NCBI GenBank assembly: GCA_035566535.1 | Contig: DATMRA010000130.1 | Span: 170 to 64,169 of the forward strand | Reading direction: 5' to 3' | From: Candidatus Acidiferrales bacterium | GTDB lineage: Bacteria; Chloroflexota; Dormibacteria; Aeolococcales; Aeolococcaceae | Length of the DNA: 64,000 bases | Translations under genes and position numbers: made by a program | The notes under the pieces: model-generated | Database searches by the model: none | Told to the model about the DNA's origin: nothing | What the model saw: the letters and a program-made list of their open reading frames with translations, nothing else | Shown: in pieces, positions 1 through 64,000 of the stretch | How positions within the stretch are numbered: the stretch's first letter is position 1 | Layout of the letters: every line of letters begins with the position of its first letter

Positions 1-434
1 TCGTGTGGCGGCGCCCGCCGGACCATCTCCTCTGACCAGAAGGAGGGGTCGTCGGGCTCGCTGCCGTAGATGGCGGTGCTTGATTTGACCACCAGCTTCT
101 GGACGGGGCTGTCGGCGGCGCCGCAGGCGGCGATCAGGTTCATGGTCCCGATGACATTGGTCTCGTGCACGACCCGCGCCGGGGCGCGCCGTGGATCGAC
201 GATCAGCCCGGCGTGCACGACGGTGTCGATGTTCATCGCGCGAAGGAGCTTCCCGATCAGGCTGTGCCGGATGTCCGCGCGCACGTAGTCGGTCCGAGTC
301 AGCTCCACCAGCGGCGTGTGCGTATCCACCGCCACGATCGTCTCGACCGACGGATCCGCCTCGAGCCGTCGTGCCAGATGAGCGCCCCAGAATCGTGAGA
401 CGCCGGTGATCAGAACTCGCTTCGTCGAAGCCAT
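1..434 (-). CDS. NAD-dependent epimerase/dehydratase family protein, partial (C-terminus runs off the window start)
   Basis: Reverse-strand translation from ATG (complement of 432-434) gives MASTKRVLITGVSRFWGAHLARRLEAD...VIGTMNLIAA, the Rossmann GxxGxxG N-terminus of SDR-type epimerases. It is absent from the ORF track because there is no stop inside the window. Confidence 0.6.
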   Translation of the reverse strand, partial: MASTKRVLITGVSRFWGAHLARRLEADPSVETIVAVDTHTPLVELTRTDYVRADIRHSLIGKLLRAMNIDTVVHAGLIVDPRRAPARVVHETNVIGTMNLIAACGAADSPVQKLVVKSSTAIYGSEPDDPSFWSEEMVRRAPPH

Positions 435-514
435 CGAGCGACGCATCGTACCGCTGCCTCGCGATTGGACGAATCGTCAGGCCACTAGGTGGGAGACCGC
501 GACGGCGTGACGGA

Positions 515-586
515 CCATGCGCAGCGGGCCTGCCCGCCCGCGAGTACATAGCGGCTTGCGACGCCAACGGCGTCGCCCGCGGGGTC
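515..586. repeat. About 72-bp repeat A, copy 1, containing a perfect hairpin gcgacgcc-aac-ggcgtcgc (558-576). Sits between the gdhA stop and the downstream gene. Candidate terminator-associated repeat.
   Basis: Near-identical sequence ccatgcgcagc...gagtacatagcggcttgcgacgccaacggcgtcgcccgcggggtc recurs at 21249-21322. Confidence 0.7.
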
Positions 587-644
587 CCGAGCGCCGTCGC
601 GGTCTTCCACCTCAGGGGCCGAGCGATCCTCTCGTCATCGCGAG

Positions 645-1910
645 CTACGGATAGACGCCGCGCACCTCGGTGGCTTCGGCGACGGTCTGCACGGCGATGC
701 GAAGTGCTGCATCGCGCAGCGACACGTGGTCCTGCTCCGCGCGAGCGTGGACCTGGTGGTAGCTGCGCACCATCACCTCTTTGAGACGCGCGTTGACCTC
801 GCCGGCTGCCCAGAAGTAGGCCTGCAGGTCCTGCACCCATTCGAAGTACGAGACGATCAGGCCGCCGGCGTTGGCGAGGATGTCGGGCAGGATCAGCACG
901 CCGCGGTCGTTCAGGATGGCATCCGCTTCAGGGTCGAGGGGAGCGTTGGCTCCCTCCGCGATCACCTTTGCACGCACCCGGTCTGCGTTGCTCCGCGTGA
1001 CCTGCGCTTCGATGGCCGCGGGGACGAGGACATCGACGTCGAGGGTCAGCAGCTCGTCGTTGCTGATCGGGTCGGCGGCACCGTAGTCGGTCACGTGACC
1101 TCCCTCTTCTTTAAGGGTGCGCAGCGCGTCGAGGTCGAGCCCGGTGGCGCGATAGCACCCCCCGGAGCTGTCGGACACCGCTACGACGTTCATCCCGGCC
1201 GCACGCAGCAGCTCCGCCGACACCGCGCCGACCTTGCCGAAGCCCTGCACCGCGACGGTGGCTCCGGACGGATCGAGGCCGCCGTCGCGCATTGCCTCGA
1301 TGGTCACAGTCGACAGTCCTCGACCCGTCGCGGTGTACCGGCCTTCGGATCCGCCGATGGATGTTGGCTTGCCGGTGACCGACGCCGGCACTGAATATCC
1401 GGCGTGCATCGACAGCGTGTCCATGATCCATGCCATCACCTGCGGCCCCGTGCCCAGGTCGGGAGCCGGGATATCGCGATCCGGGCCGACGATGAGCGAG
1501 ATTTCTGTCGTGAAACGGCGTGTCATCCGTTCCAGCTCGGTCATCGACAGCTGGTGCGGGTCGCAGATGACCCCACCCTTGGCGCCCCCAAAGGGCAGCT
1601 CCACGACCGCTGACTTCCACGTCATGTACATGGCGAGAGCCCGGACATCATCGAGCGACAACGACGGGTGAAATCGAAGGCCGCCCTTGGCGGGGCCCCG
1701 TGCGATGTTGTGCTGCACGCGAAAACCGGTGAACACCCGAAAGCTCCCGTCATCCATCTCCACCGGGAAATGCACCACCAGCTCTCTCTTGAGCTCCCGG
1801 AGGATGCAGCGCAGGGAGTCGTCGAGGCCGAGCGCTTCGGCGGTGGCGTCGAATTGTCTCTGGGCGATTGAGAGGGCAGAGCGGTGGAAAACGACGGGTG
1901 TCGACGCCAT
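645..1910 (-). CDS. gdhA: NAD(P)-specific glutamate dehydrogenase
   Basis: 421 aa. Matches the Glu/Leu/Phe/Val dehydrogenase family across its full length, including the GGAKGG dimerisation/catalytic motif and the C-terminal Rossmann domain GFGKVG. Confidence 0.9.
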   Translation of the reverse strand: MASTPVVFHRSALSIAQRQFDATAEALGLDDSLRCILRELKRELVVHFPVEMDDGSFRVFTGFRVQHNIARGPAKGGLRFHPSLSLDDVRALAMYMTWKSAVVELPFGGAKGGVICDPHQLSMTELERMTRRFTTEISLIVGPDRDIPAPDLGTGPQVMAWIMDTLSMHAGYSVPASVTGKPTSIGGSEGRYTATGRGLSTVTIEAMRDGGLDPSGATVAVQGFGKVGAVSAELLRAAGMNVVAVSDSSGGCYRATGLDLDALRTLKEEGGHVTDYGAADPISNDELLTLDVDVLVPAAIEAQVTRSNADRVRAKVIAEGANAPLDPEADAILNDRGVLILPDILANAGGLIVSYFEWVQDLQAYFWAAGEVNARLKEVMVRSYHQVHARAEQDHVSLRDAALRIAVQTVAEATEVRGVYP

Positions 1911-2161
1911 GTCACAGGACTATACGAAACGCTGCGCCGGCGGAATGCAGACGGGCGGAAGAAGTTATCCACAGGCTGCGTGATGCGGGTGGCAGGACGG
2001 CGACGCTCACCGTCGCGACGCTGAGAACGTGCTGCGCAGGTTCGCGACAGGAGCGTCATCACCAGACGTTTTGGTACCTGCCTCCCCTGTCAGGAACGCT
2101 GCGGACGGCGTGACGACGCAGCGCGTCCGACTGGAATTCTGAATGAAACGCGTCATGCGCA

Positions 2162-2167
2162 TTGACA
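2162..2167 (+). promoter_or_regulatory. Perfect TTGACA -35-like hexamer roughly 125 nt upstream of the basic repeat-protein gene. No convincing TANNNT -10 is visible.
   Basis: A consensus -35 hexamer in an otherwise GC-rich divergent intergenic region (1911-2290) lying between gdhA and the repeat-protein gene. Confidence 0.2.
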
Positions 2168-2290
2168 ATCGTGTGTGTAAGCAGCATGCTATGCGCGACC
2201 GACAGGGCGTTTGCACACCTCCTGTCACAAACGTCGGACAGGCGGTCCGAGTCGAAATCGGCGGACCGTCAACACGGAGGCCCATCAGAT

Positions 2291-3004
2291 ATGGCCAGAA
2301 CCAGGCGTCGTAGAGGCGGCACAGTGAGAGCCGTCAAACGCACCGTGAGGCGCGTGAAGTCGACGGCGAGTCGTCGTGCTCCCGCCGCCGGTGGCGATCT
2401 CGTGAAATCGGTGCTGCGCGCACTACCCATCAGAGAGCTCGAGCGGCGGCTTGCAGGCCTCGAGAGGATCGTTGCAAGGCTCGAAGCCAACGTCAGAGGC
2501 GGCGTGCGTCGCGCAGCGGGCGGTACCCGCAAGCGCGCCACCGCCAAGCGCACCACCGCGAAGCGCACGGGTGTAAAGCGCACCACGCGGCGCCGGACCG
2601 GCACCGCGAAGCGCGCGGCAGCCAAGCGCACCACTCGCAAGAGCACCGCACGGCGCACCACCGCGAAGCGCACGACCGCTCGTCGCACCACCGCGAAGCG
2701 GGCGACGGCAAAGCGGACAACCCGCCGCGCGGGCGCGAAGCGCACGACTGCCAAGCGCACCGCCAAGCGCACCGCCAAGCGCACCACCGCCAAGCGGACC
2801 ACCGCCAAGCGCGCAGGCGCTAAGCGGACGACAGCCAAGCGCGTCGGGACCCGCAAGGTCGCCGCACGCAAGCCGGCGGCACGCAAGCCTGCGGCGCGCA
2901 AGCCTGCGGCGCGCAAGCCCGCAGTGCGTCGCGGCGGACGCCGCAAGGCGGCAGCCCCCGCCGTGGCCGCGGCATCGTCGCCGATGCCCAGCCCCGCGAG
3001 CTGA
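2291..3004 (+). CDS. Highly basic histone-H1-like / AlgP-like repeat protein (paralogue 1), with tandem TAKRT and AARKP pentapeptide repeats
   Basis: GGAGG ribosome-binding site 7 nt upstream of the ATG at 2291. Architecture is an N-terminal Arg-rich segment, a short coiled-coil (LPIRELERRLAGLERIVARLEANV), then roughly 25 (T/A)AKRT repeats and a 4x AARKP tail. A paralogue lies at 56905-57579. The ORF-track start at 2162 is probably too far upstream. Confidence 0.6.
   Translation: MARTRRRRGGTVRAVKRTVRRVKSTASRRAPAAGGDLVKSVLRALPIRELERRLAGLERIVARLEANVRGGVRRAAGGTRKRATAKRTTAKRTGVKRTTRRRTGTAKRAAAKRTTRKSTARRTTAKRTTARRTTAKRATAKRTTRRAGAKRTTAKRTAKRTAKRTTAKRTTAKRAGAKRTTAKRVGTRKVAARKPAARKPAARKPAARKPAVRRGGRRKAAAPAVAAASSPMPSPAS
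2525..2850 (+). repeat. Imperfect 15-bp (and 12-bp) coding tandem repeat (gccaagcgcacc(acc)) encoding TAKRT units
   Basis: Visible periodicity in the DNA, cleanest at 2750-2850. Lies within the CDS at 2291-3004. Confidence 0.8.
2860..2925 (+). repeat. About 4x 15-bp coding tandem repeat (gcgcgcaagcctgcg) encoding AARKP units
   Basis: Direct repeats visible in the sequence, within the CDS at 2291-3004. Confidence 0.8.
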
Positions 3005-3054
3005 CACTTCGTCACAGCTAGCAAAGGCCCCCGGCGTGTTTGCCGGGGGCCTTT

Positions 3055-4104
3055 CTATTTAACAGTCAGCCGCTCCGGGCCCGTGAGCACGCGCCCCAGG
3101 ATCTCCGCAGCGCGGCGGCTGTCAGCCTCATCCACGCCGATGTGCGTGACGCACCGGATGGTCCGTGGCCCCATCACGGTCACCTGGACTCCCTCTTCCG
3201 ACGCCCGCGCCGCCACTTCGGTGGCGTCCATCTGCGTCTCGACCAGCACGATGTTGGTGGGCACCGTGGGTGGGTTCACGAGCGCGCCAGAGTCCTGAAC
3301 AACGCCGGCGATGAGTCGCGCGTTGGCGTGGTCCTCGGCCAGACGATCGACGTTGTGCTCGAGCGCGTACAGCGCTGCGGCAGCAAGGATGCCGGCCTGA
3401 CGCATACCGCCGCCGAGCCGCTTTCGCCAGCGACGAACCTCGTCGATGACGGCCGAGTCGCCCAGCACCGCGGATCCAACGGGAGCACCCAGGCCCTTGC
3501 TGAAACACACCGAGACCGTGTCGCAGGAAGCAACCAGCGCGGCGGGAGTGCAGCGCAATGCGACCGCCGCATTGAACAGCCGCGCGCCGTCGCAGTGCAC
3601 CCGGAGTCCCCGGTTGTGGGCGAGATCCGCGCACGGCCGTATGCGCTCCACGTCCACGGCCGCGCCGCCGCGACGGTTGTGCGTGTTCTCGACGCAGAAC
3701 AGGCGGGAGACCGGAAAGTGAACGTTGTCGCCGCGGATGGCGTCTTCGAGCACGGGCATGTCGGGCACACCCTCGAACCCGTCCAGCGTCCGCAACTGGA
3801 CCCCTGCGACCACCGCAGAGCCCGCCACCTCGTAGACGAAGATATGGGCCTGGGCATCGACGATGACCTCGTCGCCCGCTCGCGTCTGCGCGGCTACCGC
3901 GGCGAGGTTGCCCATCGTCCCGCTCGGAACGAACACCGCAGCCTCTTTGCCAAGCCGCTGGGCCATCTCCGCCTCGAGTTGATTCACGGTGGGATCCTCG
4001 CCCCACACGTCGTCACCCACCTCGGCGCGTGCCATGGCCGCGCGCATGCCCGAGCCAGGGACGGTTACGGTGTCACTGCGCAGATCGATGCTTGTCGTGG
4101 GCAC
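3055..4104 (-). CDS. ltaE: Low-specificity L-threonine aldolase (PLP-dependent)
   Basis: 349 aa. Has the conserved N-terminus IDLRSDTVT and the GTMGN and SKGLGAP PLP-lysine region typical of the threonine aldolase family. Confidence 0.85.
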   Translation of the reverse strand: MPTTSIDLRSDTVTVPGSGMRAAMARAEVGDDVWGEDPTVNQLEAEMAQRLGKEAAVFVPSGTMGNLAAVAAQTRAGDEVIVDAQAHIFVYEVAGSAVVAGVQLRTLDGFEGVPDMPVLEDAIRGDNVHFPVSRLFCVENTHNRRGGAAVDVERIRPCADLAHNRGLRVHCDGARLFNAAVALRCTPAALVASCDTVSVCFSKGLGAPVGSAVLGDSAVIDEVRRWRKRLGGGMRQAGILAAAALYALEHNVDRLAEDHANARLIAGVVQDSGALVNPPTVPTNIVLVETQMDATEVAARASEEGVQVTVMGPRTIRCVTHIGVDEADSRRAAEILGRVLTGPERLTVK

Positions 4105-6193
4105 TGGCGCCGGCCTCCGAATTCTTCGAGACGGGAGTGTGCACCACGATCGTGGGAGCCCGTCTTCCGGCTACGCGCTGTTTCGTTTCGGCCGACATAC
4201 ACGTGCGGTTACGGCCGCCGCCTTTGGCGCTGTAGAGAGCCTCGTCAGCCAGGCTGAGGAGTTCGCTGGCGCTGTCCGTGTCCTCCGGAAACGCAGCCCC
4301 ACCGATGCTCACGGTGAGTCCGAGCAGGGTGCCGTCAGGCAGCTCAATGCGGAGCCCGGCGACCGCGACACGGATCTTTTCCGCCACCGTGCGCGCATCC
4401 CGGCCGCCCGTGTTCGACATGACCACGCAGAACTCCTCGCCTCCATAACGAGCCGCCAGATCGGCTCGCCGGACGGTGCTGAGCAGCGTCTGCGCAAACG
4501 CCGCCAAGGCAGTATCTCCGGCCTGGTGGCCGTGGGTGTCGTTGAGGACTTTGAAATGGTCGATGTCCAGCATCAACATCGACAGGGGGGTATTGAGCCG
4601 CTCCGCAAGCGCGACCTGCTGCCCCAGGTAGTCCACCAGAAAGCGGTGGTTGTACAGGTCCGTGAGATCGTCGATGCTCGCCTGACGCTGCACCACGGCG
4701 AGGAAACGGTAGCGCTCGAGCGCGAGCGCAACCTGCTCCGACGTGGCTGCGATCAGGTCAACGTCGCTGGGAAGAAAGCTCCGGGCTCTGTTGCCGGCAG
4801 CCAGAACGCCGTGAATGTGGCCGCCGACCTTGAGCGGTGCGACGCACATCTCACGCAGACCGAGCTGCGCCTCACCGCTCCCCGGCGTGGTGCCGAGCAC
4901 AAGAGCGCCGGCCGCCTCATATCGGTATCCCTCGCCGATCGGACCGTCATCGGAGAGCAGGACATCGAGATCGTCAGCTTCCACGCCGTTCGCGATCGAA
5001 AAGGGATCGCTCATCTCTGAGCTGGTGACGACGATGATCACGGCGTCGGCCTCGATGCTATGGCGGAGCTCGGCGCAGACGTTTCGCAACGCTGTCTCGA
5101 GCGGTTGTGCGGCGCTCAACTCCGTGGCAACGGCAGCGCGCGCCTCGGTGGCTCGGATGGTCGCGCGCAAGCGCGTGCGCATGGCCTCGAACGTCGCCGC
5201 GAGCCGTCCGAGCTCGTCGACGGCACCACCTGGGATCGGGGCGTCGAAATCACCGCGGCCGAGTGCGGCGACGGCGCGATCAAGGCGGCGCAAGGGCCGC
5301 TGCAGACTGGTTTGCACCACCACCACGATGAACAGCATGGCCACCAGGATCAGGGCGACCAGAAGAAGGATCGGCTGCCATCCCGCGGCTACCGCGTCCA
5401 CCGGCGTTGTCACAAGCAGCGTGTATCCACCACCCAGTGAGGCCGTCGCGATCGCTACGTCGCCGGACAGGAACGGCCGGACCGTGACTGCCGGCGATGC
5501 CAGGACATCGCTGATTTGAGCGCTCACCGCAGCACCTGCGCGGAGCCGCATTCCCGCCACGGTGGCAGCCACGGCGAGGCGCCCGTGTCTGACGACCGAA
5601 ACGTCTGCCGTATCTGTCGCGGTGGCGAGGTTGTGCTCGACAGAGCTGACGAACCGGGCGTTCAGGGGGCGCGCCACGACCGCGACTGACGAGCTCACGG
5701 GAATCTGCGCCTGCGCGACCAGCCATGGCTGACCGTCCGCGGCGGCGGCGATGTGCAGATGCCCGCCCACCGCCGTCCCGACAACGACGAGCAAAGGATC
5801 CGATGGGGTCACGCTCAACCCACCCCGGGTTGCCGCGACGTTGCGGCCGGTGAGGACGGCGAGCATGTCGTCGTTCTGGTTCACGGCGCTGTCCTGCCCG
5901 AGCATTGTCGTCAGCGCCGCCTGGTTCGCCAGGCCGCCGGTCGCGGCGACCTGGCGTGCTATCGCTCCGGCGAATGCGTCGAGCGATTCCTGCTGGCCCT
6001 GGACGAGATTTGCCGCGATGCCAACTTTGTCGGCGGCGCGTTCGGCTGCCTGACCCCGAGTGTTGGCCTGTGCGAGCAGCAGTGGAACCACTGCGATGAC
6101 GACCCCGGCGACCAGGATGACGGCGGAAAATTTCGCGGAGAAGGACGCGTGCCGCCAGACGCCGCTGAGCCGGCGAGGCTGCGGCACTGTCAC
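4073..6193 (-). CDS. Membrane sensor diguanylate cyclase (N-terminal TM, extracytoplasmic domain, HAMP, GAF, GGDEF)
   Basis: 706 aa. C-terminal GGDEF domain with RYGGEEF, and an N-terminal hydrophobic segment. Its 3' end overlaps the ltaE start by 32 nt. Confidence 0.85.
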   Translation of the reverse strand: MTVPQPRRLSGVWRHASFSAKFSAVILVAGVVIAVVPLLLAQANTRGQAAERAADKVGIAANLVQGQQESLDAFAGAIARQVAATGGLANQAALTTMLGQDSAVNQNDDMLAVLTGRNVAATRGGLSVTPSDPLLVVVGTAVGGHLHIAAAADGQPWLVAQAQIPVSSSVAVVARPLNARFVSSVEHNLATATDTADVSVVRHGRLAVAATVAGMRLRAGAAVSAQISDVLASPAVTVRPFLSGDVAIATASLGGGYTLLVTTPVDAVAAGWQPILLLVALILVAMLFIVVVVQTSLQRPLRRLDRAVAALGRGDFDAPIPGGAVDELGRLAATFEAMRTRLRATIRATEARAAVATELSAAQPLETALRNVCAELRHSIEADAVIIVVTSSEMSDPFSIANGVEADDLDVLLSDDGPIGEGYRYEAAGALVLGTTPGSGEAQLGLREMCVAPLKVGGHIHGVLAAGNRARSFLPSDVDLIAATSEQVALALERYRFLAVVQRQASIDDLTDLYNHRFLVDYLGQQVALAERLNTPLSMLMLDIDHFKVLNDTHGHQAGDTALAAFAQTLLSTVRRADLAARYGGEEFCVVMSNTGGRDARTVAEKIRVAVAGLRIELPDGTLLGLTVSIGGAAFPEDTDSASELLSLADEALYSAKGGGRNRTCMSAETKQRVAGRRAPTIVVHTPVSKNSEAGASAHDKHRSAQ

Positions 6194-6717
6194 GCGGGCC
6201 TGCGGGCCAGATGTGTCGCCAGCAGCGCAACCGCAGCGGCGACGACCAGCGTGATGACCGTCGCCAGGTTCAGCGGTGGCTGCGTGCCGCCGATAACGAC
6301 TGAACCGGATGCGGGCGGCGCCACGGGCAGGGTGGGAAACGAGAGGACAGGGGTGATGAGCACAGCGGTCTGCTGGGCACGCGCCGGCGGCGGCGCTGGA
6401 GCGACGGAAGGCGCAATCGCGCGGACGGCGCTAGCACTCGATGCCATCGGCGCCTTGAGCACGCTGCCACCGCGACGGTGACCGTCTTCCACATCCTCGT
6501 CGTGCGGGCTGTCCGCGCCGTGCGAGGCTGCACGAAACCGGGCGAGAGGGTGGTCATGCGATCGCTCGCGCGCAGCCGCCGGCTCGAGTTGTTGCGCGCG
6601 TGACGGGCGATCGTGGTCGCGTTCAGCGGCCACAGCAGTTGTCACGTGTGCGGCCAGGGAGAACGAAACCGCCGCCGCGGCGACCGTCAACGAGTAGAAA
6701 AATCGGCGAGTGTGCAC
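6190..6717 (-). CDS. Hypothetical secreted/membrane-anchored protein (N-terminal signal-like segment, Pro/Ala-rich, C-terminal TM)
   Basis: 175 aa ORF. Its stop overlaps the GGDEF gene start by 4 nt, so the two are probably co-transcribed. No recognisable domain. Confidence 0.4.
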   Translation of the reverse strand: MHTRRFFYSLTVAAAAVSFSLAAHVTTAVAAERDHDRPSRAQQLEPAAARERSHDHPLARFRAASHGADSPHDEDVEDGHRRGGSVLKAPMASSASAVRAIAPSVAPAPPPARAQQTAVLITPVLSFPTLPVAPPASGSVVIGGTQPPLNLATVITLVVAAAVALLATHLARRPA

Positions 6718-6884
6718 TCACTCAATCCTGTCGTGTAGTGCCGATCAGACTGCGTGTCAGGTCCCCGGTCCAATCGTAGAAAGGCACATCTGAGGCGGTC
6801 ATGATTGGTTTGTGACAAGTCATCGGACCCTGTCGACGCCCGCCTGGCAGGGTGCACGCGGCCTCATGGCGTACGCTTCGCCAC

Positions 6885-7421
6885 ATGCCAGAAGTCGTGA
6901 TCAGTTTCGTCGACGGTGAGGTCGTGCACGCCGAAATGCCCGAGATCACCTTCGATCTGGCGGTCCTCGAAGCAGAGTTGCGCGGCGTGGATCCCAACGC
7001 AGAGCGTGCGTTGTTTCCGGTGAGCGCGATACGCCAGCTCCTGGTCGGTGAACCGCTTCCGGCGCCGCCGCCCGACGTCGTCGAGGAGTGGGACCGTGCC
7101 GCATTTCACTTCGTGGACGGACAGGTCATACGCGCGTCCATCAGCCCGGACGCGCTGCTGGGACGCCATGGCGGCGTGTGGCACATCGTCGAAGCCGGCT
7201 CCGACGAGCTGCGCACCGTCGCGATCCCGTACACCGCGTTGAAAGGTGTGTTTCATATCCGGCAATGGGACAGCCGTCCCGCCGGGGAGCGCGCCGAGGA
7301 AGGCCGGCTGGACCAGCTCGCGCGGATCCTGGCCGAGCGCGAGGCGAGCGCTGCCGGCGCGACCACACCGCAACGCCGCGCGCTGCTGTCCCGCATGCGG
7401 CGCCCGCCCGGCTCCACATAG
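6885..7421 (+). CDS. Hypothetical protein with an internal tandem duplication of a roughly 45-aa module
   Basis: High GC3 on the plus frame, whereas the overlapping minus ORF is Arg-rich noise. The two modules are VISFVDGEVVHAEMPEITFDLAVLEAE and FHFVDGQVIRASISPDALL...VFHI. A GTG at 6852 is an alternative start. Confidence 0.45.
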   Translation: MPEVVISFVDGEVVHAEMPEITFDLAVLEAELRGVDPNAERALFPVSAIRQLLVGEPLPAPPPDVVEEWDRAAFHFVDGQVIRASISPDALLGRHGGVWHIVEAGSDELRTVAIPYTALKGVFHIRQWDSRPAGERAEEGRLDQLARILAEREASAAGATTPQRRALLSRMRRPPGST

Positions 7422-7502
7422 AACCGTTACCGTCCGGAAACGATTAGGCGTCCGGATCCTTACCGGCCGGTCCAAGGGTGACGTGCTACCTTAGCCCTCG
7501 CC

Positions 7503-8543
7503 GTGCCATCCTCTCTCGCGACGGTCGATACGGTGGCCAGTCAGGAAGTGCCGCCGTCGCTGACCGGACGATTTTTGAACCGCCGCACCATCCTGTCGTT
7601 GTTGGTGGCTGCGTTGATCGTCGGTCTCGCGATATGGCGCGCCCCGATCAACTGGGCTGATGCCTGGAACAAGATCCGGCACGCAGATCCGCTCCTGTAC
7701 ATCGCTGCCCTGCTCATCTATTACGCGTCGTTCGGCGTGCGCGCCGTGCGCTGGCGGGTGCTCCTGAAGAACACCGGCGAAGACCGGCCGACTCGGGCTC
7801 TCATCGGTCCGCTTGTCACATCGTTTTTCGTGAACTGCGTGGTGCCCGCCAAGATGGGCGACCTGTATCGCGCGTACCAGGCCCGAGCTCGGCTCGCGAT
7901 CTCGGGTAGCAAAGCGCTCGGAACCATCATCGCCGAGCGCCTGCTGGACCTGTGCGTGCTCATGGCCCTGCTGCTGGCCGCCGGTGCCGTGGTATTCCAC
8001 CGTAAGGCCCCGGGTGTGCTGATTCCGTACGTGATCGTCGGCACACTGGTGTGTCTCGCCGGTGTCGGCGTGATTCTCACAATGCGCGCGGGAAGAGGTC
8101 GTCGATTCCTGCGTCTGCTGCCGGAAGCCATCTTCCATCGCTACGAGTCGTTCCGGGTCGGCACCGTGCACTCCTTCGGCCGCTTCCCCACGCTCGTATC
8201 ACTCACGGTGTTGGTCTGGTTTTTCGAGGCCGCGCGCCTGGGATTCGTGGTCTTCGCGCTGAATGACGGCAGCTTGCTCGGGCCCTCGCAGTTCCTGCTC
8301 ATCGCCCTGGTGGCCGCTCTCCTCACCACCGTTCCCTTCCTACCAGGTGGCCTCGGACTCGTCGAAGCGGGAATGGTCGGCGTCCTGATCGCAGTCGGCG
8401 GCGTGAGCCAGCAGGTGGCCGTCTCCATCGCCTTGCTCGACCGCAGCATCAGCTACGGCAGCCTGGTCGTGTTCGGCTTCATCGTTTTCACCGTCACACA
8501 CGTCACCGCTCCTCGCGCGCGCCCCGCTGCCGCGCAGGGGTGA
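7503..8543 (+). CDS. Integral membrane protein of the lysylphosphatidylglycerol-synthase-TM-region / UPF0104 flippase-like family
   Basis: 346 aa with about 8 TM segments. Has the family's characteristic charged motif in the first cytoplasmic loop (FGVRAVRWRVLL). The stop overlaps the next gene's start. Confidence 0.6.
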   Translation: MPSSLATVDTVASQEVPPSLTGRFLNRRTILSLLVAALIVGLAIWRAPINWADAWNKIRHADPLLYIAALLIYYASFGVRAVRWRVLLKNTGEDRPTRALIGPLVTSFFVNCVVPAKMGDLYRAYQARARLAISGSKALGTIIAERLLDLCVLMALLLAAGAVVFHRKAPGVLIPYVIVGTLVCLAGVGVILTMRAGRGRRFLRLLPEAIFHRYESFRVGTVHSFGRFPTLVSLTVLVWFFEAARLGFVVFALNDGSLLGPSQFLLIALVAALLTTVPFLPGGLGLVEAGMVGVLIAVGGVSQQVAVSIALLDRSISYGSLVVFGFIVFTVTHVTAPRARPAAAQG

Positions 8544-9457
8544 GGGCACTGGTCACCGGCGGCGCCGGCTTCATCGGCTCACATCTGGTCGACGCGCTGC
8601 TCGCTGACGGCATCGACGTGCTCGCCGTCGACGATCTCTCCCGCGGCCGGCGCGAACAGGTGAACACGGCTGCAGAGTTCACCCGCATGGACGTCGCCGA
8701 CCCGCGTCTGGTCGACCTCGTCGGCGCCCACCGTCCCGACATCGTGTTCCACCTGGCTGCGCAGATCGACGTGCGCCGGTCGGTCGCGGACCCCGTGGCG
8801 GATACGCAGAGCAACGTCGTCGGCACCGTCAATCTGCTCCACGCCAGCGCGCAGCACGGAGTCCGCCGCGTCGTCTTCGCGTCCAGCGGCGGCGCGATCT
8901 ACGGAGACGCCGACGTGATCCCCACCCCGGAAAGCCACGAGCTGCAGCCCGCGTCGCCCTACGGCACAGCCAAGCTCTGCGGCGAGGCGTATGGCACCCT
9001 CTATCAGCGGATGCGCGGGATCGAATTCATCGCGCTGCGATATGCCAACGTCTACGGCCCCCGTCAGGACCCGCACGGGGAAGCCGGCGTGGTCGCGATT
9101 TTCGCGCAACGTCTCCTGCGCGATGCGCCGGTGACGATCAACGGCGACGGCCTCCAGACGCGCGACTACGTCTACGTCGACGACGTCGTGCGCGCCAATC
9201 TCGCAGCCATGTCATCGAGGACGCCGGATGCGGTCAACATCGGCACCGGCGTCGAGACCGATGTCGACGGCCTCTACGAGAGCCTCCGCCGGCTCGCCGG
9301 CATCGAGGCTCGCGCGGTGCATGGTGACGCCAAGCCGGGCGAGCAACGACGCTCGTGTCTGGATATCAGTCACGCGCGCACAGCGCTGGGCTGGGAGCCG
9401 TCTGTCGCGCTCGACGAGGGGCTACGGCGCACCACCGACTTCTTCCGCAACGTCTGA
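8540..9457 (+). CDS. NAD-dependent epimerase/dehydratase (UDP-glucose 4-epimerase-like)
   Basis: 305 aa with TGGAGFIGSHL, the YxxxK segment PYGTAKLCGE, and a 4-nt overlap with the upstream membrane-protein gene. Confidence 0.85.
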   Translation: MRALVTGGAGFIGSHLVDALLADGIDVLAVDDLSRGRREQVNTAAEFTRMDVADPRLVDLVGAHRPDIVFHLAAQIDVRRSVADPVADTQSNVVGTVNLLHASAQHGVRRVVFASSGGAIYGDADVIPTPESHELQPASPYGTAKLCGEAYGTLYQRMRGIEFIALRYANVYGPRQDPHGEAGVVAIFAQRLLRDAPVTINGDGLQTRDYVYVDDVVRANLAAMSSRTPDAVNIGTGVETDVDGLYESLRRLAGIEARAVHGDAKPGEQRRSCLDISHARTALGWEPSVALDEGLRRTTDFFRNV

Positions 9458-9925
9458 GCGCGGCAGCATTCCGCCTGCTTCGCTGAGGCAGCGGCCGGCG
9501 TGGGTACGCAGGTCGGCCACCGCGGCCTGAATGCCCGCGGCGCCGGCATACGCTGGCGCCTGAAGGAGCCGCAGGGCCCACGCCAGCTCGTCGACCGCGA
9601 CGCTCAGCAGGGCGTGCACTCCGAGCAACGGTTCTGTCAGCGTCGCGGGATCCAGCTGCTGGAGCTGCTGCGCGCACCCGTCCAGCAGACGGCGGGTCGC
9701 GCGGAGGCTGTCTGGGGAATCACGAACAGCCGCAGGACCCGGCGACGCGACGCTGCCGCTCGCGACGGCCTCGGCCAGCGCCGCGGCGGCGGTCTCGCCG
9801 CCGGCCAGTGCACGGCGCATGAGACCGATTGGGTCGGGCGGGCGCGACGCTGACCCGCCGAAGCTGCGGTACGCGACAACCAACAGCCCCAGCGCCACCA
9901 CTCCGGCAACGATGTACGGAATCAC
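9422..9925 (-). CDS. Hypothetical N-terminally membrane-anchored protein
   Basis: 167 aa, N-terminal TM (IVAGVVALGLLVVAY), located 38 nt downstream of infA on the same strand. The competing plus-strand ORF is Arg-rich. Confidence 0.4.
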   Translation of the reverse strand: MIPYIVAGVVALGLLVVAYRSFGGSASRPPDPIGLMRRALAGGETAAAALAEAVASGSVASPGPAAVRDSPDSLRATRRLLDGCAQQLQQLDPATLTEPLLGVHALLSVAVDELAWALRLLQAPAYAGAAGIQAAVADLRTHAGRCLSEAGGMLPRSDVAEEVGGAP

Positions 9926-9962
9926 GGACGGATTCCGCTCGCCATGGAGCGGGGCTCCCGGG

Positions 9963-10157
9963 CTACTTGTAGCGGAAGGTGATGCGCCCGCGGCTGAGGT
10001 CGTACGGGCTCAGCTCGACGCGCACGCGGTCGCCGATGAGTATCCGGATATAGAACTTGCGCATCTTTCCCGAGGTATATGCGAGCACTTCCTGGCCGGT
10101 CTGCAACCGAACCTTGAACATCGCGTTGGGAAGGGGTTCGACAACGGTGGCGTCCAT
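9963..10157 (-). CDS. infA: Translation initiation factor IF-1
   Basis: C-terminal 64 aa [64 protein letters not shown] is near-identical to bacterial IF-1. The conserved residues KEETIE precede the ATG in frame but no canonical start codon is visible there, so the true start is uncertain, possibly at or before 10181. Confidence 0.85.
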
Positions 10158-10327
10158 CTCGATCGTCTCTTCCTTGACGTCCGCGACAGCACCTTCTCCA
10201 GCCGCCGAAGGGGTTCGCCGGCTGGGGCCGCGCCGCCGGGTGCCGCCCGGACGAGGTGGGCGTCGTGCCAAAGGATCTCCGTACGCGTGAACTGGATTTT
10301 GCTGCCGGAGGGTAGCATGGCTGCAAG

Positions 10328-13300
10328 ATGGCAACGGAACTCGCGTCCCCCTTCCTTGACGCACTGTCGAAGCGCGTGCTCGTTTTCGACGGCGCCATGG
10401 GCACGAGCCTGCAGGCAGCGAACCCGACCACCGCGGATTTCGGTGGAACCGCCCTCGAAGGCTGGATGGATGGCCTGGTGCTCCACGCACCGGGGATCGT
10501 CGAAGAGGTGCATCGCTCATTCCTCGAAGCGGGCTGTGATGCCGTGGAGACGTGCTCATTCCAGGCATCGCGCCTGCGTCTGGCGGAGTGGGGCCAGGCG
10601 GATCGGACCCGCGAACTCAACGCCACCGCGGCGGGACTCGCGCGCCGGCTCTGCGACGAGTACGCGACAGCAGCGCAGCCGCGGTTCGTCGTGGGGAGCA
10701 TGGGACCGACCGGCTTCCTTCCCGCATCCACCGATCCCACGCTGGGCAACATCACATTCTCGGAGCTGGTCAGCTCCTTCACGGAGCAGGCGCTCGGGCT
10801 CGTCGAGGGCGGAAGCGACTGCCTGATTATCGAGACAGCACAGGACATCCTGGAGGTGAAGGCTGCGGTCTTCGCGGCGCGAGCAGCATTCGGCCAGCTG
10901 CAACGGACCGTGCCGATCATCGCGTCGATGAGCCTCGACGTCACTGGCAGGATGTTGCTGGGAACGGACATCGCCGCCGTGCTCACCATCCTCGAAGCCC
11001 TCAACGTGGATGTCATCGGCCTCAATTGCTCCACCGGGCCGGATTACATGCGTGAGCCAATCCGCTACCTCTGCGAGCAGAGCACCAAGCCAGTGTCGTG
11101 CGTGCCCAACGCCGGCCTCCCCATCAACGTCGATGGACGCGCGTGCTACCAGCTGGAGCCTGTCCCGATGGCAGAGCAGATGGTCAAATTCATCACGGAC
11201 TTCGGCGTATCAATCGTCGGCGGCTGTTGCGGCACGACGCCGGAGCACCTTCGTGAGCTGATCGCCCGCGTGAACGTCGCGACTCCGGCGGCGCGGCGCT
11301 ACCAGGGCGAGGCGCGTCTTGCCAGCAGCATGCGCGCCATTGAGCTTCGCCAGCAACCAGCGCCCCTTCTGATCGGCGAACGCGTGAACGCACAGGGATC
11401 GCGAGTCGTCAAGAAGATGCTCCTCGACGACGACTACGACGGAGTTCTCGGCGTCGCGCGAGGCCAAGTTGAGGGCGGCGCCCACGCTCTCGACGTGTGC
11501 GTCGCCGTCACCGAACGCTCCGACGAGGCTGCACAGATGCGGGCTGTGGTGAAAACACTCCAGGCGAGCGTCGACACGCCGCTTGTGATCGACAGCACCG
11601 ATGCTGACGTGATCCAGGCCGCACTCGAAGCAAACCCGGGCCGGCCCATCGTGAACAGCGTCAACCTGGAGAACGGACGCCTGCGCTGCGACGCCGTGCT
11701 CCCGCTGGTGCGCGACCACGGGGCGTGCGTCATCGCACTCACCATCGACGAGCAGGGGATGGCTCGCACCGCGGAGCGCAAGCTCGAAGTGGCGCGCCGC
11801 ATCCACGACCTCGCGTGCACGGAATATGGGCTGACGCCGGATCAGCTGCTGTTCGATGCGCTGACGTTCACCCTCGCAACAGGCGAGCAGGAGTGGATCG
11901 ACTCCGCGCACGAGACCATTGAGGGCATCCGGACGATCAAGCGCGAGCTTCCGGGCGTGCTCACCGTCCTGGGCGTGTCGAACGTTTCCTTCGGCCTTTC
12001 CACGCAGGCTCGACCCGTGCTCAACAGCGTTTTCCTCCACCACTGTGTGGAGGCGGGCCTGGACGCAGCGATCATCAACCCGGCGCACGTCGTCCCGTAC
12101 GCGGAGATCGATTCCGTGGCGCGCCGCCTCGCGGAGGATCTCATCCACAACCGCAACCCGGATGCCCTCACGGCATTCATCGCGCACTTCGACGCCTCGG
12201 CCATAGAGCCGAGCGCAGGCAAGGACGCGGTGGATCGTTTCGCGGGCATGGCTCCGGCGGAGCGCATCCACGCGCAGATCCTGCACCGGCGGAAGGACGG
12301 GATCGAGGAGCAGATCGACCTAGCCTTGCTCGAGCGCGACCCCGTCGCTGTGTTGAACGAGGTCCTGCTGCCGGCGATGAAGGACGTGGGCGATCGCTTC
12401 GGAGCCGGGGAGTTGATCCTGCCCTTCGTGCTGCAGAGCGCGGAGGTCATGAAGCGCGCCGTCGCGCACCTCGAGCAGTTCCTGGAGAAACGCGAGGGGT
12501 ACACGAAAGGAAAGGTTGTGCTGGCCACCGTCTTCGGTGACGTTCATGACATCGGCAAGAACCTCGTCAACACAATCCTGAGCAACAACGGATACACGGT
12601 GTTCGACCTCGGCAAGCAGGTGCCGCTCACAACCATCATCGAGAAGGCGGAGGAGGTTGATGCCGACGCTATCGGTCTCTCCGCGCTGCTGGTCAGCACC
12701 AGCAAGCAGATGCCGCTCTGCGTCAAGGAGCTCGACGAGCGCGGCCTCGCGTATCCGCTGATCATCGGCGGCGCCGCCATCAACCGCGGATTCGGCAGGC
12801 GAATCCTGTTTCTCGAGCAGGATCGCGTGTACGAACCGGGCGTCTTCTACTGCAAGGACGCGTTCGAGGGCCTGGCCACCGTGGATCAGCTGCTCGACCC
12901 GGAGCGCAGGCGCACGCTGCAGGCGAGCGCACGCGAGGAAGCACTGGTGCATCGCGAACGCGAGCGCGAGAAGGTTGAGCGCCGCGAGGCGGCCGCGAGT
13001 GGCAACGGATCCGTCCCTGCTCGAAGTGACACGCGCATGGACGCACCCATTCCCGCGCCCCCGTTCTGGGGTGCGCGTGCGTTGCATGACATTCCCATCT
13101 GGGACGTGCATCCGTTCATCGATCGCAATTCGCTGTTCAAGATGAGCTGGCAATTCCGCGGGGTGCGCGACCCGGACGTCTGGAGGGCCCTGCTCACCGA
13201 CGAGCTGGAGCCGCGACTCAAGCGGTCCATGCACGAGGCGGAGACCGAAGGCTGGCTCGAACTCCAGGCCGTATATGGCTACTGGCCGGCCCTCGCCGAC

Positions 13301-13885
13301 GGCGACACGGTGGTTGTGTACGACCCGGGTGATATCGACCGAGAACTCGGGCGCTTCCATTTCCCGCGCCAGTCAGCGCAGAACCGGCTGTGCCTCGCCG
13401 ACTATGTGCGTCCCACCGATCGGGTCGCAGACGGCGAGCGCGACGTTGTGGCGCTGCAGATCGTCACCACCGGACCGGGCGCCTCGCTGCGCTCGAACGA
13501 ATTGCAGGCCGCCGGCGAATACGACGACATGCTCCGCGTGCACGGCTTCGCGACACAGATGGCGGAAGCCACTGCGGAGTACGTGCATCACCGGATCCGT
13601 CGCGAGCTGCGGCTGCCTGATGAGCAGGGCCGCCGCTACTCGTGGGGCTACCCGTCGTGCCCCGACCTGCAGGATCACGAGGTGCTGTTCGGCATCGTCC
13701 CGACATCCGAAATCGGCGTGACACTCACGACCGGCTACCAGCTCGTCCCGGAGCAGTCGACGGCCGCAATCGTCCTGCACCATCCCGAGGCGCGCTACTT
13801 CGCCGTCTACGGCAGTGGCGACGTCAACGCCGACGAGCCGATTCCCGGCGCACCCGAGCCGGCTCTGTCAGCGGAACGCGACTGA
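10328..13885 (+). CDS. metH: Cobalamin-dependent methionine synthase
   Basis: 1185 aa containing the homocysteine S-methyltransferase, pterin-binding, B12-binding (DxHxxG-like GDVHDIGKN) and AdoMet-activation domains in the canonical order. Confidence 0.95.
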
Positions 13886-13911
13886 GCGGCTAACGGCTCT
13901 GGTCGCCTCCT

Positions 13912-14053
13912 GCGAACGGAGCGGCAGCCTGTGAAGGGAGGTCGCGCAGGCGAACCGGCACGTGGTTGGAGCGGAGGGTGAGCCGAGCGCCAGCGGCGCG
14001 GCCCCAGAGGGGCTGCGACCGCGACCCGAAACAGGCTGTCGATCCGTTCGCCA
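13912..14053. repeat. Family-B structured intergenic element, copy 1 (about 142 bp). Conserved core flanked by a locus-specific roughly 21-bp inverted repeat.
   Basis: The core ggttggagcggagggtgagccgagcgccagcggcgcggccccagaggggctgcgac is similar to copies at 39821-39900, 44387-44465 and 51419-51495. The flanks gcgaacggagcggcagcctgt and acaggctgtcgatccgttcgcc are reverse-complementary. Lies 27 nt after the metH stop. Confidence 0.7.
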
Positions 14054-14077
14054 GACCACGCCGAAGCCGCGAATCGC

Positions 14078-14371
14078 TCAGTCGGTGTAGCGACGGATCC
14101 GGTCGGTCTCCGCTTCGTGCTCGCCGCGGTACAGCCCGCACGTCTCCGGCTCGCCGATGCATGGTGGCACCGGGTGGCGCCCGGTAAAGCGGTGCGTGCG
14201 CCGGTCGACGTGGCAGTCGGCCTTGTAGCGGGTCAGCATGCCGAACGGACCCGCGCTCTCTTTCAGGATCTGTTCGAGGTACGGACAGCGCCGGTGATGG
14301 AGCGGAAGAGACTGCCGCGGCGCGGCCGGCTGGCGATCAGGCCGCGGTGGAGGCGGTGGTTCCGCGCGCAT
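14078..14371 (-). CDS. Hypothetical small Cys-containing protein (possibly shorter, starting at MLTRYK)
   Basis: 97-aa ORF with four Cys (CPYL...DCHVD...PPCIGEPETCG). No family recognised with confidence, and the high-GC background makes spurious ORFs common. Confidence 0.25.
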   Translation of the reverse strand: MRAEPPPPPRPDRQPAAPRQSLPLHHRRCPYLEQILKESAGPFGMLTRYKADCHVDRRTHRFTGRHPVPPCIGEPETCGLYRGEHEAETDRIRRYTD

Positions 14372-14401
14372 CCTGGTTCACGTTTCCTTGGTTCGCTTGT
14401 A

Positions 14402-14767
14402 TCAGGAGGCGAGCATTGCCTGGATGCGCGAGGCCAGCTCCTTGATTTTGAAGGGCTTGGCCAGCGTCTGCACGTTGCCGTACGCCTCCAGCTTCGGCGC
14501 TGTCGACGCATTGACGAGTGCGCTGACGACGAGCACCTTGGGTCCGTTTCCATGGTCTGCGCGAATCTTTTCGAGGACCTGCGTGCCGCTCAGATCGCCT
14601 GGCAGCATGAGGTCGAGCAGGATGAGGTCGGGTTGAAACTCGTTGAAAACCGTGAGCCCTTCGTCTCCGCTCTTCGCCACCTTGACCTCGTATCCCTCCA
14701 TGGTGCAGAGCAGGGACTCGATGTCGGCGAGCGCGTAATAGTCCTCGATGATCAGGACCTTCTTCAT
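14402..14767 (-). CDS. Stand-alone CheY-like response regulator receiver domain protein
   Basis: 121 aa from ATG 14765-14767: MKKVLIIEDYYALADIES...DLILLDLMLPG...KPF. Has the receiver-domain acidic pocket and conserved K, and no output domain. Confidence 0.8.
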   Translation of the reverse strand: MKKVLIIEDYYALADIESLLCTMEGYEVKVAKSGDEGLTVFNEFQPDLILLDLMLPGDLSGTQVLEKIRADHGNGPKVLVVSALVNASTAPKLEAYGNVQTLAKPFKIKELASRIQAMLAS

Positions 14768-14877
14768 ATCTCCATCTGCTTCCGAAAGTTGGGCCGCCGC
14801 CGCAGGGAGCATAGCACGGTCAAATCCGCCGATCCCGAGGTCACGCAGCAGGCCCTGACGCCGCTGGGAAAGGGCTT

Positions 14878-16050
14878 TCAGCCCTTGCGGTCGATGATCG
14901 TGGCGGTGCCCAGGCCACCGCCGCAGCACATCGTTTCCAGCCCGTAGCGCGCGTCGCGCCGCTCCAGCTCGTGAAGCAGCGTGGTCATGAGCCGCGCCCC
15001 GGTGGCGCCGAGCGGGTGACCGAGCGCGATGGCGCCACCGTTGACGTTCACCCGCTCCATGTCCGGGTGGTGCTCTTTTTCCCAGGCCAGCACGACGGGC
15101 GCGAAAGCCTCGTTCACCTCGAAGAGATCGATGTCATTGACGACGAGCCCCGCGCGGCCCAGCACCTTCGCCGTGGCGGGGATGGGTCCGGTCAGCATCG
15201 TCACCGGGTCCACGCCGACCACCGCCTGGGCGACGATCCTCGCCCGCGGCTTGATGCCCAGCTCGGCCGCCCGGCGCGCCGACATGAGGAGAACTGCGGC
15301 GGCTCCGTCGGTGATCTGCGAAGAGTTGCCCGCGTGGAGAATGCCATCGGGCTTGAACGACGGTTGCAGTTGGGCAAGCACATCGACTGTCGTGTCGGGC
15401 CGGATTCCCTGGTCCTGGCTGACCACGCGACCGTCACCGTTCGCACCGACGACGACAGGTGCGATCTCGCGGTCGAACCGTCCTGCGGTCTGAGCAGCGG
15501 CTGCGCGCTGCTGCGACTGAACGGCGAAGGCATCCGCCTCGTCGCGGGTGATGGCCCACTGTTCGGCGATCATCTCCGCGGCGAGACCCTGGGGTACGAG
15601 GTTGTAGTGCTCGAGCAATTCGGGCGGAAACGGCGTGCCCGGACCTTGCAGAACGGTGGACCCCATGGGCACACGACTCATGCTCTCGACGCCCGCGGCG
15701 ATGGTGATGTCGCAGACACCGGACTGGATGAGATTCGCGGCAAAGTGGATCGCCTGCTGCGACGAACCGCATTGACGGTCGACCGTGGTGCCAGGCACCT
15801 CGACGGGGAACCCCGCTGCCAGGAGCGCCTGGCGCGCAACGTTGACACTCTGCTCACCGGTCTGACTGACGCACCCCATCACGACATCGTCGACCAGCGC
15901 TGGGTCGAGCCCTGCGCGACTCGTCACCTCATTCAGCACGTGCGCGGCGAGCAGCACCGGGTGCATCTCGCGGAGATCTCCGTTCTTCAGCGACCCGCGT
16001 GCGAGCGGCGTGCGCACCGCCTCGACAATTACGACATCGTCCATATCCAA
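14878..16050 (-). CDS. Acetyl-CoA C-acetyltransferase (thiolase II)
   Basis: 390 aa. Matches the thiolase family along its full length (active-site Cys region CGSSQQAI, C-terminal GLETMCCGGGLG). Confidence 0.9.
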   Translation of the reverse strand: MDMDDVVIVEAVRTPLARGSLKNGDLREMHPVLLAAHVLNEVTSRAGLDPALVDDVVMGCVSQTGEQSVNVARQALLAAGFPVEVPGTTVDRQCGSSQQAIHFAANLIQSGVCDITIAAGVESMSRVPMGSTVLQGPGTPFPPELLEHYNLVPQGLAAEMIAEQWAITRDEADAFAVQSQQRAAAAQTAGRFDREIAPVVVGANGDGRVVSQDQGIRPDTTVDVLAQLQPSFKPDGILHAGNSSQITDGAAAVLLMSARRAAELGIKPRARIVAQAVVGVDPVTMLTGPIPATAKVLGRAGLVVNDIDLFEVNEAFAPVVLAWEKEHHPDMERVNVNGGAIALGHPLGATGARLMTTLLHELERRDARYGLETMCCGGGLGTATIIDRKG

Positions 16051-16111
16051 CTCTCCCTCGGTCCTCTCGCGAACATTATCAGGATGGGGAAAAGCGCCCG
16101 CCTCATCGAAT

Positions 16112-17794
16112 TCACGCCAGGCGGTACACGATGACCAGCGTGCGCGGCGAGGCCTGAGGCGCCAGCGGATCGACGGGGGCTCGCTCTGTGTCGATCACCT
16201 GCGCCGAGGTGCGTGGGGGCGGGTCACTAGGGCCGAGCACGAGCACGTCGCCGGGTTGCGCCGACTGCTCGGCAGCGGAAGGATCCGAGACACGCACGCC
16301 GAGCATGTCGAGGCCCCGCCCCGAGGAGTCGCTGGCAGGCGACGTGGGCGGCGGCGGCAGCAGCGCCACAAACGCGTCGATGTACGGCTGCTCGTTCAGC
16401 GTGGACGAGATGTACACGGTGTGCCCGTTCGCCGCCTGAGCAGCGGCGAGCACAGCGGGCACGGCGCCTGTGTCGAAAGCCTCCCCCGCACGCACAGGAT
16501 ATGAGGTGTACATGTCAACCGTGTACAGCGCACCCTGGACGACGAGTGCAGCCGTGAGTAGCGCGGGGATCACCGGGCGGCGAGCGGTGATCGTCCTGAT
16601 GGAGCCCATCCCGTAGGCCGCAAGTACGAAAAGGAAGGGCAGCATGATCGCGCCGCGCAGAGCGTGGGGCACCGGGTACGTGAGCGCGCCGGCGACAGGG
16701 CCGAGGAGCAGACACAGCAGGGTGAAGCGCGGCAGCAGCTCTGCACGCCGCTTCCAGCACGCCCACAGTCCGAGCAGGAGAAGCGGGAGCATGACGGCCA
16801 GCAGCATCCCCGCGTAGCCCGTGTTGTGCCGCAGATTTGCATCGCCGTGTATGAACAGAAAGTCGGGCGAGAAGAACTGGATGTAGTTGGAGAGAAAGCG
16901 CCCGGCCAGCGCCGGCAGCGTGGGGTGATCCGTGCCGATGTTCACCACGGAGAACTCCGCCGTCAACGCGCCCGGATGTTGCAGCGACCAGACACCAAGC
17001 ACGGCGTACCCAGCGACAACCGGCACCAGCGCGAGCCACCATTGCCGCCGGTGCCGGTAGACGAGTGCGAAAGCCACAGCAAAGAGGAGGATCTCAAGCC
17101 TCCCGGCGCTGTACGCGAATATGGAGATGGCGAGGAAGACGCCGGCGAGTGCAAACCGGGCCGGCGAGACGCGGGAGTCGTCCGCAAGACACCAGACGGC
17201 CACGGCCATGGTCGCCACCAGGGCGATCACCTCGAATCCAACCCGGCTCTCCTGGGTCAGCCACGGCGTCAGCGCGGCGAGTGCCGCGACGAACAGGGTG
17301 ACGCCGCGTGAGCGGCTGATCCGCCACGCGGCCAGGCTGATGAACAGGACCGCGATAACGCCGAACACCACGGCAGGTAGGCGCTCGACCGTCGCGGTCA
17401 CCGGCAGAACGCGCAGGAATGGGACCAGCGTGTAGATGTAGAGCGGATTCTTGTACTCGCCAAAGGCCTGAAAGTACAAGGGAAGATGAAAGCCGTGCTC
17501 GTCCACGCCGTAGTGTGCAATCGCCCATGCGTTGTAGCCGATCGACGCTTCGTCGACGTACATGCCGGGAGGGGTACGATCGAGGCCCAGCAGGTTGCGG
17601 GCGAGCAGAGCGACACCGATGGCGCCGAACGCAAGCACCCAGAGGGCGGCGTTGCGTTGCGCGCCGCCCCGGCGCGCGTCACCCACCCGCGCTGGCGGAG
17701 ACGAAATCGCGAAACAGGCGGCGCGACCACTCGTGACCTGCGTACAGGTCTTCCGGGTGGCACTGCACGCCGACAACAAACCGGCGGCTCTCAT
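16112..17794 (-). CDS. GT-C fold glycosyltransferase (ArnT/PMT-like, GT39/GT83 family) polytopic membrane protein
   Basis: 560 aa with more than 10 TM segments and an N-terminal loop DE motif (MYVDEASIGYNAW) typical of PMT/ArnT mannosyl/arabinosyl transferases. The annotated 5' end overlaps the upstream gene by about 115 nt, so the true start is probably an internal GTG/TTG. Confidence 0.6.
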   Translation of the reverse strand: MRAAGLLSACSATRKTCTQVTSGRAACFAISSPPARVGDARRGGAQRNAALWVLAFGAIGVALLARNLLGLDRTPPGMYVDEASIGYNAWAIAHYGVDEHGFHLPLYFQAFGEYKNPLYIYTLVPFLRVLPVTATVERLPAVVFGVIAVLFISLAAWRISRSRGVTLFVAALAALTPWLTQESRVGFEVIALVATMAVAVWCLADDSRVSPARFALAGVFLAISIFAYSAGRLEILLFAVAFALVYRHRRQWWLALVPVVAGYAVLGVWSLQHPGALTAEFSVVNIGTDHPTLPALAGRFLSNYIQFFSPDFLFIHGDANLRHNTGYAGMLLAVMLPLLLLGLWACWKRRAELLPRFTLLCLLLGPVAGALTYPVPHALRGAIMLPFLFVLAAYGMGSIRTITARRPVIPALLTAALVVQGALYTVDMYTSYPVRAGEAFDTGAVPAVLAAAQAANGHTVYISSTLNEQPYIDAFVALLPPPPTSPASDSSGRGLDMLGVRVSDPSAAEQSAQPGDVLVLGPSDPPPRTSAQVIDTERAPVDPLAPQASPRTLVIVYRLA

Positions 17795-18401
17795 CTTCGA
17801 CGGCCTCGATCACGCCGTCCGTTGAAAACGCTGTCACGGTGAGCGACGGCGCGGGGTCGCGAATCGCCTGGTGATGCCGGCTGTTCACCTCGATGACATC
17901 CGCTCCCGTGAGGTCGCGCAACCGTGAGCCCCGCTCGACGGTCAGCTGATGCACGACGTCTCGATGCGACTCAGCGTGGTCGTGCCGCAACGCACCGTCG
18001 AACTGCACCAGCAGGTCCTGCCACAGGGTGCCTCCGAGCGCCACGTTGAGCACCTGGGCGCCGCGGCAGATCGCGAGCAACGGCTTGCCGTCCGCGATTG
18101 CCCAGCTGATGAGCGCGGTCTCGACGTCGTCGAGCTCGGCGTCGGCATCGACACGGCAGTCGCGACGCTCCTCCTCTCCGTACAGCCTCGGCTGCACATC
18201 CGGACCACCCGGTACGCATATCGCATCGCAGCGGTCGTACAGGGCGCGCAGACGATCGGCGCGGACGGAGATGGGCAATGACATCACCGCGGCGCCGCCG
18301 CCATCCAGAGCTTCGTAGTAGGCGCGGTTGCGCATGAGGTAGGGCGGCCGTCCATTACCGGCGATCGGGCGCAGCGTGAGACCCACGACCGGCACTGACA
18401 T
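17679..18401 (-). CDS. Class-I glutamine amidotransferase-like gamma-glutamyl hydrolase (peptidase C26, PuuD-like)
   Basis: 240 aa carrying the catalytic Cys in LAICRGAQ and the HH motif (NSRHHQAI) of the C26 family. Confidence 0.8.
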   Translation of the reverse strand: MSVPVVGLTLRPIAGNGRPPYLMRNRAYYEALDGGGAAVMSLPISVRADRLRALYDRCDAICVPGGPDVQPRLYGEEERRDCRVDADAELDDVETALISWAIADGKPLLAICRGAQVLNVALGGTLWQDLLVQFDGALRHDHAESHRDVVHQLTVERGSRLRDLTGADVIEVNSRHHQAIRDPAPSLTVTAFSTDGVIEAVEDESRRFVVGVQCHPEDLYAGHEWSRRLFRDFVSASAGG

Positions 18402-18424
18402 GTCCAGATCCTAGATCGGCGACG

Positions 18425-19753
18425 TTACGACGTGAACGCGAAGTGGCCGAGATGCAGCCACGGTGACAGGACTCCACTCTCACCCTCCTCGAGCTCGAGG
18501 AGCCGATCCCGCGAGACGCCGTGCACATCGTTGAGCGCGTCGACGATGCTCTGGGTGAAGCGCAGATCGTTCACAGGGGCGCCCAGCTTTCCGTTCTCGA
18601 TGAGAAACGTCCCGTCACGGGTCATGCCCGTGATGATCGTGCGCAGGGGATGAACGTCGCGGACGTACCAGAAGCGTGTGACATAGAGCCCGCGCTTCAC
18701 CGCGCCGACCAGCTCGTCGACCGTGCGGTCGCCCGCAGCCATATGCATGTGCCGCGGGAAGGGTCCCCAGGTGTTGGGTTGCGGCAGCGAGTGGCCCGTC
18801 GACTCGACGCCGTCGCGCAGTGCCGTCGGGGTGTCGTAGACGAAACTCGCGCACACGCCGCGCTCGACGAGGTTCACAACGCGCGTGGACACGCCCTCGT
18901 CGTCGAACGGGTAGGGAAAGAGCTGGGGATCGCGACAGTCGTCGGCGATCGTGACCGTGTCGCTCATCAGCTGCTCGCCAAGCCGCATGAAACTGCGGTG
19001 CTCCTGTTTGGCGAGGGCGCTGAAGCCGACCCACGAGAGGTGACCGAGCAGGTCGGCGACCGCGTACGGTGAGAGAACAACCTCATACAGGCCCGGCTCG
19101 ACGGGGTGCGCGTTCTGGTTGCGCATGCACGTGTCCACGGCCTCCGTCGCGAGCCCTTCGACGTCGATCGACTCGACATCCGGAGAATGCCGAGCGGCAT
19201 AGCCGGAGCCGTTCTCACCGCGCACCAGCGCGATCATGCTTGCCTGCGTCGAGGTCGCCGCTCGCCGCAGCCCGCGCGTGTTCACCAGGGCGGTGCCGGT
19301 CGTTTGTGTGCTCACGAAGCCATACGCCCGCAGACCCTGCGCTGCGGCCAGGCGCGTGACGGCGCCCACCATGTCGGCGCGAGCCTCCGGCGATGCGGCC
19401 GCCGTGGCCTCGCTGAACGCGACCGGTGTGTCATCACCGCCGTCGGGAGCCGGCAGCGGCGCGACATCCTCACGCGCCGAGATTCGGCGCGCGTCTTCCG
19501 CGGCTGCTGCGACACGTGCAGCCGATCCCGCTGCCTCGCCCCGCACCTCGGCCACTCCTACTCGGCTGTCTGCCAGCACGCGCGCGCGGAGTCGAAGCCC
19601 CGACTCGGCGACGTTCTGGTGAATGATGCTGGCCGCATAGCGCGTCAGCTCGACCTCCGACGCGACGGCGACCGCTTCGGCGCCGTCGCCGGTCGCGTGG
19701 GCCAGCACCGCATCCGCGGCGCCGAGGAGCTCGTCACGACTGCGGGGCGTCAC
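18425..19753 (-). CDS. tldE: TldE/PmbA family metalloprotease modulator
   Basis: Paralogous to the adjacent TldD and matches the PmbA_TldD fold. The start is assigned to the GTG (19751-19753) that overlaps the tldD stop (GTGA). Confidence 0.8.
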   Translation of the reverse strand: MTPRSRDELLGAADAVLAHATGDGAEAVAVASEVELTRYAASIIHQNVAESGLRLRARVLADSRVGVAEVRGEAAGSAARVAAAAEDARRISAREDVAPLPAPDGGDDTPVAFSEATAAASPEARADMVGAVTRLAAAQGLRAYGFVSTQTTGTALVNTRGLRRAATSTQASMIALVRGENGSGYAARHSPDVESIDVEGLATEAVDTCMRNQNAHPVEPGLYEVVLSPYAVADLLGHLSWVGFSALAKQEHRSFMRLGEQLMSDTVTIADDCRDPQLFPYPFDDEGVSTRVVNLVERGVCASFVYDTPTALRDGVESTGHSLPQPNTWGPFPRHMHMAAGDRTVDELVGAVKRGLYVTRFWYVRDVHPLRTIITGMTRDGTFLIENGKLGAPVNDLRFTQSIVDALNDVHGVSRDRLLELEEGESGVLSPWLHLGHFAFTS

Positions 19754-21192
19754 CCCGCAGGTTCCACGCGGACCTCGCGAAAACGGCACGGAGCCGCGCC
19801 GTGCCCGACGTGCATGAGCTGCGTGGGCTGGCCCTTACCGCAGTTCACGACGCCCCACATGCGCCATTCGGACGGCCCGGCAACTGCGTCGCAGGATCGC
19901 CAGAACTCGGGAGTGCGGCCGCTGTACAGCGCATTGCGCACGAGCCGCGTCTTCTTCCCGTCGACGATCTCCCACGCGTTCTGTGTCCCGAACTGAAAGT
20001 TGAGGCGCACATCGTCGATGCTCCAGGAACGGTTGGTCTCGAGGTACACGCCGTGCTCCGTCGTTGCGATCATCTCCTCCAGGCTGGATGTCCCCGGCTC
20101 GAGGTTGACGTTCGTCATCCTGATGATCGGGAGGCGCGACCAGCCGTCGCCGCGCATGGTGCCGTTGCTCTCCTGGCCGAGGACGGCAGCAGTCTCACGC
20201 GAGCTCATGTAGCCGGTGAACAGGCCCTGGTCGACGAGCACCGTGCGCTGCGCGGGCACACCCTCGTCATCCCAACCGAATGTCCCCAGCCCTGTTTCCC
20301 TTGTTGCGTCAGCCGTCATCGTCACCGTCTCGCTGCCGTAGCGGAAGCTGCCCAGGAGGTCGGGCGTCAGGAACGACATGCCGGCAAACGCCGCCTCCGA
20401 CCCGAGCACACGGTCGAGCTCGGTGGGATGTCCACATGACTCGTGCACCTGCAACGCCGCCTGCGTGCCATCGAGAATCACCGTCATCACTCCCGCCGGG
20501 CACAGGTCTGCGGTGAGCAGCGCAACCGCCTCATTGCCCAGGCGCTCCGCGTTGCCCGGCAGGTCGAACGACTCGATGGCTTCCCAGCCCGCGCACAACT
20601 GGTGCCGCCCGAAGCTGTTCGGAAAGCTGCGCGTCTGCACCTCATCATCACTGGTGGCCATGACGTCCAGCCCGCCGCCGGACTCGATGATGGTTTGCGC
20701 GAGGCGCGAGCCCTCGCTGCTCGCGAAGAACCGTTCCTCGCGGACGAACTCGAGCGACGACTCGCGCACCGTCACGCCGCTGACGCCGGCCATCGCAGTG
20801 TCAGCGCGCATCAGCACGTCCACTTTGTCATCGAGCGATACAGCGAACGGATCGCGTACGACGGGCGTGCGGTACTCGCCGCTCGCGCCCGCCAGGGGCG
20901 CAAGCCTCACCGGCTGCGTGTTCACGCGCGCCGACGCGCGCGCAATGCGCACCGCGCGCCGAGCCGCGTCCTCGACACCCTGCGGATCCAGGCGATCGGT
21001 GCCCGCGAAACCCCACGCGCCGCCGGCGATCACGCGCACCCCGATGCCCTCATCCTCGGTCAGCGACACCGTCGCGACCACGCCATTCTTGACGACAAGA
21101 TGCTGAACTGTGCGCACAATCACGCGACAATCGACAAACTCAGCGCCTGCTACTGTGGCAGCGTCGAGTGCTCGCTCAGCTACATCCCGCAC
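19750..21192 (-). CDS. tldD: TldD family metalloprotease
   Basis: 480 aa with the HExxxH-like motif HESCGH followed by GxC/E residues, typical of TldD. Confidence 0.85.
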   Translation of the reverse strand: MRDVAERALDAATVAGAEFVDCRVIVRTVQHLVVKNGVVATVSLTEDEGIGVRVIAGGAWGFAGTDRLDPQGVEDAARRAVRIARASARVNTQPVRLAPLAGASGEYRTPVVRDPFAVSLDDKVDVLMRADTAMAGVSGVTVRESSLEFVREERFFASSEGSRLAQTIIESGGGLDVMATSDDEVQTRSFPNSFGRHQLCAGWEAIESFDLPGNAERLGNEAVALLTADLCPAGVMTVILDGTQAALQVHESCGHPTELDRVLGSEAAFAGMSFLTPDLLGSFRYGSETVTMTADATRETGLGTFGWDDEGVPAQRTVLVDQGLFTGYMSSRETAAVLGQESNGTMRGDGWSRLPIIRMTNVNLEPGTSSLEEMIATTEHGVYLETNRSWSIDDVRLNFQFGTQNAWEIVDGKKTRLVRNALYSGRTPEFWRSCDAVAGPSEWRMWGVVNCGKGQPTQLMHVGHGAAPCRFREVRVEPAG

Positions 21193-21248
21193 GGCTGCCG
21201 AGTATATCTGTCGAGTGTGGTCGGGGCTGTGCCTGTGGAGGCGTGAGA

Positions 21249-21322
21249 GACCATGCGCAGCCGGCTAGCCCGCCGGCGAGTACATAGCGGCTTGCGACGC
21301 CAACGGCGTCGCCCGCGGGGTC
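21249..21322. repeat. Repeat A, copy 2 (about 72 bp) with hairpin gcgacgcc-aac-ggcgtcgc (21294-21312). Lies 33 nt downstream of the stop of the substrate-binding protein gene.
   Basis: About 95% identical to 515-586, in the same orientation relative to the upstream minus-strand gene. Confidence 0.7.
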
Positions 21323-21354
21323 TAAAACGCCTCCACAGGCACTGCTCCCAGACC

Positions 21355-23313
21355 TCATGCCTGACAGTTCCCGCGGCCATTGCTGCCGGCTGAGCAGTAC
21401 CACTCGGCGGTGTTGTAGTCCCAGACGATGTCATTTTGCTTGACGCCGTGCAATGCGGTCGGGTAGCTGTTGACGATGAGCTGCTGGAACAGCGGGATCT
21501 CTGGGAGCACGGTGGCGAGCCGTTGCTCGGCCTGCATGTAGTAGTGGGCCTGCTGCGCGAGGTCGACGGTGGTTCGCGCTTTGTCGAGGTCGCTGTCGAG
21601 CTGGGCGTCACTCACGCCGGTGTCGTTCATGCCCACGCCGCCATTGGAGCTCGAGGGGATCTCGACGTCAGCGCTGCACGTGCCACCGCAGTCGCCGTGG
21701 TAGTCGGCGAAATACGTACCGGGGTAGCCGGGCTGGTCGAGGGTGAGCGCGAACATGGCGGTATCGAACCCGTGGCTGTACAGCGGCCCGCCACCGGCGT
21801 ACGTGGCGAAGAACGCTGCCGACTTGGCATTGCCCGCGAACGCGCTCGGCACGTTGATCCCGATGTGCTGCAGATCCATCTGGACCATGGTCTGAACCTT
21901 CAGTCGCGACGGGTCGTCACTCGTCGTGGCAAGGCCCACCACGATGCAGGTCCCGTCCTTCCAGTGGCGATAGGGTTGGCCATCCGGGGCTGCGCCGCAC
22001 TTCGGGTCGCGTGTGTACCCGGCGGCGTCCAGCATGGTGTTCGCCGCCTGCGCGTCGAACGCTGTCTGTGTGATGCCCGAGCCGGCGAGATACGTGGCTC
22101 CGAGATACATCCACGAATCCTTGGGCACGACGGTGAGTCCCGGAGCGACTGCCTGGACGATGGCCGCTCTGTCGATGCCGAGCAGGAAAGCTTTGCGAAT
22201 GGCCATGTCAGCGGTGTACGGGTTGGCCGAGACGCCCGGGTTGTCACAGAGCGGCCGGTGCTCCGCGCAGAGATTGAAGTCGATCTTCTCGGCGCCGGAG
22301 GCGGCGATGGTCTGCAGCGCGATGCCGGTCTTCGCGCCGGACCCCGCCTGCAGCGCCGCGAGGTTCGCGAGGCGCATGTCGAGTCCCACCTGGATCGCCC
22401 CGGACATGGCATCCCGGACTTCGGTGGCCAGGTCCGGTTCCATCTTGAAGATCAGCTTGTCGAGGTGGGGCTGCTGGTCCGGATTCCAATAATGGTTGTT
22501 GGCCACGAGCACCAGGGAGTCGCCCGGGGTGTAGCTCTGCAACACGAACGGCCCGGTCCCATCCACGGTTCCTTTCAGCGCCGCCTGCCCGCGGAACGCC
22601 GTCGGGTTCCCTGAACCTTTGGTGAGATCGACCGTCGCCGCCAGGCTGTCGGCGTTCGCCGCCTGCGCGAACGCGGGGTCGAGAAAGGTGGCCGGCAGGA
22701 CGCCGTAGACGCCACTGCCGAGCGTGAGATAGCCGCCGTACTGCGTCTTGAAGTTGACGACCACGGTGTAGCGATCGGCCTCGCTGCAACTGCGCACCTG
22801 ATCCCAACCGGCAGTGGACGCCACCGGCGTCGGATTGGCGTGCTTCTGCGCGCCGTACTCCAACCAGAAGAGTTGATAGGTGTCGCAGACGTCGTGCGCC
22901 GTGAATGGACTTCCGTCATGCCACTGCACACCCTGGCGCAGCTTCCAGGTCACGCACATGGCTGCCTGCGTGTCGTCGCAGCCGGTGGTCTTCACGTCAC
23001 CGTTGGCCGTGGTCGGTGTCTCCGTGGCGAGCGCGGGCGCCCAGTAGTCGGCAGCGGACGCCGCGTGCTGCGTCTCCTGCACGGAGCGGTACCAGAGCAG
23101 GCCCTCTTGAACCGGAGCGTCGAGGGCATACGCGAACGGCAGCGCGCCGACGATGCCGGCGTCGAGGAGGCTCCCCGGCTCCTGCCAGACGCCCAGCGTA
23201 AGTGTTCCACCCATCACAGCCGCAGGTGTCGGCGAGGGAGTTGACACGGACGGGGTGCATCCCGCGACCGCCAGCAGTCCCACTGCGACCATCGCCGTCA
23301 GTACGCGCTTCAT
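21355..23313 (-). CDS. ABC-transporter substrate-binding protein, family 5 (peptide/nickel type), lipoprotein. No permease or ATPase genes are adjacent.
   Basis: Lipoprotein signal MKRVLTAMVAVGLLAVAGC starting at ATG 23311-23313. About 650 aa, matching the SBP_bac_5 fold. Flanked by tldD downstream and a divergent two-component system upstream. Confidence 0.8.
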   Translation of the reverse strand: MKRVLTAMVAVGLLAVAGCTPSVSTPSPTPAAVMGGTLTLGVWQEPGSLLDAGIVGALPFAYALDAPVQEGLLWYRSVQETQHAASAADYWAPALATETPTTANGDVKTTGCDDTQAAMCVTWKLRQGVQWHDGSPFTAHDVCDTYQLFWLEYGAQKHANPTPVASTAGWDQVRSCSEADRYTVVVNFKTQYGGYLTLGSGVYGVLPATFLDPAFAQAANADSLAATVDLTKGSGNPTAFRGQAALKGTVDGTGPFVLQSYTPGDSLVLVANNHYWNPDQQPHLDKLIFKMEPDLATEVRDAMSGAIQVGLDMRLANLAALQAGSGAKTGIALQTIAASGAEKIDFNLCAEHRPLCDNPGVSANPYTADMAIRKAFLLGIDRAAIVQAVAPGLTVVPKDSWMYLGATYLAGSGITQTAFDAQAANTMLDAAGYTRDPKCGAAPDGQPYRHWKDGTCIVVGLATTSDDPSRLKVQTMVQMDLQHIGINVPSAFAGNAKSAAFFATYAGGGPLYSHGFDTAMFALTLDQPGYPGTYFADYHGDCGGTCSADVEIPSSSNGGVGMNDTGVSDAQLDSDLDKARTTVDLAQQAHYYMQAEQRLATVLPEIPLFQQLIVNSYPTALHGVKQNDIVWDYNTAEWYCSAGSNGRGNCQA

Positions 23314-23521
23314 GCCACGCCGTCTCAGCCTCGAACCGCACCAATGCAACAGGCATGGCAACCTGGCCATGCAGGAACGCGCGTCATTCTCTCCGAGAAA
23401 CCGGGACCGTGCGGGCCGCCGACGCACCTCGCGGCGTCAGGCCACCCGGGTTGCACGTGCTTTCGCATCAAGCGCGCCTATACTCGAGAACGGCAGACTC
23501 AATACCGGTGCAGATGGAGTG

Positions 23522-26089
23522 ATGCTCGACCCTCGCCGGCGTTTTCGCGACCGGCTCCTCATCGGCATGGTGGCTGTTGCGCTGCTGCCACTGGCTGCGT
23601 TCGCCGTGCTGGCAGCGTTCGATCTCGACGCCATTGGCAAGAGCACGGCCGAGGCGGCGCAGGGGGCCATCCTTCAGGATGAACGGGCCCGCCAGCAGTC
23701 GACGGTGGCCGGGGACGCCGGGCTGATTGACCAGCGGATGGACGACATCAACTCCGAGCTGGGGAAGACAGGCAGGCAGATCCTCTTGCAAATGTCCGCC
23801 TCGGCGGCCCCCGTAACGCCGCCCGCAGGCCTGATCTCGTACGGGGGAGCAGGCTACGTCGGCGGCGTCGGTCAGCCCAGCAGCGCAGTTCTTCCGGCAA
23901 ATCCCACGGCGGCGGACGTGCGAATGATCGATGTCACGGGTGCGCCGCCGGTGCTGGCTCTGCTGCAAGGGCTGCGCCAGCAATACGCCGAGGTCCAGGC
24001 AGTCTGGGTGGCGAACCAGAGCGACACGGCGCTCCGCGCGGTGCCCGGCTTTGACGTGCCCGCCACGCTTGTCGCCGGGCGGCTGGACCCCAACGACCCG
24101 CAGCAGCGCTACCGAGGAGACGTGTTCGCCACTGCGCAGACCCGCTACGGCGGCGCGGCGTCGAATTGGGTGGATCCCAGTGCACCGTTGGGGAACCCCG
24201 GTGGCCCGTACTGGACTGACCCGTACCCGGTTCTCGGCTCGGGCGCTATCGGCGTGACAGCCTGGGTACCGCTACGCGACGGGCACACGCTGGTCGGCGT
24301 CGACCTGTCGCTGACGGGGCTCATCGCGGCCGCGCTCGCCTCCACCGCGTCGACCCCCCTCCCACCCGCCTCGTATCCCCTGATGCTGAGCAGCGACGGG
24401 ATCGTCCTGTACGGGGGCCTGGGTCTCTCCCAGGACTTCGGCGTCACGTCGGACCTGACTGGGTCGCCGCTGCCCGTGAAGGACAAGCCCGCCCTGGCCT
24501 CCGGGCTGAAGCACATCGAGGCGACCGGGGCTGCGCCAGCGAGTCCACTCGCGGCGCAGCTGGCGGGGGTGACCAAGGATGTGTTCGCCGCACCCATATT
24601 CGCGGGTCGGTGGGTTCTCACCCGACCGGTGCCGCTCAGTGACCTGCAGCCTGACCTGACCGGCCTCACCACCGGGGTGACCGCGGGCGTCCACCGGCTC
24701 TTCCCACTGGTCGTTCTCCCCGCGCTGGTCCTGCTCCTCGGTCTCGCCTTCCTGGCAGCGACGCTCCTGTCCCGGCGCCTGGTCGGCCCGGTGCGCAATC
24801 TCACGGTCGCCGCCGAGCTGCTGGCCACAGGCGAGACCAGCGTTCCCGTTCCGCCCCAGGGCGGCGACGAGGTCGGGGTCCTGGCTGCCGCCCTGGAGCG
24901 CATGCGCCGCGAGATCAACGCCTCTCGGCACGCGATCCTGGCCGCGGCCGCGGAGCTGGAGGGCCGCGTGCACCAGCGCACTCGTGAGCTGCGCGCCCGC
25001 AACGACGAGCTGGTCGCGCTCAACGATCTCGCGGGTTCGCTCACCCGCTCCCTGGAGCCGCAGTTCATCCTGGACGACGCCCTGCAGGCGATACGAGCGA
25101 TCCACCCGCTGCGCTCCGGCCGGGGTTACGTGTTCGAGGGTGAAACGCTCAGTGCGGTCGCCGGCTGGCCGCAGGCCATGGCCCCGGGCACCTCGGAAGG
25201 AGCCCCGCTAGAGGCCGTGGCCGCCGAGACCATCCGCAACAGCCGGCCGTTGCGCCGGCGCTCCGGCGACGGCATATTGCTCGGCTGGCCCCTGGCCACC
25301 CGGCAAGGCATGGTGGGGGCACTTGCGGTGGAAACCGAGACAACGCCGAGCGCCGACAAGCGCCGCCTTCTGCAGGCCGTCGCCGATCAGGTGGCCCTCG
25401 CACTGCGCACCTCACTGCTGTCAGCGGCCGGCCGGGAGCACGCGGTGCTCGAGGAGCGCACCCGCCTCGCGCGCGAGATCCACGACACCCTCGCCCAGCA
25501 GCTGACCGGCATCGTCATCCAGCTCGAGGCGGCCGACACGCTGGTGGAGCGCGGCTCGGACCGGGCTCGTCAATCGGTCGCGATCGCCCGCGACCTGGCG
25601 CGAGCTGCCCTCCAGGAAGCGCGGCGGTCGGTCTGGAACCTGCGGCCCGCGCCCCTTGCGGCGGCCGGCCTCGTGGCCGCCCTCGAACGGGAGGTCCGGG
25701 CCTGGGAGAGCCGCTCGGGCATTGCGGCGCGGTTCCGCAAACGCTCGGTCGCCGCCCGCCCGTCGCTTCAGCCCGCTTCGGAGGTCGCGCTGCTGCGCAC
25801 AGTCCAGGAAGCCCTATCAAATGTCGCGCGTCACAGCGGAGCGGCCGCTGTCACCGTCACGCTCAAGGCGGATGGGGACGAGATCGTGCTCACGGTGCAC
25901 GACGACGGGGTCGGCTTTGACGCGGCGTCGGAGCCGCCGCGCAGCGACTGCTTCGGCCTCGAGGGGATGCGTGAGCGGGTTCGCCTGGCGGGGGGTACCC
26001 TGATCGTGATGAGCAGTCCCGGCGCCGGCACCGAGATCACCGCCCGGCTGCCGCTCGCCGAACCCACCGCGGTGGCGCACAGCGCATGA
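23522..26089 (+). CDS. Sensor histidine kinase, NarL/LuxR-partner type (TM, roughly 450-aa extracytoplasmic sensor, TM, HAMP, GAF, HisKA_3, HATPase_c)
   Basis: Start assigned to ATG 23522 (MLDPRRRF...), immediately followed by TM1. H-box EERTRLAREIHDTLAQQL. The C-terminal ATPase domain has N/G boxes. The ORF-track start at 23153 overlaps the substrate-binding protein gene. Confidence 0.85.
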   Translation: MLDPRRRFRDRLLIGMVAVALLPLAAFAVLAAFDLDAIGKSTAEAAQGAILQDERARQQSTVAGDAGLIDQRMDDINSELGKTGRQILLQMSASAAPVTPPAGLISYGGAGYVGGVGQPSSAVLPANPTAADVRMIDVTGAPPVLALLQGLRQQYAEVQAVWVANQSDTALRAVPGFDVPATLVAGRLDPNDPQQRYRGDVFATAQTRYGGAASNWVDPSAPLGNPGGPYWTDPYPVLGSGAIGVTAWVPLRDGHTLVGVDLSLTGLIAAALASTASTPLPPASYPLMLSSDGIVLYGGLGLSQDFGVTSDLTGSPLPVKDKPALASGLKHIEATGAAPASPLAAQLAGVTKDVFAAPIFAGRWVLTRPVPLSDLQPDLTGLTTGVTAGVHRLFPLVVLPALVLLLGLAFLAATLLSRRLVGPVRNLTVAAELLATGETSVPVPPQGGDEVGVLAAALERMRREINASRHAILAAAAELEGRVHQRTRELRARNDELVALNDLAGSLTRSLEPQFILDDALQAIRAIHPLRSGRGYVFEGETLSAVAGWPQAMAPGTSEGAPLEAVAAETIRNSRPLRRRSGDGILLGWPLATRQGMVGALAVETETTPSADKRRLLQAVADQVALALRTSLLSAAGREHAVLEERTRLAREIHDTLAQQLTGIVIQLEAADTLVERGSDRARQSVAIARDLARAALQEARRSVWNLRPAPLAAAGLVAALEREVRAWESRSGIAARFRKRSVAARPSLQPASEVALLRTVQEALSNVARHSGAAAVTVTLKADGDEIVLTVHDDGVGFDAASEPPRSDCFGLEGMRERVRLAGGTLIVMSSPGAGTEITARLPLAEPTAVAHSA

Positions 26090-26688
26090 TCCGCGTCCTC
26101 GTCGCCGACGACCACCCGGTGGTGCAGCACGGCTTGTGCACGATGCTCGAGCTGGAAGAGGACATCGATGTGATCGGCCGCGCAGCCGACGGCGGTGAGG
26201 CCGTCAGTCAGGCTTTCTCCCTCCAGCCGGACGTCATCCTGCTCGATGTGCAGATGCCGGTGATGGACGGCATCGAGGCGCTGCGACGCATTCGCGCGCA
26301 GGATCCGGAGGCGCGCGTCATCGTGCTCACGACGTACCGCAATGAGGACTACATCTTCCCCTCACTGCAAGCCGGGGCGCGCGGCTACCTCCTGAAAGAC
26401 GCGACGCGCGAGGAACTTGCCGGGGCCATTCGTCAGGTCGCGGCAGGGCAATCGCTGCTCGATCCCGCACTGGTACACGCCGCGCGGGCGGATCACCCGC
26501 CGCTTACCGCGCGCGAGCGCGACGTCCTGCGCCTCATGGCGGACGGCAAGAACAACTCGGAGATTGCCACGCAACTCTTCGTCAGTGAGAACACGGTGAA
26601 GACCCACGTGAGCAACATCTTCGACAAGTTGAACTGCCGCGACCGCGCTGCCGCGGTGCTGTCCGCCTGGAAGCGCCACATCATCTAG
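26086..26688 (+). CDS. NarL/FixJ-family response regulator (REC + LuxR-type HTH)
   Basis: 200 aa with MIRVLVADDHPVV...ILLDVQMP and a C-terminal LTARERDVLRLMADGKNNSEIATQLFVSENTVKTHVSNIF. Overlaps the kinase gene by 4 nt (ATGA). Confidence 0.9.
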   Translation: MIRVLVADDHPVVQHGLCTMLELEEDIDVIGRAADGGEAVSQAFSLQPDVILLDVQMPVMDGIEALRRIRAQDPEARVIVLTTYRNEDYIFPSLQAGARGYLLKDATREELAGAIRQVAAGQSLLDPALVHAARADHPPLTARERDVLRLMADGKNNSEIATQLFVSENTVKTHVSNIFDKLNCRDRAAAVLSAWKRHII

Positions 26689-26715
26689 GTCTTCGAGCCC
26701 CAATACAATCTCCGG

Positions 26716-28008
26716 ATGGCTGAGACCCTGGGGGTGGGACTGCTCGGTTTGGGCACCGTCGGCTCCGCGGTCGCCGCGCGACTCATGAGCGAGTGGGAAT
26801 TGCTCGCACAACGAGCCGGCGCGACTCCGGTGCTGCGTCGTGTTGCGGTCCGCGACGCCACCAGAAAGCGTGATATCGATCTGCGCGCCGTGCCGATCAC
26901 CGACGACCCGGCCAGCGTCGTTGACGATCCCACCGTGAGCGTTGTGGTGGAGGTGATGGGCGGTGTCGACCCGGCCACGACGCTGATTCAGCGAGCGCTG
27001 GAGCGGGGTAAGAGCGTGGTCACCGCCAACAAGGCCGTGATCGCGGAATCGGGCCCGCAACTGGCCGAACTGGCCGCTGCTCACGGAGCCGGCATCTGGT
27101 TCGAGGCGTCCGTCGGCGCTGGACTCCCTGTCGTCTCCGTGCTGCGCGAGTCGCTCGGCGGCGACCGCATCACCGCTATCGACGCCATCATCAACGGCAC
27201 CACCAACGTCATCCTCACGCGCATGCGCACCGACGGCGTCGCGTTCGAAACCGCGCTCGCTGAAGCGCAGCGCAGGGGATTCGCCGAGGCGGATCCGAGC
27301 TCGGACGTGGACGGCTGGGATGCCGCGTACAAGCTGATCATCATGTCGTGGCTCGCGTACGGCGCGCACGTCCCGGTGGAACAGGTTGACCGCCACGGCA
27401 TCCGGGCGATTCAACTGCCCGACCTCGCATACACCGGACAGCTCGGGTACAGCGTCAAGCTGCTCGCTCACTCGGAGCGGCGCGAGCGTCCGGCCGCAGT
27501 GCATCTTCGTGTGCGTCCGACGGCCGTTCCCAGCGGGCACGCCCTCTTCGACATCAATGATTCTGCCAATGCTGTCTTCATCTCGAGCGACCTGGCGAGA
27601 TCGGTCGCGATCTCCGGGCTTGGCGCGGGCGGTCCCTCCACGGCCAGCGCCGTCGTGGCCGACATCGTGGCCGCCATCCGGCGGCGCGGCAGTCAACCCG
27701 GCCCGCCGCCGACGGCGCCGGCACAGCCGGTGAGCGATGAGGACATCGACGTCGCCGGCTACCTCCGTGTCCGCCTCGACGGGTCCGCCGACGCCCGCGC
27801 CATTGCCGTGCAGGCGCTGGAGGATCGCGGCGTGCCCGTGGTCGACGCCATCGACAAGCCGCCGCTCGACGGACCGCTTCCACAGCTTCTGATCCTCACG
27901 GGAATGGCGCCGCGCGCTGTGCACGACCGCGCCCTCGAAACGCTGGATACGCTGGCCGTCGTCCGCGAGATCGCGTGCTCCCTGGATCGCATCGAGACGG
28001 CCGCGTGA
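26716..28008 (+). CDS. hom: Homoserine dehydrogenase (with C-terminal ACT domain)
   Basis: 430 aa with N-terminal GLLGLGTVG and the conserved catalytic region; followed directly by thrC and thrB. Confidence 0.9.
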   Translation: MAETLGVGLLGLGTVGSAVAARLMSEWELLAQRAGATPVLRRVAVRDATRKRDIDLRAVPITDDPASVVDDPTVSVVVEVMGGVDPATTLIQRALERGKSVVTANKAVIAESGPQLAELAAAHGAGIWFEASVGAGLPVVSVLRESLGGDRITAIDAIINGTTNVILTRMRTDGVAFETALAEAQRRGFAEADPSSDVDGWDAAYKLIIMSWLAYGAHVPVEQVDRHGIRAIQLPDLAYTGQLGYSVKLLAHSERRERPAAVHLRVRPTAVPSGHALFDINDSANAVFISSDLARSVAISGLGAGGPSTASAVVADIVAAIRRRGSQPGPPPTAPAQPVSDEDIDVAGYLRVRLDGSADARAIAVQALEDRGVPVVDAIDKPPLDGPLPQLLILTGMAPRAVHDRALETLDTLAVVREIACSLDRIETAA

Positions 28009-29054
28009 GCGGCGGCGTCCTGGCGCGTTATTCAGAATGGCTGCCGCTGGACGAGGAGACACCACGCATCTCGCTGGGTGAGGGAAGCACCCCCTGCGTG
28101 GAGTCGCGCGTCATCGGGCCTCAGCTTGGGCTCGGATCACTCCATTTCAAGGTTGAAGGGCTGAACCCGACTGGCTCCTTCAAGGACCGTGGCATGGTCG
28201 TCGCCGTGGCGCGTGCGCTGCAGGAAGGAAGTCGCGTCCTCGTCTGCGCCTCGACCGGAAACACGAGCGCGTCGGCCGCTGCGTACGGCGCGCGATTCGG
28301 TCTCCGCACCGCGGTCGTGGTGCCCGAAGGCGGCGTCGCGGCGGGCAAGCTCCTGCAGGCGCAGGTGTACGGGGCAACCGTGATCGCCGTGCACGGCGGA
28401 TTCGACATCGCCCTCGACATCGTGCGGAAACTCGCCTCGAGAGGCGGCGTCACCCTGGTCAACAGCGTCAACCCATTTCGCATCGAGGGGCAGAAGACCG
28501 CGGCGTTCGAGATCGTCGACGAGCTCGGCGATGCACCGGAAATCGTCTGTCTGCCGGTTGGCAACGCGGGCAACATCACCGCGTACTGGCGCGGTTTTCG
28601 TGAGTACCACGCGGCCGGGCGCTCCACGCGCCTGCCGCGGATGATCGGTGGCCAGGCAGCCGGTGCCGCGCCGCTGGTGTCTGGACGGCCGGTCGCCGAT
28701 CCCCAGACGATCGCATCGGCGATTCGCATCGGCCAGCCGGCTTCATGGCAGGGAGCCGTCGCGGCTCGTGACGAGTCTGAAGGGCTCATCGACGCGGTGA
28801 CAGATGACGCAATCCTCGATGCTCAGCGGCGGCTCGCGTCACAGGAGGGGATCTTCGGTGAGCCGGCGTCCGCTGCAGCACTCGCCGTGCTCGAGAAGGC
28901 CGTACGCGACGGAGTGGTGCCACCGGGTGCGCACGTCGTGTGCGTCATCACCGGCAACGGCTTGAAGGACCCGGCCACCGTCGCGGCAGGCTTGCCAGAA
29001 CCGGTGCGCGTTCCGGCTGAGGTCGATACGGTCGCCGCTGCGTTGAATCTGTGA
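28005..29054 (+). CDS. thrC: Threonine synthase
   Basis: PLP-lysine motif GLNPTGSFKDRG. Start assigned to the GTG overlapping the hom stop (GTGA). Confidence 0.9.
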   Translation: MSGGVLARYSEWLPLDEETPRISLGEGSTPCVESRVIGPQLGLGSLHFKVEGLNPTGSFKDRGMVVAVARALQEGSRVLVCASTGNTSASAAAYGARFGLRTAVVVPEGGVAAGKLLQAQVYGATVIAVHGGFDIALDIVRKLASRGGVTLVNSVNPFRIEGQKTAAFEIVDELGDAPEIVCLPVGNAGNITAYWRGFREYHAAGRSTRLPRMIGGQAAGAAPLVSGRPVADPQTIASAIRIGQPASWQGAVAARDESEGLIDAVTDDAILDAQRRLASQEGIFGEPASAAALAVLEKAVRDGVVPPGAHVVCVITGNGLKDPATVAAGLPEPVRVPAEVDTVAAALNL

Positions 29055-29061
29055 GACCGCA

Positions 29062-29961
29062 ATGCAGGTGAAGATCGCGGTGCCGGCCACCGTGGCGAAC
29101 CTCGGTCCCGGCTTCGACATCCTCGCTCTTGCGTTGCAACTGCAGAACGACGTGCACGCCCAGGAGGTCGGCGGTGAGGACCTCACCGTGGATCCGGGCG
29201 CGGAGGCGCCCGATGAACTGCGCGACTCGCGGTTGAACCTGGTGACGCGCGCGTACACATTTGCGTGCGAGCGGCTCGCGGTGGCGGCTCACGGTGTCCA
29301 CTTCCGCTGCACCAACCGCATCCCGATGGCACGCGGCCTCGGTTCCAGCGCGGCGGCGGCTCTCGGAGGTGTGCTCGCCGCGGTTGCGTTGCACCAGGCC
29401 CCGTGGGACGAGGACGACGTCCTCGACTGTGTCGCGGAGTTGGAGGGCCATCGCGACAACGCTGCTGCGGCGCTGCTCGGCGGCCTGGCCATCTGCGCCC
29501 CGGGCGCACCGGCGGTGAACATGGCGGTCCCCGACGAGATCCGGGCGGTGCTGTTCATCCCGGCGACCGAGTTGCTCACCAAGCTCGCGCGCGATGTGGT
29601 TCCGCTGCAATTCTCCCGCGACGATGCCGTCTTCAACGCCGCGCGCTGCGCGCTGCTGGTACGGGCGCTGGCGCTGAAGGACTACGACTCCCTCGGCTAT
29701 GCCATGGACGACCGCTGGCATCAGCCGGCGCGCAGCGCGCTCCTGCCCCATGCCGCAGCACTCATGTCTGCCGCGCGCGAGGCTGGTGCATCCGGCGCGG
29801 CGCTCGCCGGCGCGGGCCCATCCGTGATCGCCCTGACCCCGCTTGACCCTGCTCCAATCGTCGAAGCGATGACGGCCACAGCGCGCGGCCACGGCATGCC
29901 CGGGTCGGCATCCGTGTTTACGCCGCGCAACTTCGGCACACGTGTCGACGTGCGACCGTGA
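29062..29961 (+). CDS. thrB: Homoserine kinase (GHMP kinase)
   Basis: 299 aa with N-terminal PATVANLGPGFDILALAL and the GHMP motif PMARGLGSSAAA. Confidence 0.9.
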   Translation: MQVKIAVPATVANLGPGFDILALALQLQNDVHAQEVGGEDLTVDPGAEAPDELRDSRLNLVTRAYTFACERLAVAAHGVHFRCTNRIPMARGLGSSAAAALGGVLAAVALHQAPWDEDDVLDCVAELEGHRDNAAAALLGGLAICAPGAPAVNMAVPDEIRAVLFIPATELLTKLARDVVPLQFSRDDAVFNAARCALLVRALALKDYDSLGYAMDDRWHQPARSALLPHAAALMSAAREAGASGAALAGAGPSVIALTPLDPAPIVEAMTATARGHGMPGSASVFTPRNFGTRVDVRP

Positions 29962-31169
29962 CACGGATTGTCCAGAAATACGGTGGCACGAGCGTCGCCA
30001 CGCCGGCCAAGTTGCGTCGCGTCGCCCGTCGCGTGCGCGAGTCGCTACCGGGCACGGAAGTTGTCGTCGTCGTGAGTGCCATGGGCGAGACCACCGACGA
30101 ACTCATCGCGCTGGCGCACAGCATCACCAGTGACCCGCCGTCTCGCGAGATGGACATGCTCCTCAGCAGCGGCGAGATCATCACCGCGCCTCTGCTCGCA
30201 ATGGCCCTTGTTGCCGCGGGCACGCCCGCGGTTTCCCTCACCGGTCTGCAGGCCGGCATCCGGACCAGCCGTGTGCATCGCACGGCTCGCATCGTCGACA
30301 TCATTCCGCAGCGCATCCTCGATGAGCTCGGCGGCGGCCGCGTCGTGGTCGTCGCTGGATTTCAAGGCGCCACTGAGGAACTCGACATCACGACGCTGGG
30401 TCGTGGCGGTTCAGACACGTCGGCAGTCGCTCTCGCAGTTGCACTGCACGCCGACCGCTGCGAGATTTTCACTGACGTGACCGGAGTGCACACGGCCGAC
30501 CCCCGTATCGTCCCCGAGGCGCGCGTCATCCCCGTCATCGCGTACGACGAGATGTTGGAGTTCGCCGCGGCGGGTGCCCGCGTGGTCCATCCGCGCGCAG
30601 TCGAGATCGGCGAGGCATATGCGATGGAGATACGGGTACGCTCGACCTTCGACGATCACCCCGGCACCATCATCTCCAATAACACGAACATGGAAGAACG
30701 GCAGAAGGTACGCGGCATCGCGCACGAGACAGACGTGGCCAAGATCACGCTCTTGGGCGTGCCCGACAGCCCCGGCGTGGCCGCAGCCATTTTCGGGCCA
30801 CTCGCCGACGAGGCGATCAACGTCGACATCATCGTTCAGAACGTGTCCCATGACGGCACAACCGACATGAGCTTCACGATCGCGGAGACCGACCTTCGAC
30901 GAGCCCAGCGGATGCTCGACGACCTGGCGAGGTCCACGGGCGCCCAGGGTTTCACCGCGACCGCCGACATAGCAAAGGTCAGCGTGATCGGCACCGGGCT
31001 GCGCACACCCGGAGTGGTTGCCCGGATTTTCCACGCGCTCGCGGAGGCCGGGATCAACATCGAGATGATCTCGTCGAGCGAGATCCATATCACGTGCATC
31101 ATCGACCGCGCCCGTGTTCGCGACGCGGTCAGCGCGCTGCATCAGGCATTCGAGCTCGAGAAGATCTAG
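29958..31169 (+). CDS. ask: Aspartate kinase (with two C-terminal ACT domains)
   Basis: 403 aa with N-terminal IVQKYGGTSV. GTG start overlapping the thrB stop (GTGA). Confidence 0.9.
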   Translation: MTRIVQKYGGTSVATPAKLRRVARRVRESLPGTEVVVVVSAMGETTDELIALAHSITSDPPSREMDMLLSSGEIITAPLLAMALVAAGTPAVSLTGLQAGIRTSRVHRTARIVDIIPQRILDELGGGRVVVVAGFQGATEELDITTLGRGGSDTSAVALAVALHADRCEIFTDVTGVHTADPRIVPEARVIPVIAYDEMLEFAAAGARVVHPRAVEIGEAYAMEIRVRSTFDDHPGTIISNNTNMEERQKVRGIAHETDVAKITLLGVPDSPGVAAAIFGPLADEAINVDIIVQNVSHDGTTDMSFTIAETDLRRAQRMLDDLARSTGAQGFTATADIAKVSVIGTGLRTPGVVARIFHALAEAGINIEMISSSEIHITCIIDRARVRDAVSALHQAFELEKI

Positions 31170-31174
31170 GCGAC

Positions 31175-32263
31175 GTGGCCCTCAGCGTGGGAATCGTCGG
31201 GCTGCCCAACGCGGGAAAATCGACGCTCTTCAATGCCCTGACGCGCGCCGGCGCCCAGGTGGGCAACTATCCCTTCACGACCATCGAGCCCAACACCGGC
31301 GTCGTCCCCGTGCCCGATGGGCGCCTGCTACGTCTCGCCGACCTGTTCCGGCCGCCGAAGGTCATCCCAGCCACGGTCACGTTCACCGACATCGCCGGCC
31401 TCGTGCGCGGCGCCAGCGGCGGCGAAGGCCTGGGCAATCGCTTCCTGGGCCACATCCGCGAGGTCGACGCAATCGCACTGGTGGTACGTGCGTTCGACGA
31501 CCCCGACGTGATCCACGTCGAGGGCGCGCTGGACCCGCTGCGTGACCTCGATGTCATCGAGCTCGAGCTCCAGCTCGCCGATCTCGAAACGGTCGCGCGC
31601 CGGCTGGAGCGCACCGAGAAGACTGCCCGGGTTCAGAAGGAGAAAGACGTGGCCGCAATAGCGCTCTTGCATCGCGTCGCCGGCCACCTCGACTCGGGCA
31701 GGTCCGTGCGCACGATGCAGCTCACCGACGAGGAACGCGGTGAGCTGCGCGAGCTCTGGCTGCTCACCGGAAAGCCGCTGCTCGTGGTGTACAACGCGGG
31801 CGAAAAACGCGCGGCGGATGTAATTCCTGACGCCGTGGTCGCGCGCGCGGCCGAGGCAGGTGGTGAAGCAGTTGCTGTTTCGGCCCGTATCGAGACCGAG
31901 TTGCTGGATCTCGACCCGGAGGACCGCGCCGCGTTCCTGACCGATATCGGCCTGAGCGAACCCGGGCTCGATCGCGTGGCTCGGGCTGCATATCACCTGC
32001 TCGAGCTGATCACCTTCTTCACCGCCGGCGACACCGAGGTTCGTGCGTGGACGCTCCGCCGGGGCGGCACGGCGCTCGATGCGGCGGGTGTTATCCATAC
32101 CGACTTCGCCAAGGGATTCATTCGCGCGGAGGTCGTGGATGTCGAGGACCTGCTGTCCGCGCGCTCGATCGTCACGGTCCGAGAGCTGGGGAAGCAACGG
32201 CTCGAAGGGCGAGACTATGTGATGCACGACGGCGACGTGGTGCACTTCCGGTTCAACGTGTGA
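31175..32263 (+). CDS. ychF: Redox-regulated ATPase YchF (Obg-family)
   Basis: Has GIVGLPNAGKSTLFNALT, the TGS domain and a C-terminal DUF933-like region. GTG start at 31175, just after the ask stop. Confidence 0.9.
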   Translation: MALSVGIVGLPNAGKSTLFNALTRAGAQVGNYPFTTIEPNTGVVPVPDGRLLRLADLFRPPKVIPATVTFTDIAGLVRGASGGEGLGNRFLGHIREVDAIALVVRAFDDPDVIHVEGALDPLRDLDVIELELQLADLETVARRLERTEKTARVQKEKDVAAIALLHRVAGHLDSGRSVRTMQLTDEERGELRELWLLTGKPLLVVYNAGEKRAADVIPDAVVARAAEAGGEAVAVSARIETELLDLDPEDRAAFLTDIGLSEPGLDRVARAAYHLLELITFFTAGDTEVRAWTLRRGGTALDAAGVIHTDFAKGFIRAEVVDVEDLLSARSIVTVRELGKQRLEGRDYVMHDGDVVHFRFNV

Positions 32264-32264
32264 C

Positions 32265-32999
32265 GTGCTGCTGATCCTCGATGACCCTGCCCCCGGCGCG
32301 GAGAACATGCGTCGCGATGTCGAACTGCTGCACGCGTGCGCGGCCGGTGAAATCGATGGCGCGCTGCGTATCTATGGCTTCGCGCCGCCGTGCTTGAGTC
32401 TCGGCCGGCTGCAGCCCGACAGTGACGTCGATCTCGTCGCCTGCGCGCGCGACGGCGTCGACGTGGTGCGGCGGCCGAGCGGCGGGCGCGCAGTGCTTCA
32501 CGACCAGGAGGTGACGTATGCGCTCGTCTGCCGCACCTCGGACCCGGCGTTCGGCGGCCACGTCCTCGAGTCGTGCGCTCGCATCCACGCGGCGGTGGCC
32601 CGCGGCCTGAAAACACTCGGGATCGACACCGCCGAGCACGCGCCGGGTGCGGACATGCGAGCCGCGGCAATCCACGGGGCAACATCCGCCGACTGCTTTG
32701 CCACGCCGGCGGCGCACGAGCTCGTCGACAGCAGCGGTCGCAAGCTGGTGGGGAGCGCGCAGGCGCGGTACCGAGGAGCCCTGCTGCAGCACGGAAGCGT
32801 GCTCCTGGAGCCGCCTCGGGCGGCGGCGTATCTCGGGCAACCAGCCGGGCGACCGGGTACGGGCATCCGGCAACTGATCGGCCGCGGCGTGACCCGCGAA
32901 GAGGTCAGCAGCGCGTTGGTCGAAGGGTTTCACGCCGCGCCGGGCTCGCGCCTGGAGATCAATTCGACCACCGCTGCCGTCAAAGCCGCCGACGCTTGA
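32265..32999 (+). CDS. Lipoate-protein ligase / octanoyltransferase family protein (BPL_LplA_LipB catalytic domain)
   Basis: 244 aa with the RRxSGGxAV(L/Y)HD motif (VVRRPSGGRAVLHDQEVTY) and the K residue in KLVGSAQ. Confidence 0.7.
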   Translation: MLLILDDPAPGAENMRRDVELLHACAAGEIDGALRIYGFAPPCLSLGRLQPDSDVDLVACARDGVDVVRRPSGGRAVLHDQEVTYALVCRTSDPAFGGHVLESCARIHAAVARGLKTLGIDTAEHAPGADMRAAAIHGATSADCFATPAAHELVDSSGRKLVGSAQARYRGALLQHGSVLLEPPRAAAYLGQPAGRPGTGIRQLIGRGVTREEVSSALVEGFHAAPGSRLEINSTTAAVKAADA

Positions 33000-33248
33000 C
33001 ACCACATTATGATGTGTTATCCTCCCGGTTAAGCCACAAGATGTTGGGCTGCACCTCCTCCGTCGGGTGGCTTCCTCGGCAGCGGGCGCCGGGTCCCTGC
33101 CCACCGCTCCGGCTTATAGCGTTCTGCTGAGGCCGTGCCATCCGGTGGCCCGCTGCCAATCCCCTCTTTAGGGAGACCGCAGGGAACCTGATCGCGCCGC
33201 GCGCCTGGTCGAAGCGTGTGTCGGTGCCTGATACGCTTCCAACGGTTC

Positions 33249-33686
33249 ATGGCCAAGAAAACGCGAAAGCAAAAGCAGCGTGCGGCCGCACGGCGCTCAA
33301 CGCCGGCAGGGACCACTCGGGTTCAGGCGCCGCAGCGACCGGTGGTGGACGACGAGTGGCAGCTTGGCGTCGCCGACACTGAGGACATCGAGCACGTCGA
33401 CGAGCCTGAGGCCGCAGAGTACGCAGCGGTCGATAGCGTTCCTGTCGCTGGGCGGCGCCGCATCGAGCGCGTCAGCGCCGTCACCGCCCAACGTGCGGTT
33501 CGCCAGGGACGTCCGCCCGCCAATGCCGCCGCCATGTTCCAGCCTCTTGAAAGCGACGACGCGGCCATCCCGTTCGACCGCGTGCCCTATGTCCCCGCTG
33601 ATCTCCGCCGCGTCGGGGTGATGGCGGTCTGCATGGTCGCGCTCATCGTCATCGCCGCGTTGATCGTCAGCCACGTGGTCAGCTGA
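33249..33686 (+). CDS. Hypothetical tail-anchored membrane protein (basic N-terminus, acidic middle, single TM at the extreme C-terminus)
   Basis: 145 aa from ATG MAKKTRKQKQ; high GC3; C-terminal ...RRVGVMAVCMVALIVIAALIVSHVVS*. The stop lies 6 nt before the start of the ArsA/Get3-like ATPase, suggesting translational coupling. Confidence 0.5.
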   Translation: MAKKTRKQKQRAAARRSTPAGTTRVQAPQRPVVDDEWQLGVADTEDIEHVDEPEAAEYAAVDSVPVAGRRRIERVSAVTAQRAVRQGRPPANAAAMFQPLESDDAAIPFDRVPYVPADLRRVGVMAVCMVALIVIAALIVSHVVS

Positions 33687-33692
33687 CGCCCC

Positions 33693-34868
33693 GTGCGGGT
33701 CATCCTCTACACGGGCAAGGGCGGCGTCGGGAAGACGACCGTCGCCGCGGCGACCGCTGTGCGCTGCGCGCAGTTGGGATACCGAACGCTCGTGATCAGC
33801 ACTGACGCTGCGCACAGCCTCGCCGACAGCCTGGACGTGAGCGTCGGCGAGCAACCCACCGAGGTTGCCCCAAATCTCTGGGCGCAGGAGGTCAATGCGC
33901 TCCACGAGCTTGAGAGTCACTGGGAGCGCATTCACGCCTACCTCACGGCGCTGTTCTCATCGCAGGAGGGCGTCGACGACATCGTCGCCGAGGAGCTGGC
34001 CTCTCCACCGGGGATGGAAGAGGTTGCCAGCCTGATGCAGATCAAGCACCACAAGAGCGACGGGCGCTTCGATGTGCTGATCGTCGACTGCGCCCCAACC
34101 GGTGAGACGTTGCAGCTGCTTGCGTTTCCCGACGTGGCGCGCTGGTATCTCAACAAGATCTTCCCCATTCAGCGGACCATCGCCAAGGTCGCGCGTCCCG
34201 TGGTGCAGCCGTTCACCAAGATCCCCCTGCCGGGAGATGAGATCTTCGGCCACGTGAAAGACCTGCTTCTCGACCTCGAGGGGATGAAGAAGATCCTCGG
34301 CGATCCCAAGGTCTGCACCGTGCGGATCGTCCTGAACCTGGAGAAGATGGTGGTGAAGGAGGCGCAACGCGCGTTCACGTACCTGAGCCTCTACGACTAC
34401 CTCACCGACCTGGTTGTCGTGAACCGCATCCTTCCGCCCGAGGTCACCGACGACTATTTCGATGCCTGGCGCAAGGCGCAGCAGCGTTACTCCGACGTCG
34501 TCGATCAAGCGTTCTCGCCGGTGCCGATCCTGCGCACCCGCTTGTTCGACCACGAGATCGTCGGCCTCGACAGCTTGGCGGAGATGGCGGAGTCGATCTA
34601 TGGCAGCGACGATCCCTCGCAGATCTACTACCGAGCCGTGTCGCAGCGTTTGCAGAAGGTGGGAAACACCTATGAGCTGCGCCTGCATCTTCCCTTCGTC
34701 GGCAAGGAGGACGTGGACATCACGCATCGCGAAGGCGAGCTGTACGTGTCCGTTGGAGCGTACAAGCGAGAGATCTCGCTGCCGCGCATCCTCAACGGCA
34801 AGACCGTGACCCGGGGCAAGCTCGAGGAGGGAATGCTGTTGGTCACCTTTGCGGACGCGCGAACGTGA
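33693..34868 (+). CDS. ArsA/Get3-family P-loop ATPase with C-terminal HSP20-like (ArsA_HSP20) domain
   Basis: 391 aa with a deviant Walker A (YTGKGGVGKTTVAAATA) and the A-loop/switch regions of the ArsA/GET3 anion-transporting ATPase family. The C-terminal roughly 70 aa (YELRLHLPFVGKEDVDITHREGELYVSVGAYKREISLP...) has an alpha-crystallin-like beta-sandwich signature. Confidence 0.85.
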   Translation: MRVILYTGKGGVGKTTVAAATAVRCAQLGYRTLVISTDAAHSLADSLDVSVGEQPTEVAPNLWAQEVNALHELESHWERIHAYLTALFSSQEGVDDIVAEELASPPGMEEVASLMQIKHHKSDGRFDVLIVDCAPTGETLQLLAFPDVARWYLNKIFPIQRTIAKVARPVVQPFTKIPLPGDEIFGHVKDLLLDLEGMKKILGDPKVCTVRIVLNLEKMVVKEAQRAFTYLSLYDYLTDLVVVNRILPPEVTDDYFDAWRKAQQRYSDVVDQAFSPVPILRTRLFDHEIVGLDSLAEMAESIYGSDDPSQIYYRAVSQRLQKVGNTYELRLHLPFVGKEDVDITHREGELYVSVGAYKREISLPRILNGKTVTRGKLEEGMLLVTFADART

Positions 34869-35116
34869 GCGACGCGTGTCGAGCGTGCCCGGCTCGGCTG
34901 GTGGAGGAAGCGGGCCGGCTGGTGGGCACCTCCTTCAGTGACATAGTTCCTCCGGAGGCTCAGGTGCACCTGTTCAATGCGCAGCGCGAGTTGCTCCTCG
35001 CTGTTGCGGCGACAATCGAGCACAACACCTCGCGGGGCACGCCGGGGACCCGTCGCCGCCAGCCGCGAGGCGGCAAACCACAGTCGCGACGTCCGTCGCG
35101 CGTCGAGTTGGACTAG
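34865..35116 (+). CDS. Hypothetical small protein, translationally coupled to the ArsA-like ATPase (GTGA overlap)
   Basis: 83 aa with a basic C-terminal tail and no recognised domain. Its operon position is the main support. Confidence 0.35.
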   Translation: MSDACRACPARLVEEAGRLVGTSFSDIVPPEAQVHLFNAQRELLLAVAATIEHNTSRGTPGTRRRQPRGGKPQSRRPSRVELD

Positions 35117-35169
35117 CGCGCCTGAAAGAGCGGGGCGGCAGCGCGCGCCAGACGGTCGTCATCGACGGC

Positions 35170-35673
35170 GTGGCCTGGCCGGTGCAGGGCGCGCAGGTCG
35201 CGATCATCGACGCTGGTCGCCTCGTCCTGCAGTTCCGCCCGTGGCCGCCGGGTTGGGAGCTGCCGGGAGGTCACTGCGAAGATGGCGAGGATCCCGCGGT
35301 AACGGCGGCTCGCGAGGCGGAGGAGGAGACCGGATACCGGGTTCACATCGATGCCGTGGTCGGCGTGTACACGTGGAGCGGCCTGCGCGCTGTGGGCGAT
35401 GTCCTGTACCTGGCGAGCATCAGCGGCGGCGTCCCGCGGCGCAGCATCGAGGCGTGGACCTCACGACTGGTCGGACCTGAAGATGTGCCTCGAACGGTGT
35501 TTCCGTGGATGCGGCAGCGCATCACCGACGCGTTCGCCAGCGCCGTAGGTGAGCCACCGGTTCATCGCGTCCAGCCGGTGACGCTGTACCACGTGGCGGG
35601 ATTCGCAACGGCCTGGATGCGCATCCCGCTGGATCGGTTCCGCAAGCGCCGCGCCCGGCGGCACATACAGTAG
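35170..35673 (+). CDS. NUDIX hydrolase
   Basis: Nudix box GGHCEDGEDPAVTAAREAEEETG. Confidence 0.85.
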   Translation: MAWPVQGAQVAIIDAGRLVLQFRPWPPGWELPGGHCEDGEDPAVTAAREAEEETGYRVHIDAVVGVYTWSGLRAVGDVLYLASISGGVPRRSIEAWTSRLVGPEDVPRTVFPWMRQRITDAFASAVGEPPVHRVQPVTLYHVAGFATAWMRIPLDRFRKRRARRHIQ

Positions 35674-35680
35674 GCAGCTG

Positions 35681-36670
35681 ATGACGACCGTGCTGTTGTT
35701 TGCCGCGGGCCTTGTGTTACTCGTGGTGGCGGCCGAACTGTTCACCAACGCAATCGAATGGGCCGGATTCCGGATGCGTCTGGCGAGCGGCGCGACCGGC
35801 AGCCTGCTCGCGGCGCTGGGCACCTCGCTGCCGGAGTTCGTCGTTCCGGTCGTGGCGCTGGCCGCGCACTCGCCATCCGCCGATTCCGTGGCGATGGGCG
35901 CAGTGATCGGGGCGCCATTCCTGCTGCTGACCATCGGCGCCGGTATCACCGGGCTCGCGGTCTTGACGCGTCGCGGAGCGCGCGAGCTCGTTCTTGATCA
36001 GCGGCAGCCGCGACGAGACCTCGGCGTGTTTCTGGCAGCGTATCCGCTGGCCCTGCTCGCAATTGCGCTGCCACACGCGGCGCGGATCGCGGTTGGCGTG
36101 CTGCTGCTGGCGGGCTACGCCGGCTATATCGTGGCCACGTTGCGGAGCGGCGGGCCCACCGACGAGATGCCCGAGCCGTTGCACATCGTGCGCTGGCGGA
36201 CAGGGCAACCGCACGCGGTTTTCATCAGTGTTCAGCTGGCGGTTGCGATCGTGATGCTCGTGGCCGGATCGCAACTCTTCGTTGATGGCTTGAACCGGGC
36301 GTCCGACGCTCTGCACGTTTCCACGTTGGTCCTTGCGCTTGTGGTCATACCCTTGGCCACCGAGCTGCCCGAGACCCTCAACAGCGTGCTCTGGGTGCGC
36401 TCGCGCGACGACGCGCTGGCCTTCGGCAATGTCGCCGGATCGGCGACATTCCAGTCGTGCGTGCTCGCCTTCATCGGTGTGGTGTTCACCACGTGGCAGC
36501 CTGGCCCCACGGGTCTGATCAGCGCCGGTCTCACGATCGCGACTGCCGCGGCGCTGCTGGCGCTGCTCTGGCACGGGCGCGCACCCGGGTCCAGGCTGGC
36601 GCTCGCGGCATTGCCATGGATCGGGTATGTCGTCGCGCAGGTCGTCACCGGTGGCCGCCTGGGAATGTGA
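35681..36670 (+). CDS. Na+/Ca2+ (cation/Ca2+) exchanger family membrane protein (CaCA, YrbG-like)
   Basis: 329 aa with about 10 TM segments. Two alpha-repeat signature motifs (GTSLPE and ATELPE) sit in antiparallel halves. Confidence 0.8.
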   Translation: MTTVLLFAAGLVLLVVAAELFTNAIEWAGFRMRLASGATGSLLAALGTSLPEFVVPVVALAAHSPSADSVAMGAVIGAPFLLLTIGAGITGLAVLTRRGARELVLDQRQPRRDLGVFLAAYPLALLAIALPHAARIAVGVLLLAGYAGYIVATLRSGGPTDEMPEPLHIVRWRTGQPHAVFISVQLAVAIVMLVAGSQLFVDGLNRASDALHVSTLVLALVVIPLATELPETLNSVLWVRSRDDALAFGNVAGSATFQSCVLAFIGVVFTTWQPGPTGLISAGLTIATAAALLALLWHGRAPGSRLALAALPWIGYVVAQVVTGGRLGM

Positions 36671-36705
36671 CGGGATGCAGCGCAACCGTGTCAAGGTAGT
36701 GCGCC

Positions 36706-37611
36706 ATGAAGCTTGACGGAAAGGTTGCTGTGGTAACGGGGAGCGGGCGGGGCATTGGACGTGCGTACGCACGCGCGCTTGCGGAAGCAGGCTGCGCCGT
36801 GGTCGTCAACGATGTGGACTCGGATGTGGCCGAGGAGACCGCGGCAGGCATCGCCGCTGGTGGCGGCCGGGCGGTCGCAGAGGTGTGCGCGGTCGGATCG
36901 TCCGAGGCCGCCGACCGGCTGGTCGCGAAAGCCGTGGACGCGTTCGGCCGGTTGGACATCATGTGCACCAACGCGGGCATCCTTCGCGACCGCGTGCTCT
37001 GGAACATGAGCGACGAGGAGTTCGACGTCGTGATCGAGACACATCTGCGCGGCACGTTCACGTGCGCGCGCGCCGCGGTGCGGCGGATGCGTGAGCAGGA
37101 CGAGGGCGGGCGCGTGGTCGTGGTCTCGTCCATCGCAGGCCAGCGAGGAAACTTCGGTCAGACCAATTACGCGGCGGCCAAGGCAGGCATCGCAGCATTT
37201 GCACGCACGTGGGCGCTGGAGTGCGCGCGCAACCGCATAACCGTCAACGCCATCGTGCCCAACGCGATCACGCGCATGATCTCGACGATCCCCGGGATGG
37301 CGCCGCTGGTCGAAGCGGCGGAGCGCGGGGATCCCCTGCCTGACCTGGCACGCAAGCAGATGGGCATGGGCACGCCGGAGGACGTCGCCCCGCTCGTCGT
37401 CTTCCTCTGTTCGGATGACGCGGCGGAGATCACCGGACAGTGCATTGGACTGGGCGGAGACAAGCTGTCTCTGTGGGCGCACCCGAAGGAGATATCGGTC
37501 GCGTATCGCGACGGCGGCTGGACGGCCGACGGAATCGCGGAGGTCTTCTCCGCGTCCGTGGGTCAGCAGCTCGAGACGTACGGCATCCCATTCCTCGGTG
37601 GCAAGTCCTAA
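36706..37611 (+). CDS. Short-chain dehydrogenase/reductase (SDR) family oxidoreductase with C-terminal extension
   Basis: Has TGSGRGIGRAYA, NAG, the catalytic YAAAKAG, and a roughly 60-aa C-terminal extension. Confidence 0.85.
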   Translation: MKLDGKVAVVTGSGRGIGRAYARALAEAGCAVVVNDVDSDVAEETAAGIAAGGGRAVAEVCAVGSSEAADRLVAKAVDAFGRLDIMCTNAGILRDRVLWNMSDEEFDVVIETHLRGTFTCARAAVRRMREQDEGGRVVVVSSIAGQRGNFGQTNYAAAKAGIAAFARTWALECARNRITVNAIVPNAITRMISTIPGMAPLVEAAERGDPLPDLARKQMGMGTPEDVAPLVVFLCSDDAAEITGQCIGLGGDKLSLWAHPKEISVAYRDGGWTADGIAEVFSASVGQQLETYGIPFLGGKS

Positions 37612-37615
37612 GAAT

Positions 37616-38344
37616 TTAGTCGGGAGCCCGCGCCAGTGACGCGTCAACAACCGTGGGCGCTCTCAGGCTCAGCAGCGTGACCGTCGTCGCGTGAAGGAAT
37701 GCGACGGCGACCATCGCCAGAGCAACGTACACCGCGATCCCGGTGTTGACGACGAAGAAGTCCGTCAGGCTGAAGGGCGCGCCCTGGCCGGCCGCGGCGT
37801 TGCTGACCTTGTCGAGTATCACCGTCGGTGCGTGCACTTGATTGATCACGAGCGTGACGAGCGCGATCAGGCCGAGGCCGCCCAGCAGCAGAAAGTGCCG
37901 TCGGGTTGATGTGCGGCGCAGCAAACCCGCCACACCCCAGAGGATCGCGAGTGCGATCGCGATGAACCCGGCGAGTGCCAATGGCTGAACGCCGACTCTC
38001 ATGGCGTCGGATGAGATCGAGCCGGATCTGCCCAGCGCCGACTGGCTGGCGCCGCACGGCCCAGGTGGGGTGGTGAGTTGACTCGGTGCTGACCCGAGCA
38101 CGAAGTCGAGGCCGCTGTAGCTGAAGAGGTTCAGCCCCTGAAGCGAGTCGAGGCACGAGTTCAACTGGGCCGACTGCGCGGCGCCACCGGTCAGCGAGGA
38201 GGCCGCACTGAGAGTTTGCTTGGCAGCGCTCGTGTTGCACGAGACTCCCGCAAACGTGAAGAAGAAGCATGCCAGCGCGATGACGAAGAACGCGGGTGAA
38301 ATCCGCCGAGAGGTCGGCTCCGTCACGAGGGCATCCAGCTTCAC
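37616..38344 (-). CDS. Hypothetical integral membrane protein (about 4 TM, Cys-containing extracytoplasmic loop)
   Basis: 242-aa ORF with hydrophobic segments. Lies downstream of the MFS gene on the same strand. Confidence 0.4.
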   Translation of the reverse strand: MKLDALVTEPTSRRISPAFFVIALACFFFTFAGVSCNTSAAKQTLSAASSLTGGAAQSAQLNSCLDSLQGLNLFSYSGLDFVLGSAPSQLTTPPGPCGASQSALGRSGSISSDAMRVGVQPLALAGFIAIALAILWGVAGLLRRTSTRRHFLLLGGLGLIALVTLVINQVHAPTVILDKVSNAAAGQGAPFSLTDFFVVNTGIAVYVALAMVAVAFLHATTVTLLSLRAPTVVDASLARAPD

Positions 38345-38377
38345 AACCGCTTCCTCCTCGAGTTCGCGATGAGCCGT

Positions 38378-39751
38378 CTACGTCAGCGCAAATCTAGATG
38401 ACACCGCCGGGTCTTCGTCCGCGTCAGCGAGCCGCGTGGCGCGGACTTTCACCAGGACCAACGCGCCGAGAAGGAAGAAAACCGCGGCGGCGACGAACAG
38501 CACGTGGTATCCCCCAACTCCTGGCACCCCCTGCGCCGGCGCTGTCCGCCCATTGACAGCGTCGACGACCGGCCCGAGCAACGCGGGGGCTGCTGCCTGA
38601 GCGCCCGCGGTCGCGAGGTTGGAGAAGCCAAGGAACTTTCCCGCACGCCGCCTGGGCGCGAGATCAACCATGAACGCCCAATCGACCGACACCACCATGC
38701 CGAAGCCCAGCGCAGCCGGCAACGCGAACAACACGACCTGGGTGACCGACGTGGCGACAAAGAACAGGAGGCAGGCCAGTGCACCGAACAGCGCCGCGGC
38801 CACCAGGACCGGTTTTCTGCCGACGCGGTCGCTGAGCCGCACCGCCGGATACGCGACGGCTATGCCGAAGATGATCACAACGGCGAGCATCGCCGACGTC
38901 GCGGTTTGGGCGGAGCCGAGGTCAAACCCGAACAGACGGTACTGCCCCCGAAAGGCATCGTTGATGTAATACGCGGCGAAGCGCTGAATGCACGCCAGAC
39001 CGGTCAGGATCAGAAAGCGACTCAGCACCACCCAGCAGAAGTCCGGGTAGCGGCGAAACTCCGATGCGTATCCGCGCAGTTTGTGGAACCAACCTCCGGA
39101 GGCCATCCGCGCCGGCGTCGTCTCCGTTTGTTCGGACAGCGGCGATTCGTGGATCCTCGCGACTGTGAGCAACGCCGTCAGCAGCACAACCGACGCAATG
39201 ACCAGGCACGCCGTGCGCGGCTTCAGCGGCCCGGCCGTCACGACGCCGGCAACCTGCCCCGTGAGCGTGGCGACGCCGAGCCAGCCCGACGCCGCTCCGC
39301 GCTGCGCACCCGGCACCGTGTCAGGCAGGAGCCCCTGGTACGCGCCCTGAGCCACGTTCATGAAGAACTGGAGCACGCAGTACACGGCGACGAGAAGCAG
39401 AAACGCCTGCACGCCGGCGATGAGCACGAGGCTGGCGACGGCCCCAAGCGCGCCCACCGCGATCAGCGGCCGGCGCCGGCCCCATCGACTCCGCAGCCGG
39501 TCCGAGAACGCGCCTGCGGCAGGCTGCACCAGGATCGCGACCAGCAGCCCACCCGACTCGAGCAGGCTGAGCGCGGTGTTCTTGCTCCCGGCCGAAACAA
39601 GCAGTGGATTGCCCGGCCCCGGATGCTCAGGCACGAGGATGAACGGCAGCGCCACGGCCAGCAGCGCGCCCCATACGAAGGAGATGCCGAACCAGAACGC
39701 GGCCAGCGTCAGCTGGCGGCGGGTCGTGATGAGCGCCCTGGCAGCAGCCAT
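38378..39751 (-). CDS. MFS transporter
   Basis: 457 aa with 12-14 predicted TM segments and the MFS loop 2-3 motif region (GAFSDRLRSRWGRRRP). Confidence 0.85.
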   Translation of the reverse strand: MAAARALITTRRQLTLAAFWFGISFVWGALLAVALPFILVPEHPGPGNPLLVSAGSKNTALSLLESGGLLVAILVQPAAGAFSDRLRSRWGRRRPLIAVGALGAVASLVLIAGVQAFLLLVAVYCVLQFFMNVAQGAYQGLLPDTVPGAQRGAASGWLGVATLTGQVAGVVTAGPLKPRTACLVIASVVLLTALLTVARIHESPLSEQTETTPARMASGGWFHKLRGYASEFRRYPDFCWVVLSRFLILTGLACIQRFAAYYINDAFRGQYRLFGFDLGSAQTATSAMLAVVIIFGIAVAYPAVRLSDRVGRKPVLVAAALFGALACLLFFVATSVTQVVLFALPAALGFGMVVSVDWAFMVDLAPRRRAGKFLGFSNLATAGAQAAAPALLGPVVDAVNGRTAPAQGVPGVGGYHVLFVAAAVFFLLGALVLVKVRATRLADADEDPAVSSRFALT

Positions 39752-39789
39752 CGACCGAACACTGTACGGCGGAGGCTCCGCTTGGAATG

Positions 39790-39932
39790 GGCGGAGGCGA
39801 TGAGACCCCGGAGGCGGGCGTCACGGAGGCGAGCCGGAACGGCTTGGAGCGAAGGGCGAGCCGAGTGCCGAGCCGCGGGCCCCCAGCGGGGGTCCGACGG
39901 CGTACCGCCGAAGGGTCTTGTCGACTCCGCCC
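39790..39932. repeat. Family-B structured intergenic element, copy 2 (about 143 bp). Core 39821-39900, flanked by the imperfect inverted repeats gggcggaggcgatgagaccccgg and ccgaagggtcttgtcgactccgccc.
   Basis: Core tcacggaggcgagccggaacggcttggagcgaagggcgagccgagtgccgagccgcgggcccccagcgggggtccgac. Lies 25 nt downstream of the csaA-like stop (minus strand). Confidence 0.75.
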
Positions 39933-39956
39933 TATTCCACAGCGCAGGCCGGAGCT

Positions 39957-40319
39957 TCAGCCTATGCGGTCGCCGGGTGAGCAGTCGCGCTCCGGCGTCA
40001 ACAACACGACCTCTTCGCTGCCGTGCTGGTACGCGCCCAAGATCAGGCTCTCGCTGCGCACGGGGCCGATCTGGCGCGGCGGCAGGTTCACCGTGCCGGC
40101 GACCAAACGGCCCACCAAGTCCTCCGGCTTGTACAAATCGGTGAGCCGCGCCGACGACCGCCGCGTCCCAAGTGGGCCGAAGTCGACAACCATGCGGTAG
40201 GCGGGCTTGCGCGCTTCCGGGAACGGCTCGCAGCTGACGACTCGGCCCACGCGGATGTCGACGGCGAAGAACTGCTCGGCGGGAACCTCAGGCAGCGGCG
40301 TAGCGGCGTCCTCTGACAC
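39957..40319 (-). CDS. tRNA-binding protein (CsaA/Trbp111/EMAP-like OB-fold)
   Basis: 120 aa matching the tRNA-binding domain family (FFAVDIRVGRVVSCEPFPEARKPAYRMVVDFG). Confidence 0.75.
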   Translation of the reverse strand: MSEDAATPLPEVPAEQFFAVDIRVGRVVSCEPFPEARKPAYRMVVDFGPLGTRRSSARLTDLYKPEDLVGRLVAGTVNLPPRQIGPVRSESLILGAYQHGSEEVVLLTPERDCSPGDRIG

Positions 40320-40424
40320 GGGTCGCAGTGTAGCCGCGGCCTGTCGCCACCCCGACGAGCACTCGGGAGGCGTCGCAAACTCCTTCTATACTCGCGACCG
40401 CGCCCTCAGTGGTCGGAGGCTAAG

Positions 40425-41126
40425 GTGATCGTCGGAATGCGCGCACATGTCGTCGCCGCCGCAGCGGTCGTCGCAGCCGTCACGCTGGTCGCGTGCGGAG
40501 GACCCTCGAGCGACCCGGGGACTCTGCTGCGTCAGGCGAAGCAGGTGGTGGACAGCGCACCGAGCGCGCACTTCGCGCTCACCAGCTCGCCGGTCACAGG
40601 AAGCGGCCCCTTCATCACCGGGGGCAGCGGCGACATGAAGCGCCCCAACTCGTTCACCGGCTCACTGAGTGTTGATTTCAGCGGCCTGTCGCTGAGCATC
40701 CAGGTGGTTGCGATCGGTGGCGTCTTCTACGCTCAGCTACCCACCAGCACGTCATTCCAGAAGACCGATCCCACCGCGTACGGCTTCGGCGACCCCAGCA
40801 CGTTCCTCGACCCCAACCACGGCCTGTCCAATTTGTTGACCATCTGCACGCAGCCCTCTCTTGGCAGCGACGATCGCAACAACGGCGAGGAGCTGCACGA
40901 GGTGAACTGTTCGCTCCCGGGTAGCGCCGTCGCTTCTCTGCTGACCGATGCGGCTCCGAGCCAGGCGGTGTCAGCCACATTCGGGATCGCCACCACGTCC
41001 AATCAGCTGCGCAAGGTGGTCCTGACGGGGCCCTTCTATATGGGCGCGGGCACCACCACGTTCACCCTGATCATCGACGGGTACGGCAAGAGCGTCACGA
41101 TCACACCGCCGCCAAACGCATCGTGA
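40425..41126 (+). CDS. lprG: LppX/LprAFG-family lipoprotein (LprG-like lipid-binding lipoprotein)
   Basis: Lipobox LVAC after a signal peptide, a GGAGG ribosome-binding site before GTG 40425, and family-typical size. Immediately followed, with overlap, by a 14-TM MFS transporter, as in the mycobacterial lprG-p55 operon. Confidence 0.75.
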   Translation: MIVGMRAHVVAAAAVVAAVTLVACGGPSSDPGTLLRQAKQVVDSAPSAHFALTSSPVTGSGPFITGGSGDMKRPNSFTGSLSVDFSGLSLSIQVVAIGGVFYAQLPTSTSFQKTDPTAYGFGDPSTFLDPNHGLSNLLTICTQPSLGSDDRNNGEELHEVNCSLPGSAVASLLTDAAPSQAVSATFGIATTSNQLRKVVLTGPFYMGAGTTTFTLIIDGYGKSVTITPPPNAS

Positions 41127-42934
41127 GCCGCAGCGCGCTCGGCGATGCCCGCGCTGATCGGGACGCGAGCGGGTCGCTTCGTGCTTCCCGCCGCCTCGCT
41201 GTCGGCATTGCAGCCGGTGGCGTCCTGCTGTCGGCCGCGGACACGTACGTCATCGTGCTCGCGCTCCCCGCAATCATGGGAGACGTCGGCATCGGGCTCG
41301 ACCAGCTGCAGCAGGCGACGCCGATCATCAGCGGTTTCCTGCTCGGCTACGTCGCCGTCATGCCACTGCTCGGCCGTCTCTCGGATCTCTATGGAAGGCG
41401 TCCCCTCTTCCTGATCTGCCTCGCGTTGTTTGCGGCCGGCTCGCTGGTGACGGCGTCTGCGCACGAATTGAACTCTGTCGTCGCGGGCCGCGCACTGCAG
41501 GGAATCGGCGGCGGCGGCCTGGTGCCGGTGACGCTTGCGCTGGTGGCCGACAGGTGGCCGGTGCGCGACCGTGGCATTCCCCTCGGAGTCGTCGGCGGTG
41601 TGCAGGAGCTGGGGAGTGTCGTCGGCCCGCTGTATGGCGCGCTGATCCTCAGCTTCAGCACGTGGCGCACCATCTTCTGGCTGAATCTGCCGTTGTGCGC
41701 CGGCCTTGGCGTCGCGCTCGCATTTGCGCTGGGGAGCCGCCGTCACCCGTCGCGCACCGCGCGCAGGATCGACTGGCTCGGGACGGTCCTTGCAGGAGTT
41801 GCGCTCGTGGCGGGCGCGCTTGCCATCGCCGCACCTGATGCGCTCCGCAACAGCGATGCCGTGGGCGTGCTGTACTCACCGCTTGGCGAGGTGGCGTGGT
41901 TGACGCCGCTCGTCATCCTCTCGCTCACAGCGGCGCTCGCGTTCTGCGCGTGGGAGCTGCGAAGCGCGTGGGGCGGCGCACTCTCTGTGACGCGTGCACG
42001 GGTGGCCGCTTTCACACGACCCGTCGACTGGATCGGCTCCGCGCTCGCTGCTGCGGCGCTTGCGCTCATCGTCGTGTCCTTTTCCACCAGCGACCCGAGT
42101 AGGAGCGCGCTATCGGGCTCGGCTTTGTGGCTTCTGCCAGTCGCTGCGGTGTGCGTCGCGCTCTTCATCTGGCGAGAGCAGCACGCGGCCGCCCCGCTCC
42201 TTGATTTCGGAGAGTTGCGCTCCGCGGGCGCGGTCGGGCCGCTGCTGGTGAACCTCGCGGTCGGCGCAGCCCTCATGGCGGCGCTGCTGGATATCCCAAT
42301 CCTGGCGCGAGTCACTGTTTTCAAGGACTCGCAGCTTGGCGCTGCGCTCGTGCTGCTCCGTCTGCTCATAGCAGTGCCCGTCGGGGCAGTCATCGGTGGC
42401 TGGCTCTCTCGGCGCTGGGGAAATCGTGTCGTCGCGTCAGCAGGTCTTGCCCTGACGACGGCAATGTTCGTGTTGATGAGCCGCTGGACGGCGCAGACGC
42501 TGTCGGATCCCCTCGGATTCACCTGGCTGCACCCCAGCGACCCGGTACTGCTCGCGTGCGGTCTCGGCTTCGGACTGGCGATCGCGCCGGTGAACGCGTC
42601 GATGCTCGCCGCCGTGCGGCCTGCGATGCATGGCGTCGCATCGGCGCTGGTCGTTGTGGCCCGCACGGTCGGCATGCTGGTCGGCATCTCGGTGCTCACG
42701 GCCGTGGGACTGCGCGCGTTTTACGCGGCCACAGCGACCTTGCCGTCGCCGGTCACCCTCTGTCCGCGGACGCCACTCCAGTGCGACGCGTATGACACGC
42801 TGGTGACCAAGGCGGTGGTGACGGAACTGGGGACGGTGTTCGCGGGAGCGGCGGTGTGCGCAGGAGTGGCGGCAGTCCTCGCACTGCTGCTGCTGCGGAC
42901 ACATGAGCGCAGTGGTCGCGTAGCCTATGCCTGA
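41123..42934 (+). CDS. MFS drug:H+ antiporter, 14-TM DHA2 (EmrB/QacA, P55-like)
   Basis: 603 aa with motif A GRLSDLYGRRPLF and 14 hydrophobic segments. Overlaps lprG by 4 nt. Confidence 0.85.
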   Translation: MSRSALGDARADRDASGSLRASRRLAVGIAAGGVLLSAADTYVIVLALPAIMGDVGIGLDQLQQATPIISGFLLGYVAVMPLLGRLSDLYGRRPLFLICLALFAAGSLVTASAHELNSVVAGRALQGIGGGGLVPVTLALVADRWPVRDRGIPLGVVGGVQELGSVVGPLYGALILSFSTWRTIFWLNLPLCAGLGVALAFALGSRRHPSRTARRIDWLGTVLAGVALVAGALAIAAPDALRNSDAVGVLYSPLGEVAWLTPLVILSLTAALAFCAWELRSAWGGALSVTRARVAAFTRPVDWIGSALAAAALALIVVSFSTSDPSRSALSGSALWLLPVAAVCVALFIWREQHAAAPLLDFGELRSAGAVGPLLVNLAVGAALMAALLDIPILARVTVFKDSQLGAALVLLRLLIAVPVGAVIGGWLSRRWGNRVVASAGLALTTAMFVLMSRWTAQTLSDPLGFTWLHPSDPVLLACGLGFGLAIAPVNASMLAAVRPAMHGVASALVVVARTVGMLVGISVLTAVGLRAFYAATATLPSPVTLCPRTPLQCDAYDTLVTKAVVTELGTVFAGAAVCAGVAAVLALLLLRTHERSGRVAYA

Positions 42935-44321
42935 GCGCGTGAGGGCTGTGTTGATCCGCCCGTTGCAGATCGACGACATTCTCGACGCGGTGACGGACGC
43001 CGTTCGCGTGACCGGAATCGAAACCTATCTGGTGGGTGGCTTCGTTCGCGACCGGCTCCTTGGACGCGCGGGCAAGGACCTGGACCTGGTCACGGTCGGC
43101 GTCGAAGGCATACCTGTGCTCGATCGGGTCGCCAGGCAGTTCGGGTGGCCTCCGCCCCAGCGCTTCGACCGCTTTGGCACGGGCCAGATCAGGGGCGACG
43201 GCTTCGTGCTCGAGGTGGTCCGCGCGCGCTCGGAGGAGTACGACCCGGAATCCCGTAAGCCCGATGTGAAGCCCGGCACCCTGGCAGAGGATGTGTGGCG
43301 GCGCGACTTCACAGTCAACGCGCTCTGCCAGACGCTCGACGGACACGTGCTCGACATCACGGGGCGCGGGCTTGATGACCTGCGCGCTGGAATCCTGCGG
43401 ACGCCGCTCGAACCGGGTGACACGTTCGCCGAGGACCCGCTGCGGATGTTTCGCGGCGCGCGATTTGTCGCGCAGCTCGACTTTGCACTCGCCGCCGGCA
43501 TCATCGAAGCGATGCGAGGTCAGGCGCACCGCGTCGGGATTCTCAGCGTCGAGCGGGTCAGCGAGGAACTGCGTCGCATTCTGACGGCGCCGCATCCGAG
43601 CTTCGGCTTCCACGTTCTGCGCGACGGCGGGCTGCTCGATGTGGTGCTCCCCGAAGTGAGCGCGATGATCGGCGTCGAACAGGGCGGTTATCACATCTAC
43701 GACGTGTTCGATCACACGATGCAGGCGCTGGATAAGGCTCCTGCGGACCTGATCACACGCGCGGCGGTGCTCCTGCATGACGTCGGCAAGCCACCGACTC
43801 ACGCTGTCACATCCGACGGCCGCCACACGTTCTACGACCACCCACAGGTGGGAGCGCGCATCACGCGCGAGCTGCTCACCCAACTTCGCTTCAGCAACGA
43901 CGAGATCGCCGCTGTTTGCCGGCTGGTGAGCCTTCACCTGCGCCCGATCCAGTACGACGAAGCGGCCTTCAGCGATGCCGCTGTGCGCCGCCTCATCCGC
44001 GACGCCGGTGATCTGCGCACGGAAATGCTCGACGTCGCCCGCGCCGACACACGTGCATCGTCCTTCCCAACAACACAGGGCATCGACGACCTGGAGGCGC
44101 GCATGGCACGCCTCGACGCAGGCGGCGAGGTCTCACATCTGCGCGATCCGCTGACCGGCGAGGAGATCATGGAAATGGCGGGACGCGGCCCCGGCCCCTG
44201 GGTCGGCAGAATCAAGCGCGCGCTGCAAGACGCAGTGCTCGAGGGCACAATCCCGCCCGGCGACAATGGTTCGGCGCGCCATTGGCTCGAATCGCACCGC
44301 GAGTTGTTCACGGCCGAGTGA
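42927..44321 (+). CDS. cca: CCA tRNA nucleotidyltransferase (PolyA_pol head domain + HD domain)
   Basis: Has GGFVRDRLLGR...DLDL, RDFTVNAL, and a C-terminal HD domain (LLHDVGKP...DHP). Confidence 0.85.
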   Translation: MPERVRAVLIRPLQIDDILDAVTDAVRVTGIETYLVGGFVRDRLLGRAGKDLDLVTVGVEGIPVLDRVARQFGWPPPQRFDRFGTGQIRGDGFVLEVVRARSEEYDPESRKPDVKPGTLAEDVWRRDFTVNALCQTLDGHVLDITGRGLDDLRAGILRTPLEPGDTFAEDPLRMFRGARFVAQLDFALAAGIIEAMRGQAHRVGILSVERVSEELRRILTAPHPSFGFHVLRDGGLLDVVLPEVSAMIGVEQGGYHIYDVFDHTMQALDKAPADLITRAAVLLHDVGKPPTHAVTSDGRHTFYDHPQVGARITRELLTQLRFSNDEIAAVCRLVSLHLRPIQYDEAAFSDAAVRRLIRDAGDLRTEMLDVARADTRASSFPTTQGIDDLEARMARLDAGGEVSHLRDPLTGEEIMEMAGRGPGPWVGRIKRALQDAVLEGTIPPGDNGSARHWLESHRELFTAE

Positions 44322-44356
44322 CGCTCGCGACGGACGAGACTTCGGAAGTCGTGTCT

Positions 44357-44498
44357 GCCGGAGAGCATGCAGGTGGAGCGCGACCGTCACGGAGCCGAGC
44401 CGGAACGGGTTGGAGCGGAGGGCGAGGCGAGTGCCGAGCGGCGGGCCCCCAGCGGGGGCCCGACCGCTGTGTCGCGCGAAACCTGCGTGCTCTCCGGC
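44357..44498. repeat. Family-B structured intergenic element, copy 3 (about 142 bp). Core 44387-44465, flanked by a perfect-but-one 18-bp inverted repeat gccggagagcatgcaggt / acctgcgtgctctccggc.
   Basis: Lies 36 nt after the cca stop. The core hairpin gggcccccagcgggggccc is perfect. Confidence 0.8.
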
Positions 44499-44560
44499 TA
44501 GCCCGCGGCTTGCGGCCGTCCGGGTGTCGCGCTCCCTCGGGAAGTACAATTCGCGGTTCG

Positions 44561-44989
44561 ATGATGAAGCGACTGCGCGCCGCCAAGCAGCTCCTGGTGG
44601 ATCTGCCGCGAAAACTGCGTCTTGCGTATTGCTTGATGCGCGACCCCAGGGTGCCGCCGTACGTGAAGATCGCGTTCGCCGGCGCGCTCGTGCTGATCGC
44701 AACGCCGCTGGTGGACCTGCCTGAAGCGATACCGGTCATCGGCGAGATCGATGTGCTCGCGCTCACCGCTCTCTCCGTGCGACTGTTCATCGCGGCCTGC
44801 CCGCGATACGTCGTCGAGGAGCAGGAGCGCCTCATCCTCGAGCGACGCAGCCGCTTCGACGAAGACGTGCGCCGTGGAGAACGCATTGCTCTGATGCTGT
44901 ATCACCGTGTCCGGCACGATGACGATATCGATGTGCACGCAGCCGCAGCGCCCATTCCGACCGACGTGGCTGCCGGAGCCGCCTCGTGA
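44561..44989 (+). CDS. DUF1232 (YkvA-like) family membrane protein
   Basis: 142 aa with the RDPRVPPYVKIAFAGALVYLISPLDLIPE-type motif (here RDPRVPPYVKIAFAGALVLIATPLVDLPEAIPVIGEIDVL). Confidence 0.65.
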   Translation: MMKRLRAAKQLLVDLPRKLRLAYCLMRDPRVPPYVKIAFAGALVLIATPLVDLPEAIPVIGEIDVLALTALSVRLFIAACPRYVVEEQERLILERRSRFDEDVRRGERIALMLYHRVRHDDDIDVHAAAAPIPTDVAAGAAS

Positions 44990-45432
44990 GAGTGCTGTTT
45001 CTGAAAGAGGTGACCGGAACGGCGAAGGCCGGGGACGTCAAAGAGGTGACGCCGGGCTATGCGCGCAACTTTCTGTTCCCCAAGCACCTGGCTGTGGTCG
45101 CAGACGATCGGGTGGTCGAGCAGATTCGCAATCGCGAGGAGGCCGCGCGCCGACGCGCCGAGAAGGAGCTCAACGATGCTCGCGATGTGGCGCAGCGGCT
45201 GCGCAAGCTGACCGTGACCGTCTATGCGAAGACAGGCGAGGGCGGCCGACTCTTCGGATCGATCACCAACAGCGATGTCGCCCAGCAGCTCAAGCGCGAG
45301 GCGGGAATCGACGTCGACAAGAGGAAGATCGAGATCGATTCTCCCATCAAGTCACTCGGGCCGCACGAGGTGCGCATCGAGCTGCATTCGGAGATCACGG
45401 AAACCCTCAAGGTGGTGGTGGCAGCTCAGTGA
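44986..45432 (+). CDS. rplI: 50S ribosomal protein L9
   Basis: 148 aa: MRVLFLKEVTGTAKAGDVKEVTPGYARNFLFPKHLA... Confidence 0.95.
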   Translation: MRVLFLKEVTGTAKAGDVKEVTPGYARNFLFPKHLAVVADDRVVEQIRNREEAARRRAEKELNDARDVAQRLRKLTVTVYAKTGEGGRLFGSITNSDVAQQLKREAGIDVDKRKIEIDSPIKSLGPHEVRIELHSEITETLKVVVAAQ

Positions 45433-45442
45433 CAACGTCGAC

Positions 45443-46825
45443 GTGACCGTCACGCCGCGGCCCGACATCGCCGGCACTGCCGAGCTGACGGGGCGCGTGC
45501 TTGCACCCGAGATGCGGGTGCCCCCGAGCGATCTCAATGCAGAGCGGGCCGTCCTCGGGTCGATGCTGATCGATTCGGATGCCATCGCTCAGATCCGAGA
45601 GATGCTCGAGCCACAGGACTTCTACGCCGAGCGGCACGCGCACCTGTACAGGGCGGCCGCGGCGCTGGCCGAGCGTGGCGAGCCCATCGACACCGTCACG
45701 CTGCACGACCAGCTGGAGCGTGGCCCGGGAGTGGGACGGGCGGGCGGCCTCGACTACATCGCGGAGTTGAGCCTGGCCGTGCCGACGGCCGCCAGCGTGG
45801 TGCACTACGCCGAGATCGTGGTCGCCCACTCCTTGCGCCGGCGCCTGATCGGGGCCGGCAGCGAGGTGAGCCGGCTGGGATTCGACAGCGGCGTCGACGT
45901 CAAGGACGCGATCGACTCGGCTGAGCAGGCCGTCTTCGCGATCGGCGAGCAGCGGCGGAGTGCCGAAGCGAGCCACATCGCCGGGCTCGTCCGTGAGACA
46001 TGGGCGTTGCTCGAAGAACGCCTCAAGGACAAGAAGCTCGTCCACGGTGTGCCCACCAACTTCTCGCACCTCGATGTGTTGACCCAGGGCCTTCAGCCCG
46101 GTGAGCTCATCGTGCTCGCCGCGCGTCCCTCGGTGGGCAAGACGGCGTTCGCGCTGAACATCGCCCGCAACGCGGCCGTCGTCGCGCGCAAACCAGTGGT
46201 CGTCTTCTCTCTCGAGATGTCGAAGCAGGCACTGGTCCAGCGGCTGATCTGCAGCGAAGCTCGCGTGGACAGCTATCAACTTCGCACTGGTCAGGCAGAC
46301 GCGCACGCGTTTCAGCGAATCGCGCAAGCGATGGACACGCTGACTCAGGCCGATCTCTGGATCGACGACACCCCAGCGCTCACCATCGCCAACCTCCGCG
46401 CCCGCGCGCGCCGGATGAAGGCGCAGCAGGGGATCGAGCTGATCGTCATCGACTACCTCCAGCTGATGCATGGAGGACGCCAGGAATCGCGCGTGCAGGA
46501 GGTGTCGGATATCTCCTCTGGGCTCAAAGCCATCGCGAAGGAATTGCAGGTGCCAGTCCTGGCGCTATCGCAGCTGTCCCGGGAATCGGAGCGACGGGAG
46601 AACAAACGTCCGCAGCTGAGCGACCTCCGCGACTCGGGCAGCATCGAGCAGGACGCGGACGTGGTGCTCTTCCTATACCGCGAGGGCATGCACAACCGCG
46701 AGGTCGATCGATCGCATACCGACCTGCTCGTGTCCAAGAACAGAAACGGCCCCATCGGCGATCTCAAGCTCGTGTTCATCGAATCGCAAACCGCGTTCAG
46801 GGAGCCTTATCTAGAGAGCGAGTGA
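45443..46825 (+). CDS. dnaB: Replicative DNA helicase DnaB
   Basis: N-terminal PPSDLNAERAVLGSML; Walker A GARPSVGKTAFALN; full-length similarity to DnaB with no intein. Start is GTG 45443 or ATG 45512. Canonical rplI-dnaB adjacency. Confidence 0.9.
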   Translation: MTVTPRPDIAGTAELTGRVLAPEMRVPPSDLNAERAVLGSMLIDSDAIAQIREMLEPQDFYAERHAHLYRAAAALAERGEPIDTVTLHDQLERGPGVGRAGGLDYIAELSLAVPTAASVVHYAEIVVAHSLRRRLIGAGSEVSRLGFDSGVDVKDAIDSAEQAVFAIGEQRRSAEASHIAGLVRETWALLEERLKDKKLVHGVPTNFSHLDVLTQGLQPGELIVLAARPSVGKTAFALNIARNAAVVARKPVVVFSLEMSKQALVQRLICSEARVDSYQLRTGQADAHAFQRIAQAMDTLTQADLWIDDTPALTIANLRARARRMKAQQGIELIVIDYLQLMHGGRQESRVQEVSDISSGLKAIAKELQVPVLALSQLSRESERRENKRPQLSDLRDSGSIEQDADVVLFLYREGMHNREVDRSHTDLLVSKNRNGPIGDLKLVFIESQTAFREPYLESE

Positions 46826-46921
46826 CGCATTGGTTGCGTTCGCGTAATGCAACCTTCCGCGCGCTGCGACGTTCTTTAAAGCAGCCCCCTTTTCGGGGAC
46901 GCGAGAGGTCTAATAGAAGAC

Positions 46922-47932
46922 GTGGTCAGGGGCATCTTTAGACGCATGCGCACGGTGATGAATTCGCCGTGGCTGCGCGTGGCCGGCACGCTCGTGGGGA
47001 TCGGGCTCCTGGTCCGCGCCATCGACTTCCCCAAGGCGGTGGTCAGCCTCGGGGGCGCCGACCTGCGCTGGATCGTCGGGGCGCTCGCCCTCACCGCCGT
47101 CGCCGTCCTGGCGAGCGTGGTCGAGTGGGGGGTCCTCATTCGCACAAGTCGCTCCGCGGTGCCCGCACACGCCTCGCTCTTCACCTGGCCGCGCCTCAGT
47201 TCCTCGTATCTGCAGAGCCTGTTCTTCACCCAGGTGATCCCGGCGGGCGTTGGCGGTGACGCCGTGCGAACGGTTGAGATGGGCAAGCACGTGGGTCACA
47301 GCCGGGTTCTGGCCTCTCTGGCCGGCAGCCGGATGGCTGGGTTGCTGGGCATGGCCGCCTGGGGTCTCGCCGCGGCGGTGCTCCTCCGCGATTGGCTCGG
47401 CAACGGGGTCTACATCGGACTCGCCGCCATGGTGGCGGTGATGGTGGCCGTCTGGATGTCCGCACTGAGCGCAGATCGCCTCGGGCCGCATCGACTTGTT
47501 GAGCGCGTCTCTGCCGTGACCGGCCGCGCGGTACACGCTTTCACCGACTCGTTCTCCGCATACCGGCGGCATCCGCACGCTGTCGTCCAGTGCGTGCTGG
47601 TCGGCGCCGTCGGCTGGGGCGTGAACCTCTTTGCCCTCGACTTCGCGGCCAAGGCCATCGGCGTCGACCTGAGCTGGACCGTCCTCGCCGTCTGCATCCC
47701 GCTCGGTTTGCTCGCGGCCCTGGCGCCCTTCAGCATCAACGGCCTCGGCGTTCGAGAAGGCGTTCTCGTCGCACTTCTGGTCCATACCGGCGTGTCGGCT
47801 ACCCACGCGGGAGCCCTCTCACTCCTGGTCGACCTGCAGATGGTGCCGTTCGCATTCATGGGCGCGGTGCTCTGGATGCGGACCCGGCGCATGACCGCCG
47901 CCATCCCCGTCCTGGCGCCGATTCGCTTCTGA
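46922..47932 (+). CDS. Integral membrane protein, lysylphosphatidylglycerol-synthase-TM-region / UPF0104 flippase-like family (paralogue of 7503-8543)
   Basis: 336 aa with about 8 TM segments and a conserved GDAVR motif. Confidence 0.6.
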   Translation: MVRGIFRRMRTVMNSPWLRVAGTLVGIGLLVRAIDFPKAVVSLGGADLRWIVGALALTAVAVLASVVEWGVLIRTSRSAVPAHASLFTWPRLSSSYLQSLFFTQVIPAGVGGDAVRTVEMGKHVGHSRVLASLAGSRMAGLLGMAAWGLAAAVLLRDWLGNGVYIGLAAMVAVMVAVWMSALSADRLGPHRLVERVSAVTGRAVHAFTDSFSAYRRHPHAVVQCVLVGAVGWGVNLFALDFAAKAIGVDLSWTVLAVCIPLGLLAALAPFSINGLGVREGVLVALLVHTGVSATHAGALSLLVDLQMVPFAFMGAVLWMRTRRMTAAIPVLAPIRF

Positions 47933-47975
47933 ACCGGCGGGCGCCGTCAGCCTGAGCGCCTACACTCAGCGGCGC

Positions 47976-49082
47976 ATGAGCACGCAGTTCAGCGACTTCC
48001 TCGCCGCGCACGCGGCGCGGATCGCGGAGCTGAGCACCGCCGGGGTCGAACCGGCTCCTGACGCAGGCGGGGACACAGCCCAGGATCCGCGCCAGCTGGT
48101 GAATGCCGTGCTCGTCGCCCTGACCGCGGGCGATATGCAGCCGCTGGTCGCCTTCTACAGGCTGGACCACCCCGCAGGCCTGAGCGAGCGCCTCGACCGC
48201 GCCATCCGGGACGTCCAGAGCCTGCGGCGCGGGGCGACCGAAGAGGCCTCGCAGCAGGGGCTGGACGTGGAGCTGCGGGTCGCGCTCGAGGTTGCGGCGG
48301 GCGACGAGGTCGGATCCCTACTCCGGCGTCTGTCAGTCGAGTGCCTCGCGAACCTGGAACAGCAGCTCTCGACCGCAACATCAACCTCATCGGCCCAGGG
48401 GACGTCGCTGTCCATCACGATGCACGAGCTGCGCCGCCCGCTGACCATCCTCAACAGCTACGGCCAGCTCCTGTCCACCGGGATGCTTGGCACGCTCCCC
48501 GAGACCGCGATGGTCGCGATCGAGGGGATCACGGCGAGCACCGAGATGATGGTGCGCATGGTCAACTCGCTGGCGGAGCTGGCCCGCCTCGAAGATCCAG
48601 ATGACCAGATGTCGCTCGAGGTCATCGACGCCGGCGAGATCATCGCCGCGGCTGTGGAGCAGGTGGGCATGGAAGCAAAGCTGCGCGGCACCCGCATCGA
48701 GACCGACGTGAGCCCGGGCATCGTGGTGCGAGGCGACCGGCGCCGGCTCACGCTGGCCATCACCAATCTCGTCGGCAACGCAGTGAAACACGGTCCACCC
48801 GATTCCATCGTCGAGGTGAGTGTCGGCTCAGATGCCGGCGCGGCGCACTTCGTGGTCCGCGACCACGGTGCGGGGTTTCCCCCTGAGGACGCCGCGCACC
48901 TGTTCGACAAATATTTCCGCTCCGTCGCCGAACGCCACCGCAAGGTGCCGGGCAGCGGCCTCGGCCTGTATATCGTCAGAACCGTGGCCCTGCGCCATCG
49001 CGGCGGCGTGGCCGCGCGCTGTGTACCGGGAAACGGGGCCGAGTTTGAAATGATCATCCCCATCCATCAGGAGGAGCGCTGA
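47976..49082 (+). CDS. Cytoplasmic sensor histidine kinase (HisKA + HATPase_c, no TM)
   Basis: H-box ITMHELRRPLTIL; N/G boxes NLVGNAVKHG and GSGLGLYI. Confidence 0.85.
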   Translation: MSTQFSDFLAAHAARIAELSTAGVEPAPDAGGDTAQDPRQLVNAVLVALTAGDMQPLVAFYRLDHPAGLSERLDRAIRDVQSLRRGATEEASQQGLDVELRVALEVAAGDEVGSLLRRLSVECLANLEQQLSTATSTSSAQGTSLSITMHELRRPLTILNSYGQLLSTGMLGTLPETAMVAIEGITASTEMMVRMVNSLAELARLEDPDDQMSLEVIDAGEIIAAAVEQVGMEAKLRGTRIETDVSPGIVVRGDRRRLTLAITNLVGNAVKHGPPDSIVEVSVGSDAGAAHFVVRDHGAGFPPEDAAHLFDKYFRSVAERHRKVPGSGLGLYIVRTVALRHRGGVAARCVPGNGAEFEMIIPIHQEER

Positions 49083-49084
49083 TC

Positions 49085-50497
49085 ATGGCCGCGACCCGCA
49101 CGGAGAGGGACTCGATGGGCGACTTCGAGGTGCCCGAGGACGCGTATTACGGCGCCAATACGATGCGCGCGGCGGTGAACTTTCCCATCAGTGACCTTCG
49201 GCTTCCGCGCAGCTTCCTGCACGCGCTCGGACTCATCAAGCAGCAGTCGGCGCAGGTGAACAGCGACCTCGGCCTGCTCGACAAAGCGCTCGCCGGCGCG
49301 ATCGTGCGAGCGGCCCAAGACGTGATCGACGGAAAGCTCGACTCGCAGTTCGTGGTCGACGTGTTCCAAACGGGCAGTGGCACCTCCACCAACATGAATA
49401 TCAACGAGGTGCTCAGCAACAGAGCCATCGAATTGCTCGGCGGGGTCAAGGGTTCGCGCACCCCGGTGCACCCGAACGATCACGTGAATCTCGGTCAATC
49501 GAGCAACGACGTGATCCCCTCCGCCATCCAGGTGGCCGCTGCTATGGACATCCAGGGCCATCTGGTCCCTGCGTTGCAGACACTCGAGGATTCGCTGCGC
49601 GCCAAGGCAGATGAGTTCTGGCCCGTCGTGAAAACCGGCCGGACCCACATGCAGGACGCGACGCCGATCCGCCTCGGCCAGGAGTTCCTCGGGTACGCGG
49701 GCCAGGTCGAGCGCGCCCGCCGCCGCTGCAGCGAGGCCTTGGGGGCGCTGATCGAGCTACCTCTGGGCGGCACCGCCGTGGGAACGGGAGTCGGCACGCA
49801 TCCTGAGTTCGCCGAGCGCGTCATCGCGCGTCTCGCCGAGCTCACCGGGATCCCCTTCCGCGAGACCGACAACCATTTCGCCGGCCAGTCGACCCTGGAT
49901 TCGGTCGTGGCCGCCAGCGGAGCGCTCAAGGCTGTGGCGATCGCGCTGTACAAGATCGCCAACGACATCAGGTTGCTCGCCTTCGGTCCGCGCGCGGGCA
50001 TCGCCGAGATCCAGATTCCGGCGGTGCAGCCCGGGTCGTCGATCATGCCGGGCAAGGTCAATCCCGTCATCAGCGAGTCCGTGACCATGGTCGCGGCGCA
50101 GGTGATCGGCAATGACGCGACCATCAGCTTCTGCGGGGCGGCCGGGTCGCTGCTCGAGCTCAACGTGATGATGCCGGTGGCGGCGTACGACCTCCTGCAG
50201 TCGATCGCCCTGCTAGCGACGTCGGCGCGAAACCTGGCCGTGCAATCGGTCGACGGCATCGTCGCCACGAGCAACGGTCCCGATCTTGTTGAGCGCGGGT
50301 TGATGATCACCACCGCGCTCGCCCCGCGCATCGGGTACGACGCCGCCGGAGCGATCGCCAAGGAGGCGCTCGCCAGTGGCCGGACCATTCGCGAGGTGGC
50401 GCGCGAGCGCACGTCTCTCAGCGATGAGGAACTGGCCGAATTGCTCGATCCCGAGGCAATGACGCGTCCCGGGCTCGGCACCGCGACGGGTGGTTAA
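49085..50497 (+). CDS. fumC: Class II fumarate hydratase / aspartase family lyase (FumC-like)
   Basis: Signature GSSIMPGKVNP and the N-terminal DSMG...VP.DAYYGA. Closer to FumC than to AspA by N-terminal similarity, but the family boundary cannot be resolved without a search. Confidence 0.65.
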   Translation: MAATRTERDSMGDFEVPEDAYYGANTMRAAVNFPISDLRLPRSFLHALGLIKQQSAQVNSDLGLLDKALAGAIVRAAQDVIDGKLDSQFVVDVFQTGSGTSTNMNINEVLSNRAIELLGGVKGSRTPVHPNDHVNLGQSSNDVIPSAIQVAAAMDIQGHLVPALQTLEDSLRAKADEFWPVVKTGRTHMQDATPIRLGQEFLGYAGQVERARRRCSEALGALIELPLGGTAVGTGVGTHPEFAERVIARLAELTGIPFRETDNHFAGQSTLDSVVAASGALKAVAIALYKIANDIRLLAFGPRAGIAEIQIPAVQPGSSIMPGKVNPVISESVTMVAAQVIGNDATISFCGAAGSLLELNVMMPVAAYDLLQSIALLATSARNLAVQSVDGIVATSNGPDLVERGLMITTALAPRIGYDAAGAIAKEALASGRTIREVARERTSLSDEELAELLDPEAMTRPGLGTATGG

Positions 50498-51353
50498 CGT
50501 GGCCGGCGAAGGCAGGATCAGCGTGGTCGGCGCGGGCACCATGGGCGGCCAGATCGCGTACCAGGCTGCGCTTCACGGTTTCGACGTCCACCTTGTGAGC
50601 CGCAAGCAGGAGCGGCTCGAGGCGGCGCGCGACGAAGCTTCGAAGCTGCTGCGCCGACGCGTTGAGAAAGGCAAGCTGGACGGCGACGCGTGCGAGGCTG
50701 CCCTGGGCCGGGTATCGCTCAGCACCGATCTCTCGGAGATGGGCGGGTCGCGCGTGGTGATCGAGTCGGTTGCCGAGGACCGCGACACGAAGCGAGAAGT
50801 CTTTCAACGCATCTCCGAGTTTGCAGACGAACATGCCATCATTGGCACCAACTCGTCGACGCTGCCGTCATCGCTGTTCGAATCGGTTGTGGAGAACCCG
50901 TCGCGGCTCCTCAACATCCACTTCTTCAATCCGCCTCTGATGATGGCGCTGGTCGAGGTGGTGCGCGGACGGCACACGTCAGAGGACGCGGTGGAACGTG
51001 CGATGGAATTCGCCCGCGCGATAGGCAAGACACCGGTCCTGGTGGAGAAGGAGTCATACGGCTTCATCGCCAACCGCATCCTGTTCATCGCTCTGCAAGA
51101 AGCCATGCGGTTGGCGCAAGAGGGATTCATCTCGATCGAAGACTGCGACGTGGCGGTGAAGAATGCCCTGGGCTGGCCCATGGGACCGTTCGCGCTCTCC
51201 GACCTCATCGGCCTCGACGTGGTCGAAGCGATCCTCGCGGAGGGCTACGAGCAAACCGGTGACAATCGCTGGGAGCCGCTCGCCATTCTCCGAGACCACG
51301 TCGCGCGAGGTGAACTCGGACGCAAGACCGGGACTGGCTTCACTGCTAGCTGA
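50490..51353 (+). CDS. 3-hydroxyacyl-CoA (3-hydroxybutyryl-CoA) dehydrogenase
   Basis: Has VVGAGTMGGQIA and the C-terminal 3HCDH domain. Confidence 0.85.
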   Translation: MVNVAGEGRISVVGAGTMGGQIAYQAALHGFDVHLVSRKQERLEAARDEASKLLRRRVEKGKLDGDACEAALGRVSLSTDLSEMGGSRVVIESVAEDRDTKREVFQRISEFADEHAIIGTNSSTLPSSLFESVVENPSRLLNIHFFNPPLMMALVEVVRGRHTSEDAVERAMEFARAIGKTPVLVEKESYGFIANRILFIALQEAMRLAQEGFISIEDCDVAVKNALGWPMGPFALSDLIGLDVVEAILAEGYEQTGDNRWEPLAILRDHVARGELGRKTGTGFTAS

Positions 51354-51389
51354 ACTGGGCCTCTGCTCGCGAACCGCGTAGCGTCATGA

Positions 51390-51527
51390 AACGGGGCGGC
51401 GAAGTCCCGAAGGAGACCTCACGGAGGCGAGCAACAACGGCCTCGGAGCGCAGGGCTCGCCGAGTGCGAGCGGCGGACCCCAGAGGGGTCCGACCGCGTG
51501 TCTCTGGAGGGACTTCGCCGCCCCGTT
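51390..51527. repeat. Family-B structured intergenic element, copy 4 (about 138 bp). Core 51419-51495 enclosed by a perfect 18-bp inverted repeat acggggcggcgaagtccc / gggacttcgccgccccgt.
   Basis: Lies between two convergent genes, 37 nt after the hbd-like stop. Its core hairpin ggacccc-aga-ggggtcc shows compensatory changes relative to copy 3. Confidence 0.8.
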
Positions 51528-51540
51528 CGAGACGCTGAGT

Positions 51541-52404
51541 TCAGCAGAGGCCCAGGGCAGCCAGGGCGTCTGCCACTCCCGCTTCGCAGGGAGGATTGCA
51601 CGTCGCGTCGGCGTGCGCGAGGACGCTCGGCACAGCATTGCTCACAACGATTGCAAAACCCGCTGCGTCGAGCATCTCGATATCGTTGGGCGCGTCGCCG
51701 ATCGCGATGGCGTCAGTCATGCGCACGCCCAGACGCTCGCAAACCAGAGCGCATGCAGCGGCCTTGCTCACAAGCGGACTCACGATCTCGACGAACTGCG
51801 GGAGGGATCGTGTCACGCGTGCATCTGGTTGCAGCTCGCGAGTCATGGTGTCGATGCAGCGTTCGACCTCGCGCGGATCCTCGATCACGCAGATCGCTTT
51901 GGTAGACGTGGCCCGCTCGAGGAGAGGAGCGAGGTCGTCGACGAAGTTGATCGGGACGCCGGCGATCCGCGCGTACAAGTGGGCCTCGGGGCGGTCCTGT
52001 TCGCAGTACAGCTCGTCGTCCTGGTAGGCCTGGAAATGCCAGTTGTGGGCGCGCGCAACGTGCAGCGCGCGCAGCGCGACGGCGGACGCGAGGCCTTCGT
52101 CGAGCAGCACTGCACCACTGCCTTCGGGCTCCGGCAGTTCGCGCACCAGTGCACCCTGGTAACAGACCAGCGGCGTGTGAATGCCGAGCTCGCGGCACCA
52201 GGGGAGCGCCGAGCGATACATGCGCCCCGTGGCGACAATCACCGGTACGCGGCGCGCCGCCTCCCGAACCGCTTCGCGGACGCGCGGGTGCAGAAACTGG
52301 TCCTCGCTGTCGAGGCACGTCCCATCGAGATCGAGCAGGACCGCCGCCGGCGCGGTGGCGGGTCGTGCCGCTCCCGGCGCATCGATGGGGAGCGGCAGCC
52401 TCAC
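51541..52404 (-). CDS. Cof-type HAD-IIB family hydrolase
   Basis: 287 aa from the GTG overlapping the upstream stop: LLDLDGT...ATGR...GDAPNDIEML. Confidence 0.8.
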   Translation of the reverse strand: MRLPLPIDAPGAARPATAPAAVLLDLDGTCLDSEDQFLHPRVREAVREAARRVPVIVATGRMYRSALPWCRELGIHTPLVCYQGALVRELPEPEGSGAVLLDEGLASAVALRALHVARAHNWHFQAYQDDELYCEQDRPEAHLYARIAGVPINFVDDLAPLLERATSTKAICVIEDPREVERCIDTMTRELQPDARVTRSLPQFVEIVSPLVSKAAACALVCERLGVRMTDAIAIGDAPNDIEMLDAAGFAIVVSNAVPSVLAHADATCNPPCEAGVADALAALGLC

Positions 52405-53411
52405 TCCGGCGACAGGAGCGGTGGTGGAGCCTTCCCCGCCCAGACCTCGGGGTTCACGCAATGGCGTGGTACCCGCCCCGCAAGAGCGTCCAGCGCGTTC
52501 AGCGCGCACAGCTCCGCCATCGCTGCGCGCGTCTTCACCGTCGCGCTGCCCAGGTGGGGCGCGAGCACCGCGGTGGCGCAGTCGACGAGGCCGGGCGCGA
52601 GCGCGGGCTCGTTCTCGTACACGTCGAGGCCGCAACCCGCTATCCAATGCTCTTGGAGCGCGCGCACCAGGGCGCGCTCGTCGATCACCGCACCGCGCGA
52701 TGTGTTCACGAGTACGGCCGTGGGCTTCATCCGTCGCAGCGCGCTCTCGTCGATGAGGTGGTGGGTTTCCTCTGTCAACGGAACGTGCAGCGATATGACG
52801 TCTGCGTCGGCCAGCAGCGTCTCCATCGACGCTCTGCTCACGCGCGATTGCAGGTCTCCGTCCACGTGCGGGTCGGTGCTGTCGTAGTACGCGACGCGCA
52901 TCCCAAAACCAAGACAACGGCGCGCCACCGCCTGGCCGATACGGCCGAAGCCCACAACGCCCAGCAATGAGTCGCGTAGCTCCAGACCGAGCAGGTAGGT
53001 CGGTTCCCACCCGTGGAAGCGGCCGGCTCGCACCTCGGCGTCTCCCTCACGCAGGCGCCGCGCGCTGGCCAGCATCAGGCCGACTGTGCAGTCGGCAGTG
53101 GCGTCAGTGAGCACACCCGGCGTGTTGGCAACGGCTATGCCGCGCTCGGTGGCGGCCGCGATGTCGACGTTGTTGTATCCCACCGCATAGACCGACACGC
53201 AGCGCAGCGTGGGCAGCCCAGCGTCGAGCACGGCAGCGTCGATGGTGTCGCGCAGCTGCGGGCAGAGCGCATCCACCGGACGGCCGCGCAGTTCGTCGCA
53301 CAGCTCCTCGTGCGATGGGATGCGCCCCAGACTGCGCAGCGCGACAGCACCCTCCATGAGTTCTGGAAAGGGCGGAGGGAGGTCGAGCGTGCACAGGACT
53401 GTCGCGGGCAT
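52401..53411 (-). CDS. D-isomer-specific 2-hydroxyacid dehydrogenase (glyoxylate/hydroxypyruvate reductase-like)
   Basis: NAD-binding GFGRIGQAVARR and the catalytic R/E/H residues in the conserved order. Confidence 0.85.
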   Translation of the reverse strand: MPATVLCTLDLPPPFPELMEGAVALRSLGRIPSHEELCDELRGRPVDALCPQLRDTIDAAVLDAGLPTLRCVSVYAVGYNNVDIAAATERGIAVANTPGVLTDATADCTVGLMLASARRLREGDAEVRAGRFHGWEPTYLLGLELRDSLLGVVGFGRIGQAVARRCLGFGMRVAYYDSTDPHVDGDLQSRVSRASMETLLADADVISLHVPLTEETHHLIDESALRRMKPTAVLVNTSRGAVIDERALVRALQEHWIAGCGLDVYENEPALAPGLVDCATAVLAPHLGSATVKTRAAMAELCALNALDALAGRVPRHCVNPEVWAGKAPPPLLSPE

Positions 53412-53446
53412 TTGAAATCGAGTTTATCGGGTACAATCAGTCTGTC

Positions 53447-54691
53447 TTGCGATCAACGTCCCGAGTGCGGTTGGGAAGACCGCGCGTCGCGAGGCCTCGT
53501 CCCGTGGTTAACACGGTCGAAGGGGCCGCGACCATCGAACCCCCCGATCCAATCAGCTTCGATGAGCTGAATCTCAGTGCAGCCATGCGCGGATCAGTTG
53601 CCGAGATGGGCTTCGAGATGGCGACACCGATCCAGGCTGGTGCAATCCCTCCGGCGCTCGCCGGGCGGGACGTGGTGGGCCAAGCGCAGACCGGCAGCGG
53701 CAAAACCGCGGCCTTCGCCATCCCCATCCTCGAGCGGCTGGACCCGTCCGACGGACCCGTGCAGGCGCTCATCCTCTGCCCCACGCGTGAGCTGGCAGTC
53801 CAGGTGCATGCCGAGCTCACGCGACTCGCCGCTCGCCACGACATCCTGGCCGTCGCCATCTACGGCGGCGACTCGATGGCGCGGCAGATGCAGGAGCTGC
53901 GACGTGGAGCCCACATCGTCGTCGCGACGCCGGGGCGCCTCAGCGATCATCTCCAACGGCGCTCGCTGACCCTGGCCAACGTCCGGTTCGCGGTGCTCGA
54001 CGAAGCCGATCGCATGCTGGACATGGGCTTTGCCCCGGACGTCGAACGCATTCTGCGACAGTGCCCGGCCCAGCGACAGACGATGCTGTTCAGCGCCACG
54101 ATGCCTGACTGGGTGCGCCGGCTGGCGACTCGCTACATGCACGACGCGGTGGACATCGACATCAACACCCGGCCTGAGATTCCCGCCGGGGTCACGCAGC
54201 TGTACTTGCAGACAACGTGGGCGAACAAGACCGACGCCCTCGCGCGGATCCTCGATCAGGCCGACGTGACGGTGGCTCTCATCTTCGTTGAGACCAAGCG
54301 CACGGCCGATGTCCTCGAGGCTCAGCTGCAGCGGCGTGGCTATCGCGTGGGACTGCTCCATGGCGACCTCACCCAGCGCGACCGCGACCATGCCATGCAG
54401 CAGTTCCGTGCAAGCCACACGCGCTACCTCATTGCCACGAACATCGCTGCCCGTGGGCTCGACGTGGACGACATCTCTCACGTGATCAACTACGACGTGC
54501 CACTGACTCCTGACGAGTACGTGCACCGGGTGGGTCGCACAGCGAGGGCAGGCCGCTCAGGCGTGGCGATCACGCTCATCACGCCGAGCGAGATTCTCAA
54601 GCTGCGTGACGTCGAGCGGCACGCGCGGACGTCGATCGCGCCGGCCACGCTCGACGACTTCCCCGCCGGGGCGCTCGCCGCCCAGGCATAG
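53447..54691 (+). CDS. DEAD-box ATP-dependent RNA helicase
   Basis: Q-motif (F...TPIQ), AQTGSGKT, DEAD, SAT and HRVGRTAR motifs. The start is uncertain and may lie at a downstream GTG. Confidence 0.9.
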   Translation: MRSTSRVRLGRPRVARPRPVVNTVEGAATIEPPDPISFDELNLSAAMRGSVAEMGFEMATPIQAGAIPPALAGRDVVGQAQTGSGKTAAFAIPILERLDPSDGPVQALILCPTRELAVQVHAELTRLAARHDILAVAIYGGDSMARQMQELRRGAHIVVATPGRLSDHLQRRSLTLANVRFAVLDEADRMLDMGFAPDVERILRQCPAQRQTMLFSATMPDWVRRLATRYMHDAVDIDINTRPEIPAGVTQLYLQTTWANKTDALARILDQADVTVALIFVETKRTADVLEAQLQRRGYRVGLLHGDLTQRDRDHAMQQFRASHTRYLIATNIAARGLDVDDISHVINYDVPLTPDEYVHRVGRTARAGRSGVAITLITPSEILKLRDVERHARTSIAPATLDDFPAGALAAQA

Positions 54692-54698
54692 TCCGGGC

Positions 54699-55490
54699 GT
54701 GCCGTCCGGCGTGGCGTCTCTCGCCGTACACGACACGGGCACCGGCCCCGCCGTCCTTTTCCTCCACGCGTTTCCTCTCGACGGCTCCCAATGGGACCAT
54801 CAGGTGGCGGCGTTGAGCGGCGACTATCGCTGCCTCCGCCCGGATATCTGGGGATGCGGCGCCTCTCCGGCGCCGCCGGATGGGGCGACGACGCTGGACG
54901 ACTTCGCTCAGGCCGTCATCACGGACCTCGACGAGCGCGGTGTCGACCGATTCTCCGTCGTCGGTCTGTCGATGGGTGGATACGTCGCGTTCGCCCTGTG
55001 GCGCCTGGCTGCAGCGCGGATCAGTTCCTTGACGCTCAGCAATACACGAGCGGACGCAGATGCGGATGAGACGCGCGCCGGCCGTTTGGAGGTGGCCGAG
55101 CGTGCTCTTCGCGACGGAAACGTCGCGTTCCTCGTCGAAGCGAACGTCGACCGTTTGCTCGGCCCGAAAGCTCGGCTCGAGGTTCACATCACCGATCCGC
55201 TGCGCGGCCGAATCAAGCGATGCACTCCCGCGGGTATTGCGTTCGCCCAGCGGGCCATGGCGGATCGGCCCGACAGTGCTCCCCTGCTGCAGGGAATCGC
55301 GGTGCCAACGCTCGTGGTGACGGGTCGAGACGATGCGGTGATTCCAGAGGCGCAGATGCAGAGGATCGCGGACGGTATTCCGGGGGCCCTGCGCATCGAT
55401 CTCGACTGCGGCCACCTGTCGAATCTCGAGCAGCCGCACGAGTTCACGCGCGCACTGGCCGACTTCCTGACCCCGCTGCCGCACTCATGA
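54699..55490 (+). CDS. Alpha/beta-fold hydrolase
   Basis: HAFP oxyanion region, nucleophile elbow GLSMGG, and C-terminal catalytic D/H. Confidence 0.8.
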   Translation: MPSGVASLAVHDTGTGPAVLFLHAFPLDGSQWDHQVAALSGDYRCLRPDIWGCGASPAPPDGATTLDDFAQAVITDLDERGVDRFSVVGLSMGGYVAFALWRLAAARISSLTLSNTRADADADETRAGRLEVAERALRDGNVAFLVEANVDRLLGPKARLEVHITDPLRGRIKRCTPAGIAFAQRAMADRPDSAPLLQGIAVPTLVVTGRDDAVIPEAQMQRIADGIPGALRIDLDCGHLSNLEQPHEFTRALADFLTPLPHS

Positions 55491-55690
55491 CGGACGTCGC
55501 TCCGGAACTGCTTGCAATCCTGGTGTGTCCCCGCTGCCGCAGCTCACTGGCGGTTGAGAGCACAAGCTTGCGCTGCGACGGATGCCGGCTTCTATACGAG
55601 GTCGTGGACGGAATCCCCGACATGATGGTTCCGCGTGATGCGGAGCCGTCTGCGTCTACGCCGGACGCGCCGCCCCGACTGCCTCAGTAG
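55487..55690 (+). CDS. Trm112/YcaR-like (UPF0434, DUF343) small zinc-ribbon protein
   Basis: 67 aa: LLAILVCPRCRSSL...LRCDGCRLLYEVVDGIPDMM. ATGA overlap with the upstream hydrolase. Confidence 0.75.
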   Translation: MTDVAPELLAILVCPRCRSSLAVESTSLRCDGCRLLYEVVDGIPDMMVPRDAEPSASTPDAPPRLPQ

Positions 55691-56849
55691 CCACACCGAT
55701 CGGCGCGGCGCAGAAACCCACGTAGTCGATCGGCTCTGTGATGCTGGGATTCTCTCCGCAGACCGGACATTGCGGGTCACGCGGGATGCGGAACTCGCGA
55801 AACTTCATCGCCAGCGCATCGATGTGCAGCAGGCGCCCGGTGAGCAGATCGCCCGCGCCTGTGATCAGCTTGATCACCTCGGCGGCCTGGAGCGTGCCGA
55901 CAATACCGGGTAGCACTCCCAGCACTCCAGCCTCGGCGCAGGATGGCGCTTCTTCCGGGGGCGGTGGCGACGGATACCGGCATCGATAGCACGGCGACTG
56001 GAACGGCACTATCGTCGTGAGCTGGCCCTCGAAACGGAAGATGCCACCGTCGATGAGTGGCTTCTTCGTGAAGATGGCGACGTCGTTGGCCAGGTAGCGC
56101 GTGGGGAAGTTGTCGCAGCCGTTGACGATGACGTCGTACTGCGCAAAGAGCTCACGGGCATTCTCACCACTGAGCATCTCGTTGTGCTCGACGACGCGCA
56201 CGTCGCTGTTCAGTGCTTGCAACGCGATCCTCGCCGACTCCGTCTTGCGCATTCCGATGCGGTCCTCGGTGTGGAGAATCTGCCGCTGCAGATTGCTGAG
56301 GTCGACGGTGTCGAAATCGACAAAGCCGATCGTGCCAACACCGGCGGCGGCGAGGTAGAGCGCCGTCGGGCTGCCGAGGCCGCCCGCCCCGATGATCAAC
56401 ACCCTCGCATCGAGCAGCTTCCGCTGCCCTTCTTCGCCGATCTCGGGGATGAGCAGGTGGCGGCTGTAGCGTTGCTTCTGCTGCGTCGTCAGCGCCTTGG
56501 GGACCACGAAGTCGTAGCCCGCCTGCTTCCATGCGCCGAAGCCGCCGCCCAGTGATTCGACGTTGGTGTAGCCCAGCTCACGTATGGCGCGGGCCGCGAG
56601 GAGCGATCGCACTCCGGCTGCGCAGTAGAGCGTGATCGGCGTCTCCCGGTCGGGTACCAGATCTTCGATGCGAGTCTCGATGAAGCCCTTGCTCAGATGT
56701 ACGGCGCCCGGTACGTGCCCTTCCTCGAACTCGTCGCGCTCACGCACGTCGATGACCACGCGGCCGGGTTCTGCCCGCATCTGCTGAGGCGTCACCTCGG
56801 GGATGACGCGGCGTGCTTCGTCGAGGAGATCGCGGGATGACCTGGCCAT
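55656..56849 (-). CDS. Rhodanese-ThiF/MoeB (E1-like) fusion sulfurtransferase / adenylyltransferase, MoeZ-like but with the rhodanese domain N-terminal
   Basis: N-terminal rhodanese (VIDVRERDEF...YCAAGVRS) followed by a ThiF domain (GAGGLGSP, CxxC...CxxC). Its 3' end overlaps the convergent Trm112-like gene by about 35 nt. Confidence 0.8.
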   Translation of the reverse strand: MARSSRDLLDEARRVIPEVTPQQMRAEPGRVVIDVRERDEFEEGHVPGAVHLSKGFIETRIEDLVPDRETPITLYCAAGVRSLLAARAIRELGYTNVESLGGGFGAWKQAGYDFVVPKALTTQQKQRYSRHLLIPEIGEEGQRKLLDARVLIIGAGGLGSPTALYLAAAGVGTIGFVDFDTVDLSNLQRQILHTEDRIGMRKTESARIALQALNSDVRVVEHNEMLSGENARELFAQYDVIVNGCDNFPTRYLANDVAIFTKKPLIDGGIFRFEGQLTTIVPFQSPCYRCRYPSPPPPEEAPSCAEAGVLGVLPGIVGTLQAAEVIKLITGAGDLLTGRLLHIDALAMKFREFRIPRDPQCPVCGENPSITEPIDYVGFCAAPIGVATEAVGAARPA

Positions 56850-56904
56850 GAACCAAGTCTACCCAAAAACCCGACCAGCTAAGTCTGGATTCCGGAGCCC
56901 AGGA

Positions 56905-57579
56905 TCAGAGTGGGGCAGGCTGCGGCGCTGCGGACGTGACCTTCGCCGCCGGCGTGGCCCGGCGCCGAGCGCGGGTGCCGGAGCCTTTCGCCGTTCGCTT
57001 TGCGGTTGTCGCGCGCGGCCGCGCCGTGCGCTTCGCGGTCGTGCGCTTCGCGGTCGTGCGCTTCGCGGTCGTGCGTTTCGCGGTTGTGCGCTTCGCGGTC
57101 GTGCGTTTCGCGGTTGTACGCTTCACAGCCGTCGCGCGCTTGGTCGCGGGTTTGCGGCCGGCGGTCTTGCGTGCCGCAGCTGGAGCGGCTCGCTTCCGAG
57201 CCACTGTCGTGCGCTTGGCTCCTGCTGGCGCCGCCCGCTTGCGTGGGGCGGCGCGCTTGCGCGCGGTTGTGCGCCGCGTCGTGCGCGACGCAGACGTTGC
57301 GGTCACGCGCGCCACCGCTCGTCCGGCGATTCGACTGGTCGCCGCAGACAATTGCGTCTCCGCTGCCTGCAGTCTGATCGCGAGCTTCTCGGCGTTCTTC
57401 GTCGCGGTGGCCGCCTTTTGGCTGGCTTTCCGATGCGCGCTTCGCGTCTGGTTCACGAGCTTGCGCAGTGCTTTGAGCTCACTTGCCTGCTTTTTCTGCA
57501 CCTTCTTGGGCAGCGCTCGTTTGGCCGCAGCGGCGGAGACGGCCACCGTCCGCCGTGCCGGTCTGGTTTTCGCCCGCAT
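56905..57579 (-). CDS. Highly basic histone-H1-like / AlgP-like repeat protein (paralogue 2), with TAKRT pentapeptide repeats
   Basis: 224 aa with the same architecture as the 2291-3004 protein: basic N-terminus, a coiled-coil (ELKALRKLV...AEKLAIRLQAAETQLSAA), then repeats of AKRTT. Lies 45 nt downstream of ppx on the same strand. Confidence 0.6.
   Translation of the reverse strand: MRAKTRPARRTVAVSAAAAKRALPKKVQKKQASELKALRKLVNQTRSAHRKASQKAATATKNAEKLAIRLQAAETQLSAATSRIAGRAVARVTATSASRTTRRTTARKRAAPRKRAAPAGAKRTTVARKRAAPAAARKTAGRKPATKRATAVKRTTAKRTTAKRTTAKRTTAKRTTAKRTTAKRTARPRATTAKRTAKGSGTRARRRATPAAKVTSAAPQPAPL
57026..57127 (-). repeat. About 6.7x 15-bp coding tandem repeat (gtgcgcttcgcggtc on plus strand) encoding AKRTT units
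   Basis: Directly visible periodicity, within the CDS at 56905-57579. Confidence 0.85.
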
Positions 57580-57624
57580 CGCTGAACCCCCATATATGAA
57601 TTACGTGCTGCTGTCTACCACACG

Positions 57625-59256
57625 TCAGAGCCCGACTGCAATGCCGGCGGCACCGAGTCTGTCGCCGCTCCCGCCCTCGAGCACCAGCTCTCTCCCGAAC
57701 ACACCACGAAATCGCGCAGCGAGTTCGCCAGGCATCCAGTCATGTGGCATCGGCACCGTCAGGACGACGTCTTTGCGGTCGTCCTGCCGGGCCACCGAGA
57801 CGGCGGCGCCTCGGGGCATGCGCCGCTCGACTTCGTCCGCCAGGGCCAGCAATACCGCCGCTCGGTTGAGACCGCGACTGTCGGCCGCGTCCCACAGCAT
57901 CGAGTACGGGTCGAAGCTCGCCCGTCCTTTGCCGGCGCGCACGATGAGTGACGCCATCATCCCGATGCTGCGGTGCGAGAACCCGTGCAGGTCAGCGGAG
58001 ACAACAATCTCCGCGGCGTGGTCCCAGCGACGGTAATAGTCCACGCTGCGGCCCACGTCCAGGATGGTCGCCGCTTGTTCGAGCGCGTCGCGCAGCTCCT
58101 CGGAGGCTCCAGGCAGCATGACGTCCCAGAGGGCGCCGGCGACTCGCGCGCGCCGGCGCGCGCGATCACCATCCCACGTGGTGAAACGCGAGGCGATGGC
58201 AGCGATGGACGCGCGCCGGACAGCGGCAGGCGAGGGCATGTATCGCGCGAATTCCTCGTAGACCACGCCTTCACGCAGCCCCTGCCCCGAGACAGTGACG
58301 TCACCTGCGCCGAGGCTGTCAATGACCGTCTGCACCACGAGGACGCCGCCCACAATCGAGTCGGCACGGTCAGCGGAAAGGCCCGGCAGAGCAGCTCGCC
58401 GAACCAGCCGTCGCGCAACGAGTCGGGAGCCGATGTCGCGCAGCGCTTTCCGTCCCAGCGTATAGCCGTGCAGCCGTGGAATCGGGTAGGTGATGGTGGC
58501 TCGATGCATCTTCGCCAGGTTGCGAATGGTGCCTCCGGTGCCAACCATGCGCTCGTCGTCGCGCATCGGTATGACGTCGGCGCTGCGCAGCGTCTTGAGG
58601 ACATGGTCCTGCAATGCCGCTATCTCGTTTTGCTTGGGTGGGTCGCTGCCAAGAAAGACATCGGTCATCCGCAATGCACCGAGCGGCAGCGTCCAGCTTT
58701 CCTGGGCCCTCCGATTGCGAAAGTGCGCAATCTCCAGGCTTCCGCCGCCGACGTCGACGAGCATGCCGTGGTCGATCGGGAGCCCGTTGACCGCTCCGCT
58801 GAAGGCGAGGCGAGCTTCTTCGTCCCCGTCGATGACGCGGATGTTCAACCCGGTCTCGCGCCGCAGCCGTCCCACGAACTGGTCGCTGTTGACAGCCTCT
58901 CTCACCGCAGCGGTCGCCAGGGCAATGGTGCGCCTCGCTCCCGACCCGGCCGCGACCGCCATGAAGTCGAACAGCGCGGCCAGCGTGCGCTCCTCCGCGG
59001 CGGGGCTGAGGCTGCCCGACTTGTCGATGTCGCTCATCAACCGCAGTGACGTCCGCGCCTCGGAAAGGATTTCCAAGTGGCCGTTGGCGGTCACGCGCAC
59101 CACGATGATGCGGCCCGAGTTGGAGCCGATGTCGATGACTGCCAGCGGCTGAGTGGGCAAGCCAGCTCCTGATGGCGGCGCTTCTGTCGACCAGTATACG
59201 AGGGGCCCCGGAGCGGGCAGCGCATGCCGCGTCGCACCTCTTGACCACCTCGACAC
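57625..59256 (-). CDS. ppx: Exopolyphosphatase / guanosine pentaphosphate phosphohydrolase (Ppx/GppA)
   Basis: ASKHA fold N-terminus (AVIDIGSNSGRI, DVGGGS) and a C-terminal HD-like domain. Confidence 0.85.
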   Translation of the reverse strand: MSRWSRGATRHALPAPGPLVYWSTEAPPSGAGLPTQPLAVIDIGSNSGRIIVVRVTANGHLEILSEARTSLRLMSDIDKSGSLSPAAEERTLAALFDFMAVAAGSGARRTIALATAAVREAVNSDQFVGRLRRETGLNIRVIDGDEEARLAFSGAVNGLPIDHGMLVDVGGGSLEIAHFRNRRAQESWTLPLGALRMTDVFLGSDPPKQNEIAALQDHVLKTLRSADVIPMRDDERMVGTGGTIRNLAKMHRATITYPIPRLHGYTLGRKALRDIGSRLVARRLVRRAALPGLSADRADSIVGGVLVVQTVIDSLGAGDVTVSGQGLREGVVYEEFARYMPSPAAVRRASIAAIASRFTTWDGDRARRRARVAGALWDVMLPGASEELRDALEQAATILDVGRSVDYYRRWDHAAEIVVSADLHGFSHRSIGMMASLIVRAGKGRASFDPYSMLWDAADSRGLNRAAVLLALADEVERRMPRGAAVSVARQDDRKDVVLTVPMPHDWMPGELAARFRGVFGRELVLEGGSGDRLGAAGIAVGL

Positions 59257-59508
59257 GCCTTGTTAACCATTTGGAAAACTCCTCACGGTGTCGATACGGA
59301 AGCGCGAGGCAAGCGCATATTGCCGCCTTGAGCGGGTTATCCTGCCGGGGTGGTGCAGCACGATGACTGTCGTTTTCTCTATCGCCAGAACAATTCGGCT
59401 CGCTGACCGTCCGTGATCCAGCAGCCACGAAACCGAGCCGCAGAGCGTAGCCGGACGCCGACCAACGGACGGACGAACGACGCCCCGCAACTGGCGCTCG
59501 AGGCCGTG

Positions 59509-61581
59509 ATGCCACTCGAGCAATCCGCGATCGTGGCCGACGAGTTCGGCCAGCTGATCAACCGCGAGCTCAGCTGGCTCGACTTCAACCGGCGCGTCCT
59601 GGCGCTCGCCGAGGACGCGAGCACGCCGCTCTTGGAGCGGGCCAAGTTTCTGGCCATCTTCAGCCGCAATCTCGACGAGTTCTTCCAAGTTCGAGTTGGC
59701 GGCCTGAAGCAACAGGTTGTGCTTGGCGTCACCCAGCGTTCGCCGGATGGTATGACCCCGCGCGAGCAGCTCCGCGCCATCCGCGCCGGGGTGAGCGAAA
59801 TGGTGGCGCGCCATTCACGCTGCTTCAACGACGACGTTGCGGTCCGCTTTGAGCGCGCCGGTATCCAGCTGGTGGGATGGAATTCGCTCGAGGAGCCCGA
59901 CCGCTCGCATCTCTCCGAGGTGTTCGCGAGCACGATCTTCCCGGTCCTGACCCCACTCGCGGTGGATCCCGCGCATCCGTTTCCGTACATCTCGAATCTG
60001 TCGCTCAACCTGGCTGTCGTGGTGCGCGATGTGGATGCGCAGATGTCGCACGTGGCGCGCATCAAGGTGCCGCCGCTGCTGCATCGCTTCGTGCCGCTGC
60101 CCGACGGCGAGCGCTTCATCGCCATCGAGCAGGTGATCGCGGCACACCTGACCGAGCTCTTCCCGCAGATGCGCATCGTGTCGCATCACTCCTTCCGGCT
60201 CACACGCAACGCCGACTACGAGCTCGAGGCGGAGGAGGGCGAGGATCTGCTCGAAGCAGTGCAGACGATTCTCGAGCAGCGCCGCCGTTCACCCCTTGCG
60301 GTGCGTCTCGAGATCGAAGCTGGGATGACGGATGAGGTGCGCGAGCTACTGGTGCGTGAGCTGGATCTCGAAGCCGACGATGTGTACCCGATCACCGCTC
60401 CGCTCGACCTCGTGGGGCTCTGGGAGCTGCATGAGCTCGACAGGGCCGACCTCAAGTACGGGTCGTGGACGCCGGTGACCCCTCCCGCATTCACGTCGAC
60501 CCGCGGCGAGGGCCCGCCGGACATCTTCCGGGTGCTGCGCTCGCAGGGCGTGCTCGTCCAGCACCCATACGAGTCGTTCGAGGCGTCGGTCGAGGCCTTC
60601 GTCGAACAGGCTGCCGCGGATTCACGGGTGCTCGCGATAAAGCAGACGCTGTATCGCACCAGCGGCATCGCATCACCGATCATTCACGCCCTCATCCGCG
60701 CGGCACAGAGTGGCAAGCAGGTGGTCGCCCTCATCGAGCTCACCGCACGATTCGATGAACAAGCGAACATCGAGTGGGCGCAAATGCTCGAGGACGCGGG
60801 CGTGCACGTCGTGTACGGAATCGTCGGTCTGAAAACCCACGCCAAGCTGACGCTGGTTGTGCGCCAGGAGGACGCCGGCATTCGCCGGTACTGTCACCTG
60901 GGGACGGGTAACTACAACCCGGATACCGCCCGCATCTACGAGGACATCGGCCTGCTCACCGACGACCAGGACTTCGGCGCGGACCTCTCCGACCTGTTCA
61001 ATCTGCTCACCGGGTACAGCCGGCAACGCGACTACCGCCAGCTCCTTGTCGCGCCGCTGACCATGCGTGGTTCATTGCATGAGCTCATCGACCGCGAGGC
61101 CCACCCTCAGGGGCTCATCTCCATCAAGGTGAACAGCCTCGTCGACAGCGACGTCATACGCGCGCTCTATCGCGCATCGCAGGCGGGAGCTGACGTCGAC
61201 CTGCTGGTCCGCGGCATTTGTTGCCTGCGTCCGGGAGTGCCCGGCTTGTCGGAACGCATCCGGGTGCGCTCCATCGTGGGGCGATACCTTGAGCACTCGC
61301 GCATCTATCGCTTCGGCGATTCCCCGGATGCCACGTACTACGCAGGCTCGGCCGACCTGATGCCGCGCAACCTCGATCGCCGGTTGGAGGTTCTCTTTCC
61401 TGTGCTCTCAGCTCCGCTGCGGAGTCGTGTCGACGAGATTCTCGACACGACGTGGTCCGATGATGTGCTCGCCTGGGAGCTGAAGGGCGACCACTGGAGC
61501 AAGGTGCCCACCGTTCACGGCGTCAACGCGCACGAACGCCTGCAGCAGCTGGCTCTCGACCGCGCGCACTCCGTCGGGTGA
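59509..61581 (+). CDS. ppk1: Polyphosphate kinase 1
   Basis: N-terminal NRELSWLDFNRRVL; two PLD-like HKD-type domains; full-length PPK1 similarity. Start is ATG 59509, or possibly GTG 59413. Confidence 0.9.
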   Translation: MPLEQSAIVADEFGQLINRELSWLDFNRRVLALAEDASTPLLERAKFLAIFSRNLDEFFQVRVGGLKQQVVLGVTQRSPDGMTPREQLRAIRAGVSEMVARHSRCFNDDVAVRFERAGIQLVGWNSLEEPDRSHLSEVFASTIFPVLTPLAVDPAHPFPYISNLSLNLAVVVRDVDAQMSHVARIKVPPLLHRFVPLPDGERFIAIEQVIAAHLTELFPQMRIVSHHSFRLTRNADYELEAEEGEDLLEAVQTILEQRRRSPLAVRLEIEAGMTDEVRELLVRELDLEADDVYPITAPLDLVGLWELHELDRADLKYGSWTPVTPPAFTSTRGEGPPDIFRVLRSQGVLVQHPYESFEASVEAFVEQAAADSRVLAIKQTLYRTSGIASPIIHALIRAAQSGKQVVALIELTARFDEQANIEWAQMLEDAGVHVVYGIVGLKTHAKLTLVVRQEDAGIRRYCHLGTGNYNPDTARIYEDIGLLTDDQDFGADLSDLFNLLTGYSRQRDYRQLLVAPLTMRGSLHELIDREAHPQGLISIKVNSLVDSDVIRALYRASQAGADVDLLVRGICCLRPGVPGLSERIRVRSIVGRYLEHSRIYRFGDSPDATYYAGSADLMPRNLDRRLEVLFPVLSAPLRSRVDEILDTTWSDDVLAWELKGDHWSKVPTVHGVNAHERLQQLALDRAHSVG

Positions 61582-63071
61582 GCCGGGCTCGCCTGCGGCG
61601 GTGGACCCTCGCCGCGGGTCCCCGTTACCGGGCGCCCGATTTGGCGTCAATCGAGGGCGTGGCAGCGGCCGGCACCGAGACGCGTTCCGCCACCGTCACG
61701 TACTACGACACGGAAGACCTCCGGCTCGCGCGATGGGGCTGCCGCCTGTGCCACGGCGGTGATGGCTGGACGCTGATGCTCGGTCGCGACGGGGCCAGTG
61801 GGCCGCAGCTTGTTGATCGCGAAATGCACTTTGCGGGCACGGCCGCCGGTCCCCCGGACGCTGCGGTCGACCTGGTGACGGGCCTCACGCGGGGTGCGCC
61901 ACTTCATCGCGTGCTGCGCACGCGCAGCGAGACCGTGCACACATCGCTGGCAACGCTCGACGGGGACGCCCTCGCCGACATCGTCGATGAGCGCGTCACG
62001 GTCTTGGAAGGGCGCCGCATCACCTCACGATTTCGCGATATCCACCTCACCGCGCTGCGCGGCGGCAACCACGGACATGAGCACCTGATCGACGCCGCAC
62101 TCGCGCTCGTCCGTGATGCGGGGGCGGCGGTCGAGGATCCGGCGCAGAGCTCCGCGCGAGCGCTCGGCCCTGCGGCGCTGCATGAGGCCGACGTGGTGGC
62201 ACCGGCGATGACGCGAAGGTCGTCCGCCGCCGACGCGATCCGCAGCGCAATCGCCGGCTCTGTGGCGCGGTTGATCCTGTACGACGCAGCCGTGCGAATC
62301 GGCCAGGACCCCGAAGGCGTTCACCAGGCGCGCGTGGCGACCCGCCGCCTCCGCTCGGACCTGAGGACGTTCCGAACGCTCCTCGACGAGGCCTGGACGC
62401 AGCGGCTGCGCGACGACCTGCACGGCCTGGCCGATCAACTCGGCAAGGTGCGCGACGCGGATGTCCTCCTTGGGAGGCTCTCTGAAGCGGTCGCCAGCCT
62501 CCCTGAGCGCGACCGCCCGGGTGCGGCTCCGGCACTGGCAGCCCTGTCGCGATCTCGGGACGAGGCGCGCGCCGAACTCCTCCACGTCCTCAGGTCGCCG
62601 GGGTACACCGCGCTGCTCGACGAGCTCGTCGCGGCCGCGGCTGATCCGCACACGACTCCGGAGGCCGCCGGCAACGCGGCCGATCTCCTGCCGCCCCTGG
62701 CGGCCACCCCCTGGCGCCGGCTGCGCAAACGGGTGAGCTCACTCGGCGACACCCCCCCTGACGCGGACCTTCACCAGGTACGAATCCTCGCCAAGCGGGC
62801 CAGGTATGCAGCCGAAGCCGTGGCCCCGGTCGCGAGGCGGTCGGTCGCGGCGTTCGCCCGAGCCGTCGCAGCCGTTCAGGACCAGCTGGGCGAGCATCAC
62901 GACGCGGTCGTCGCTGAGGCCTGGCTGCACGGGCCGGGCGCGGCGGGGGCTGACGCATTCGCTCTCGGCGAGCTCGTTGGCCTGGAACGGGCGCGAGCCA
63001 GCCGCGCCCGGGCCGGCTGGCCGCGGTTTTGGAAGGCAGCCAAGTCGGCACACCCCAGCAAGTGGGCGTGA
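61578..63071 (+). CDS. CYTH (triphosphate tunnel metalloenzyme) + CHAD domain protein
   Basis: N-terminal CYTH-like beta-barrel region, then CHAD helical repeats with conserved His/Arg (RVATRRLRS..., HQVRILAKRARYAAE, HHDAVV). GTGA overlap with ppk1. Confidence 0.7.
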   Translation: MSRARLRRWTLAAGPRYRAPDLASIEGVAAAGTETRSATVTYYDTEDLRLARWGCRLCHGGDGWTLMLGRDGASGPQLVDREMHFAGTAAGPPDAAVDLVTGLTRGAPLHRVLRTRSETVHTSLATLDGDALADIVDERVTVLEGRRITSRFRDIHLTALRGGNHGHEHLIDAALALVRDAGAAVEDPAQSSARALGPAALHEADVVAPAMTRRSSAADAIRSAIAGSVARLILYDAAVRIGQDPEGVHQARVATRRLRSDLRTFRTLLDEAWTQRLRDDLHGLADQLGKVRDADVLLGRLSEAVASLPERDRPGAAPALAALSRSRDEARAELLHVLRSPGYTALLDELVAAAADPHTTPEAAGNAADLLPPLAATPWRRLRKRVSSLGDTPPDADLHQVRILAKRARYAAEAVAPVARRSVAAFARAVAAVQDQLGEHHDAVVAEAWLHGPGAAGADAFALGELVGLERARASRARAGWPRFWKAAKSAHPSKWA

Positions 63072-63535
63072 GCAGTGTCTACCTCGTGCGCCACGCAGAC
63101 GCCGGCAGCCGGCAGACCTGGCGCGGGCCTGACGATCGACGCCCGCTGAGCGACGACGGCTGGCGCCAGGCCCGGGCGCTCGTCGATCTCCTGGCCCCGG
63201 ATCGTTTCGACCGGGTCGTCTCGAGCCCATCCCTGCGCTGTGTCCAGACCGTGGATCCTCTGGCCGAAGCCAGGCGGGTCGCAGTGGAGGAGGACTCGCG
63301 GCTCCTGGAGGGTCATGACCCTCGGGACACCGCGAGCTGGCTCCTGGCTGAGGCATTGCTGAGATCGTTGGTGGCATGCACCCACGGCGACCTCGTCCCG
63401 GCTGTGCTCACGGCCCTGGAGGCTGCCGGCGCCTCGGTTCCCGTCGAGCGGCGGTGGCCGAAAGCGTCCACGTGGGTTCTGGAATTCGAGGGCGGCCGCT
63501 GGGCGAGCGTGCGCTACCTGCCGCCCCCGGGCTGA
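63068..63535 (+). CDS. Histidine phosphatase superfamily protein (SixA-like phosphohistidine phosphatase)
   Basis: RHG motif (YLVRHADAG) and size of about 155 aa. GTGA overlap with the upstream CYTH-CHAD gene. Confidence 0.7.
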   Translation: MSSVYLVRHADAGSRQTWRGPDDRRPLSDDGWRQARALVDLLAPDRFDRVVSSPSLRCVQTVDPLAEARRVAVEEDSRLLEGHDPRDTASWLLAEALLRSLVACTHGDLVPAVLTALEAAGASVPVERRWPKASTWVLEFEGGRWASVRYLPPPG

Positions 63536-63566
63536 GACGAGCGCAGGCACCATCCACACTGTGCGG

Positions 63567-64000
63567 GTGAAGCGCTTGGGCGAGCTCCTCTCCGTCGCCG
63601 GGCTCGCCGGCGACGGTGACGCCGACGCCGAGGTGACCGGCGTGGAGTACGACTCCCGGCGCTGCTCACCCGGTTCGCTCTTCGTCGCCGTACGAGGGTT
63701 TCACGTGGACGGGAACGACTTCATTCCCGAGGCCGTGGCCCGAGGCGCAGTCGCGGTGGTTTCCGAGCACTCGGCTCCGGCTGCCGGCGTGGCCGCGTTC
63801 TTCTTCGTCGCAGACAGCAGAGCCGCGCTCTCCGCGCTGGCAGCGGCGTTCTACGACCGTCCGAGCGATGCGATGACCGTGGCCGGCATCACGGGGACAG
63901 ACGGGAAGACGACCACAGCAACGATGCTGTGGTCGGCCTGGCGCGCCGCCGGTATCGCTGCCGGTTCGCTGACAACCGTCGACTGGCGGTCGCAGGACGT
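63567..64000 (+). CDS. murE: Mur ligase family protein, probably UDP-N-acetylmuramoyl-tripeptide synthetase MurE, partial (runs off the window end)
   Basis: GTG start followed by GVEYDSRRCSPGSLFVAVRGFHVDGNDFI...GITGTDGKTTT (Mur ligase N-terminal domain and P-loop). No stop occurs within the window. Confidence 0.7.
   Translation, partial: MKRLGELLSVAGLAGDGDADAEVTGVEYDSRRCSPGSLFVAVRGFHVDGNDFIPEAVARGAVAVVSEHSAPAAGVAAFFFVADSRAALSALAAAFYDRPSDAMTVAGITGTDGKTTTATMLWSAWRAAGIAAGSLTTVDWRSQD

Follow-up and report, generated by a model that had tools for sequence, protein, structure and literature searches.

Hairpin elements and their neighbours in the window

The window, that is, the whole stretch of DNA that was analysed (64 kb), contains exactly four copies of an interspersed element, here named family A, every one on the + strand with scores of 82-93 bits against covariance model R1, which was built from 41 distinct loci. 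A degenerate core pattern gave four matches in the window, at the same four places (0.00 expected in shuffled sequence), and an R1 search of the window with filters off found nothing above 26 bits apart from the four copies. All copies named in the original prediction were therefore recovered, and all share the + strand. The prediction had also placed every copy 25-37 nt past a stop codon, and we measured 27 nt for copy 1, 36 nt for copy 3, 37 nt for copy 4 and 25 nt for copy 2, the last counted from the stop codon of the minus-strand tRNA_bind gene. It had further described the core as lying in either orientation to the upstream gene; within the window, copy 2 alone is antisense to the gene whose stop codon precedes it. 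The genes adjoining the copies are functionally unrelated (metH, cca, 3HCDH and tRNA_bind), and those between the copies have housekeeping roles and are conserved, as is their synteny. Two copies of a sister family, B, are also present, both antisense, and all six elements have one chromosomal orientation regardless of the direction of neighbouring genes. The features are as follows.

Family B copy 1: 487 to 612, + strand; weak R1 match (23.0 bits)
Copy 1, left arm: 13910 to 13939, + strand, from the fold and inverted repeat I1; outer stem 13910-13932, GAA loop 13933-13935, P1 13936-13939
Copy 1, core: 13940 to 14024, + strand; three-way junction (P2 and P3), R1 88.7 bits, alignments A2 and A3
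Copy 1, right arm: 14025 to 14053, + strand; P1', GAA loop and outer stem, contains AGACCACG
Family B copy 2: 21223 to 21348, + strand; weak R1 match (26.1 bits)
Copy 2, left arm: 39780 to 39818, + strand; distal and outer stem 39780-39808, CGGA loop, P1 39813-39818
Copy 2, core: 39819 to 39903, + strand; R1 93.1 bits
Copy 2, right arm: 39904 to 39944, + strand; P1', GAA loop, outer stem and distal TTCCACAGCG
Copy 3, left arm: 44350 to 44384, + strand, inverted repeat I4; outer stem, GGA loop 44375-44377, P1 GCGCGAC 44378-44384
Copy 3, core: 44385 to 44469, + strand; R1 84.3 bits
Copy 3, right arm: 44470 to 44505, + strand; P1' GTCGCGC, GAA loop, outer stem
Copy 4, left arm: 51390 to 51416, + strand, inverted repeats I5 and I10; outer stem 51390-51408, GAA loop, P1 GGAGAC
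Copy 4, core: 51417 to 51499, + strand; R1 81.8 bits, alignment A2; class II P2, GGCGAGC fully paired with GCTCGCC
Copy 4, right arm: 51500 to 51527, + strand; P1' GTCTCT, GGA loop, outer stem

The copy 2 core follows the stop codon of the tRNA_bind gene (39957-40319, minus strand), to which it runs antisense, and the copy 3 core is sense, 3' of the CCA-adding-enzyme family gene (42927-44321), with the TACAAT box of the next gene downstream at about 44545. Around copy 1, weaker pairing continues outward on the left as far as 13879, taking in the metH stop codon, and on the right to 14084, where ORF 14078-14377 of the minus strand has its stop codon. Extra outer pairing of copy 4 involves 51346-51367, which takes in the TAG that ends the 3HCDH gene, and 51543-51564, within the convergent HAD-hydrolase gene at its 3' end. 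In both of these copies, pairing extends to both flanking stop codons.

Structure and range of family A

Folding energies of the window copies, each a single long hairpin, were -93 to -107.5 kcal/mol, with z-scores versus shuffles between -6.1 and -9.0, and the repeat unit is this whole hairpin of about 150-180 nt, of which the core makes up only ~85 nt. From the outside inward, two long arms lead from an outer stem through a conserved 3x3 purine internal loop (GAA or GGA per strand) and a short inner stem, P1 (4-7 bp), to a Y-shaped tip. Inverted repeats of 18-22 bp had been proposed to bracket each core; the bracketing was borne out, but the arms are longer and more structured, with 28-59 paired nucleotides per side. 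In the tip, helix P2 contains a GGA/GA internal loop and a tandem G·A motif and is capped by an apical loop in which GGAGCG-N-AGGG is invariant; helix P3, a GC-rich hairpin, has a bulged A and a conserved G·U pair. The + strand folded better than the minus strand by 2-15 kcal/mol.

RNAalifold and a hand-drawn model were in agreement on this structure, and 93.4% of cells were paired compared with 82.8% in shuffles. The alignment of 41 loci had two-sided changes at 10 base pairs (86 cells), and its covariation score was 0.252, compared with 0.065 for shuffles (0 of 500 reached 0.252) and at most 0.038 for slid controls. Pair 17:61 was AU in 23 sequences, UA in 14 and GC in three; pairs 23:56 and 69:94 alternated between GC and CG (27 and 13, and 28 and 13, respectively); pair 75:87 was GC in 17, CG in 14 and AU in 10; and pair 74:88 was G·U in 36 of 41. 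Compensatory changes had been noticed earlier in the internal hairpin; they are real and, once the 41 loci are aligned, span two helices. As modelled from aligned distinct loci, the core is a three-way-junction RNA.

The four window copies, five genome hits and 58 metagenome contigs represent 46 distinct loci, a biased sample in that it was collected by a stringent core pattern and several loci come from the same few soil populations. The inverted flanks recurred across this set, the full architecture, arms included, being found in 43 of the 46 loci. Dormibacterota MAGs and soil metagenomes were the sources of 39 additional distinct loci, and all five genome hits fell in MAGs labelled Dormibacterota or 'Chloroflexi'. 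A search of Rfam gave no match to family A, as the original prediction had supposed, and neither did searches of plasmids and phages. Family A is a previously undescribed interspersed hairpin repeat, hosted by a subclade of the uncultured phylum Dormibacterota. Sister families number at least two (B and C) and combine the same scaffold with other tips; in B, long arms, internal loop, P1 and a two-hairpin junction surround a different core.

The flanking repeats had been described as entirely different at each locus, which is true within the window but not for the family: L013, L014, L021 and L029 have unrelated flanks, yet ~25 nt of each arm in common. The arms end in CGTGG…CCACG in about 30% of family A copies, and CCAC[GA] occurs at near-constant spacing, 29-37 nt outside the core, in 12 of 43 loci. 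Since paralogs at unrelated loci share both ~25 nt per arm and these termini, the arms move as part of the element. Extra locus-specific pairing beyond the termini was found in copies 1 and 4, L014 and L029. Arm mismatches on the core-sense strand comprised 78 G·T and 31 A·C.

Turnover, conservation in place and interpretation

Occupancy of orthologous sites was patchy among genera that are roughly equidistant (CCA-enzyme identity of 73-75%). The copy 3 site holds A in the window, L071 and L042, an inverted A in L005 and an inverted C in L065, and is empty in L069, L066 and L067. The copy 4 site holds A in the window and C in L065, empty cases also being seen, and the copy 2 site is empty in L065, L069 and L066. 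Copies 2 and 3 are stable between the window and L071. At the copy 2 site of L008, the flanks match the window at 94-96% identity, the core is flipped, and the arms are no more similar to the window arms than unrelated sequence is. Cores were flipped between orthologous sites in three of about 10 groups, and the two C copies of L065, 7 kb apart, point in opposite directions. No such element was found in the syntenic 21-kb regions of L066, L067 and L069, and no long hairpin at the empty sites inspected (copy 2 in L065 and L069; copy 3 in L069, L066 and L067). Searches for a target-site duplication, a transposase or another partner gene of family A found none. Over evolutionary time, the elements are thus shown to act as non-autonomous mobile DNA: related genomes differ in whether a site is occupied, vacant, inverted or taken by another element, and paralogs share arms.

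Where neighbours were callable, elements were almost always located at the 3' ends of transcription units, past the stop codon and ahead of the next promoter. At nearly every such locus a stop codon faced the element on at least one side, and none lay clearly between divergent gene starts; L033 was ambiguous, both called genes being more than 230 nt away. Sense orientation to the upstream gene was favoured only about 2-3 to 1 in tandem contexts. Canonical terminators, which in these genomes have 11-14 bp stems with A/T tracts, were looked for at element-bearing 3' ends and were not present there. A scan of 604 kb revealed neither a stock of uninterrupted long hairpins nor an enrichment of GAA triloops.

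We also compared copy 3 with its orthologs by region. Identity was 0.91-1.0 in P1 and the loops, 0.90-0.95 in the core and 0.68-0.84 in the outer arms, compared with 0.62-0.81 at third codon positions and 0.33-0.75 in spacers. Judged by these alignments, conservation of core, P1 and purine loops between orthologs greatly exceeds that of neutral sites, and the outer arms change at about the neutral rate.

With a probability of about 0.55, family A is in our view a mobile hairpin of the MITE/REP kind, transcribed as part of the 3' ends of transcription units and selected at the RNA level. The element would be transcribed into the 3' UTR, where purifying selection on the core-sense strand would keep core, P1 and purine loops; the outer arms would need only to remain complementary and would therefore appear locus-specific. 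For the long GC-rich hairpin, a role in cis at the transcript 3' end is probable, perhaps as a block to 3'-to-5' exonucleases or in termination or insulation without a U-tract. The Y-shaped tip may well be a binding surface for one trans factor, candidates being a mobilising enzyme and an RNA-binding or processing protein. It should be noted that antisense copy 2, both B copies and the weak sense bias fit poorly with a strictly sense-RNA function, and that a single-stranded DNA structure specific to one strand would account equally well for the G·T excess. Purely parasitic repeats, too, are expected to be enriched at 3' ends, since insertions there are tolerated (PMC3049150).

It seems unlikely that the copies are vertically inherited, immobile RNA genes or 3'-UTR elements whose arms differ by age and local co-evolution. 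The original prediction had offered a structured RNA with a locally co-evolving stem, and as regards structure it is supported: covariation is strong, the G·U pair is conserved, and orthologous copies are kept with the core above neutral conservation, copies 2 and 3 being stable between the window and L071. A fixed RNA gene, however, is hard to reconcile with orthologous sites that may be occupied, vacant, inverted or taken over by another core family, with replacement and flipping in a close relative, with patchy occupancy among equidistant genera and element-free syntenic regions, with arms common to paralogs, or with neighbouring genes of unrelated function. The other proposal was insertion into terminator loops, in which a mobile core with P1 and purine loops enters pre-existing locus-specific hairpins and the arms are the old stem halves; this we regard as distinctly unlikely. 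What survives of it is the reuse of sites by different families (A in the window lineage and C in L065 at the copy 3 and 4 sites), the re-occupied L008 site between nearly unchanged flanks, and the extra locus-specific pairing outside the termini at some loci. The purine triplets of both sides are also readable as a 3-nt duplication, and insertion sequences that target REP hairpins are known (PMC1525189). For the main arms the proposal lacks support, as paralogs at unrelated loci share them and their termini, empty sites have no long hairpin, the 604-kb scan gave neither a stock of uninterrupted ones nor GAA-triloop enrichment, and canonical terminators are of the short, A/T-tracted kind; moreover, the outermost 'stem half' of copy 4 cannot be an old terminator half, because it lies within the coding end of the convergent gene.

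Very improbable, in our judgement, is an element that works at the DNA level, either as a single-stranded hairpin on which a structure-specific recombinase or an HUH enzyme acts (as attC, REP/RAYT and IS200/IS605) or as an invertible switch flanked by inverted repeats, with transcription irrelevant. DNA hairpins tolerate G·T pairs, which would accommodate the 78:31 asymmetry and the conserved G·T, and the shared orientation of the six window elements, the flipped cores at orthologous sites and the likeness to attC in post-stop position, variable arms and short conserved ends are in its favour. However, no integrase, RAYT or other recombinase was seen among the partly annotated window genes, the intervening genes are syntenic housekeeping genes rather than cassettes, GTTRRRY/RYYYAAC and GTAG motifs are absent, the C copies of L065 point opposite ways, and flipped copies carry different arms, which is not expected from simple inversion between arms.

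Comparison with known systems

Integron attC sites are imperfect palindromes of 57-141 bp directly past the stop codon of the preceding gene, with variable sequence and conserved structure, short conserved ends, a strand-specific folded form and variable terminal structure. Family A matches them in post-stop position, structure above sequence, conserved ends and strand-specific fold. Unlike attC, it lies outside any cassette array, among conserved housekeeping genes that are spaced 5-25 kb apart and lie on either strand; it lacks GTTRRRY/RYYYAAC core sites, with no integrase seen in the partly annotated window, and its central tip is its most conserved part, which in attC is the least conserved. 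Group IIC introns insert after terminator stem-loops. Together with insertion sequences whose targets are REP hairpins (IS1397, ISPpu9/10 and others; PMC1525189, PMC12288879), they are precedents for mobile elements recognising extragenic hairpins, as insertion into terminator loops would need, and the site reuse of family A resembles targeted insertion. These elements, however, encode their own enzyme and their target hairpins also exist uninterrupted in the genome, whereas no empty hairpins were found for family A and its arms move with the element.

REP, BIME and REPIN sequences, associated with RAYT, are likewise GC-rich extragenic palindromes with many copies per genome, a bias to convergent ends and a known effect on mRNA stability, and REPINs form a long hairpin from two inverted halves (PMC3116915, PMC2817692). 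In REP/REPIN the paired halves are conserved and the loop is variable, which is reversed in family A; a GTAG-type motif is also lacking, and no RAYT gene was seen in the partly annotated window. The SPRITE, BOX and RUP repeats of Streptococcus pneumoniae are shorter than 200 bp, are predicted to form stem-loops on transcription, are strongly over-represented between convergent genes and near CDS 3' ends, and have been proposed to be co-opted as terminators or to affect co-transcribed genes; SPRITE is also without a clear partner transposase (PMC3049150). SPRITE repeats are AT-rich and have a U-rich tract after an 18-bp duplex (PMC3049150), whereas family A is GC-rich, has no U-tract and has far longer arms and a covarying Y-shaped tip.

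The bcr1 and related repeats of the Bacillus cereus group are about 155 bp, MITE-like and transcribed (PMC3184786). Copies of bcr1 are similar over their full length and flanked by 5-bp direct repeats (PMC3184786), whereas in family A, which has another host phylum, the centre is conserved, the arms have diverged to background similarity, no direct repeat was found and the tip is a three-way junction, which bcr1 does not have. Both are small non-coding interspersed repeats of about 150 nt with an extended stem fold, compensatory changes that preserve pairing at the RNA level and a distribution that is not conserved among related genomes (PMC3184786). By analogy, the behaviour of family A appears comparable to that of SPRITE, BOX and RUP (PMC3049150) and of bcr1 and REP (PMC3184786).

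Architecture and distribution of the repeat

In the window, the four copies of family A (c1 to c4), the long-hairpin repeat studied here, align over a core of ~85 nt with a mean column identity of 74%. A degenerate core pattern matched these four copies only (chance expectation 0.00), and R1, a covariance model of the core built from 41 distinct loci, scored them at 82–93 bits, the next best matches in the window reaching 26 and 23 bits; pattern and model thus both recover exactly the four-copy family with a conserved core that had been proposed. The original prediction also expected more copies beyond the window, and the database scans indeed yielded 46 distinct loci after deduplication, the full architecture being present in 43 of the 46. 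The scan of species genomes (185,579) gave five matches, all in Dormibacterota or 'Chloroflexi' soil MAGs, and the single metagenome scan matched 58 contigs. The window itself is partly identical to a JGI soil-metagenome contig, and the CCA-enzyme homologs carry the label Candidatus Dormibacteraeota. The repeat family is confined to a subclade of Dormibacterota. As had been supposed, it is not a known Rfam family: Rfam 15 gave no match at gathering threshold over the window, and two further searches, one of 12 kb at an E-value threshold and one of the element by itself, reached at most 13.5 bits on the element, which is chance level. No tRNA or tmRNA was found in the window. A plasmid or phage origin was rejected, as there was no blastn match.

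Each copy in the window is predicted to fold into a single long hairpin (−93 to −107.5 kcal/mol, z-scores −6.1 to −9.0), and the folding of the reverse strand was 2–15 kcal/mol worse. From the outside inwards, the hairpin consists of an outer stem of 18–23 bp, a symmetric 3x3 internal loop that reads GAA or GGA on either strand, stem P1 of 4–7 bp and the core, a Y-shaped tip formed by helices P2 and P3. In c1 and c4, which lie between convergent genes, weaker pairing (repeats I1 and I10) goes on as far as the stop codon on either side. At these two loci the palindrome extends over the stop codons and even into the final codons of both neighbours (13879-13890/14074-14084 and 51346-51367/51543-51564), which suggests outward growth of the inverted repeat.

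Alignment A2, of 41 sequences, shows the core to be a three-way junction with the following parts.

Helices and loops of the family A core (numbers of sequences follow each base pair)
P2a: C-N-C paired with G-N'-G; middle pair AU 23, UA 14, GC 3, UG 1
P2 internal loop, after P2a: GGA opposite GA
P2b: 8 pairs; 23:56 is GC 27, CG 13, AU 1; 24:55 is CG 39, UA 2
Apical loop: 5' half variable; GGAGCG-N-AGGG invariant
P3: 13 pairs and a bulged A; 69:94 is GC 28, CG 13; 75:87 is GC 17, CG 14, AU 10

At the two central positions of P2b, 31 sequences have tandem G·A/A·G and 10 have Watson-Crick pairs. Within P3, the pairs 77:85 and 78:84 change from CG to GC in 5 sequences, and 74:88 is G·U in 36 of the 41. 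The proportion of paired cells was 93.4% compared with 82.8% in shuffles, and double changes were observed in ten pairs (86 cells). The covariation score was 0.252, as against 0.065 in shuffles (0 of 500 reached 0.252) and at most 0.038 with the partners slid, and RNAalifold independently predicted the same helices. The compensatory changes first noticed in the internal hairpin are therefore confirmed, with covariation far above both controls. The centre of family A is a covarying three-way junction, that is, it shows the supported covariation for a consensus structure by which structured non-coding RNAs are recognized. Two loci of MAG JAFARE01 (L005 6855-6980 and L006 3021-3146) carry an extension of ~40 nt at the tip of P3 with a common inner hairpin, C(A/C)CG(C)GAAATCGCAGAyTTCGTGGGGTGA, which suggests that this tip is tolerant of added sequence.

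Position at the 3' ends of transcription units

The neighbours of the window copies are as follows.

Genes flanking the four copies in the window
c1: metH, plus strand; convergent 99-aa ORF
c2: MFS transporter and tRNA-binding-domain protein, both minus strand
c3: CCA-adding-enzyme family gene, plus strand; then 142-aa ORF, rplI and dnaB
c4: 3-hydroxyacyl-CoA dehydrogenase, plus strand; convergent HAD hydrolase

Each of the four lies 3' of a stop codon and upstream of the next promoter-like box, so that the placement behind stop codons noted originally holds throughout the window. The 99-aa ORF (14078-14377) is without a Pfam match and may not be a real gene. The box is TACAAT (window ~44545) at c3, ~15 nt ahead of the next ATG; at c2 it is TACAGT, read on the minus strand (window 39760-39768; CACTGTACG). 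Such TACAAT/TACAGT boxes recur in the related contigs L065 to L071 as conserved −10-like sequences; because they lie only ~8–15 nt upstream of start codons, the mRNAs of this lineage are suggested to be leaderless or to have very short leaders.

Among the loci with callable neighbours, nearly all have a stop codon facing the element from one side or from both (L033 being ambiguous), and no locus had a clear position between divergent gene starts. Approximately 14 loci were convergent, ~10 tandem with the core in sense and 4–5 tandem with the core in antisense (synteny was used for L005). A strong sense bias (31 sense versus 4 antisense) was rejected, since it was overstated by counting convergent contexts, which carry no information. 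Family A sits at the 3' ends of transcription units.

The consensus terminator scan found no canonical terminator at the 3' ends preceding c1 to c4, and a T-run after the right arm is absent in all four. An intrinsic (Rho-independent) terminator has a GC-rich stem of ~5–15 bp and a short loop followed by a U-tract; this identity was rejected for the repeat, as neither a T-run nor a scan site was present at the elements. A textbook bidirectional intrinsic terminator is located at window 3022-3054 (AAAGGCCCCCGGCG-TGTT-TGCCGGGGGCCTTT); thus, canonical terminators do exist in this genome, and they are unlike the repeat.

Sister families and turnover at orthologous sites

Two sister families, B and C, have a scaffold in common with family A and different cores.

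Copies of the sister families
Family B, window 487-612 and 21223-21348: 35-nt arms, 56 nt between, core GACCATGCGCAGCsGGC…GAGTACATAGCGGCTTGCGACGCCAACGGCGTCGCCCGCGGGGTC
Family C, L065 11423-11552 (minus strand) and 18421-18558 (plus strand), L012 ~2960-3087, L016 ~4323-4472

Both B copies are 3' of minus-strand genes, and on the plus strand R1 scores them at 23–26 bits. Family C further has in common with A stem P1, the purine loops, the proximal arm GGTGAG(G)TCCC and P2a with the GGA/GA loop, and its P3 also covaries (GACGCC/GGCGTC versus GACGGC/GCCGTC). The two C copies of L065 occupy sites orthologous to c3 and c4, and A and C occur together on L012 and L016. A hairpin between convergent genes at L070 5553-5682, with 24-nt arms that are 92% complementary and an 82-nt centre of lower GC, may represent a fourth family. 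A nearly identical 26-nt inverted repeat with a 50-nt centre at window 62922-63023 and L036 611-712 has no relation to A, B or C and is probably part of a coding sequence.

Selection in place was assessed at c3 by two comparisons, window versus L071 and window versus L042. Identity was 0.91–1.0 for P1 and the loops, 0.90 (L071) and 0.95 (L042) for the core, 0.80–0.84 and 0.68–0.73, respectively, for the outer arms, 0.71–0.75 and 0.33–0.61 for the spacers, and 0.62–0.81 for third codon positions of the neighbouring genes. This ranking indicates that the tip, P1 and the purine loops are constrained in place, and that the outer arms change near the neutral rate while staying paired.

The genera compared are roughly equidistant (73–75% CCA-enzyme identity). 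The c2 site is empty in L065 (43 nt), L069 (44 nt) and L066 (9 nt), and the c3 site in L069 (28 nt), L066 (89 nt) and L067 (90 nt), and no long hairpin is present at any of these empty sites; the whole syntenic 21 kb of L066, L067 and L069 contains no such element. Where the c3 site is filled, it carries A in the window, L071 and L042, inverted A in L005 and inverted C in L065, and the c4 site holds A, C or nothing across relatives. A look-up of the tRNA_bind protein added one further contig, filled like the window. The core is flipped in 3 of ~10 orthologous groups. Compared with c2 of the window, L008 has flanks that are 94–96% identical and a core that is 96% identical but flipped, and its arms are no better than unrelated (pairwise identities were taken with free end gaps, for which the unrelated baseline is ~0.75 and values near it are read as unrelated). 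L071, a more distant relative than L008, has kept the window c2 arms at 90–96% identity; therefore, part of the change comes in episodes of replacement, and not all of it is gradual. For the cores of one genome, concerted evolution was rejected at the window–L071 time scale, because pair 69:94 and an insertion at column 63 follow the site and not the genome.

Over evolutionary time, the elements are gained, lost, flipped and replaced. Of the structured-RNA explanation offered originally, the covarying core stands, but a static RNA gene does not agree with sites that are filled, empty, flipped or replaced. An insertion of 3.8 kb that contains four ORFs (108, 53, 103 and 796 aa) is present at the c3-orthologous site of L070 (11401-15226), which suggests that this site is an insertion hot spot; these ORFs had no Pfam or PADLOC match and offered no candidate partner enzyme.

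Origin of the arms, possible roles and known element classes

In the 43 loci with full architecture, the median length of arm pairing is 43 nt on each side (range 28–59). Read on the core-sense strand, the arms are rich in G on the left and in C on the right, and their mismatches comprise 78 G·T and 31 A·C. P1 and the proximal arm are subfamily-specific, and similarity of arms between loci drops to background (0.27) past ~35–40 nt. Four loci with unrelated flanks (L013, L014, L021 and L029) agree in ~25 nt on either arm and in the ends CGTGGT/ACCACG, past which the similarity ends abruptly; CCAC[GA] is found 29–37 nt past the core in 12 of the 43 loci. The description of the inverted repeats as locus-specific is accurate in that the arms are always paired and diverge in most copies, but it fails for this one subfamily.

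These data bear on the second explanation proposed originally, in which a mobile core inserted into the loops of terminator hairpins and the arms are the halves of a pre-existing terminator stem. Since insertion sites are reused, this idea keeps a small probability, but arms and ends common to paralogs with unrelated flanks argue against it, and so do the empty orthologous sites, where an uninterrupted terminator hairpin was sought in relatives and no long hairpin was seen. Moreover, 604 kb of these genomes contained no class of uninterrupted long hairpins: the scan (stems of at least 9 bp, loops of 3–8 nt) yielded only P3 of family A (AGC loops), ordinary terminators and coding-sequence hairpins, and there was no GAA-loop class. 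Hairpins of the form GTGGY…RCCAC were also sought under looser settings, with a specificity too low for any reading to be drawn. Of the outermost half-stems at c4, the right one is within the coding end of the convergent gene, and the one with which it pairs is just past the stop codon of the other gene; this looks like outward growth of the palindrome and not like an old terminator. The arms belong to the repeat unit.

With regard to function, we infer that the element would be co-transcribed, that the hairpin would act on the 3' end of the transcript and that the Y-shaped tip would bind a factor. A single-stranded DNA substrate is less probable but conceivable, as G·T pairs are tolerated in DNA hairpins too. 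A more speculative proposal, which we regard as improbable, is that the Y-shaped tip, P1 and purine loops form an active RNA module or the recognition structure for a structure-specific mobility system. Such a module could be a self-cleaving or processing signal that sets mRNA 3' ends or frees an RNA of ~100 nt, and small RNAs of this size could be released from dozens of 3' UTRs. A mobility system could reuse the same 3'-end sites and build new complementary arms at each event, a thought prompted by the flipped and re-armed c2 allele of L008 and by the c3 and c4 sites held by A or C.

Apart from these possible roles, the data give good support to a new structured-RNA/repeat family in a metagenome-only phylum, belonging to a superfamily in which one scaffold carries at least three different tips, and the covariance model of family A is ready for use in annotation. 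Because a conserved centre is combined with fast arms and sites are reused by different tips, it offers a tractable case of how small repeats persist at gene 3' ends and of their possible co-option for transcript 3'-end biology in GC-rich bacteria in which few canonical terminators are found.

Repeats of this general kind are already known, including bcr1, SPRITE/BOX/RUP and REP/REPIN (PMC3184786, PMC3049150, PMC3116915). Like MITEs, which are non-coding and under ~300 bp, family A is short (~150–180 nt) and repeated (4 copies within the 64 kb, plus 43 full loci found outside it), and its c2, c3 and c4 sites differ in presence across syntenic relatives. Terminal inverted repeats are always present, yet their sequence is at background between most copies, and no consistent direct repeat, as expected of a target-site duplication, was observed at L013, L014, L029, c2 and c3, boundaries being uncertain in many copies. 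In the sequences retrieved, no related autonomous element coding for a transposase was seen. Integron attC sites have R''/R' core sites (RYYYAAC/GTTRRRY) in cassette arrays with IntI nearby, whereas family A has at best the ends CGTGG/CCACG and lies among syntenic housekeeping genes of either strand. An inverton is a segment between inverted repeats that is present in a population in either orientation, together with an invertase and an internal promoter; the core of family A is flipped between lineages at orthologous sites, but flipped copies also have different arms, and the scan found no promoter-like AT-rich box (no sigma-70-like site) in the core. REP/REPIN elements are RAYT-associated palindromes of 20–40 nt, often with GTAG, whose conserved part is the paired part; in family A, conservation lies in the unpaired or branched centre and variation in the paired arms, which agrees with its not having been recognized originally as a described REP family. 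We have not found the inverted conservation pattern, the Y-shaped tip or several tips on one scaffold described. Family A thus reverses the classical MITE/REP pattern, with a conserved centre and fast-changing arms.

Follow-up and report, generated by a model that had tools for sequence, protein, structure and literature searches.

A locus on the forward strand of a 64,000-nucleotide stretch of contig DATMRA010000130.1 (the window), from an uncultured soil member of Dormibacterota, encodes an ATPase of the Get3/TRC40 family with a C-terminal alpha-crystallin domain. It offers two candidate partners for this ATPase: a tail-anchored protein whose gene is fixed beside that of the ATPase throughout one phylum, and a small cofactor, ORF83, present beside alpha-crystallin-bearing Get3 genes in two or more phyla as well as in other, uncharacterised metagenomic loci. 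We propose tentatively, at a probability a little short of even, that a Get3d-type ATPase operates here with two dedicated small partners.

Gene organization and upstream region

The operon comprises, all on the forward strand, the gene of the tail-anchored protein (33249..33686; 145 aa, ATG at 33249, stop at 33686), the gene of the Get3/TRC40-family ATPase with its C-terminal alpha-crystallin domain (33693..34868; 391 aa, GTG start) and ORF83 (34865..35116; 83 aa), encoding a PF27253 / DUF5304-like small partner protein. The 6-nt gap between the stop of the first gene and the GTG at 33693 and the overlap of the GTG of ORF83 with the TGA of the ATPase gene, as GTGA, were both confirmed as described in the first-pass annotation. 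All three genes, including the upstream ORF, are real: coding was supported in the three frames by codon-position GC and the three proteins showed amino-acid conservation in related genomes. They were contiguous in every sampled Dormibacterota genome and would be co-transcribed. The tail-anchored ORF and the ATPase gene lie in one frame, with just a stop and two further codons between them; the gaps between them in relatives were not multiples of three in length. A read-through fusion of both proteins was dropped as a contact model, since with a 3-residue linker and in a monomer context its contacts are meaningless.

The operon neighbours are hom, thrC-like, thrB-like, ask, ychF and lplA-like genes and genes for NUDIX, Na/Ca exchanger, SDR and MFS transporter proteins. 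The ychF gene upstream and the NUDIX gene downstream were retained in most Dormibacterota genomes, and thus the adjacency of the tail-anchored gene and the ATPase gene may be partly inherited synteny. Pfam scans of the genes from 23153 to 40319 detected no arsB/acr3, arsC, arsR or arsD, and no ars gene was found within ~10 kb, in line with the earlier remark that arsB, arsC and arsR are missing nearby.

The region 33000-33248 had been described as a strongly structured non-coding leader of roughly 250 bp. Its non-coding nature was upheld, but neither strong structure (MFE z = -1.37; 18 of 200 shuffles folded equally well) nor a function as operon leader was. It contains an independent, conserved and unclassified small-RNA gene (33030..33180, forward strand; core 33030-33160), whose 3' end is uncertain, with a weak terminal hairpin near 33160-33176. 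This gene has its own sigma70-like promoter (32996..33023, forward strand; TTGACA, 16-nt spacer, TGtTATCCT; 10/12 positions with TG extension), the sole promoter-like site within 32800-35400, which was found in the same register and orientation relative to the RNA element in 17/17 loci. The element itself (~130-150 nt) was located by nhmmer in these 17 loci, in relatives upstream of the operon in either orientation, nine on the operon strand and eight on the opposite one. RNAalifold predicted a long helix with compensatory changes (e.g. G-C to A-U in four sequences) and double changes at 8 of 25 pairs. Rfam searches of the non-coding stretch and of seven homologous loci gave nothing at the element (gathering threshold; E<=1-5), and no SRP RNA motifs were seen on inspection. 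The 6S RNA of E. coli has a similar CCACAAGAAUGUGG stretch; identity with 6S RNA was rejected, since the predicted fold does not have the form of a closed rod with a bubble at its centre.

A probable extended -10 element of the operon (TGaTACGCT; 33229..33237, forward strand) ends 11 nt before the ATG, from which a leaderless or near-leaderless mRNA is expected. A TAnnnT hexamer ending 8-14 nt before the start codon was present in 20/28 loci, 14 of them with an upstream TGn, and no Shine-Dalgarno sequence lay between hexamer and start codon in the loci compared. The operon is probably leaderless.

ATPase family and alpha-crystallin domain

The ATPase consists of a Get3 domain (~33693-34616, forward strand; Pfam ArsA_ATPase PF02374, E 2.5e-91) followed by an alpha-crystallin domain (~34644-34856, forward strand; ArsA_HSP20 PF17886, E 1.5e-19; 69.7 bits vs a cut-off of 22.5). 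It scored 261.5 bits with TIGR00345 (cut-off 135), 83.8 with the ArsA equivalog TIGR04291 (cut-off 650) and 140 with the NosAFP equivalog NF050088 (cut-off 325). The best solved relative was archaeal Get3 (3zq6, 5.9e-49), with NosGet3d (3igf) at 9e-23, the core being closer to archaeal Get3 than to Get3d of Nostoc and Arabidopsis. Archaeal 3ZQ6 (M. thermautotrophicus) and 3UG6 (M. jannaschii) aligned with the ATPase domain from end to end, including helix 7-9 and the A-loop, and their chains stop short of the alpha-crystallin region; this domain alone matched residues 307-368 of NosGet3d (3IGF; E 1.5e-4) and is detectably homologous to its counterpart there. The AlphaFold2 model of the ATPase was poor (pLDDT 45.7, pTM 0.28; alignment of 75-91% identical sequences), with beta strands placed at residues 318-388 at this low pLDDT.

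In an alignment of 30 sequences of the family, the deviant Walker A (GKGGVGKT), switch I (STDxAHS), switch II (DxAPTG), N244 and the A-loop region were invariant. Switch II carries a Glu where Get3 and ArsA have a His. The protein has just three cysteines (C25, C133, C208), none of them conserved across the family, so the metalloid-binding Cys triad of ArsA is absent, as had been suspected. At the sequence level, residues ~99-208 aligned gap-free with 135-244 of human TRC40 (the helix 7-8-9 region) and, by table coordinates, ~100-210 covered 128-238 of yeast Get3, whereas E. coli ArsA aligned with the client-binding region at the switch II segment only; a helix 7-9 region of Get3 length thus matches TRC40 and yeast Get3, not ArsA. 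The CxxC motif for zinc binding and dimerisation is absent (EVTDDYFDAW, where 3ZQ6 has ESDCEFCNAR with its CEFC). Overall, the predicted protein is a single-domain member of the Get3/TRC40 family whose active site is intact and whose client-binding insert has the length seen in Get3. It is of Get3 type and not an arsenite pump, as the first reading had it, given the contrasting TIGR00345 and TIGR04291 scores, the lack of conserved cysteines and the lack of ars context.

The combination of Get3 and alpha-crystallin domains is not new, having been described as "Group 6" Get3 or Get3d (Pfam PF17886; Farkas 2019, PMC6593721; Barlow 2023, PMC10248533). These proteins share with the window ATPase a single Get3 domain, a TRC40-type insert, the C-terminal alpha-crystallin domain (PF02374 + PF17886) and, by definition, the lack of CxxC. 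Its intact active site and A-loop and its NF050088 score below the cut-off place the window ATPase in the 'conserved' subgroup of Sll0086 and members from green non-sulfur bacteria, which likewise keep both switches and the A-loop. It is not orthologous to the members from Nostoc and Arabidopsis, a subgroup in which the active site is degenerate and the A-loop missing. No phototrophs are known from the host phylum Dormibacterota.

The tail-anchored protein and ORF83

The upstream protein falls, by its predicted topology, into the operational class of tail-anchored proteins, in a family that is unannotated. The earlier description of an ORF without signal peptide and with one very hydrophobic segment at its C-terminus (residues ~122-144 of 145) proved correct. 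The N-terminus, which lacks a hydrophobic core, is formed by the highly basic peptide MAKKTRKQKQRAAARR (33249-33296) and is followed by a Pro/Ala/acidic linker, an RRRIER motif (33453-33473), the juxtamembrane motif PLExxDAAIPFDRVPYVPxDLRRV (33543-33614) and the TMD (33612-33680) with a 1-residue tail, all encoded on the forward strand. Arg-Arg just before the TMD fits an N-in topology. The C-terminal segment is not a cleaved sorting feature: sorting signals such as LPXTG or PEP-CTERM were discarded as the protein has no signal peptide, none of the NCBIfam models of sorting domains matched at E<=1 and the positive charges lie N-terminal of the TMD. Pfam, NCBIfam and PDB profile searches gave no credible match and no homology to Get1/Get2 (WRB/CAML), the likeness to these being architectural only.

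The 476 relatives of this protein at E<=1e-3 were all named hypothetical. Among 120 relatives, 116 had one hydrophobic segment and the other four a second hydrophobic window; the TMD had a median Kyte-Doolittle value of 3.25 and was followed by a tail of <=14 aa, and a MAKK-like start was found in 102. The N-terminal peptide MAKKTRKQKQRAAxRR is almost invariant, whereas the long (~100-residue) linker, predicted to be disordered or flexible, varies freely; the basic N-terminus and the juxtamembrane motif are retained in the most divergent members. An exhaustive search yielded no more than 128 clusters at 50% identity, with lengths of 31-236 aa throughout, and no domain fusions.

The tail-anchored gene lay directly upstream of the ATPase gene in 27/27 Dormibacterota genomes, with a gap of 3-96 nt in 26, and this adjacency persisted while the lplA-like gene was present or absent, the small RNA inverted or the M50 gene lost. 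No tail-anchored ORF preceded the alpha-crystallin Get3 genes at any of 39 metagenomic loci of other lineages, and none stood beside the ATPase gene at genome loci of Chloroflexota, Actinomycetota, Cyanobacteriota or Bacteroidota; the background rate of tail-anchored-like ORFs was 4/1127. Among the loci sampled, the link is therefore confined to one phylum. The gene triad, whose conservation across Actinobacteria the first-pass annotation had proposed to check, was found there in part, as the pair of ATPase and ORF83 genes (eight Actinomycetota loci) without the tail-anchored gene. The host of the window itself belongs to Dormibacterota and not to Actinobacteria.

ORF83 is the more general candidate partner. 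A homologue directly followed the ATPase gene in 28/28 Dormibacterota loci and in the eight Actinomycetota loci, and in many cases its start codon overlapped the stop of the ATPase gene. At independent metagenomic loci, an ORF of 60-110 aa ending in [IV]x[IVL]x followed 25 of 42 alpha-crystallin Get3 genes, against a background of 2.5% of all ORFs, and was seen after none of 21 relatives without the alpha-crystallin domain; roughly one metagenomic alpha-crystallin locus in three had no partner ORF. An HMM built from Dormibacterota ORF83 sequences only recognised eight of the metagenomic ORFs, which suggests that both sets form one superfamily. ORF83 comprises an optional CxxCP, two helices and a basic, disordered tail with RVELD at its end (35099-35113, forward strand). 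The AlphaFold2 model placed helices at residues 9-27 and 30-57 (pLDDT >90 for 30-50), with a floppy tail. The motif [RK][IV]x[IVL] closed the C-terminus in 119 of 120 relatives and, besides a helix, this resemblance to the IxI terminus of small heat shock proteins is all that is universally conserved in the family.

PF27253 has a precomputed match in close homologues of ORF83 (89-90% identical); ORF83 itself had no match in the local Pfam copy, which does not include this model, and no credible one in a PDB profile search. By hhalign it matched actinobacterial DUF5304-like ORFs (Prob 88%, E 3e-6), one of which passes the DUF5304 cut-off (30.7 vs 26.8). DUF5304 (PF17230)/PF27253 proteins of Actinomycetota are encoded at the same position, overlapping the stop of the ArsA_HSP20 gene, and ORF83 is probably a short relative of them; they are longer (100-200 aa), keep CxxCPxC and have an acidic tail after an I-D-L motif, with an SRPBCC gene upstream in their operon and genes for ROK kinases downstream. 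SCO2127 of S. coelicolor, which lies upstream of glkA, might be a further member. A natural fusion of ORF83 and the ATPase was not found; a 252-aa match (P0291) was discarded as an ORF83 fusion, being ORF83 run into the downstream M50 gene, probably by a frameshift.

In small heat shock proteins, a C-terminal IxI/V motif binds the beta4/beta8 groove of the alpha-crystallin domain. Members of the ORF83 family, which occur specifically together with alpha-crystallin-bearing Get3, have a flexible tail that terminates in [RK]-[IV]-x-[IVL]-[DE], and by analogy motif and domain would here sit on two separate proteins. We propose that this I/V-x-I/V/L motif docks on the crystallin domain. A holdase function, previously read into the HSP20-like domain, found no support; the conserved small partner with its IxI-like C-terminus suggests a docking role instead.

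Proposed mechanism and alternative explanations

In the mechanism put forward, an ATPase homodimer would use ATP to shield very hydrophobic helices and hand them over at the cytoplasmic membrane. The tail-anchored protein encoded beside it in Dormibacterota would be a physical partner of the ATPase; its C-terminal TMD is the type of segment that Get3 captures after translation. Once anchored, this protein could use its N-terminal basic peptide, borne on the ~100-residue linker, to bind the ATPase again or to regulate it at the membrane, much as Get2 does. The translationally coupled ORF83, a putative helical hairpin with a flexible tail, would act as the family-wide cofactor through its terminal V-x-L (IxI-like) motif, docked on the alpha-crystallin domain. 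The dedicated tail-anchored-protein handling module suggested at first reading is plausible. With its basic peptide on a disordered linker, the tail-anchored protein may be a membrane tether or regulator at least as readily as a passive substrate. In age and breadth the ATPase family far exceeds the tail-anchored one and therefore cannot exist for this single client.

The eukaryotic GET/TRC system (Get3/TRC40, Get1/Get2, Get4/5) uses an ATPase of the same family, with tail-anchored proteins as clients. Its Get2 is a membrane protein that binds Get3 through a basic RERR motif at the N-terminus, carried on a disordered linker (PMC8530227); the tail-anchored protein is built in an analogous way. 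The window proteins show no homology to Get1, Get2, Get4, Get5 or Sgt2 and the candidate tether has a single TMD; the analogy is functional only. Structures of Get3d have been determined for Nostoc (3IGF/8EGK) and Arabidopsis (8ELF) (Barlow 2023, PMC10248533); in the crystal structures the alpha-crystallin domain, without the beta6 dimerisation loop, packs on the dimer interface, and it occupies the Get4 site. The Nostoc and Arabidopsis proteins hydrolyse ATP and capture a tail-anchored protein in vitro (PMC10248533). For Group 6/Get3d no gene partners were reported in Farkas 2019 or Barlow 2023, whereas the window locus has two.

It is possible, though somewhat unlikely, that the ATPase acts with ORF83 as a general holdase, regulated by ATP, for hydrophobic cargo (proteins or lipids) and that the tail-anchored protein is a mere syntenic neighbour with an unrelated membrane function. 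Farkas 2019 (PMC6593721) leans towards a function of the Group 6 homologues as general chaperones. The same paper found no correlation of such ATPases with the number of tail-anchored proteins, saw no indication that Group 6 homologues target them in bacteria, and noted that other chaperones do so in E. coli. AtGet3d co-purifies with ~750-Da molecules of a mass consistent with phospholipids (PMC10248533), the upstream gene in Actinomycetota encodes a lipid-binding-type SRPBCC protein and not a membrane protein, the tail-anchored gene is missing at the 39 other loci, and synteny of the ychF...NUDIX block extends broadly across Dormibacterota. However, tail-anchored and ATPase genes stay tight and contiguous in all 27 genomes while the flanks rearrange, and the neighbour has exactly the topology of the client class of the ATPase family, which by the background count would rarely arise by chance. 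Alternatively, and improbably, the tail-anchored protein might be no client but a membrane receptor or regulator, its basic N-terminus binding the ATPase dimer and recruiting it to the membrane. The near invariance of that N-terminus beside a variable linker would suit this role, as would operon co-expression, expected for the subunits of one machine, and there are precedents in Get2-Get3 and in the positively charged disordered N-termini by which ParB, MinE and McdB engage ParA/MinD ATPases (10.1101/2022.06.09.495121); but no Pfam match links the protein to Get1, Get2 or CAML, the same ATPase occurs in other phyla without any such protein, and basic N-termini also bind nucleic acids, ribosomes and anionic lipids.

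A Peptidase_M50 gene lies 10-20 nt behind ORF83 in 23/28 Dormibacterota relatives. Site-2 proteases favour single-pass substrates of type II whose extracytoplasmic tails are very short, exactly the topology of the tail-anchored protein, which could thus be a membrane-tethered factor released by intramembrane proteolysis in an ancestral M50 pairing, with the ATPase handling its TMD before or after cleavage. This is very unlikely, as the M50 gene is gone from the window and five relatives with the tail-anchored protein unaltered, and the TMD has few helix-breaking residues. It is doubtful, too, that bacteria with alpha-crystallin-bearing Get3 ATPases have a minimal GET-like system with its missing partners next door, in which the IxI-like motif of ORF83/DUF5304/PF27253 plugs the crystallin domain, the Dormibacterota tail-anchored protein, with a Get2-like basic N-terminus, is both first client and receptor, and an ancestral site-2 protease served turnover. 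Extremely improbable is an arsenite-efflux ArsA, for which automatic names like 'arsenite-transporting ATPase' and membership of Pfam ArsA_ATPase speak, with no other support. E. coli ArsA (1F48) shares PF02374, the deviant Walker A and the DxAPTG switch II, but it has tandem domains (~580 aa, against a single domain in 391 aa here), metalloid-binding cysteines and an ars operon, none of which the window ATPase has; domain count, TIGR04291 score, cysteines, the Get3/TRC40-like insert and the lack of arsB, acr3, arsC or arsR within ~10 kb effectively refute arsenic resistance.

Barlow 2023 (PMC10248533) considered the role of the alpha-crystallin domain unclear and new partners to be needed. 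With a Get3d-type ATPase and two candidate partners, the locus from an uncultured soil member of Dormibacterota provides a testable genomic clue to the role of the bacterial Get3 relatives and of their C-terminal crystallin domain. If the proposed docking is true, the alpha-crystallin domain would gain a function and the chloroplast Get3d problem a handle; if an IxI-like plug is what ORF83 provides, the purpose of the domain would be explained.

Gene organisation and the Get3-type ATPase

The GC content of the window was 67%, the tail-anchored product was 100% identical to a protein of a metagenome-assembled genome, and the closest loci all belonged to Candidatus Dormibacterota. The positions assigned to three consecutive ORFs in the first-pass annotation were confirmed: the tail-anchored ORF (ATG 33249 to stop 33686, 145 aa), the ATPase ORF 6 nt further 3′ (GTG 33693 to 34868, 391 aa), and ORF83 (GTG 34865 to 35116, 83 aa), the start of which overlaps the ATPase stop as GTGA. 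Each ORF showed coding-like codon-position GC in its frame, and all three products were conserved at the protein level among related genomes. Pfam scans of the genes from 23153 to 40319 identified a two-component system, hom, a PALP enzyme, a GHMP kinase, ask, ychF, an lplA-like ligase, NUDIX, a Na/Ca exchanger, an SDR, an MFS transporter and a tRNA-binding protein, and no ars genes, in agreement with the earlier statement that arsB, arsC and arsR are absent nearby. The last 76 nt of the aspartokinase gene (31094–31169) also fall within the listed ychF ORF (GTG 31094); since homologues align only from residue ~27–30 onward, the real ychF start is probably downstream, near 31172–31180.

The ATPase matched the Pfam families ArsA_ATPase (2.5e-91) and ArsA_HSP20 (PF17886, 1.5e-19) and passed the TRC40/GET3/ArsA subfamily model (261.5 bits, cut-off 135), falling far short of the ArsA equivalog (83.8, cut-off 650) and of the Nostoc NosAFP equivalog (140, cut-off 325). 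The best relatives of solved structure were archaeal Get3 (3ZQ6, 5.9e-49; 3UG6) and Chlamydomonas ARSA1, followed by E. coli ArsA (4e-28, mainly the N-terminal half) and NosGet3d (9e-23). When the alpha-crystallin domain was the sole query, only residues 307–368 of NosGet3d were matched among solved structures (E 1.5e-4).

An alignment of 30 sequences from Dormibacterota, Chloroflexota, Actinomycetota, Cyanobacteriota and Bacteroidota showed an invariant P-loop (GKGGVGKT), switch I (STDxAHSLxD), switch II (DxAPTxxT) and Asn244, together with the A-loop-region elements P278, G291 and L295. No cysteine was conserved across this alignment, the ArsA metalloid-binding triad included, and DDYF stands where archaeal Get3 3ZQ6 has its CxxC (CEFC). 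The failed ArsA equivalog, the missing ars neighbours and the lack of a conserved cysteine uphold the assignment to a Get3/ArsA-family ATPase rather than to arsenite efflux. A Get3-type client-binding region is likewise predicted, as residues ~99–208 aligned without gaps to human TRC40 135–244 and residues ~100–210 covered yeast Get3 128–238, whereas E. coli ArsA was alignable at switch II only. Judged from these alignments, the protein combines a catalytically complete Get3-type ATPase with an alpha-crystallin domain. Its switch II (34092–34115, residues 132–139) reads DCAPTGET, with Glu at the position held by His in the canonical DTAPTGHT of Get3 and ArsA. This Glu was invariant in the Dormibacterota alignment and present in at least 90% of sequences across phyla; some actinobacterial members and one from cyanobacteria have Ala or Ser instead.

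This architecture is already known. It is shared with Group 6 of Farkas et al. 2019 (PMC6593721), which combines the hydrophobic groove, the TRC40 insert and the alpha-crystallin domain without CxxC, occurs also in many non-photosynthetic phyla, and was named Get3d by Barlow et al. 2023 (PMC10248533). The latter authors showed ATPase activity and in vitro capture of a tail-anchored protein for Nostoc and Arabidopsis Get3d, considered the role of the alpha-crystallin domain unclear, and noted that new partners would be required. The window ATPase falls in the same intact-active-site subgroup as Sll0086. As relatives are already automatically annotated as ‘arsenite/tail-anchored protein-transporting ATPase’, the Get3/ArsA family assignment is routine.

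The tail-anchored protein and its linkage to the ATPase

The upstream protein had no relative in Pfam, NCBIfam or PDB. A large protein collection contained 476 relatives, all labelled hypothetical, and those with a named source came from Dormibacterota or ‘Chloroflexi’ bins. Among 120 relatives, a single hydrophobic segment (median Kyte-Doolittle 3.25 over 19 residues) was followed by at most 14 residues, and the N-terminus was MA[KR][KR] in 102 (starts as set by the gene-callers). Three conserved modules were recognised in the alignment, with variable Pro/Ala/acidic linker sequence between them: the N-terminal peptide MAKKTRKQKQRAAxRR, the motif RRR[IV]ER[LV], and PLExxDAAIPFDRVPYVPxDLRRV followed by the transmembrane segment (TMD). 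When 1.84 billion representatives were searched exhaustively with a profile, only 128 clusters were recovered, all of 31–236 aa and none with added domains; even among the weakest matches the N-terminus was basic, the juxtamembrane motif was kept and the TMD was terminal. The protein is therefore, by predicted topology, a tail-anchored protein in the operational sense, and the first-pass reading (no signal peptide, single C-terminal TMD) holds in the relatives too. A cleaved sorting signal is unlikely because the protein lacks a signal peptide, carries its positive charges N-terminal to the TMD, and matched no sorting-domain model.

From 28 species-level Dormibacterota genomes recovered via the ATPase (59–91% identity), 27 included upstream sequence, and in all 27 the tail-anchored gene was immediately 5′ of the ATPase gene, with a gap of 3–96 nt in 26 and of 413 nt in one. 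Programmed read-through between the two, which in the window share one reading frame with only TGA and two codons between them (33684–33695), is unlikely, as the intergenic distances of relatives are not divisible by three. The linkage outlasts changes around it: only about half of the loci have the lplA-like gene, the adjacent RNA element is inverted in some, extra genes precede NUDIX in others, and the downstream M50 gene is lost in five loci and the window. Against a functional reading of this adjacency, ychF and NUDIX were likewise kept nearby in most of these genomes.

No tail-anchored-like ORF was found beside the ATPase gene in loci of Chloroflexota, Actinomycetota, Cyanobacteriota or Bacteroidota, nor in any of the 39 metagenomic loci with upstream sequence (background 4/1127 ORFs). 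The suggested check of the gene triad across Actinobacteria showed it conserved in Dormibacterota and not in the loci of Actinomycetota. The ATPase family is therefore much older and wider than this partner. Its existence is not explained by the tail-anchored protein, which is an accessory or client specific to one lineage.

In 23 of the 28 Dormibacterota relatives the ORF83 homologue is followed after 10–20 nt by a Peptidase_M50 gene (site-2-protease-type, HExxH...LDG) that overlaps the start of NUDIX (compare locus L001, 5444–6181). The M50 gene was missing in five relatives and in the window, where tblastn of the whole 64 kb gave no match and NUDIX follows ORF83 with a 53-nt spacing (35116–35170).

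ORF83 and the small partner family

Close relatives of ORF83 carry a precomputed match to PF27253. The actinobacterial ORF whose start overlaps the ArsA_HSP20 stop codon is DUF5304-like; a profile of these ORFs matched the Dormibacterota ORF83 family with 88% probability, and they were detected in place by a Dormibacterota-only HMM. A look-up started from a Nocardioides DUF5304-like protein gave the order SRPBCC, ArsA_HSP20, partner (overlapping), ROK, ROK, an independent confirmation of the partner position. AlphaFold2 (60-sequence alignment) predicted helices at 9–27 and 30–57 of ORF83, with pLDDT >90 over 30–50, and then a disordered basic tail. The family shares the helix PPEAQxHLxNAQRELLLA and an extreme C-terminus [RK]-[IV]-x-[IVL]-[DE], found in 119 of 120 relatives, as RVELD/E in Dormibacterota and as KIDLDD followed by an acidic tail in Actinomycetota.

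Metagenome contigs were also scanned with an alignment of alpha-crystallin Get3 proteins from outside Dormibacterota and Actinomycetota, yielding 45 full-length loci, 42 of them with at least 250 nt of downstream sequence. The immediate downstream ORF ended in [IV]x[IVL]x in 25/42; these ORFs were of 60–110 aa, and in 11 the start overlapped the ATPase stop by 4 nt. Across this DNA, 2.5% of all ORFs with 50 aa or more had the same ending (nominal binomial p ~1e-29, for related sequences and an ORF set chosen after inspection). Eight of the ORFs were recognised by the Dormibacterota-only HMM (E 6e-12 to 4.5e-6), and others showed a common CxxC and helix pattern. The partner ORF was found in none of 21 loci whose ArsA/Get3 relative is without the alpha-crystallin domain. 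On these comparisons, ORF83 and the metagenomic partner ORFs are assigned to one superfamily, and ORF83 is a predicted general partner of alpha-crystallin-bearing Get3 ATPases: a conserved small protein, translationally coupled 3′ of the ATPase in several lineages, with an IxI-like C-terminus on a flexible tail as its hallmark. That it is a dedicated cofactor of the ATPase is considered very probable.

Other arrangements were observed. In L035 (1568–2691), from a low-GC Cyanobacteriota-labelled genome, two paralogous winged-helix (MarR/TrmB-like) proteins encoded directly 5′ of the ATPase end in KKIDIE and KKINIE, the terminal motif of the ORF83 family, to which no homology was detected; this is a third arrangement of the motif next to an alpha-crystallin Get3 gene. 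In four Chloroflexota loci (L027–L030) the ATPase gene comes after a GH57 1,4-alpha-glucan branching enzyme gene, with 3 nt separating its start from the stop codon of the latter, and no small partner ORF is present. Seven actinobacterial loci (L032–L034, L039, L040, L042, L050) have the order SRPBCC (polyketide-cyclase/START-like), ArsA_HSP20, DUF5304-like partner, followed by ROK-family kinase genes in L034, L039, L040, L042 and L050 and by other genes in L032 and L033. This order presumably resembles the region upstream of glkA in Streptomyces, with SCO2127, which is reportedly tied to carbon catabolite effects.

The adjacent RNA element, operon start and proposed mechanism

The region 33000–33248 had been described as a strongly structured leader of the operon. 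This description was not sustained: its single-sequence fold is not exceptional (z = -1.37), and it contains a strong sigma70-like promoter of its own (32996–33023, plus strand; TTGACA, 16-nt spacer, TGtTATCCT), the sole such site within 2.6 kb. The promoter always travels with an RNA element (core of ~130 nt, 33030–33160, plus strand; whole span 32996–33180) conserved 5′ of the operon in 17 loci of Dormibacterota, in the same orientation as the operon in nine and inverted in eight. RNAalifold showed a long helix in which compensatory substitutions occur, the stretch CACAAGAUGUxGGG is invariant, and no Rfam family was matched. The most suitable reading of the element is an unclassified sRNA gene that stands alone and is conserved next to the operon.

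Transcription of the operon appears to start from an extended -10-like element (TGaTACGCT, plus strand, region 33229–33251), conserved in 20/28 loci, which ends 11 nt before ATG 33249 with no Shine-Dalgarno sequence between. This implies a leaderless or near-leaderless mRNA in the clade of the window and supports ATG 33249 as the start. The more distant clades L015–17, L026 and L031 have GGAG ahead of a TTG start instead.

The C-termini of small heat-shock proteins (sHSPs) dock in the beta4/beta8 groove. By analogy with their IxI motif, the IxI-like tail of ORF83 would dock on the alpha-crystallin domain, which would therefore be docking or regulatory rather than a holdase. The three genes would be co-transcribed. 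By family analogy and from the in vitro data of Barlow et al. (PMC10248533), the ATPase would dimerise and shield hydrophobic helices. It would bind the tail-anchored protein via its TMD, and possibly also via the invariant basic N-terminal peptide, which is likened to the N-terminal RERR motif of Get2 (PMC8530227) and to ParA/MinD partner proteins with basic N-termini (10.1101/2022.06.09.495121).

Taken as a whole, this scheme is tentative, and we place it a little short of an even chance; that the tail-anchored protein and the ATPase are functionally linked in some direct way, for which the linkage in Dormibacterota argues, is evenly balanced or slightly favoured. In the main rival, judged rather unlikely, the ATPase is a general holdase for hydrophobic cargo and the tail-anchored gene a bystander. 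In its favour, the linkage is restricted to one phylum, an SRPBCC gene takes the equivalent position in Actinomycetota, and lipid-sized molecules co-purify with AtGet3d (PMC10248533).

In the literature consulted, no account was found of an operon that pairs a tail-anchored protein with a Get3-type ATPase throughout a phylum, of the downstream small ORF as part of a widespread family of partners specific to Get3 ATPases with an alpha-crystallin domain, of its sHSP-like terminal motif, or of the adjacent sRNA. With the docking scheme proposed here, the function of Get3-alpha-crystallin proteins in bacteria and plastids, and the purpose of the domain, can be addressed by simple binding experiments.

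Follow-up and report, generated by a model that had tools for sequence, protein, structure and literature searches.

A polyphosphate gene cluster with an adjoining polycationic gene

The analysed stretch of DNA, hereafter the window, is 64,000 nucleotides long and contains a polyphosphate gene cluster adjoined by an open reading frame for a polycationic protein of 224 residues (gene X, 56905..57579, minus strand). Directly upstream of X and in the same orientation is the exopolyphosphatase gene ppx (57625..59256, minus strand), whose product matches Pfam Ppx-GppA (1e-57), domain III, and TIGR03706 (279 bits). Divergent from ppx is the gene for polyphosphate kinase 1, ppk1 (59413..61581, plus strand), with four of four PPK1 domains and a TIGR03705 score of 782 bits. 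A CYTH-CHAD gene (61578..63071, plus strand; CHAD 1.8e-57) begins 4 nt before the ppk1 stop codon ends, and its own end is overlapped by a histidine phosphatase gene (63029..63535, plus strand; His_Phos_1 1.9e-19). The ppk1, CYTH-CHAD and histidine phosphatase genes make up an operon divergent from ppx and X. A full-length alignment gives the CHAD protein 46% identity with the neighbour of an X homologue from Actinomycetes, a neighbour that itself matches the Pfam CYTH and CHAD models. These matches and the full-length alignment bear out the neighbours named in the initial annotation. On the other side, X is followed after 55 nt by a moeB-like gene in the same orientation, whose function is unrelated to polyphosphate.

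The placement of X 45 nt downstream of ppx is exact, as the X start follows the ppx stop codon by that distance. This intergenic spacer (57580..57624, minus strand) contains a GGGGG ribosome-binding site (57587-57591), 7 nt upstream of the X ATG, and the conserved motif TGTGGTAGACAGCAGCAC (57605-57622), which is present in four orthologous loci. The motif is unique in the window, where 0.02 chance matches are expected. It is also written TGTGnTAGACAnCAGCAC. A promoter and terminator scan of 56500-59700 returned nothing, including no terminator-like site between ppx and X; together with the 45-nt gap, this makes it probable that X is co-transcribed with ppx in the window. An Rfam scan of the whole window returned nothing.

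X is maintained as a protein-coding gene

A G+C-rich tandem repeat can generate spurious open frames, and long shadow ORFs, antisense to X or in alternative frames (56803-57585 and 56936-58036, both plus strand), also span the repeat within X. Several lines of evidence effectively refute this origin for X. The N-terminal protein sequence is conserved down to ~35-45% identity with synonymous changes in excess, the indels are all in-frame, and the longer shadow ORF (56936-58036) continues antisense into ppx. An independent JGI metagenome contig of the same gene order carries an annotated gene for the identical X protein. Reading frame, start codon and ribosome-binding site are all preserved among orthologues, whose identities to X are 92%, 79% and 60%. 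Across the N-terminal 95 codons, the synonymous to non-synonymous counts against the two closest orthologues are 8:6 and 23:15; with ~3 non-synonymous sites per synonymous site, this corresponds to a dN/dS of ~0.2. As judged from these alignments, X is a real, conserved gene under purifying selection.

A helix followed by a disordered, repetitive tail

The X protein has a pI of ~12 and a net charge of +65, with 27% Ala, 30% Lys+Arg, 16.5% Thr and 4.9% Pro. Three parts can be distinguished. Alignments define a basic N-terminal arm (residues 1-24; 57508..57579, minus strand; net charge +7), the length of which varies among family members. This is followed by a predicted long alpha-helix or coiled-coil domain (residues ~25-95; 57295..57507, minus strand; net charge +13), delimited by AlphaFold2 and by alignments, and then by a predicted disordered polycationic tail (residues 96-224; 56908..57294, minus strand; net charge +45) that ends in a short Pro/Ala-rich tip (...AAPQPAPL). 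AlphaFold2, run from a 9-row alignment, places a single helix over residues 25-105, with pLDDT above 90 over ~30-85 and values of 94-98 for residues 31-80. Most of the tail has a pLDDT of 43-54, and its first and last blocks reach 65 and 63. X thus has the AlgP/PhaF-type build, in which a disordered polycationic tandem-repeat tail follows a helical N-terminal domain.

The tail is encoded in part by a slippage-prone 15-bp tandem repeat specifying (AKRTT)n (57025..57124, minus strand; TRF score 165, 6.7 copies, 90% matches), as anticipated from the initial reading of the sequence. The proposed 15-25 pentapeptides are an overcount for X: six exact AKRTT units are present, seven pentapeptides are uninterrupted, and a loose pattern finds ~12. 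The unit is AKRTT, and no KPAA array occurs in X. Uninterrupted AKRTT-type runs in the orthologues comprise 8, 9 and 6 units. The suggestion that such repeats expand and contract is supported directly, since two alleles with 98% DNA identity differ by exactly one 15-bp unit, and the tail in the window differs from that of a relative with a 95% identical ppx by in-frame indels of 15 bp and 42 bp.

AKRTT-type tails are found on several unrelated N-terminal domains. Similar tails are also carried by HU proteins (P0005 and P0007), which match PF00216 plus HC2. The Thr in each repeat, which had been regarded as an unusual mark, is consequently not particular to X, and a second protein in the window with AKRTT-type repeats passes the HC2 threshold. 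The tail of X itself reaches 18.4 bits against Pfam HC2 (PF07382; gathering threshold 40), and X scores 15.7 bits against the histone H1-like DNA-binding model NF038053 of NCBIfam (cut-off 80).

The second basic protein belongs to a separate family

This second polycationic protein (2291..3004, plus strand; 237 residues, net charge +79) combines AKRTT and ARKPA repeats and had been taken as a paralogue of X. Its degenerate 15-bp repeat (2530-2842; 21.5 copies, 62% matches by TRF) precedes a KPAAR array at 2852-2922; at the protein level, there are 8 exact and ~17 loose AKRTT-type units and 4 ARKPA units. It scores 66.7 bits against HC2, exceeding the gathering threshold of 40, and 45.4 bits against NF038053 (cut-off 80). 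Paralogy does not hold, as the two proteins have nothing but the repeats in common and their N-termini fall into distinct families. BLASTP aligns the two proteins within the repeats only, and hhalign gives the N-terminus of the 2291-3004 protein a probability of 0.7% against the X family profile. This N-terminus is instead conserved within a family of its own (P0018-P0031). The gdh / threonine-aldolase / GGDEF context of the gene is conserved and recurs in another locus (L017), with no polyphosphate neighbours. AT-skew peaks at 16-18 kb and 38-40 kb, examined as possible sites of additional basic-repeat genes, correspond instead to minus-strand membrane-protein genes.

The helix defines a very small family

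The only conserved part of X is the helix, with the signature KALRKLVxQTRxAHxK...L..RL..AE..L. Alignments show L38, R39, K40, V42 and L66 to be invariant, and the heptad a/d positions 35, 38, 42 ... 84 remain L/V/A/M/I in seven family members. X and its relatives therefore share a heptad helix of ~60 residues with these invariant residues, followed by a basic low-complexity tail. The tails are wholly different between branches of the family.

A full-length X protein search was dominated by low-complexity AKRTT tails and was useful only for P0003, P0008 and P0002. The helix profile matches P0008 and P0003 at 4e-38, P0010 at 2e-18, P0011 at 2.6e-8, P0012 at 2.9e-8, P0014 at 1.2e-6 and P0015 at 2.3e-6. 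Related loci in genomes were sought with a 4-sequence alignment as the query. The family is very small, with ~7 representatives among 1.84 billion proteins. When the helices of all family members were compared with Pfam and NCBIfam at E <= 1, no phasin or other model was matched, and a helix profile search of the PDB returned coiled-coil noise only. X has no match to the CHAD domain (PF05235), and neither X nor any helix family member matches the Bac_DNA_binding fold PF00216. On these searches, the helix family is probably undescribed and unrelated to AlgP.

The X family adjoins polyphosphate genes

Every X homologue with a readable context directly adjoins either ppx or a CYTH-CHAD gene. The order ppx followed by X, that of the Dormibacterota relatives, is found in the window, on the JGI contig, in locus L012 and in a Dormibacteraeota metagenome-assembled genome (MAG; L010); in a further locus (L013), the end of ppx is recognisable upstream of X. 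The divergent lineage represented by P0011 has the same order with a 13-nt gap (ppx C-terminus 51% identical, E = 4e-26). The other arrangement, in which X and CYTH-CHAD are divergently oriented, occurs in three Actinomycetes-type lineages (P0008/P0003, P0010 and the Actinomycetes MAG L011), where the remaining flanking genes all differ from those of the window. As the CHAD gene in this branch is divergent from X, it belongs to a separate operon.

An additional locus provides a positional analogue. P0002 consists of a helix and ~10 AKRTT units, has no significant N-terminal similarity to X, and starts 1 nt downstream of a ppx with 41% identity to that of the window; the locus also has a divergent ppk1 and an adjoining ROK gene. 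The spacing from ppx to X or its analogue ranges from 1 to 51 nt. AKRTT-tailed proteins with other N-termini serve as controls, namely P0001 and the family of the 2291-3004 protein, and neither lies beside polyphosphate genes.

P0012, P0014 and P0015 had no recoverable contig and were left out of the neighbourhood count. Given so small a family, with context lacking for these three representatives, the statement that X always stands beside polyphosphate genes amounts to about three independent arrangements and one analogue. Within this scope, the synteny sought in relatives is borne out, because ppx or CYTH-CHAD adjoins X wherever the context is readable while the other neighbours are reshuffled. 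On this comparative evidence, the link between X and polyphosphate genes is not an accident of one genome.

Comparison with known granule and nucleoid proteins

In AlgP, a helical N-terminal domain, predicted to form an antiparallel coiled coil, is followed by a disordered KPAA tail that ends in a short tip; the protein sits on polyphosphate granules, and the tail is required for the granules to be evenly spaced (PMC9239181; PMC11894788). The previously drawn analogy with this histone H1-like protein of Pseudomonas aeruginosa, also called AlgR3, agrees at the level of architecture: the order of parts in X is identical, from the helical N-terminal domain through the disordered polycationic repeat tail to a short atypical C-terminal tip. 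Repeat number is also variable between strains in both. The two also differ. Searches of the helix against Pfam, NCBIfam and the PDB reveal no detectable sequence relationship between the N-terminal domains. The X repeat is a pentapeptide with Arg and Lys, rich in Thr and with little Pro (AKRTT), whereas that of AlgP is the tetrapeptide KPAA; X has 224 residues and AlgP 352; and X comes from Dormibacterota and Actinomycetes, AlgP from Gammaproteobacteria. The association with polyphosphate was established for AlgP by experiment, and for X it is indicated by gene neighbourhood alone. The AlgP papers cited (PMC9239181; PMC11894788) contain no statement tying algP to a polyphosphate gene set. As far as stated there, the position of X inside a ppx/ppk1/CHAD cluster distinguishes it from AlgP. 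To our knowledge, algP is not encoded in such a cluster.

PhaF, a phasin and histone-like protein of Pseudomonas PHA granules, provides a second parallel, combining a helical granule-binding N-terminal domain that includes an oligomerisation segment with an H1-like DNA-binding tail (PMC11894788). Both PhaF and X are encoded within a storage-polymer gene cluster, in the case of PhaF that of the polymer which it organises. The polymer of PhaF is the hydrophobic PHA, in contrast to the polyphosphate to which X is linked; the PhaF helix is amphipathic-hydrophobic and that of X basic; and X, unlike PhaF, has no phasin match in Pfam.

Chlamydial Hc2 and the PF07382 and NF038053 proteins share with X their Lys/Arg/Ala/Thr-rich, pentapeptide-type repeats. 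Repeat composition is the sole criterion for these families; they lack a counterpart of the KALRKLV helix, and no link to polyphosphate has been reported for them. CHAD domains are described as specific binders of polyphosphate (PMC6537752). CHAD granule proteins, such as Ralstonia PptA and CYTH-CHAD proteins, resemble X in being basic, helical and tied to polyphosphate. X lacks the CHAD domain and is not a member of this group; it is a putative partner, with the CYTH-CHAD gene as its conserved neighbour.

Proposed role of X

The constant adjacency to polyphosphate genes suggests that X is probably a partner of the polyphosphate granule or nucleoid in the manner of AlgP. The reading we favour, at a probability of roughly 0.55, is that X is a polyphosphate-associated polycation, functionally analogous, though probably not homologous, to Pseudomonas AlgP, with binding and granule localisation deduced from the gene and its surroundings. 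Such a role would likely involve: oligomerisation of the helix as a coiled coil; possible docking of the helix on the CHAD protein or Ppx; and binding of polyphosphate made by PPK1, and probably of DNA too, by the cationic tails of the resulting multivalent particle. Such an assembly might cover or condense granules and link them to the nucleoid. Valency, as the number of sites available for binding, would be adjusted through tail length, which varies in steps of 15 bp.

With a charge of +65, X is expected to bind any polyanion, whether DNA, RNA or polyphosphate, and chemistry therefore cannot tell these partners apart. One alternative is a general histone-like (Hc2 or H1-like) nucleoid protein that compacts DNA, whose location would reflect shared starvation regulation and require no contact with polyphosphate. 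The tail has weak matches to HC2 and the histone H1-like model, HU proteins carry similar tails, and AlgP itself binds DNA and occupies the nucleoid when polyphosphate is absent (PMC11894788). These HC2 and H1-like scores nevertheless lie far under their thresholds, and the protein with the higher HC2 score, at 2291-3004, is the one without polyphosphate linkage. Moreover, co-regulation alone poorly explains an adjacency to ppx or CHAD that survives full rearrangement of the other neighbours, and we regard this alternative as unlikely. RNA or ribosomes could also be the target, in which case X might be, for example, a translation activator unrelated to polyphosphate. PhaF, which has a disordered tail like that of AlgP, has recently been reported to be an RNA-binding translation activator (PMC12818456), and ribosome-associated proteins are typically very basic too. 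Against this, X has no consistent neighbours among ribosomal or RNA-metabolism genes, and the specificity of the neighbourhood signal for ppx or CHAD leaves such a role very improbable.

A further possibility retains polyphosphate and shifts the function to turnover. X would then be a putative accessory or regulatory subunit, its helix binding Ppx or CYTH-CHAD and its tail presenting, shielding or sequestering polyphosphate, thereby controlling turnover rather than granule position. That the sole conserved part of X is a helix of the protein-interaction type is consistent with this, as are the tight spacing to ppx and the switching of the partner gene between exactly two, Ppx and CYTH-CHAD. 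Such a subunit overlaps largely with an AlgP-like polycation, and both may hold together; as an explanation in its own right it appears quite unlikely. The most speculative proposal, which we consider improbable, extends the AlgP-like role and makes X the founding member of a dedicated class of 'polyphosphate phasin'. Its helix would dock on CYTH-CHAD or Ppx at the granule surface; the AKRTT tail, tunable by slippage, would determine how multivalent the coacervation of polyphosphate and DNA is, and hence granule size and nucleoid attachment; and the spaced Thr residues would form a Ser/Thr-kinase switch releasing polyphosphate or DNA. If this were true, the non-homologous P0002 after ppx would mean that the module has been repeatedly recruited into polyphosphate operons.

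Very few proteins that organise bacterial polyphosphate granules are known to us (CHAD proteins, AlgP and Hfq), and AlgP was reportedly discovered by proteomics. With X, an AlgP-like design is encoded directly in the ppx/ppk1/CHAD clusters of distant, mostly uncultured soil phyla (Dormibacterota, Actinomycetes). This suggests that organising polyphosphate by means of polycations is a general strategy that evolved on more than one occasion. X also offers a short conserved helix with which a specific partner, CHAD or Ppx, can be sought, and its family forms a natural tail-length series for probing how valency controls polyphosphate condensates.

Among actinobacterial nucleoid proteins, mycobacterial HupB/MDP1 joins an HU fold, which X lacks, to a Lys/Ala/Pro repeat tail. 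The mycobacterial hupB gene (Rv2986c) presumably adjoins mutT1 (Rv2985) and ppk1 (Rv2984); the identity of MutT1 as Rv2985 is taken from the literature. The histidine phosphatase of the window is similar to MutT1 of mycobacteria in its C-terminal half (NF052459, profile positions 132-287 of 292).

The gene and its locus

X, the gene at 56905-57579 on the minus strand of the window (G+C ~67%), is a 224-aa open reading frame that starts 45 nt past the TGA stop of ppx, whose product is a 543-aa Ppx-GppA protein. X has a GGGGG ribosome-binding site 7 nt 5' of its ATG, a scan of the spacer found no terminator-like site between ppx and X, and a co-directional moeB-like ThiF/rhodanese gene follows 3' of X after a gap of 55 nt. 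Opposite ppx run ppk1 (59413-61581), a CHAD protein gene (61578-63071) whose start overlaps the ppk1 stop, and a histidine phosphatase gene (63029-63535, + strand). Open reading frames and domain matches thus bear out the initial annotation, which had placed X 45 nt after ppx with these three genes nearby. The N-terminal half of the window CHAD protein does not reach the Pfam CYTH threshold; the name CYTH-CHAD is used because the protein is 46% identical, end to end, to one matching CYTH and CHAD. The gene overlaps (4 nt for ppk1/CHAD, 61578-61581; 43 nt as listed for the CHAD/histidine phosphatase ORF, 63029-63071) are consistent with a tightly coupled ppk1/CYTH-CHAD/phosphatase operon.

Judged from its sequence, X is a real gene, and the reading of it as a spurious ORF is improbable in the extreme. 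An identical protein is called as a gene on a JGI contig with gene order unchanged. The start codon, frame and ribosome-binding site are kept in orthologues at 92%, 79% and 60% identity, and all length differences among relatives are in frame. Over the N-terminal 95 codons, synonymous:non-synonymous changes relative to the two closest orthologues are 8:6 and 23:15, from which dN/dS is roughly 0.2. Two plus-strand ORFs run antisense through the X repeat, one of 260 aa (56803-57585) and one of 366 aa that continues into ppx (56936-58036). Both were rejected as genes, being artefacts of high G+C and the repeat; such shadow ORFs could mislead gene callers.

The ppx-X spacer also contains the motif TGTGGTAGACAGCAGCAC (57605-57622, minus strand), which is found a single time in the window, where chance would give 0.02 matches. 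It is near-invariant, as TGTGnTAGACAnCAGCAC, in four orthologous loci despite its position just past the ppx stop codon. This motif could be an internal promoter, with TAGACA resembling a -35 box, or could bind a regulator of X.

A conserved helix with variable cationic tails

AlphaFold2, given a 9-sequence alignment, predicts X to be one continuous helix at residues 25-105 (pLDDT 94-98 at 31-80) followed by a tail with pLDDT mostly 43-54. The a/d heptad positions (35, 38, 42, 45, 49, 52 ... 84) are unbroken, and every family member has L, V, A, M or I there; this is an Ala/Leu core of the kind typical of coiled coils. From this heptad pattern, we infer that the helix oligomerises. The net charge of X is +65, divided among the N-terminal arm (+7), helix (+13) and tail (+45), with no Asp and only three Glu.

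The N-terminal helix is the conserved part of X. When 1.84 billion representative proteins were searched exhaustively with an HMMER profile, only nine matched at E <= 1e-3, about six or seven of them convincing (P0009, P0010, P0011, P0012, P0014 and P0015; P0016 is doubtful); the database proteins P0008 and P0003 were found by word-indexed search. The helix family is small and its members come from soil bacteria not yet cultured; no entry covering the helix was found in Pfam, NCBIfam or PDB. Its members share the signature KALRKLVxQTRxAHxK...L..RL..AE..L, with L38, R39, K40, V42 and L66 invariant. The tails C-terminal to the helix are completely different among branches: AKRTT in the window, in the relatives' loci L010, L012 and L013, and in P0008/P0003; TKSPVR and PTRASG motifs in P0011; ARKT motifs in P0012; and a Thr/Arg/Gly-rich tail in L011.

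Linkage to polyphosphate genes

The arrangement ppk1 divergent from ppx-X-moeB, with the CHAD and histidine phosphatase genes beyond ppk1, is shared by the window, the JGI contig, L012 and the Candidatus Dormibacteraeota MAG locus L010. In L013 a matching ppx end lies upstream of X. In the P0011 lineage, where the helix is ~41% identical and the tail different, the X homologue starts 13 nt past a ppx-like gene, the last 97 residues of which are 51% identical to the window ppx C-terminus (E = 4e-26). Elsewhere the partner is a divergent CYTH-CHAD gene, as in P0008/P0003 (~125 nt from X to CYTH-CHAD), P0010 and the Actinomycetes MAG locus L011. All remaining flanks in these three CYTH-CHAD lineages are unlike the window (NUDIX, FtsH, DUF3048, chorismate synthase, PF04185 phosphoesterases), and L001 has no ppx or ppk1 within 10 kb. 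When the readable contexts are tabulated, X therefore always lies beside one of two polyphosphate genes, ppx or CYTH-CHAD, which answers the proposed synteny check in relatives in favour of a polyphosphate link and is the central result here.

P0002 was found only via its AKRTT tail; its N-terminus is helical and is not matched significantly by the family profile (hhalign probability 9.7%). At L018 1952-3986 it begins 1 nt after a ppx 41% identical to that of the window, accompanied by a divergent ppk1 and a convergent ROK-family gene; ROK proteins include actinobacterial polyphosphate glucokinases. P0002 is a second helix-plus-AKRTT protein, apparently non-homologous to X. As negative controls, AKRTT tails with other N-termini (the family of the 2291-3004 protein, and P0001) had no polyphosphate neighbours.

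Repeats and the second AKRTT protein

Tandem Repeats Finder reports a clean 15-bp array in X at 57025-57124 (6.7 copies, 90% matches, score 165) and, at the second locus, a degenerate array at 2530-2842 (21.5 copies, 62% matches), after which comes a KPAAR array. At the protein level, X has 6 exact AKRTT, 7 uninterrupted units and ~12 by a loose count, so that the 15-25 repeats initially annotated are too many for X; the 2291-3004 protein has 8 exact, four uninterrupted runs of 2, and ~17 loosely counted. No further locus in the window encodes an AKRTT-type repeat. Because such tails are found on several unrelated N-terminal domains (P0001, P0004, the amphi-Trp protein P0006, and the HU proteins P0005 and P0007), the repeat is a reusable polycationic module, and its threonine does not single out X.

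The suggestion that these arrays expand and contract is supported between relatives. P0008 and P0003, from different metagenomes with flanking genes alike, share 98% DNA identity, and one of them has exactly one more 15-bp unit, GCGAAGCGCACGACG, than the other. Between the window and L012, ppx is 95.2% identical without gaps; X is 91% identical, and its tail contains two in-frame indels, of 15 bp and 42 bp. Uninterrupted units number 7 in the window, 8 in L012, 9 in L013 and 6 in L010.

The 2291-3004 protein had been taken for a paralogue of X. This relationship was rejected: the BLASTP alignment is confined to the repeats, and the profile of X's N-terminal family does not recognise the other N-terminus (hhalign probability 0.7%). 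The 2291-3004 family (P0018-P0031) has its own well-conserved N-terminus, MARTRRRRGG..AVKRTVRRV..GGDLVKAVQxLVKALPVxELEKRLAGLEKTVARLE, before AKR[A/T]T repeats. In L017 as in the window, its neighbours encode glutamate dehydrogenase, threonine aldolase and a GGDEF protein, and the L017 context contains no polyphosphate genes; the gene (2291-3004, +; L017 8001-8384) always sits between the first two. Many database members are 95-134 aa long and end inside the repeats, as does P0009 of the helix family (98 aa), and the P0019 tail is frame-shifted, all of which points to these 15-bp arrays as common breakpoints of assemblies and gene calls.

Proposed function

In P. aeruginosa AlgP, a helical N-terminal domain (predicted to form an antiparallel coiled coil) precedes a disordered tail of KPAA repeats and a short tip; the protein locates to polyphosphate granules, which become fewer, larger and mis-spaced when the tail is removed (PMC9239181; PMC11894788). 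Its repeat number is reported to vary clonally (Deretic and Konyecsni 1990, as cited in PMC11894788), and CHAD domains are described as specific polyphosphate-binding modules (PMC6537752). On paper, X would work much as AlgP and PhaF, the Pseudomonas histone H1-like granule proteins, do. X is set apart from them by an apparently unrelated conserved helix, which matches no phasin or other model, by an Arg/Lys/Thr pentapeptide tail in place of KPAA, and above all by its polyphosphate-cluster location. The tail matches HC2 (PF07382) and H1-like families below threshold only, and X has neither a CHAD nor an HU domain. We found no paper tying such proteins to ppx/ppk operons, nor any on polyphosphate biology in Dormibacterota.

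Alongside the observed architecture, conservation pattern, linkage and indel dynamics, we give a probability of roughly 0.55 to X being a polyphosphate-associated polycation that coats or condenses granules and couples them to the nucleoid. The helix would oligomerise and/or dock on CYTH-CHAD or Ppx; the multivalent cationic tails would bind PPK1-made polyphosphate, and probably DNA too, thereby coating or condensing granules and coupling them to the nucleoid, with tail length setting valency. That X is instead a general nucleoid protein, merely co-regulated with the polyphosphate genes, is unlikely; AKRTT-type tails do occur on HU proteins, and every readable context of X includes ppx or CYTH-CHAD. 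An enzyme-accessory role, which would also involve docking on CYTH-CHAD or Ppx and partly overlaps the granule reading, is slightly less likely again. RNA or ribosome binding is very doubtful.

Other features of the polyphosphate loci

The histidine phosphatase (63029-63535) aligns with no more than the C-terminal half of mycobacterial MutT1 (positions 132-287 of the NF052459 profile), and in the Actinomycetes locus L001 a stand-alone NUDIX gene (7925-8386) adjoins CYTH-CHAD instead. Together, these resemble a split MutT1 kept by polyphosphate genes; ppk1, mutT1 and hupB are presumably adjacent in M. tuberculosis. In the Actinomycetes-type branch, the region between the divergent CHAD and X genes contains, ~60 nt upstream of X, the conserved element CTnnTGTACAA(C)ACG (L001 ~9940-9955, and equivalent positions in L004 and L011), loosely like the TAGACA core of the Dormibacterota spacer motif. 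Phosphate-scavenging genes surround the CHAD-X pair in these loci (L004 2144-3424; L011 4710-6083 and 6140-7816; L001 3511-4704 and 14234-15895), encoding a PstS-like PBP_like_2 protein, a type I phosphodiesterase and PF04185 phosphoesterases, one of which carries a weak TAT signal. Their gene content suggests a phosphate-starvation neighbourhood.
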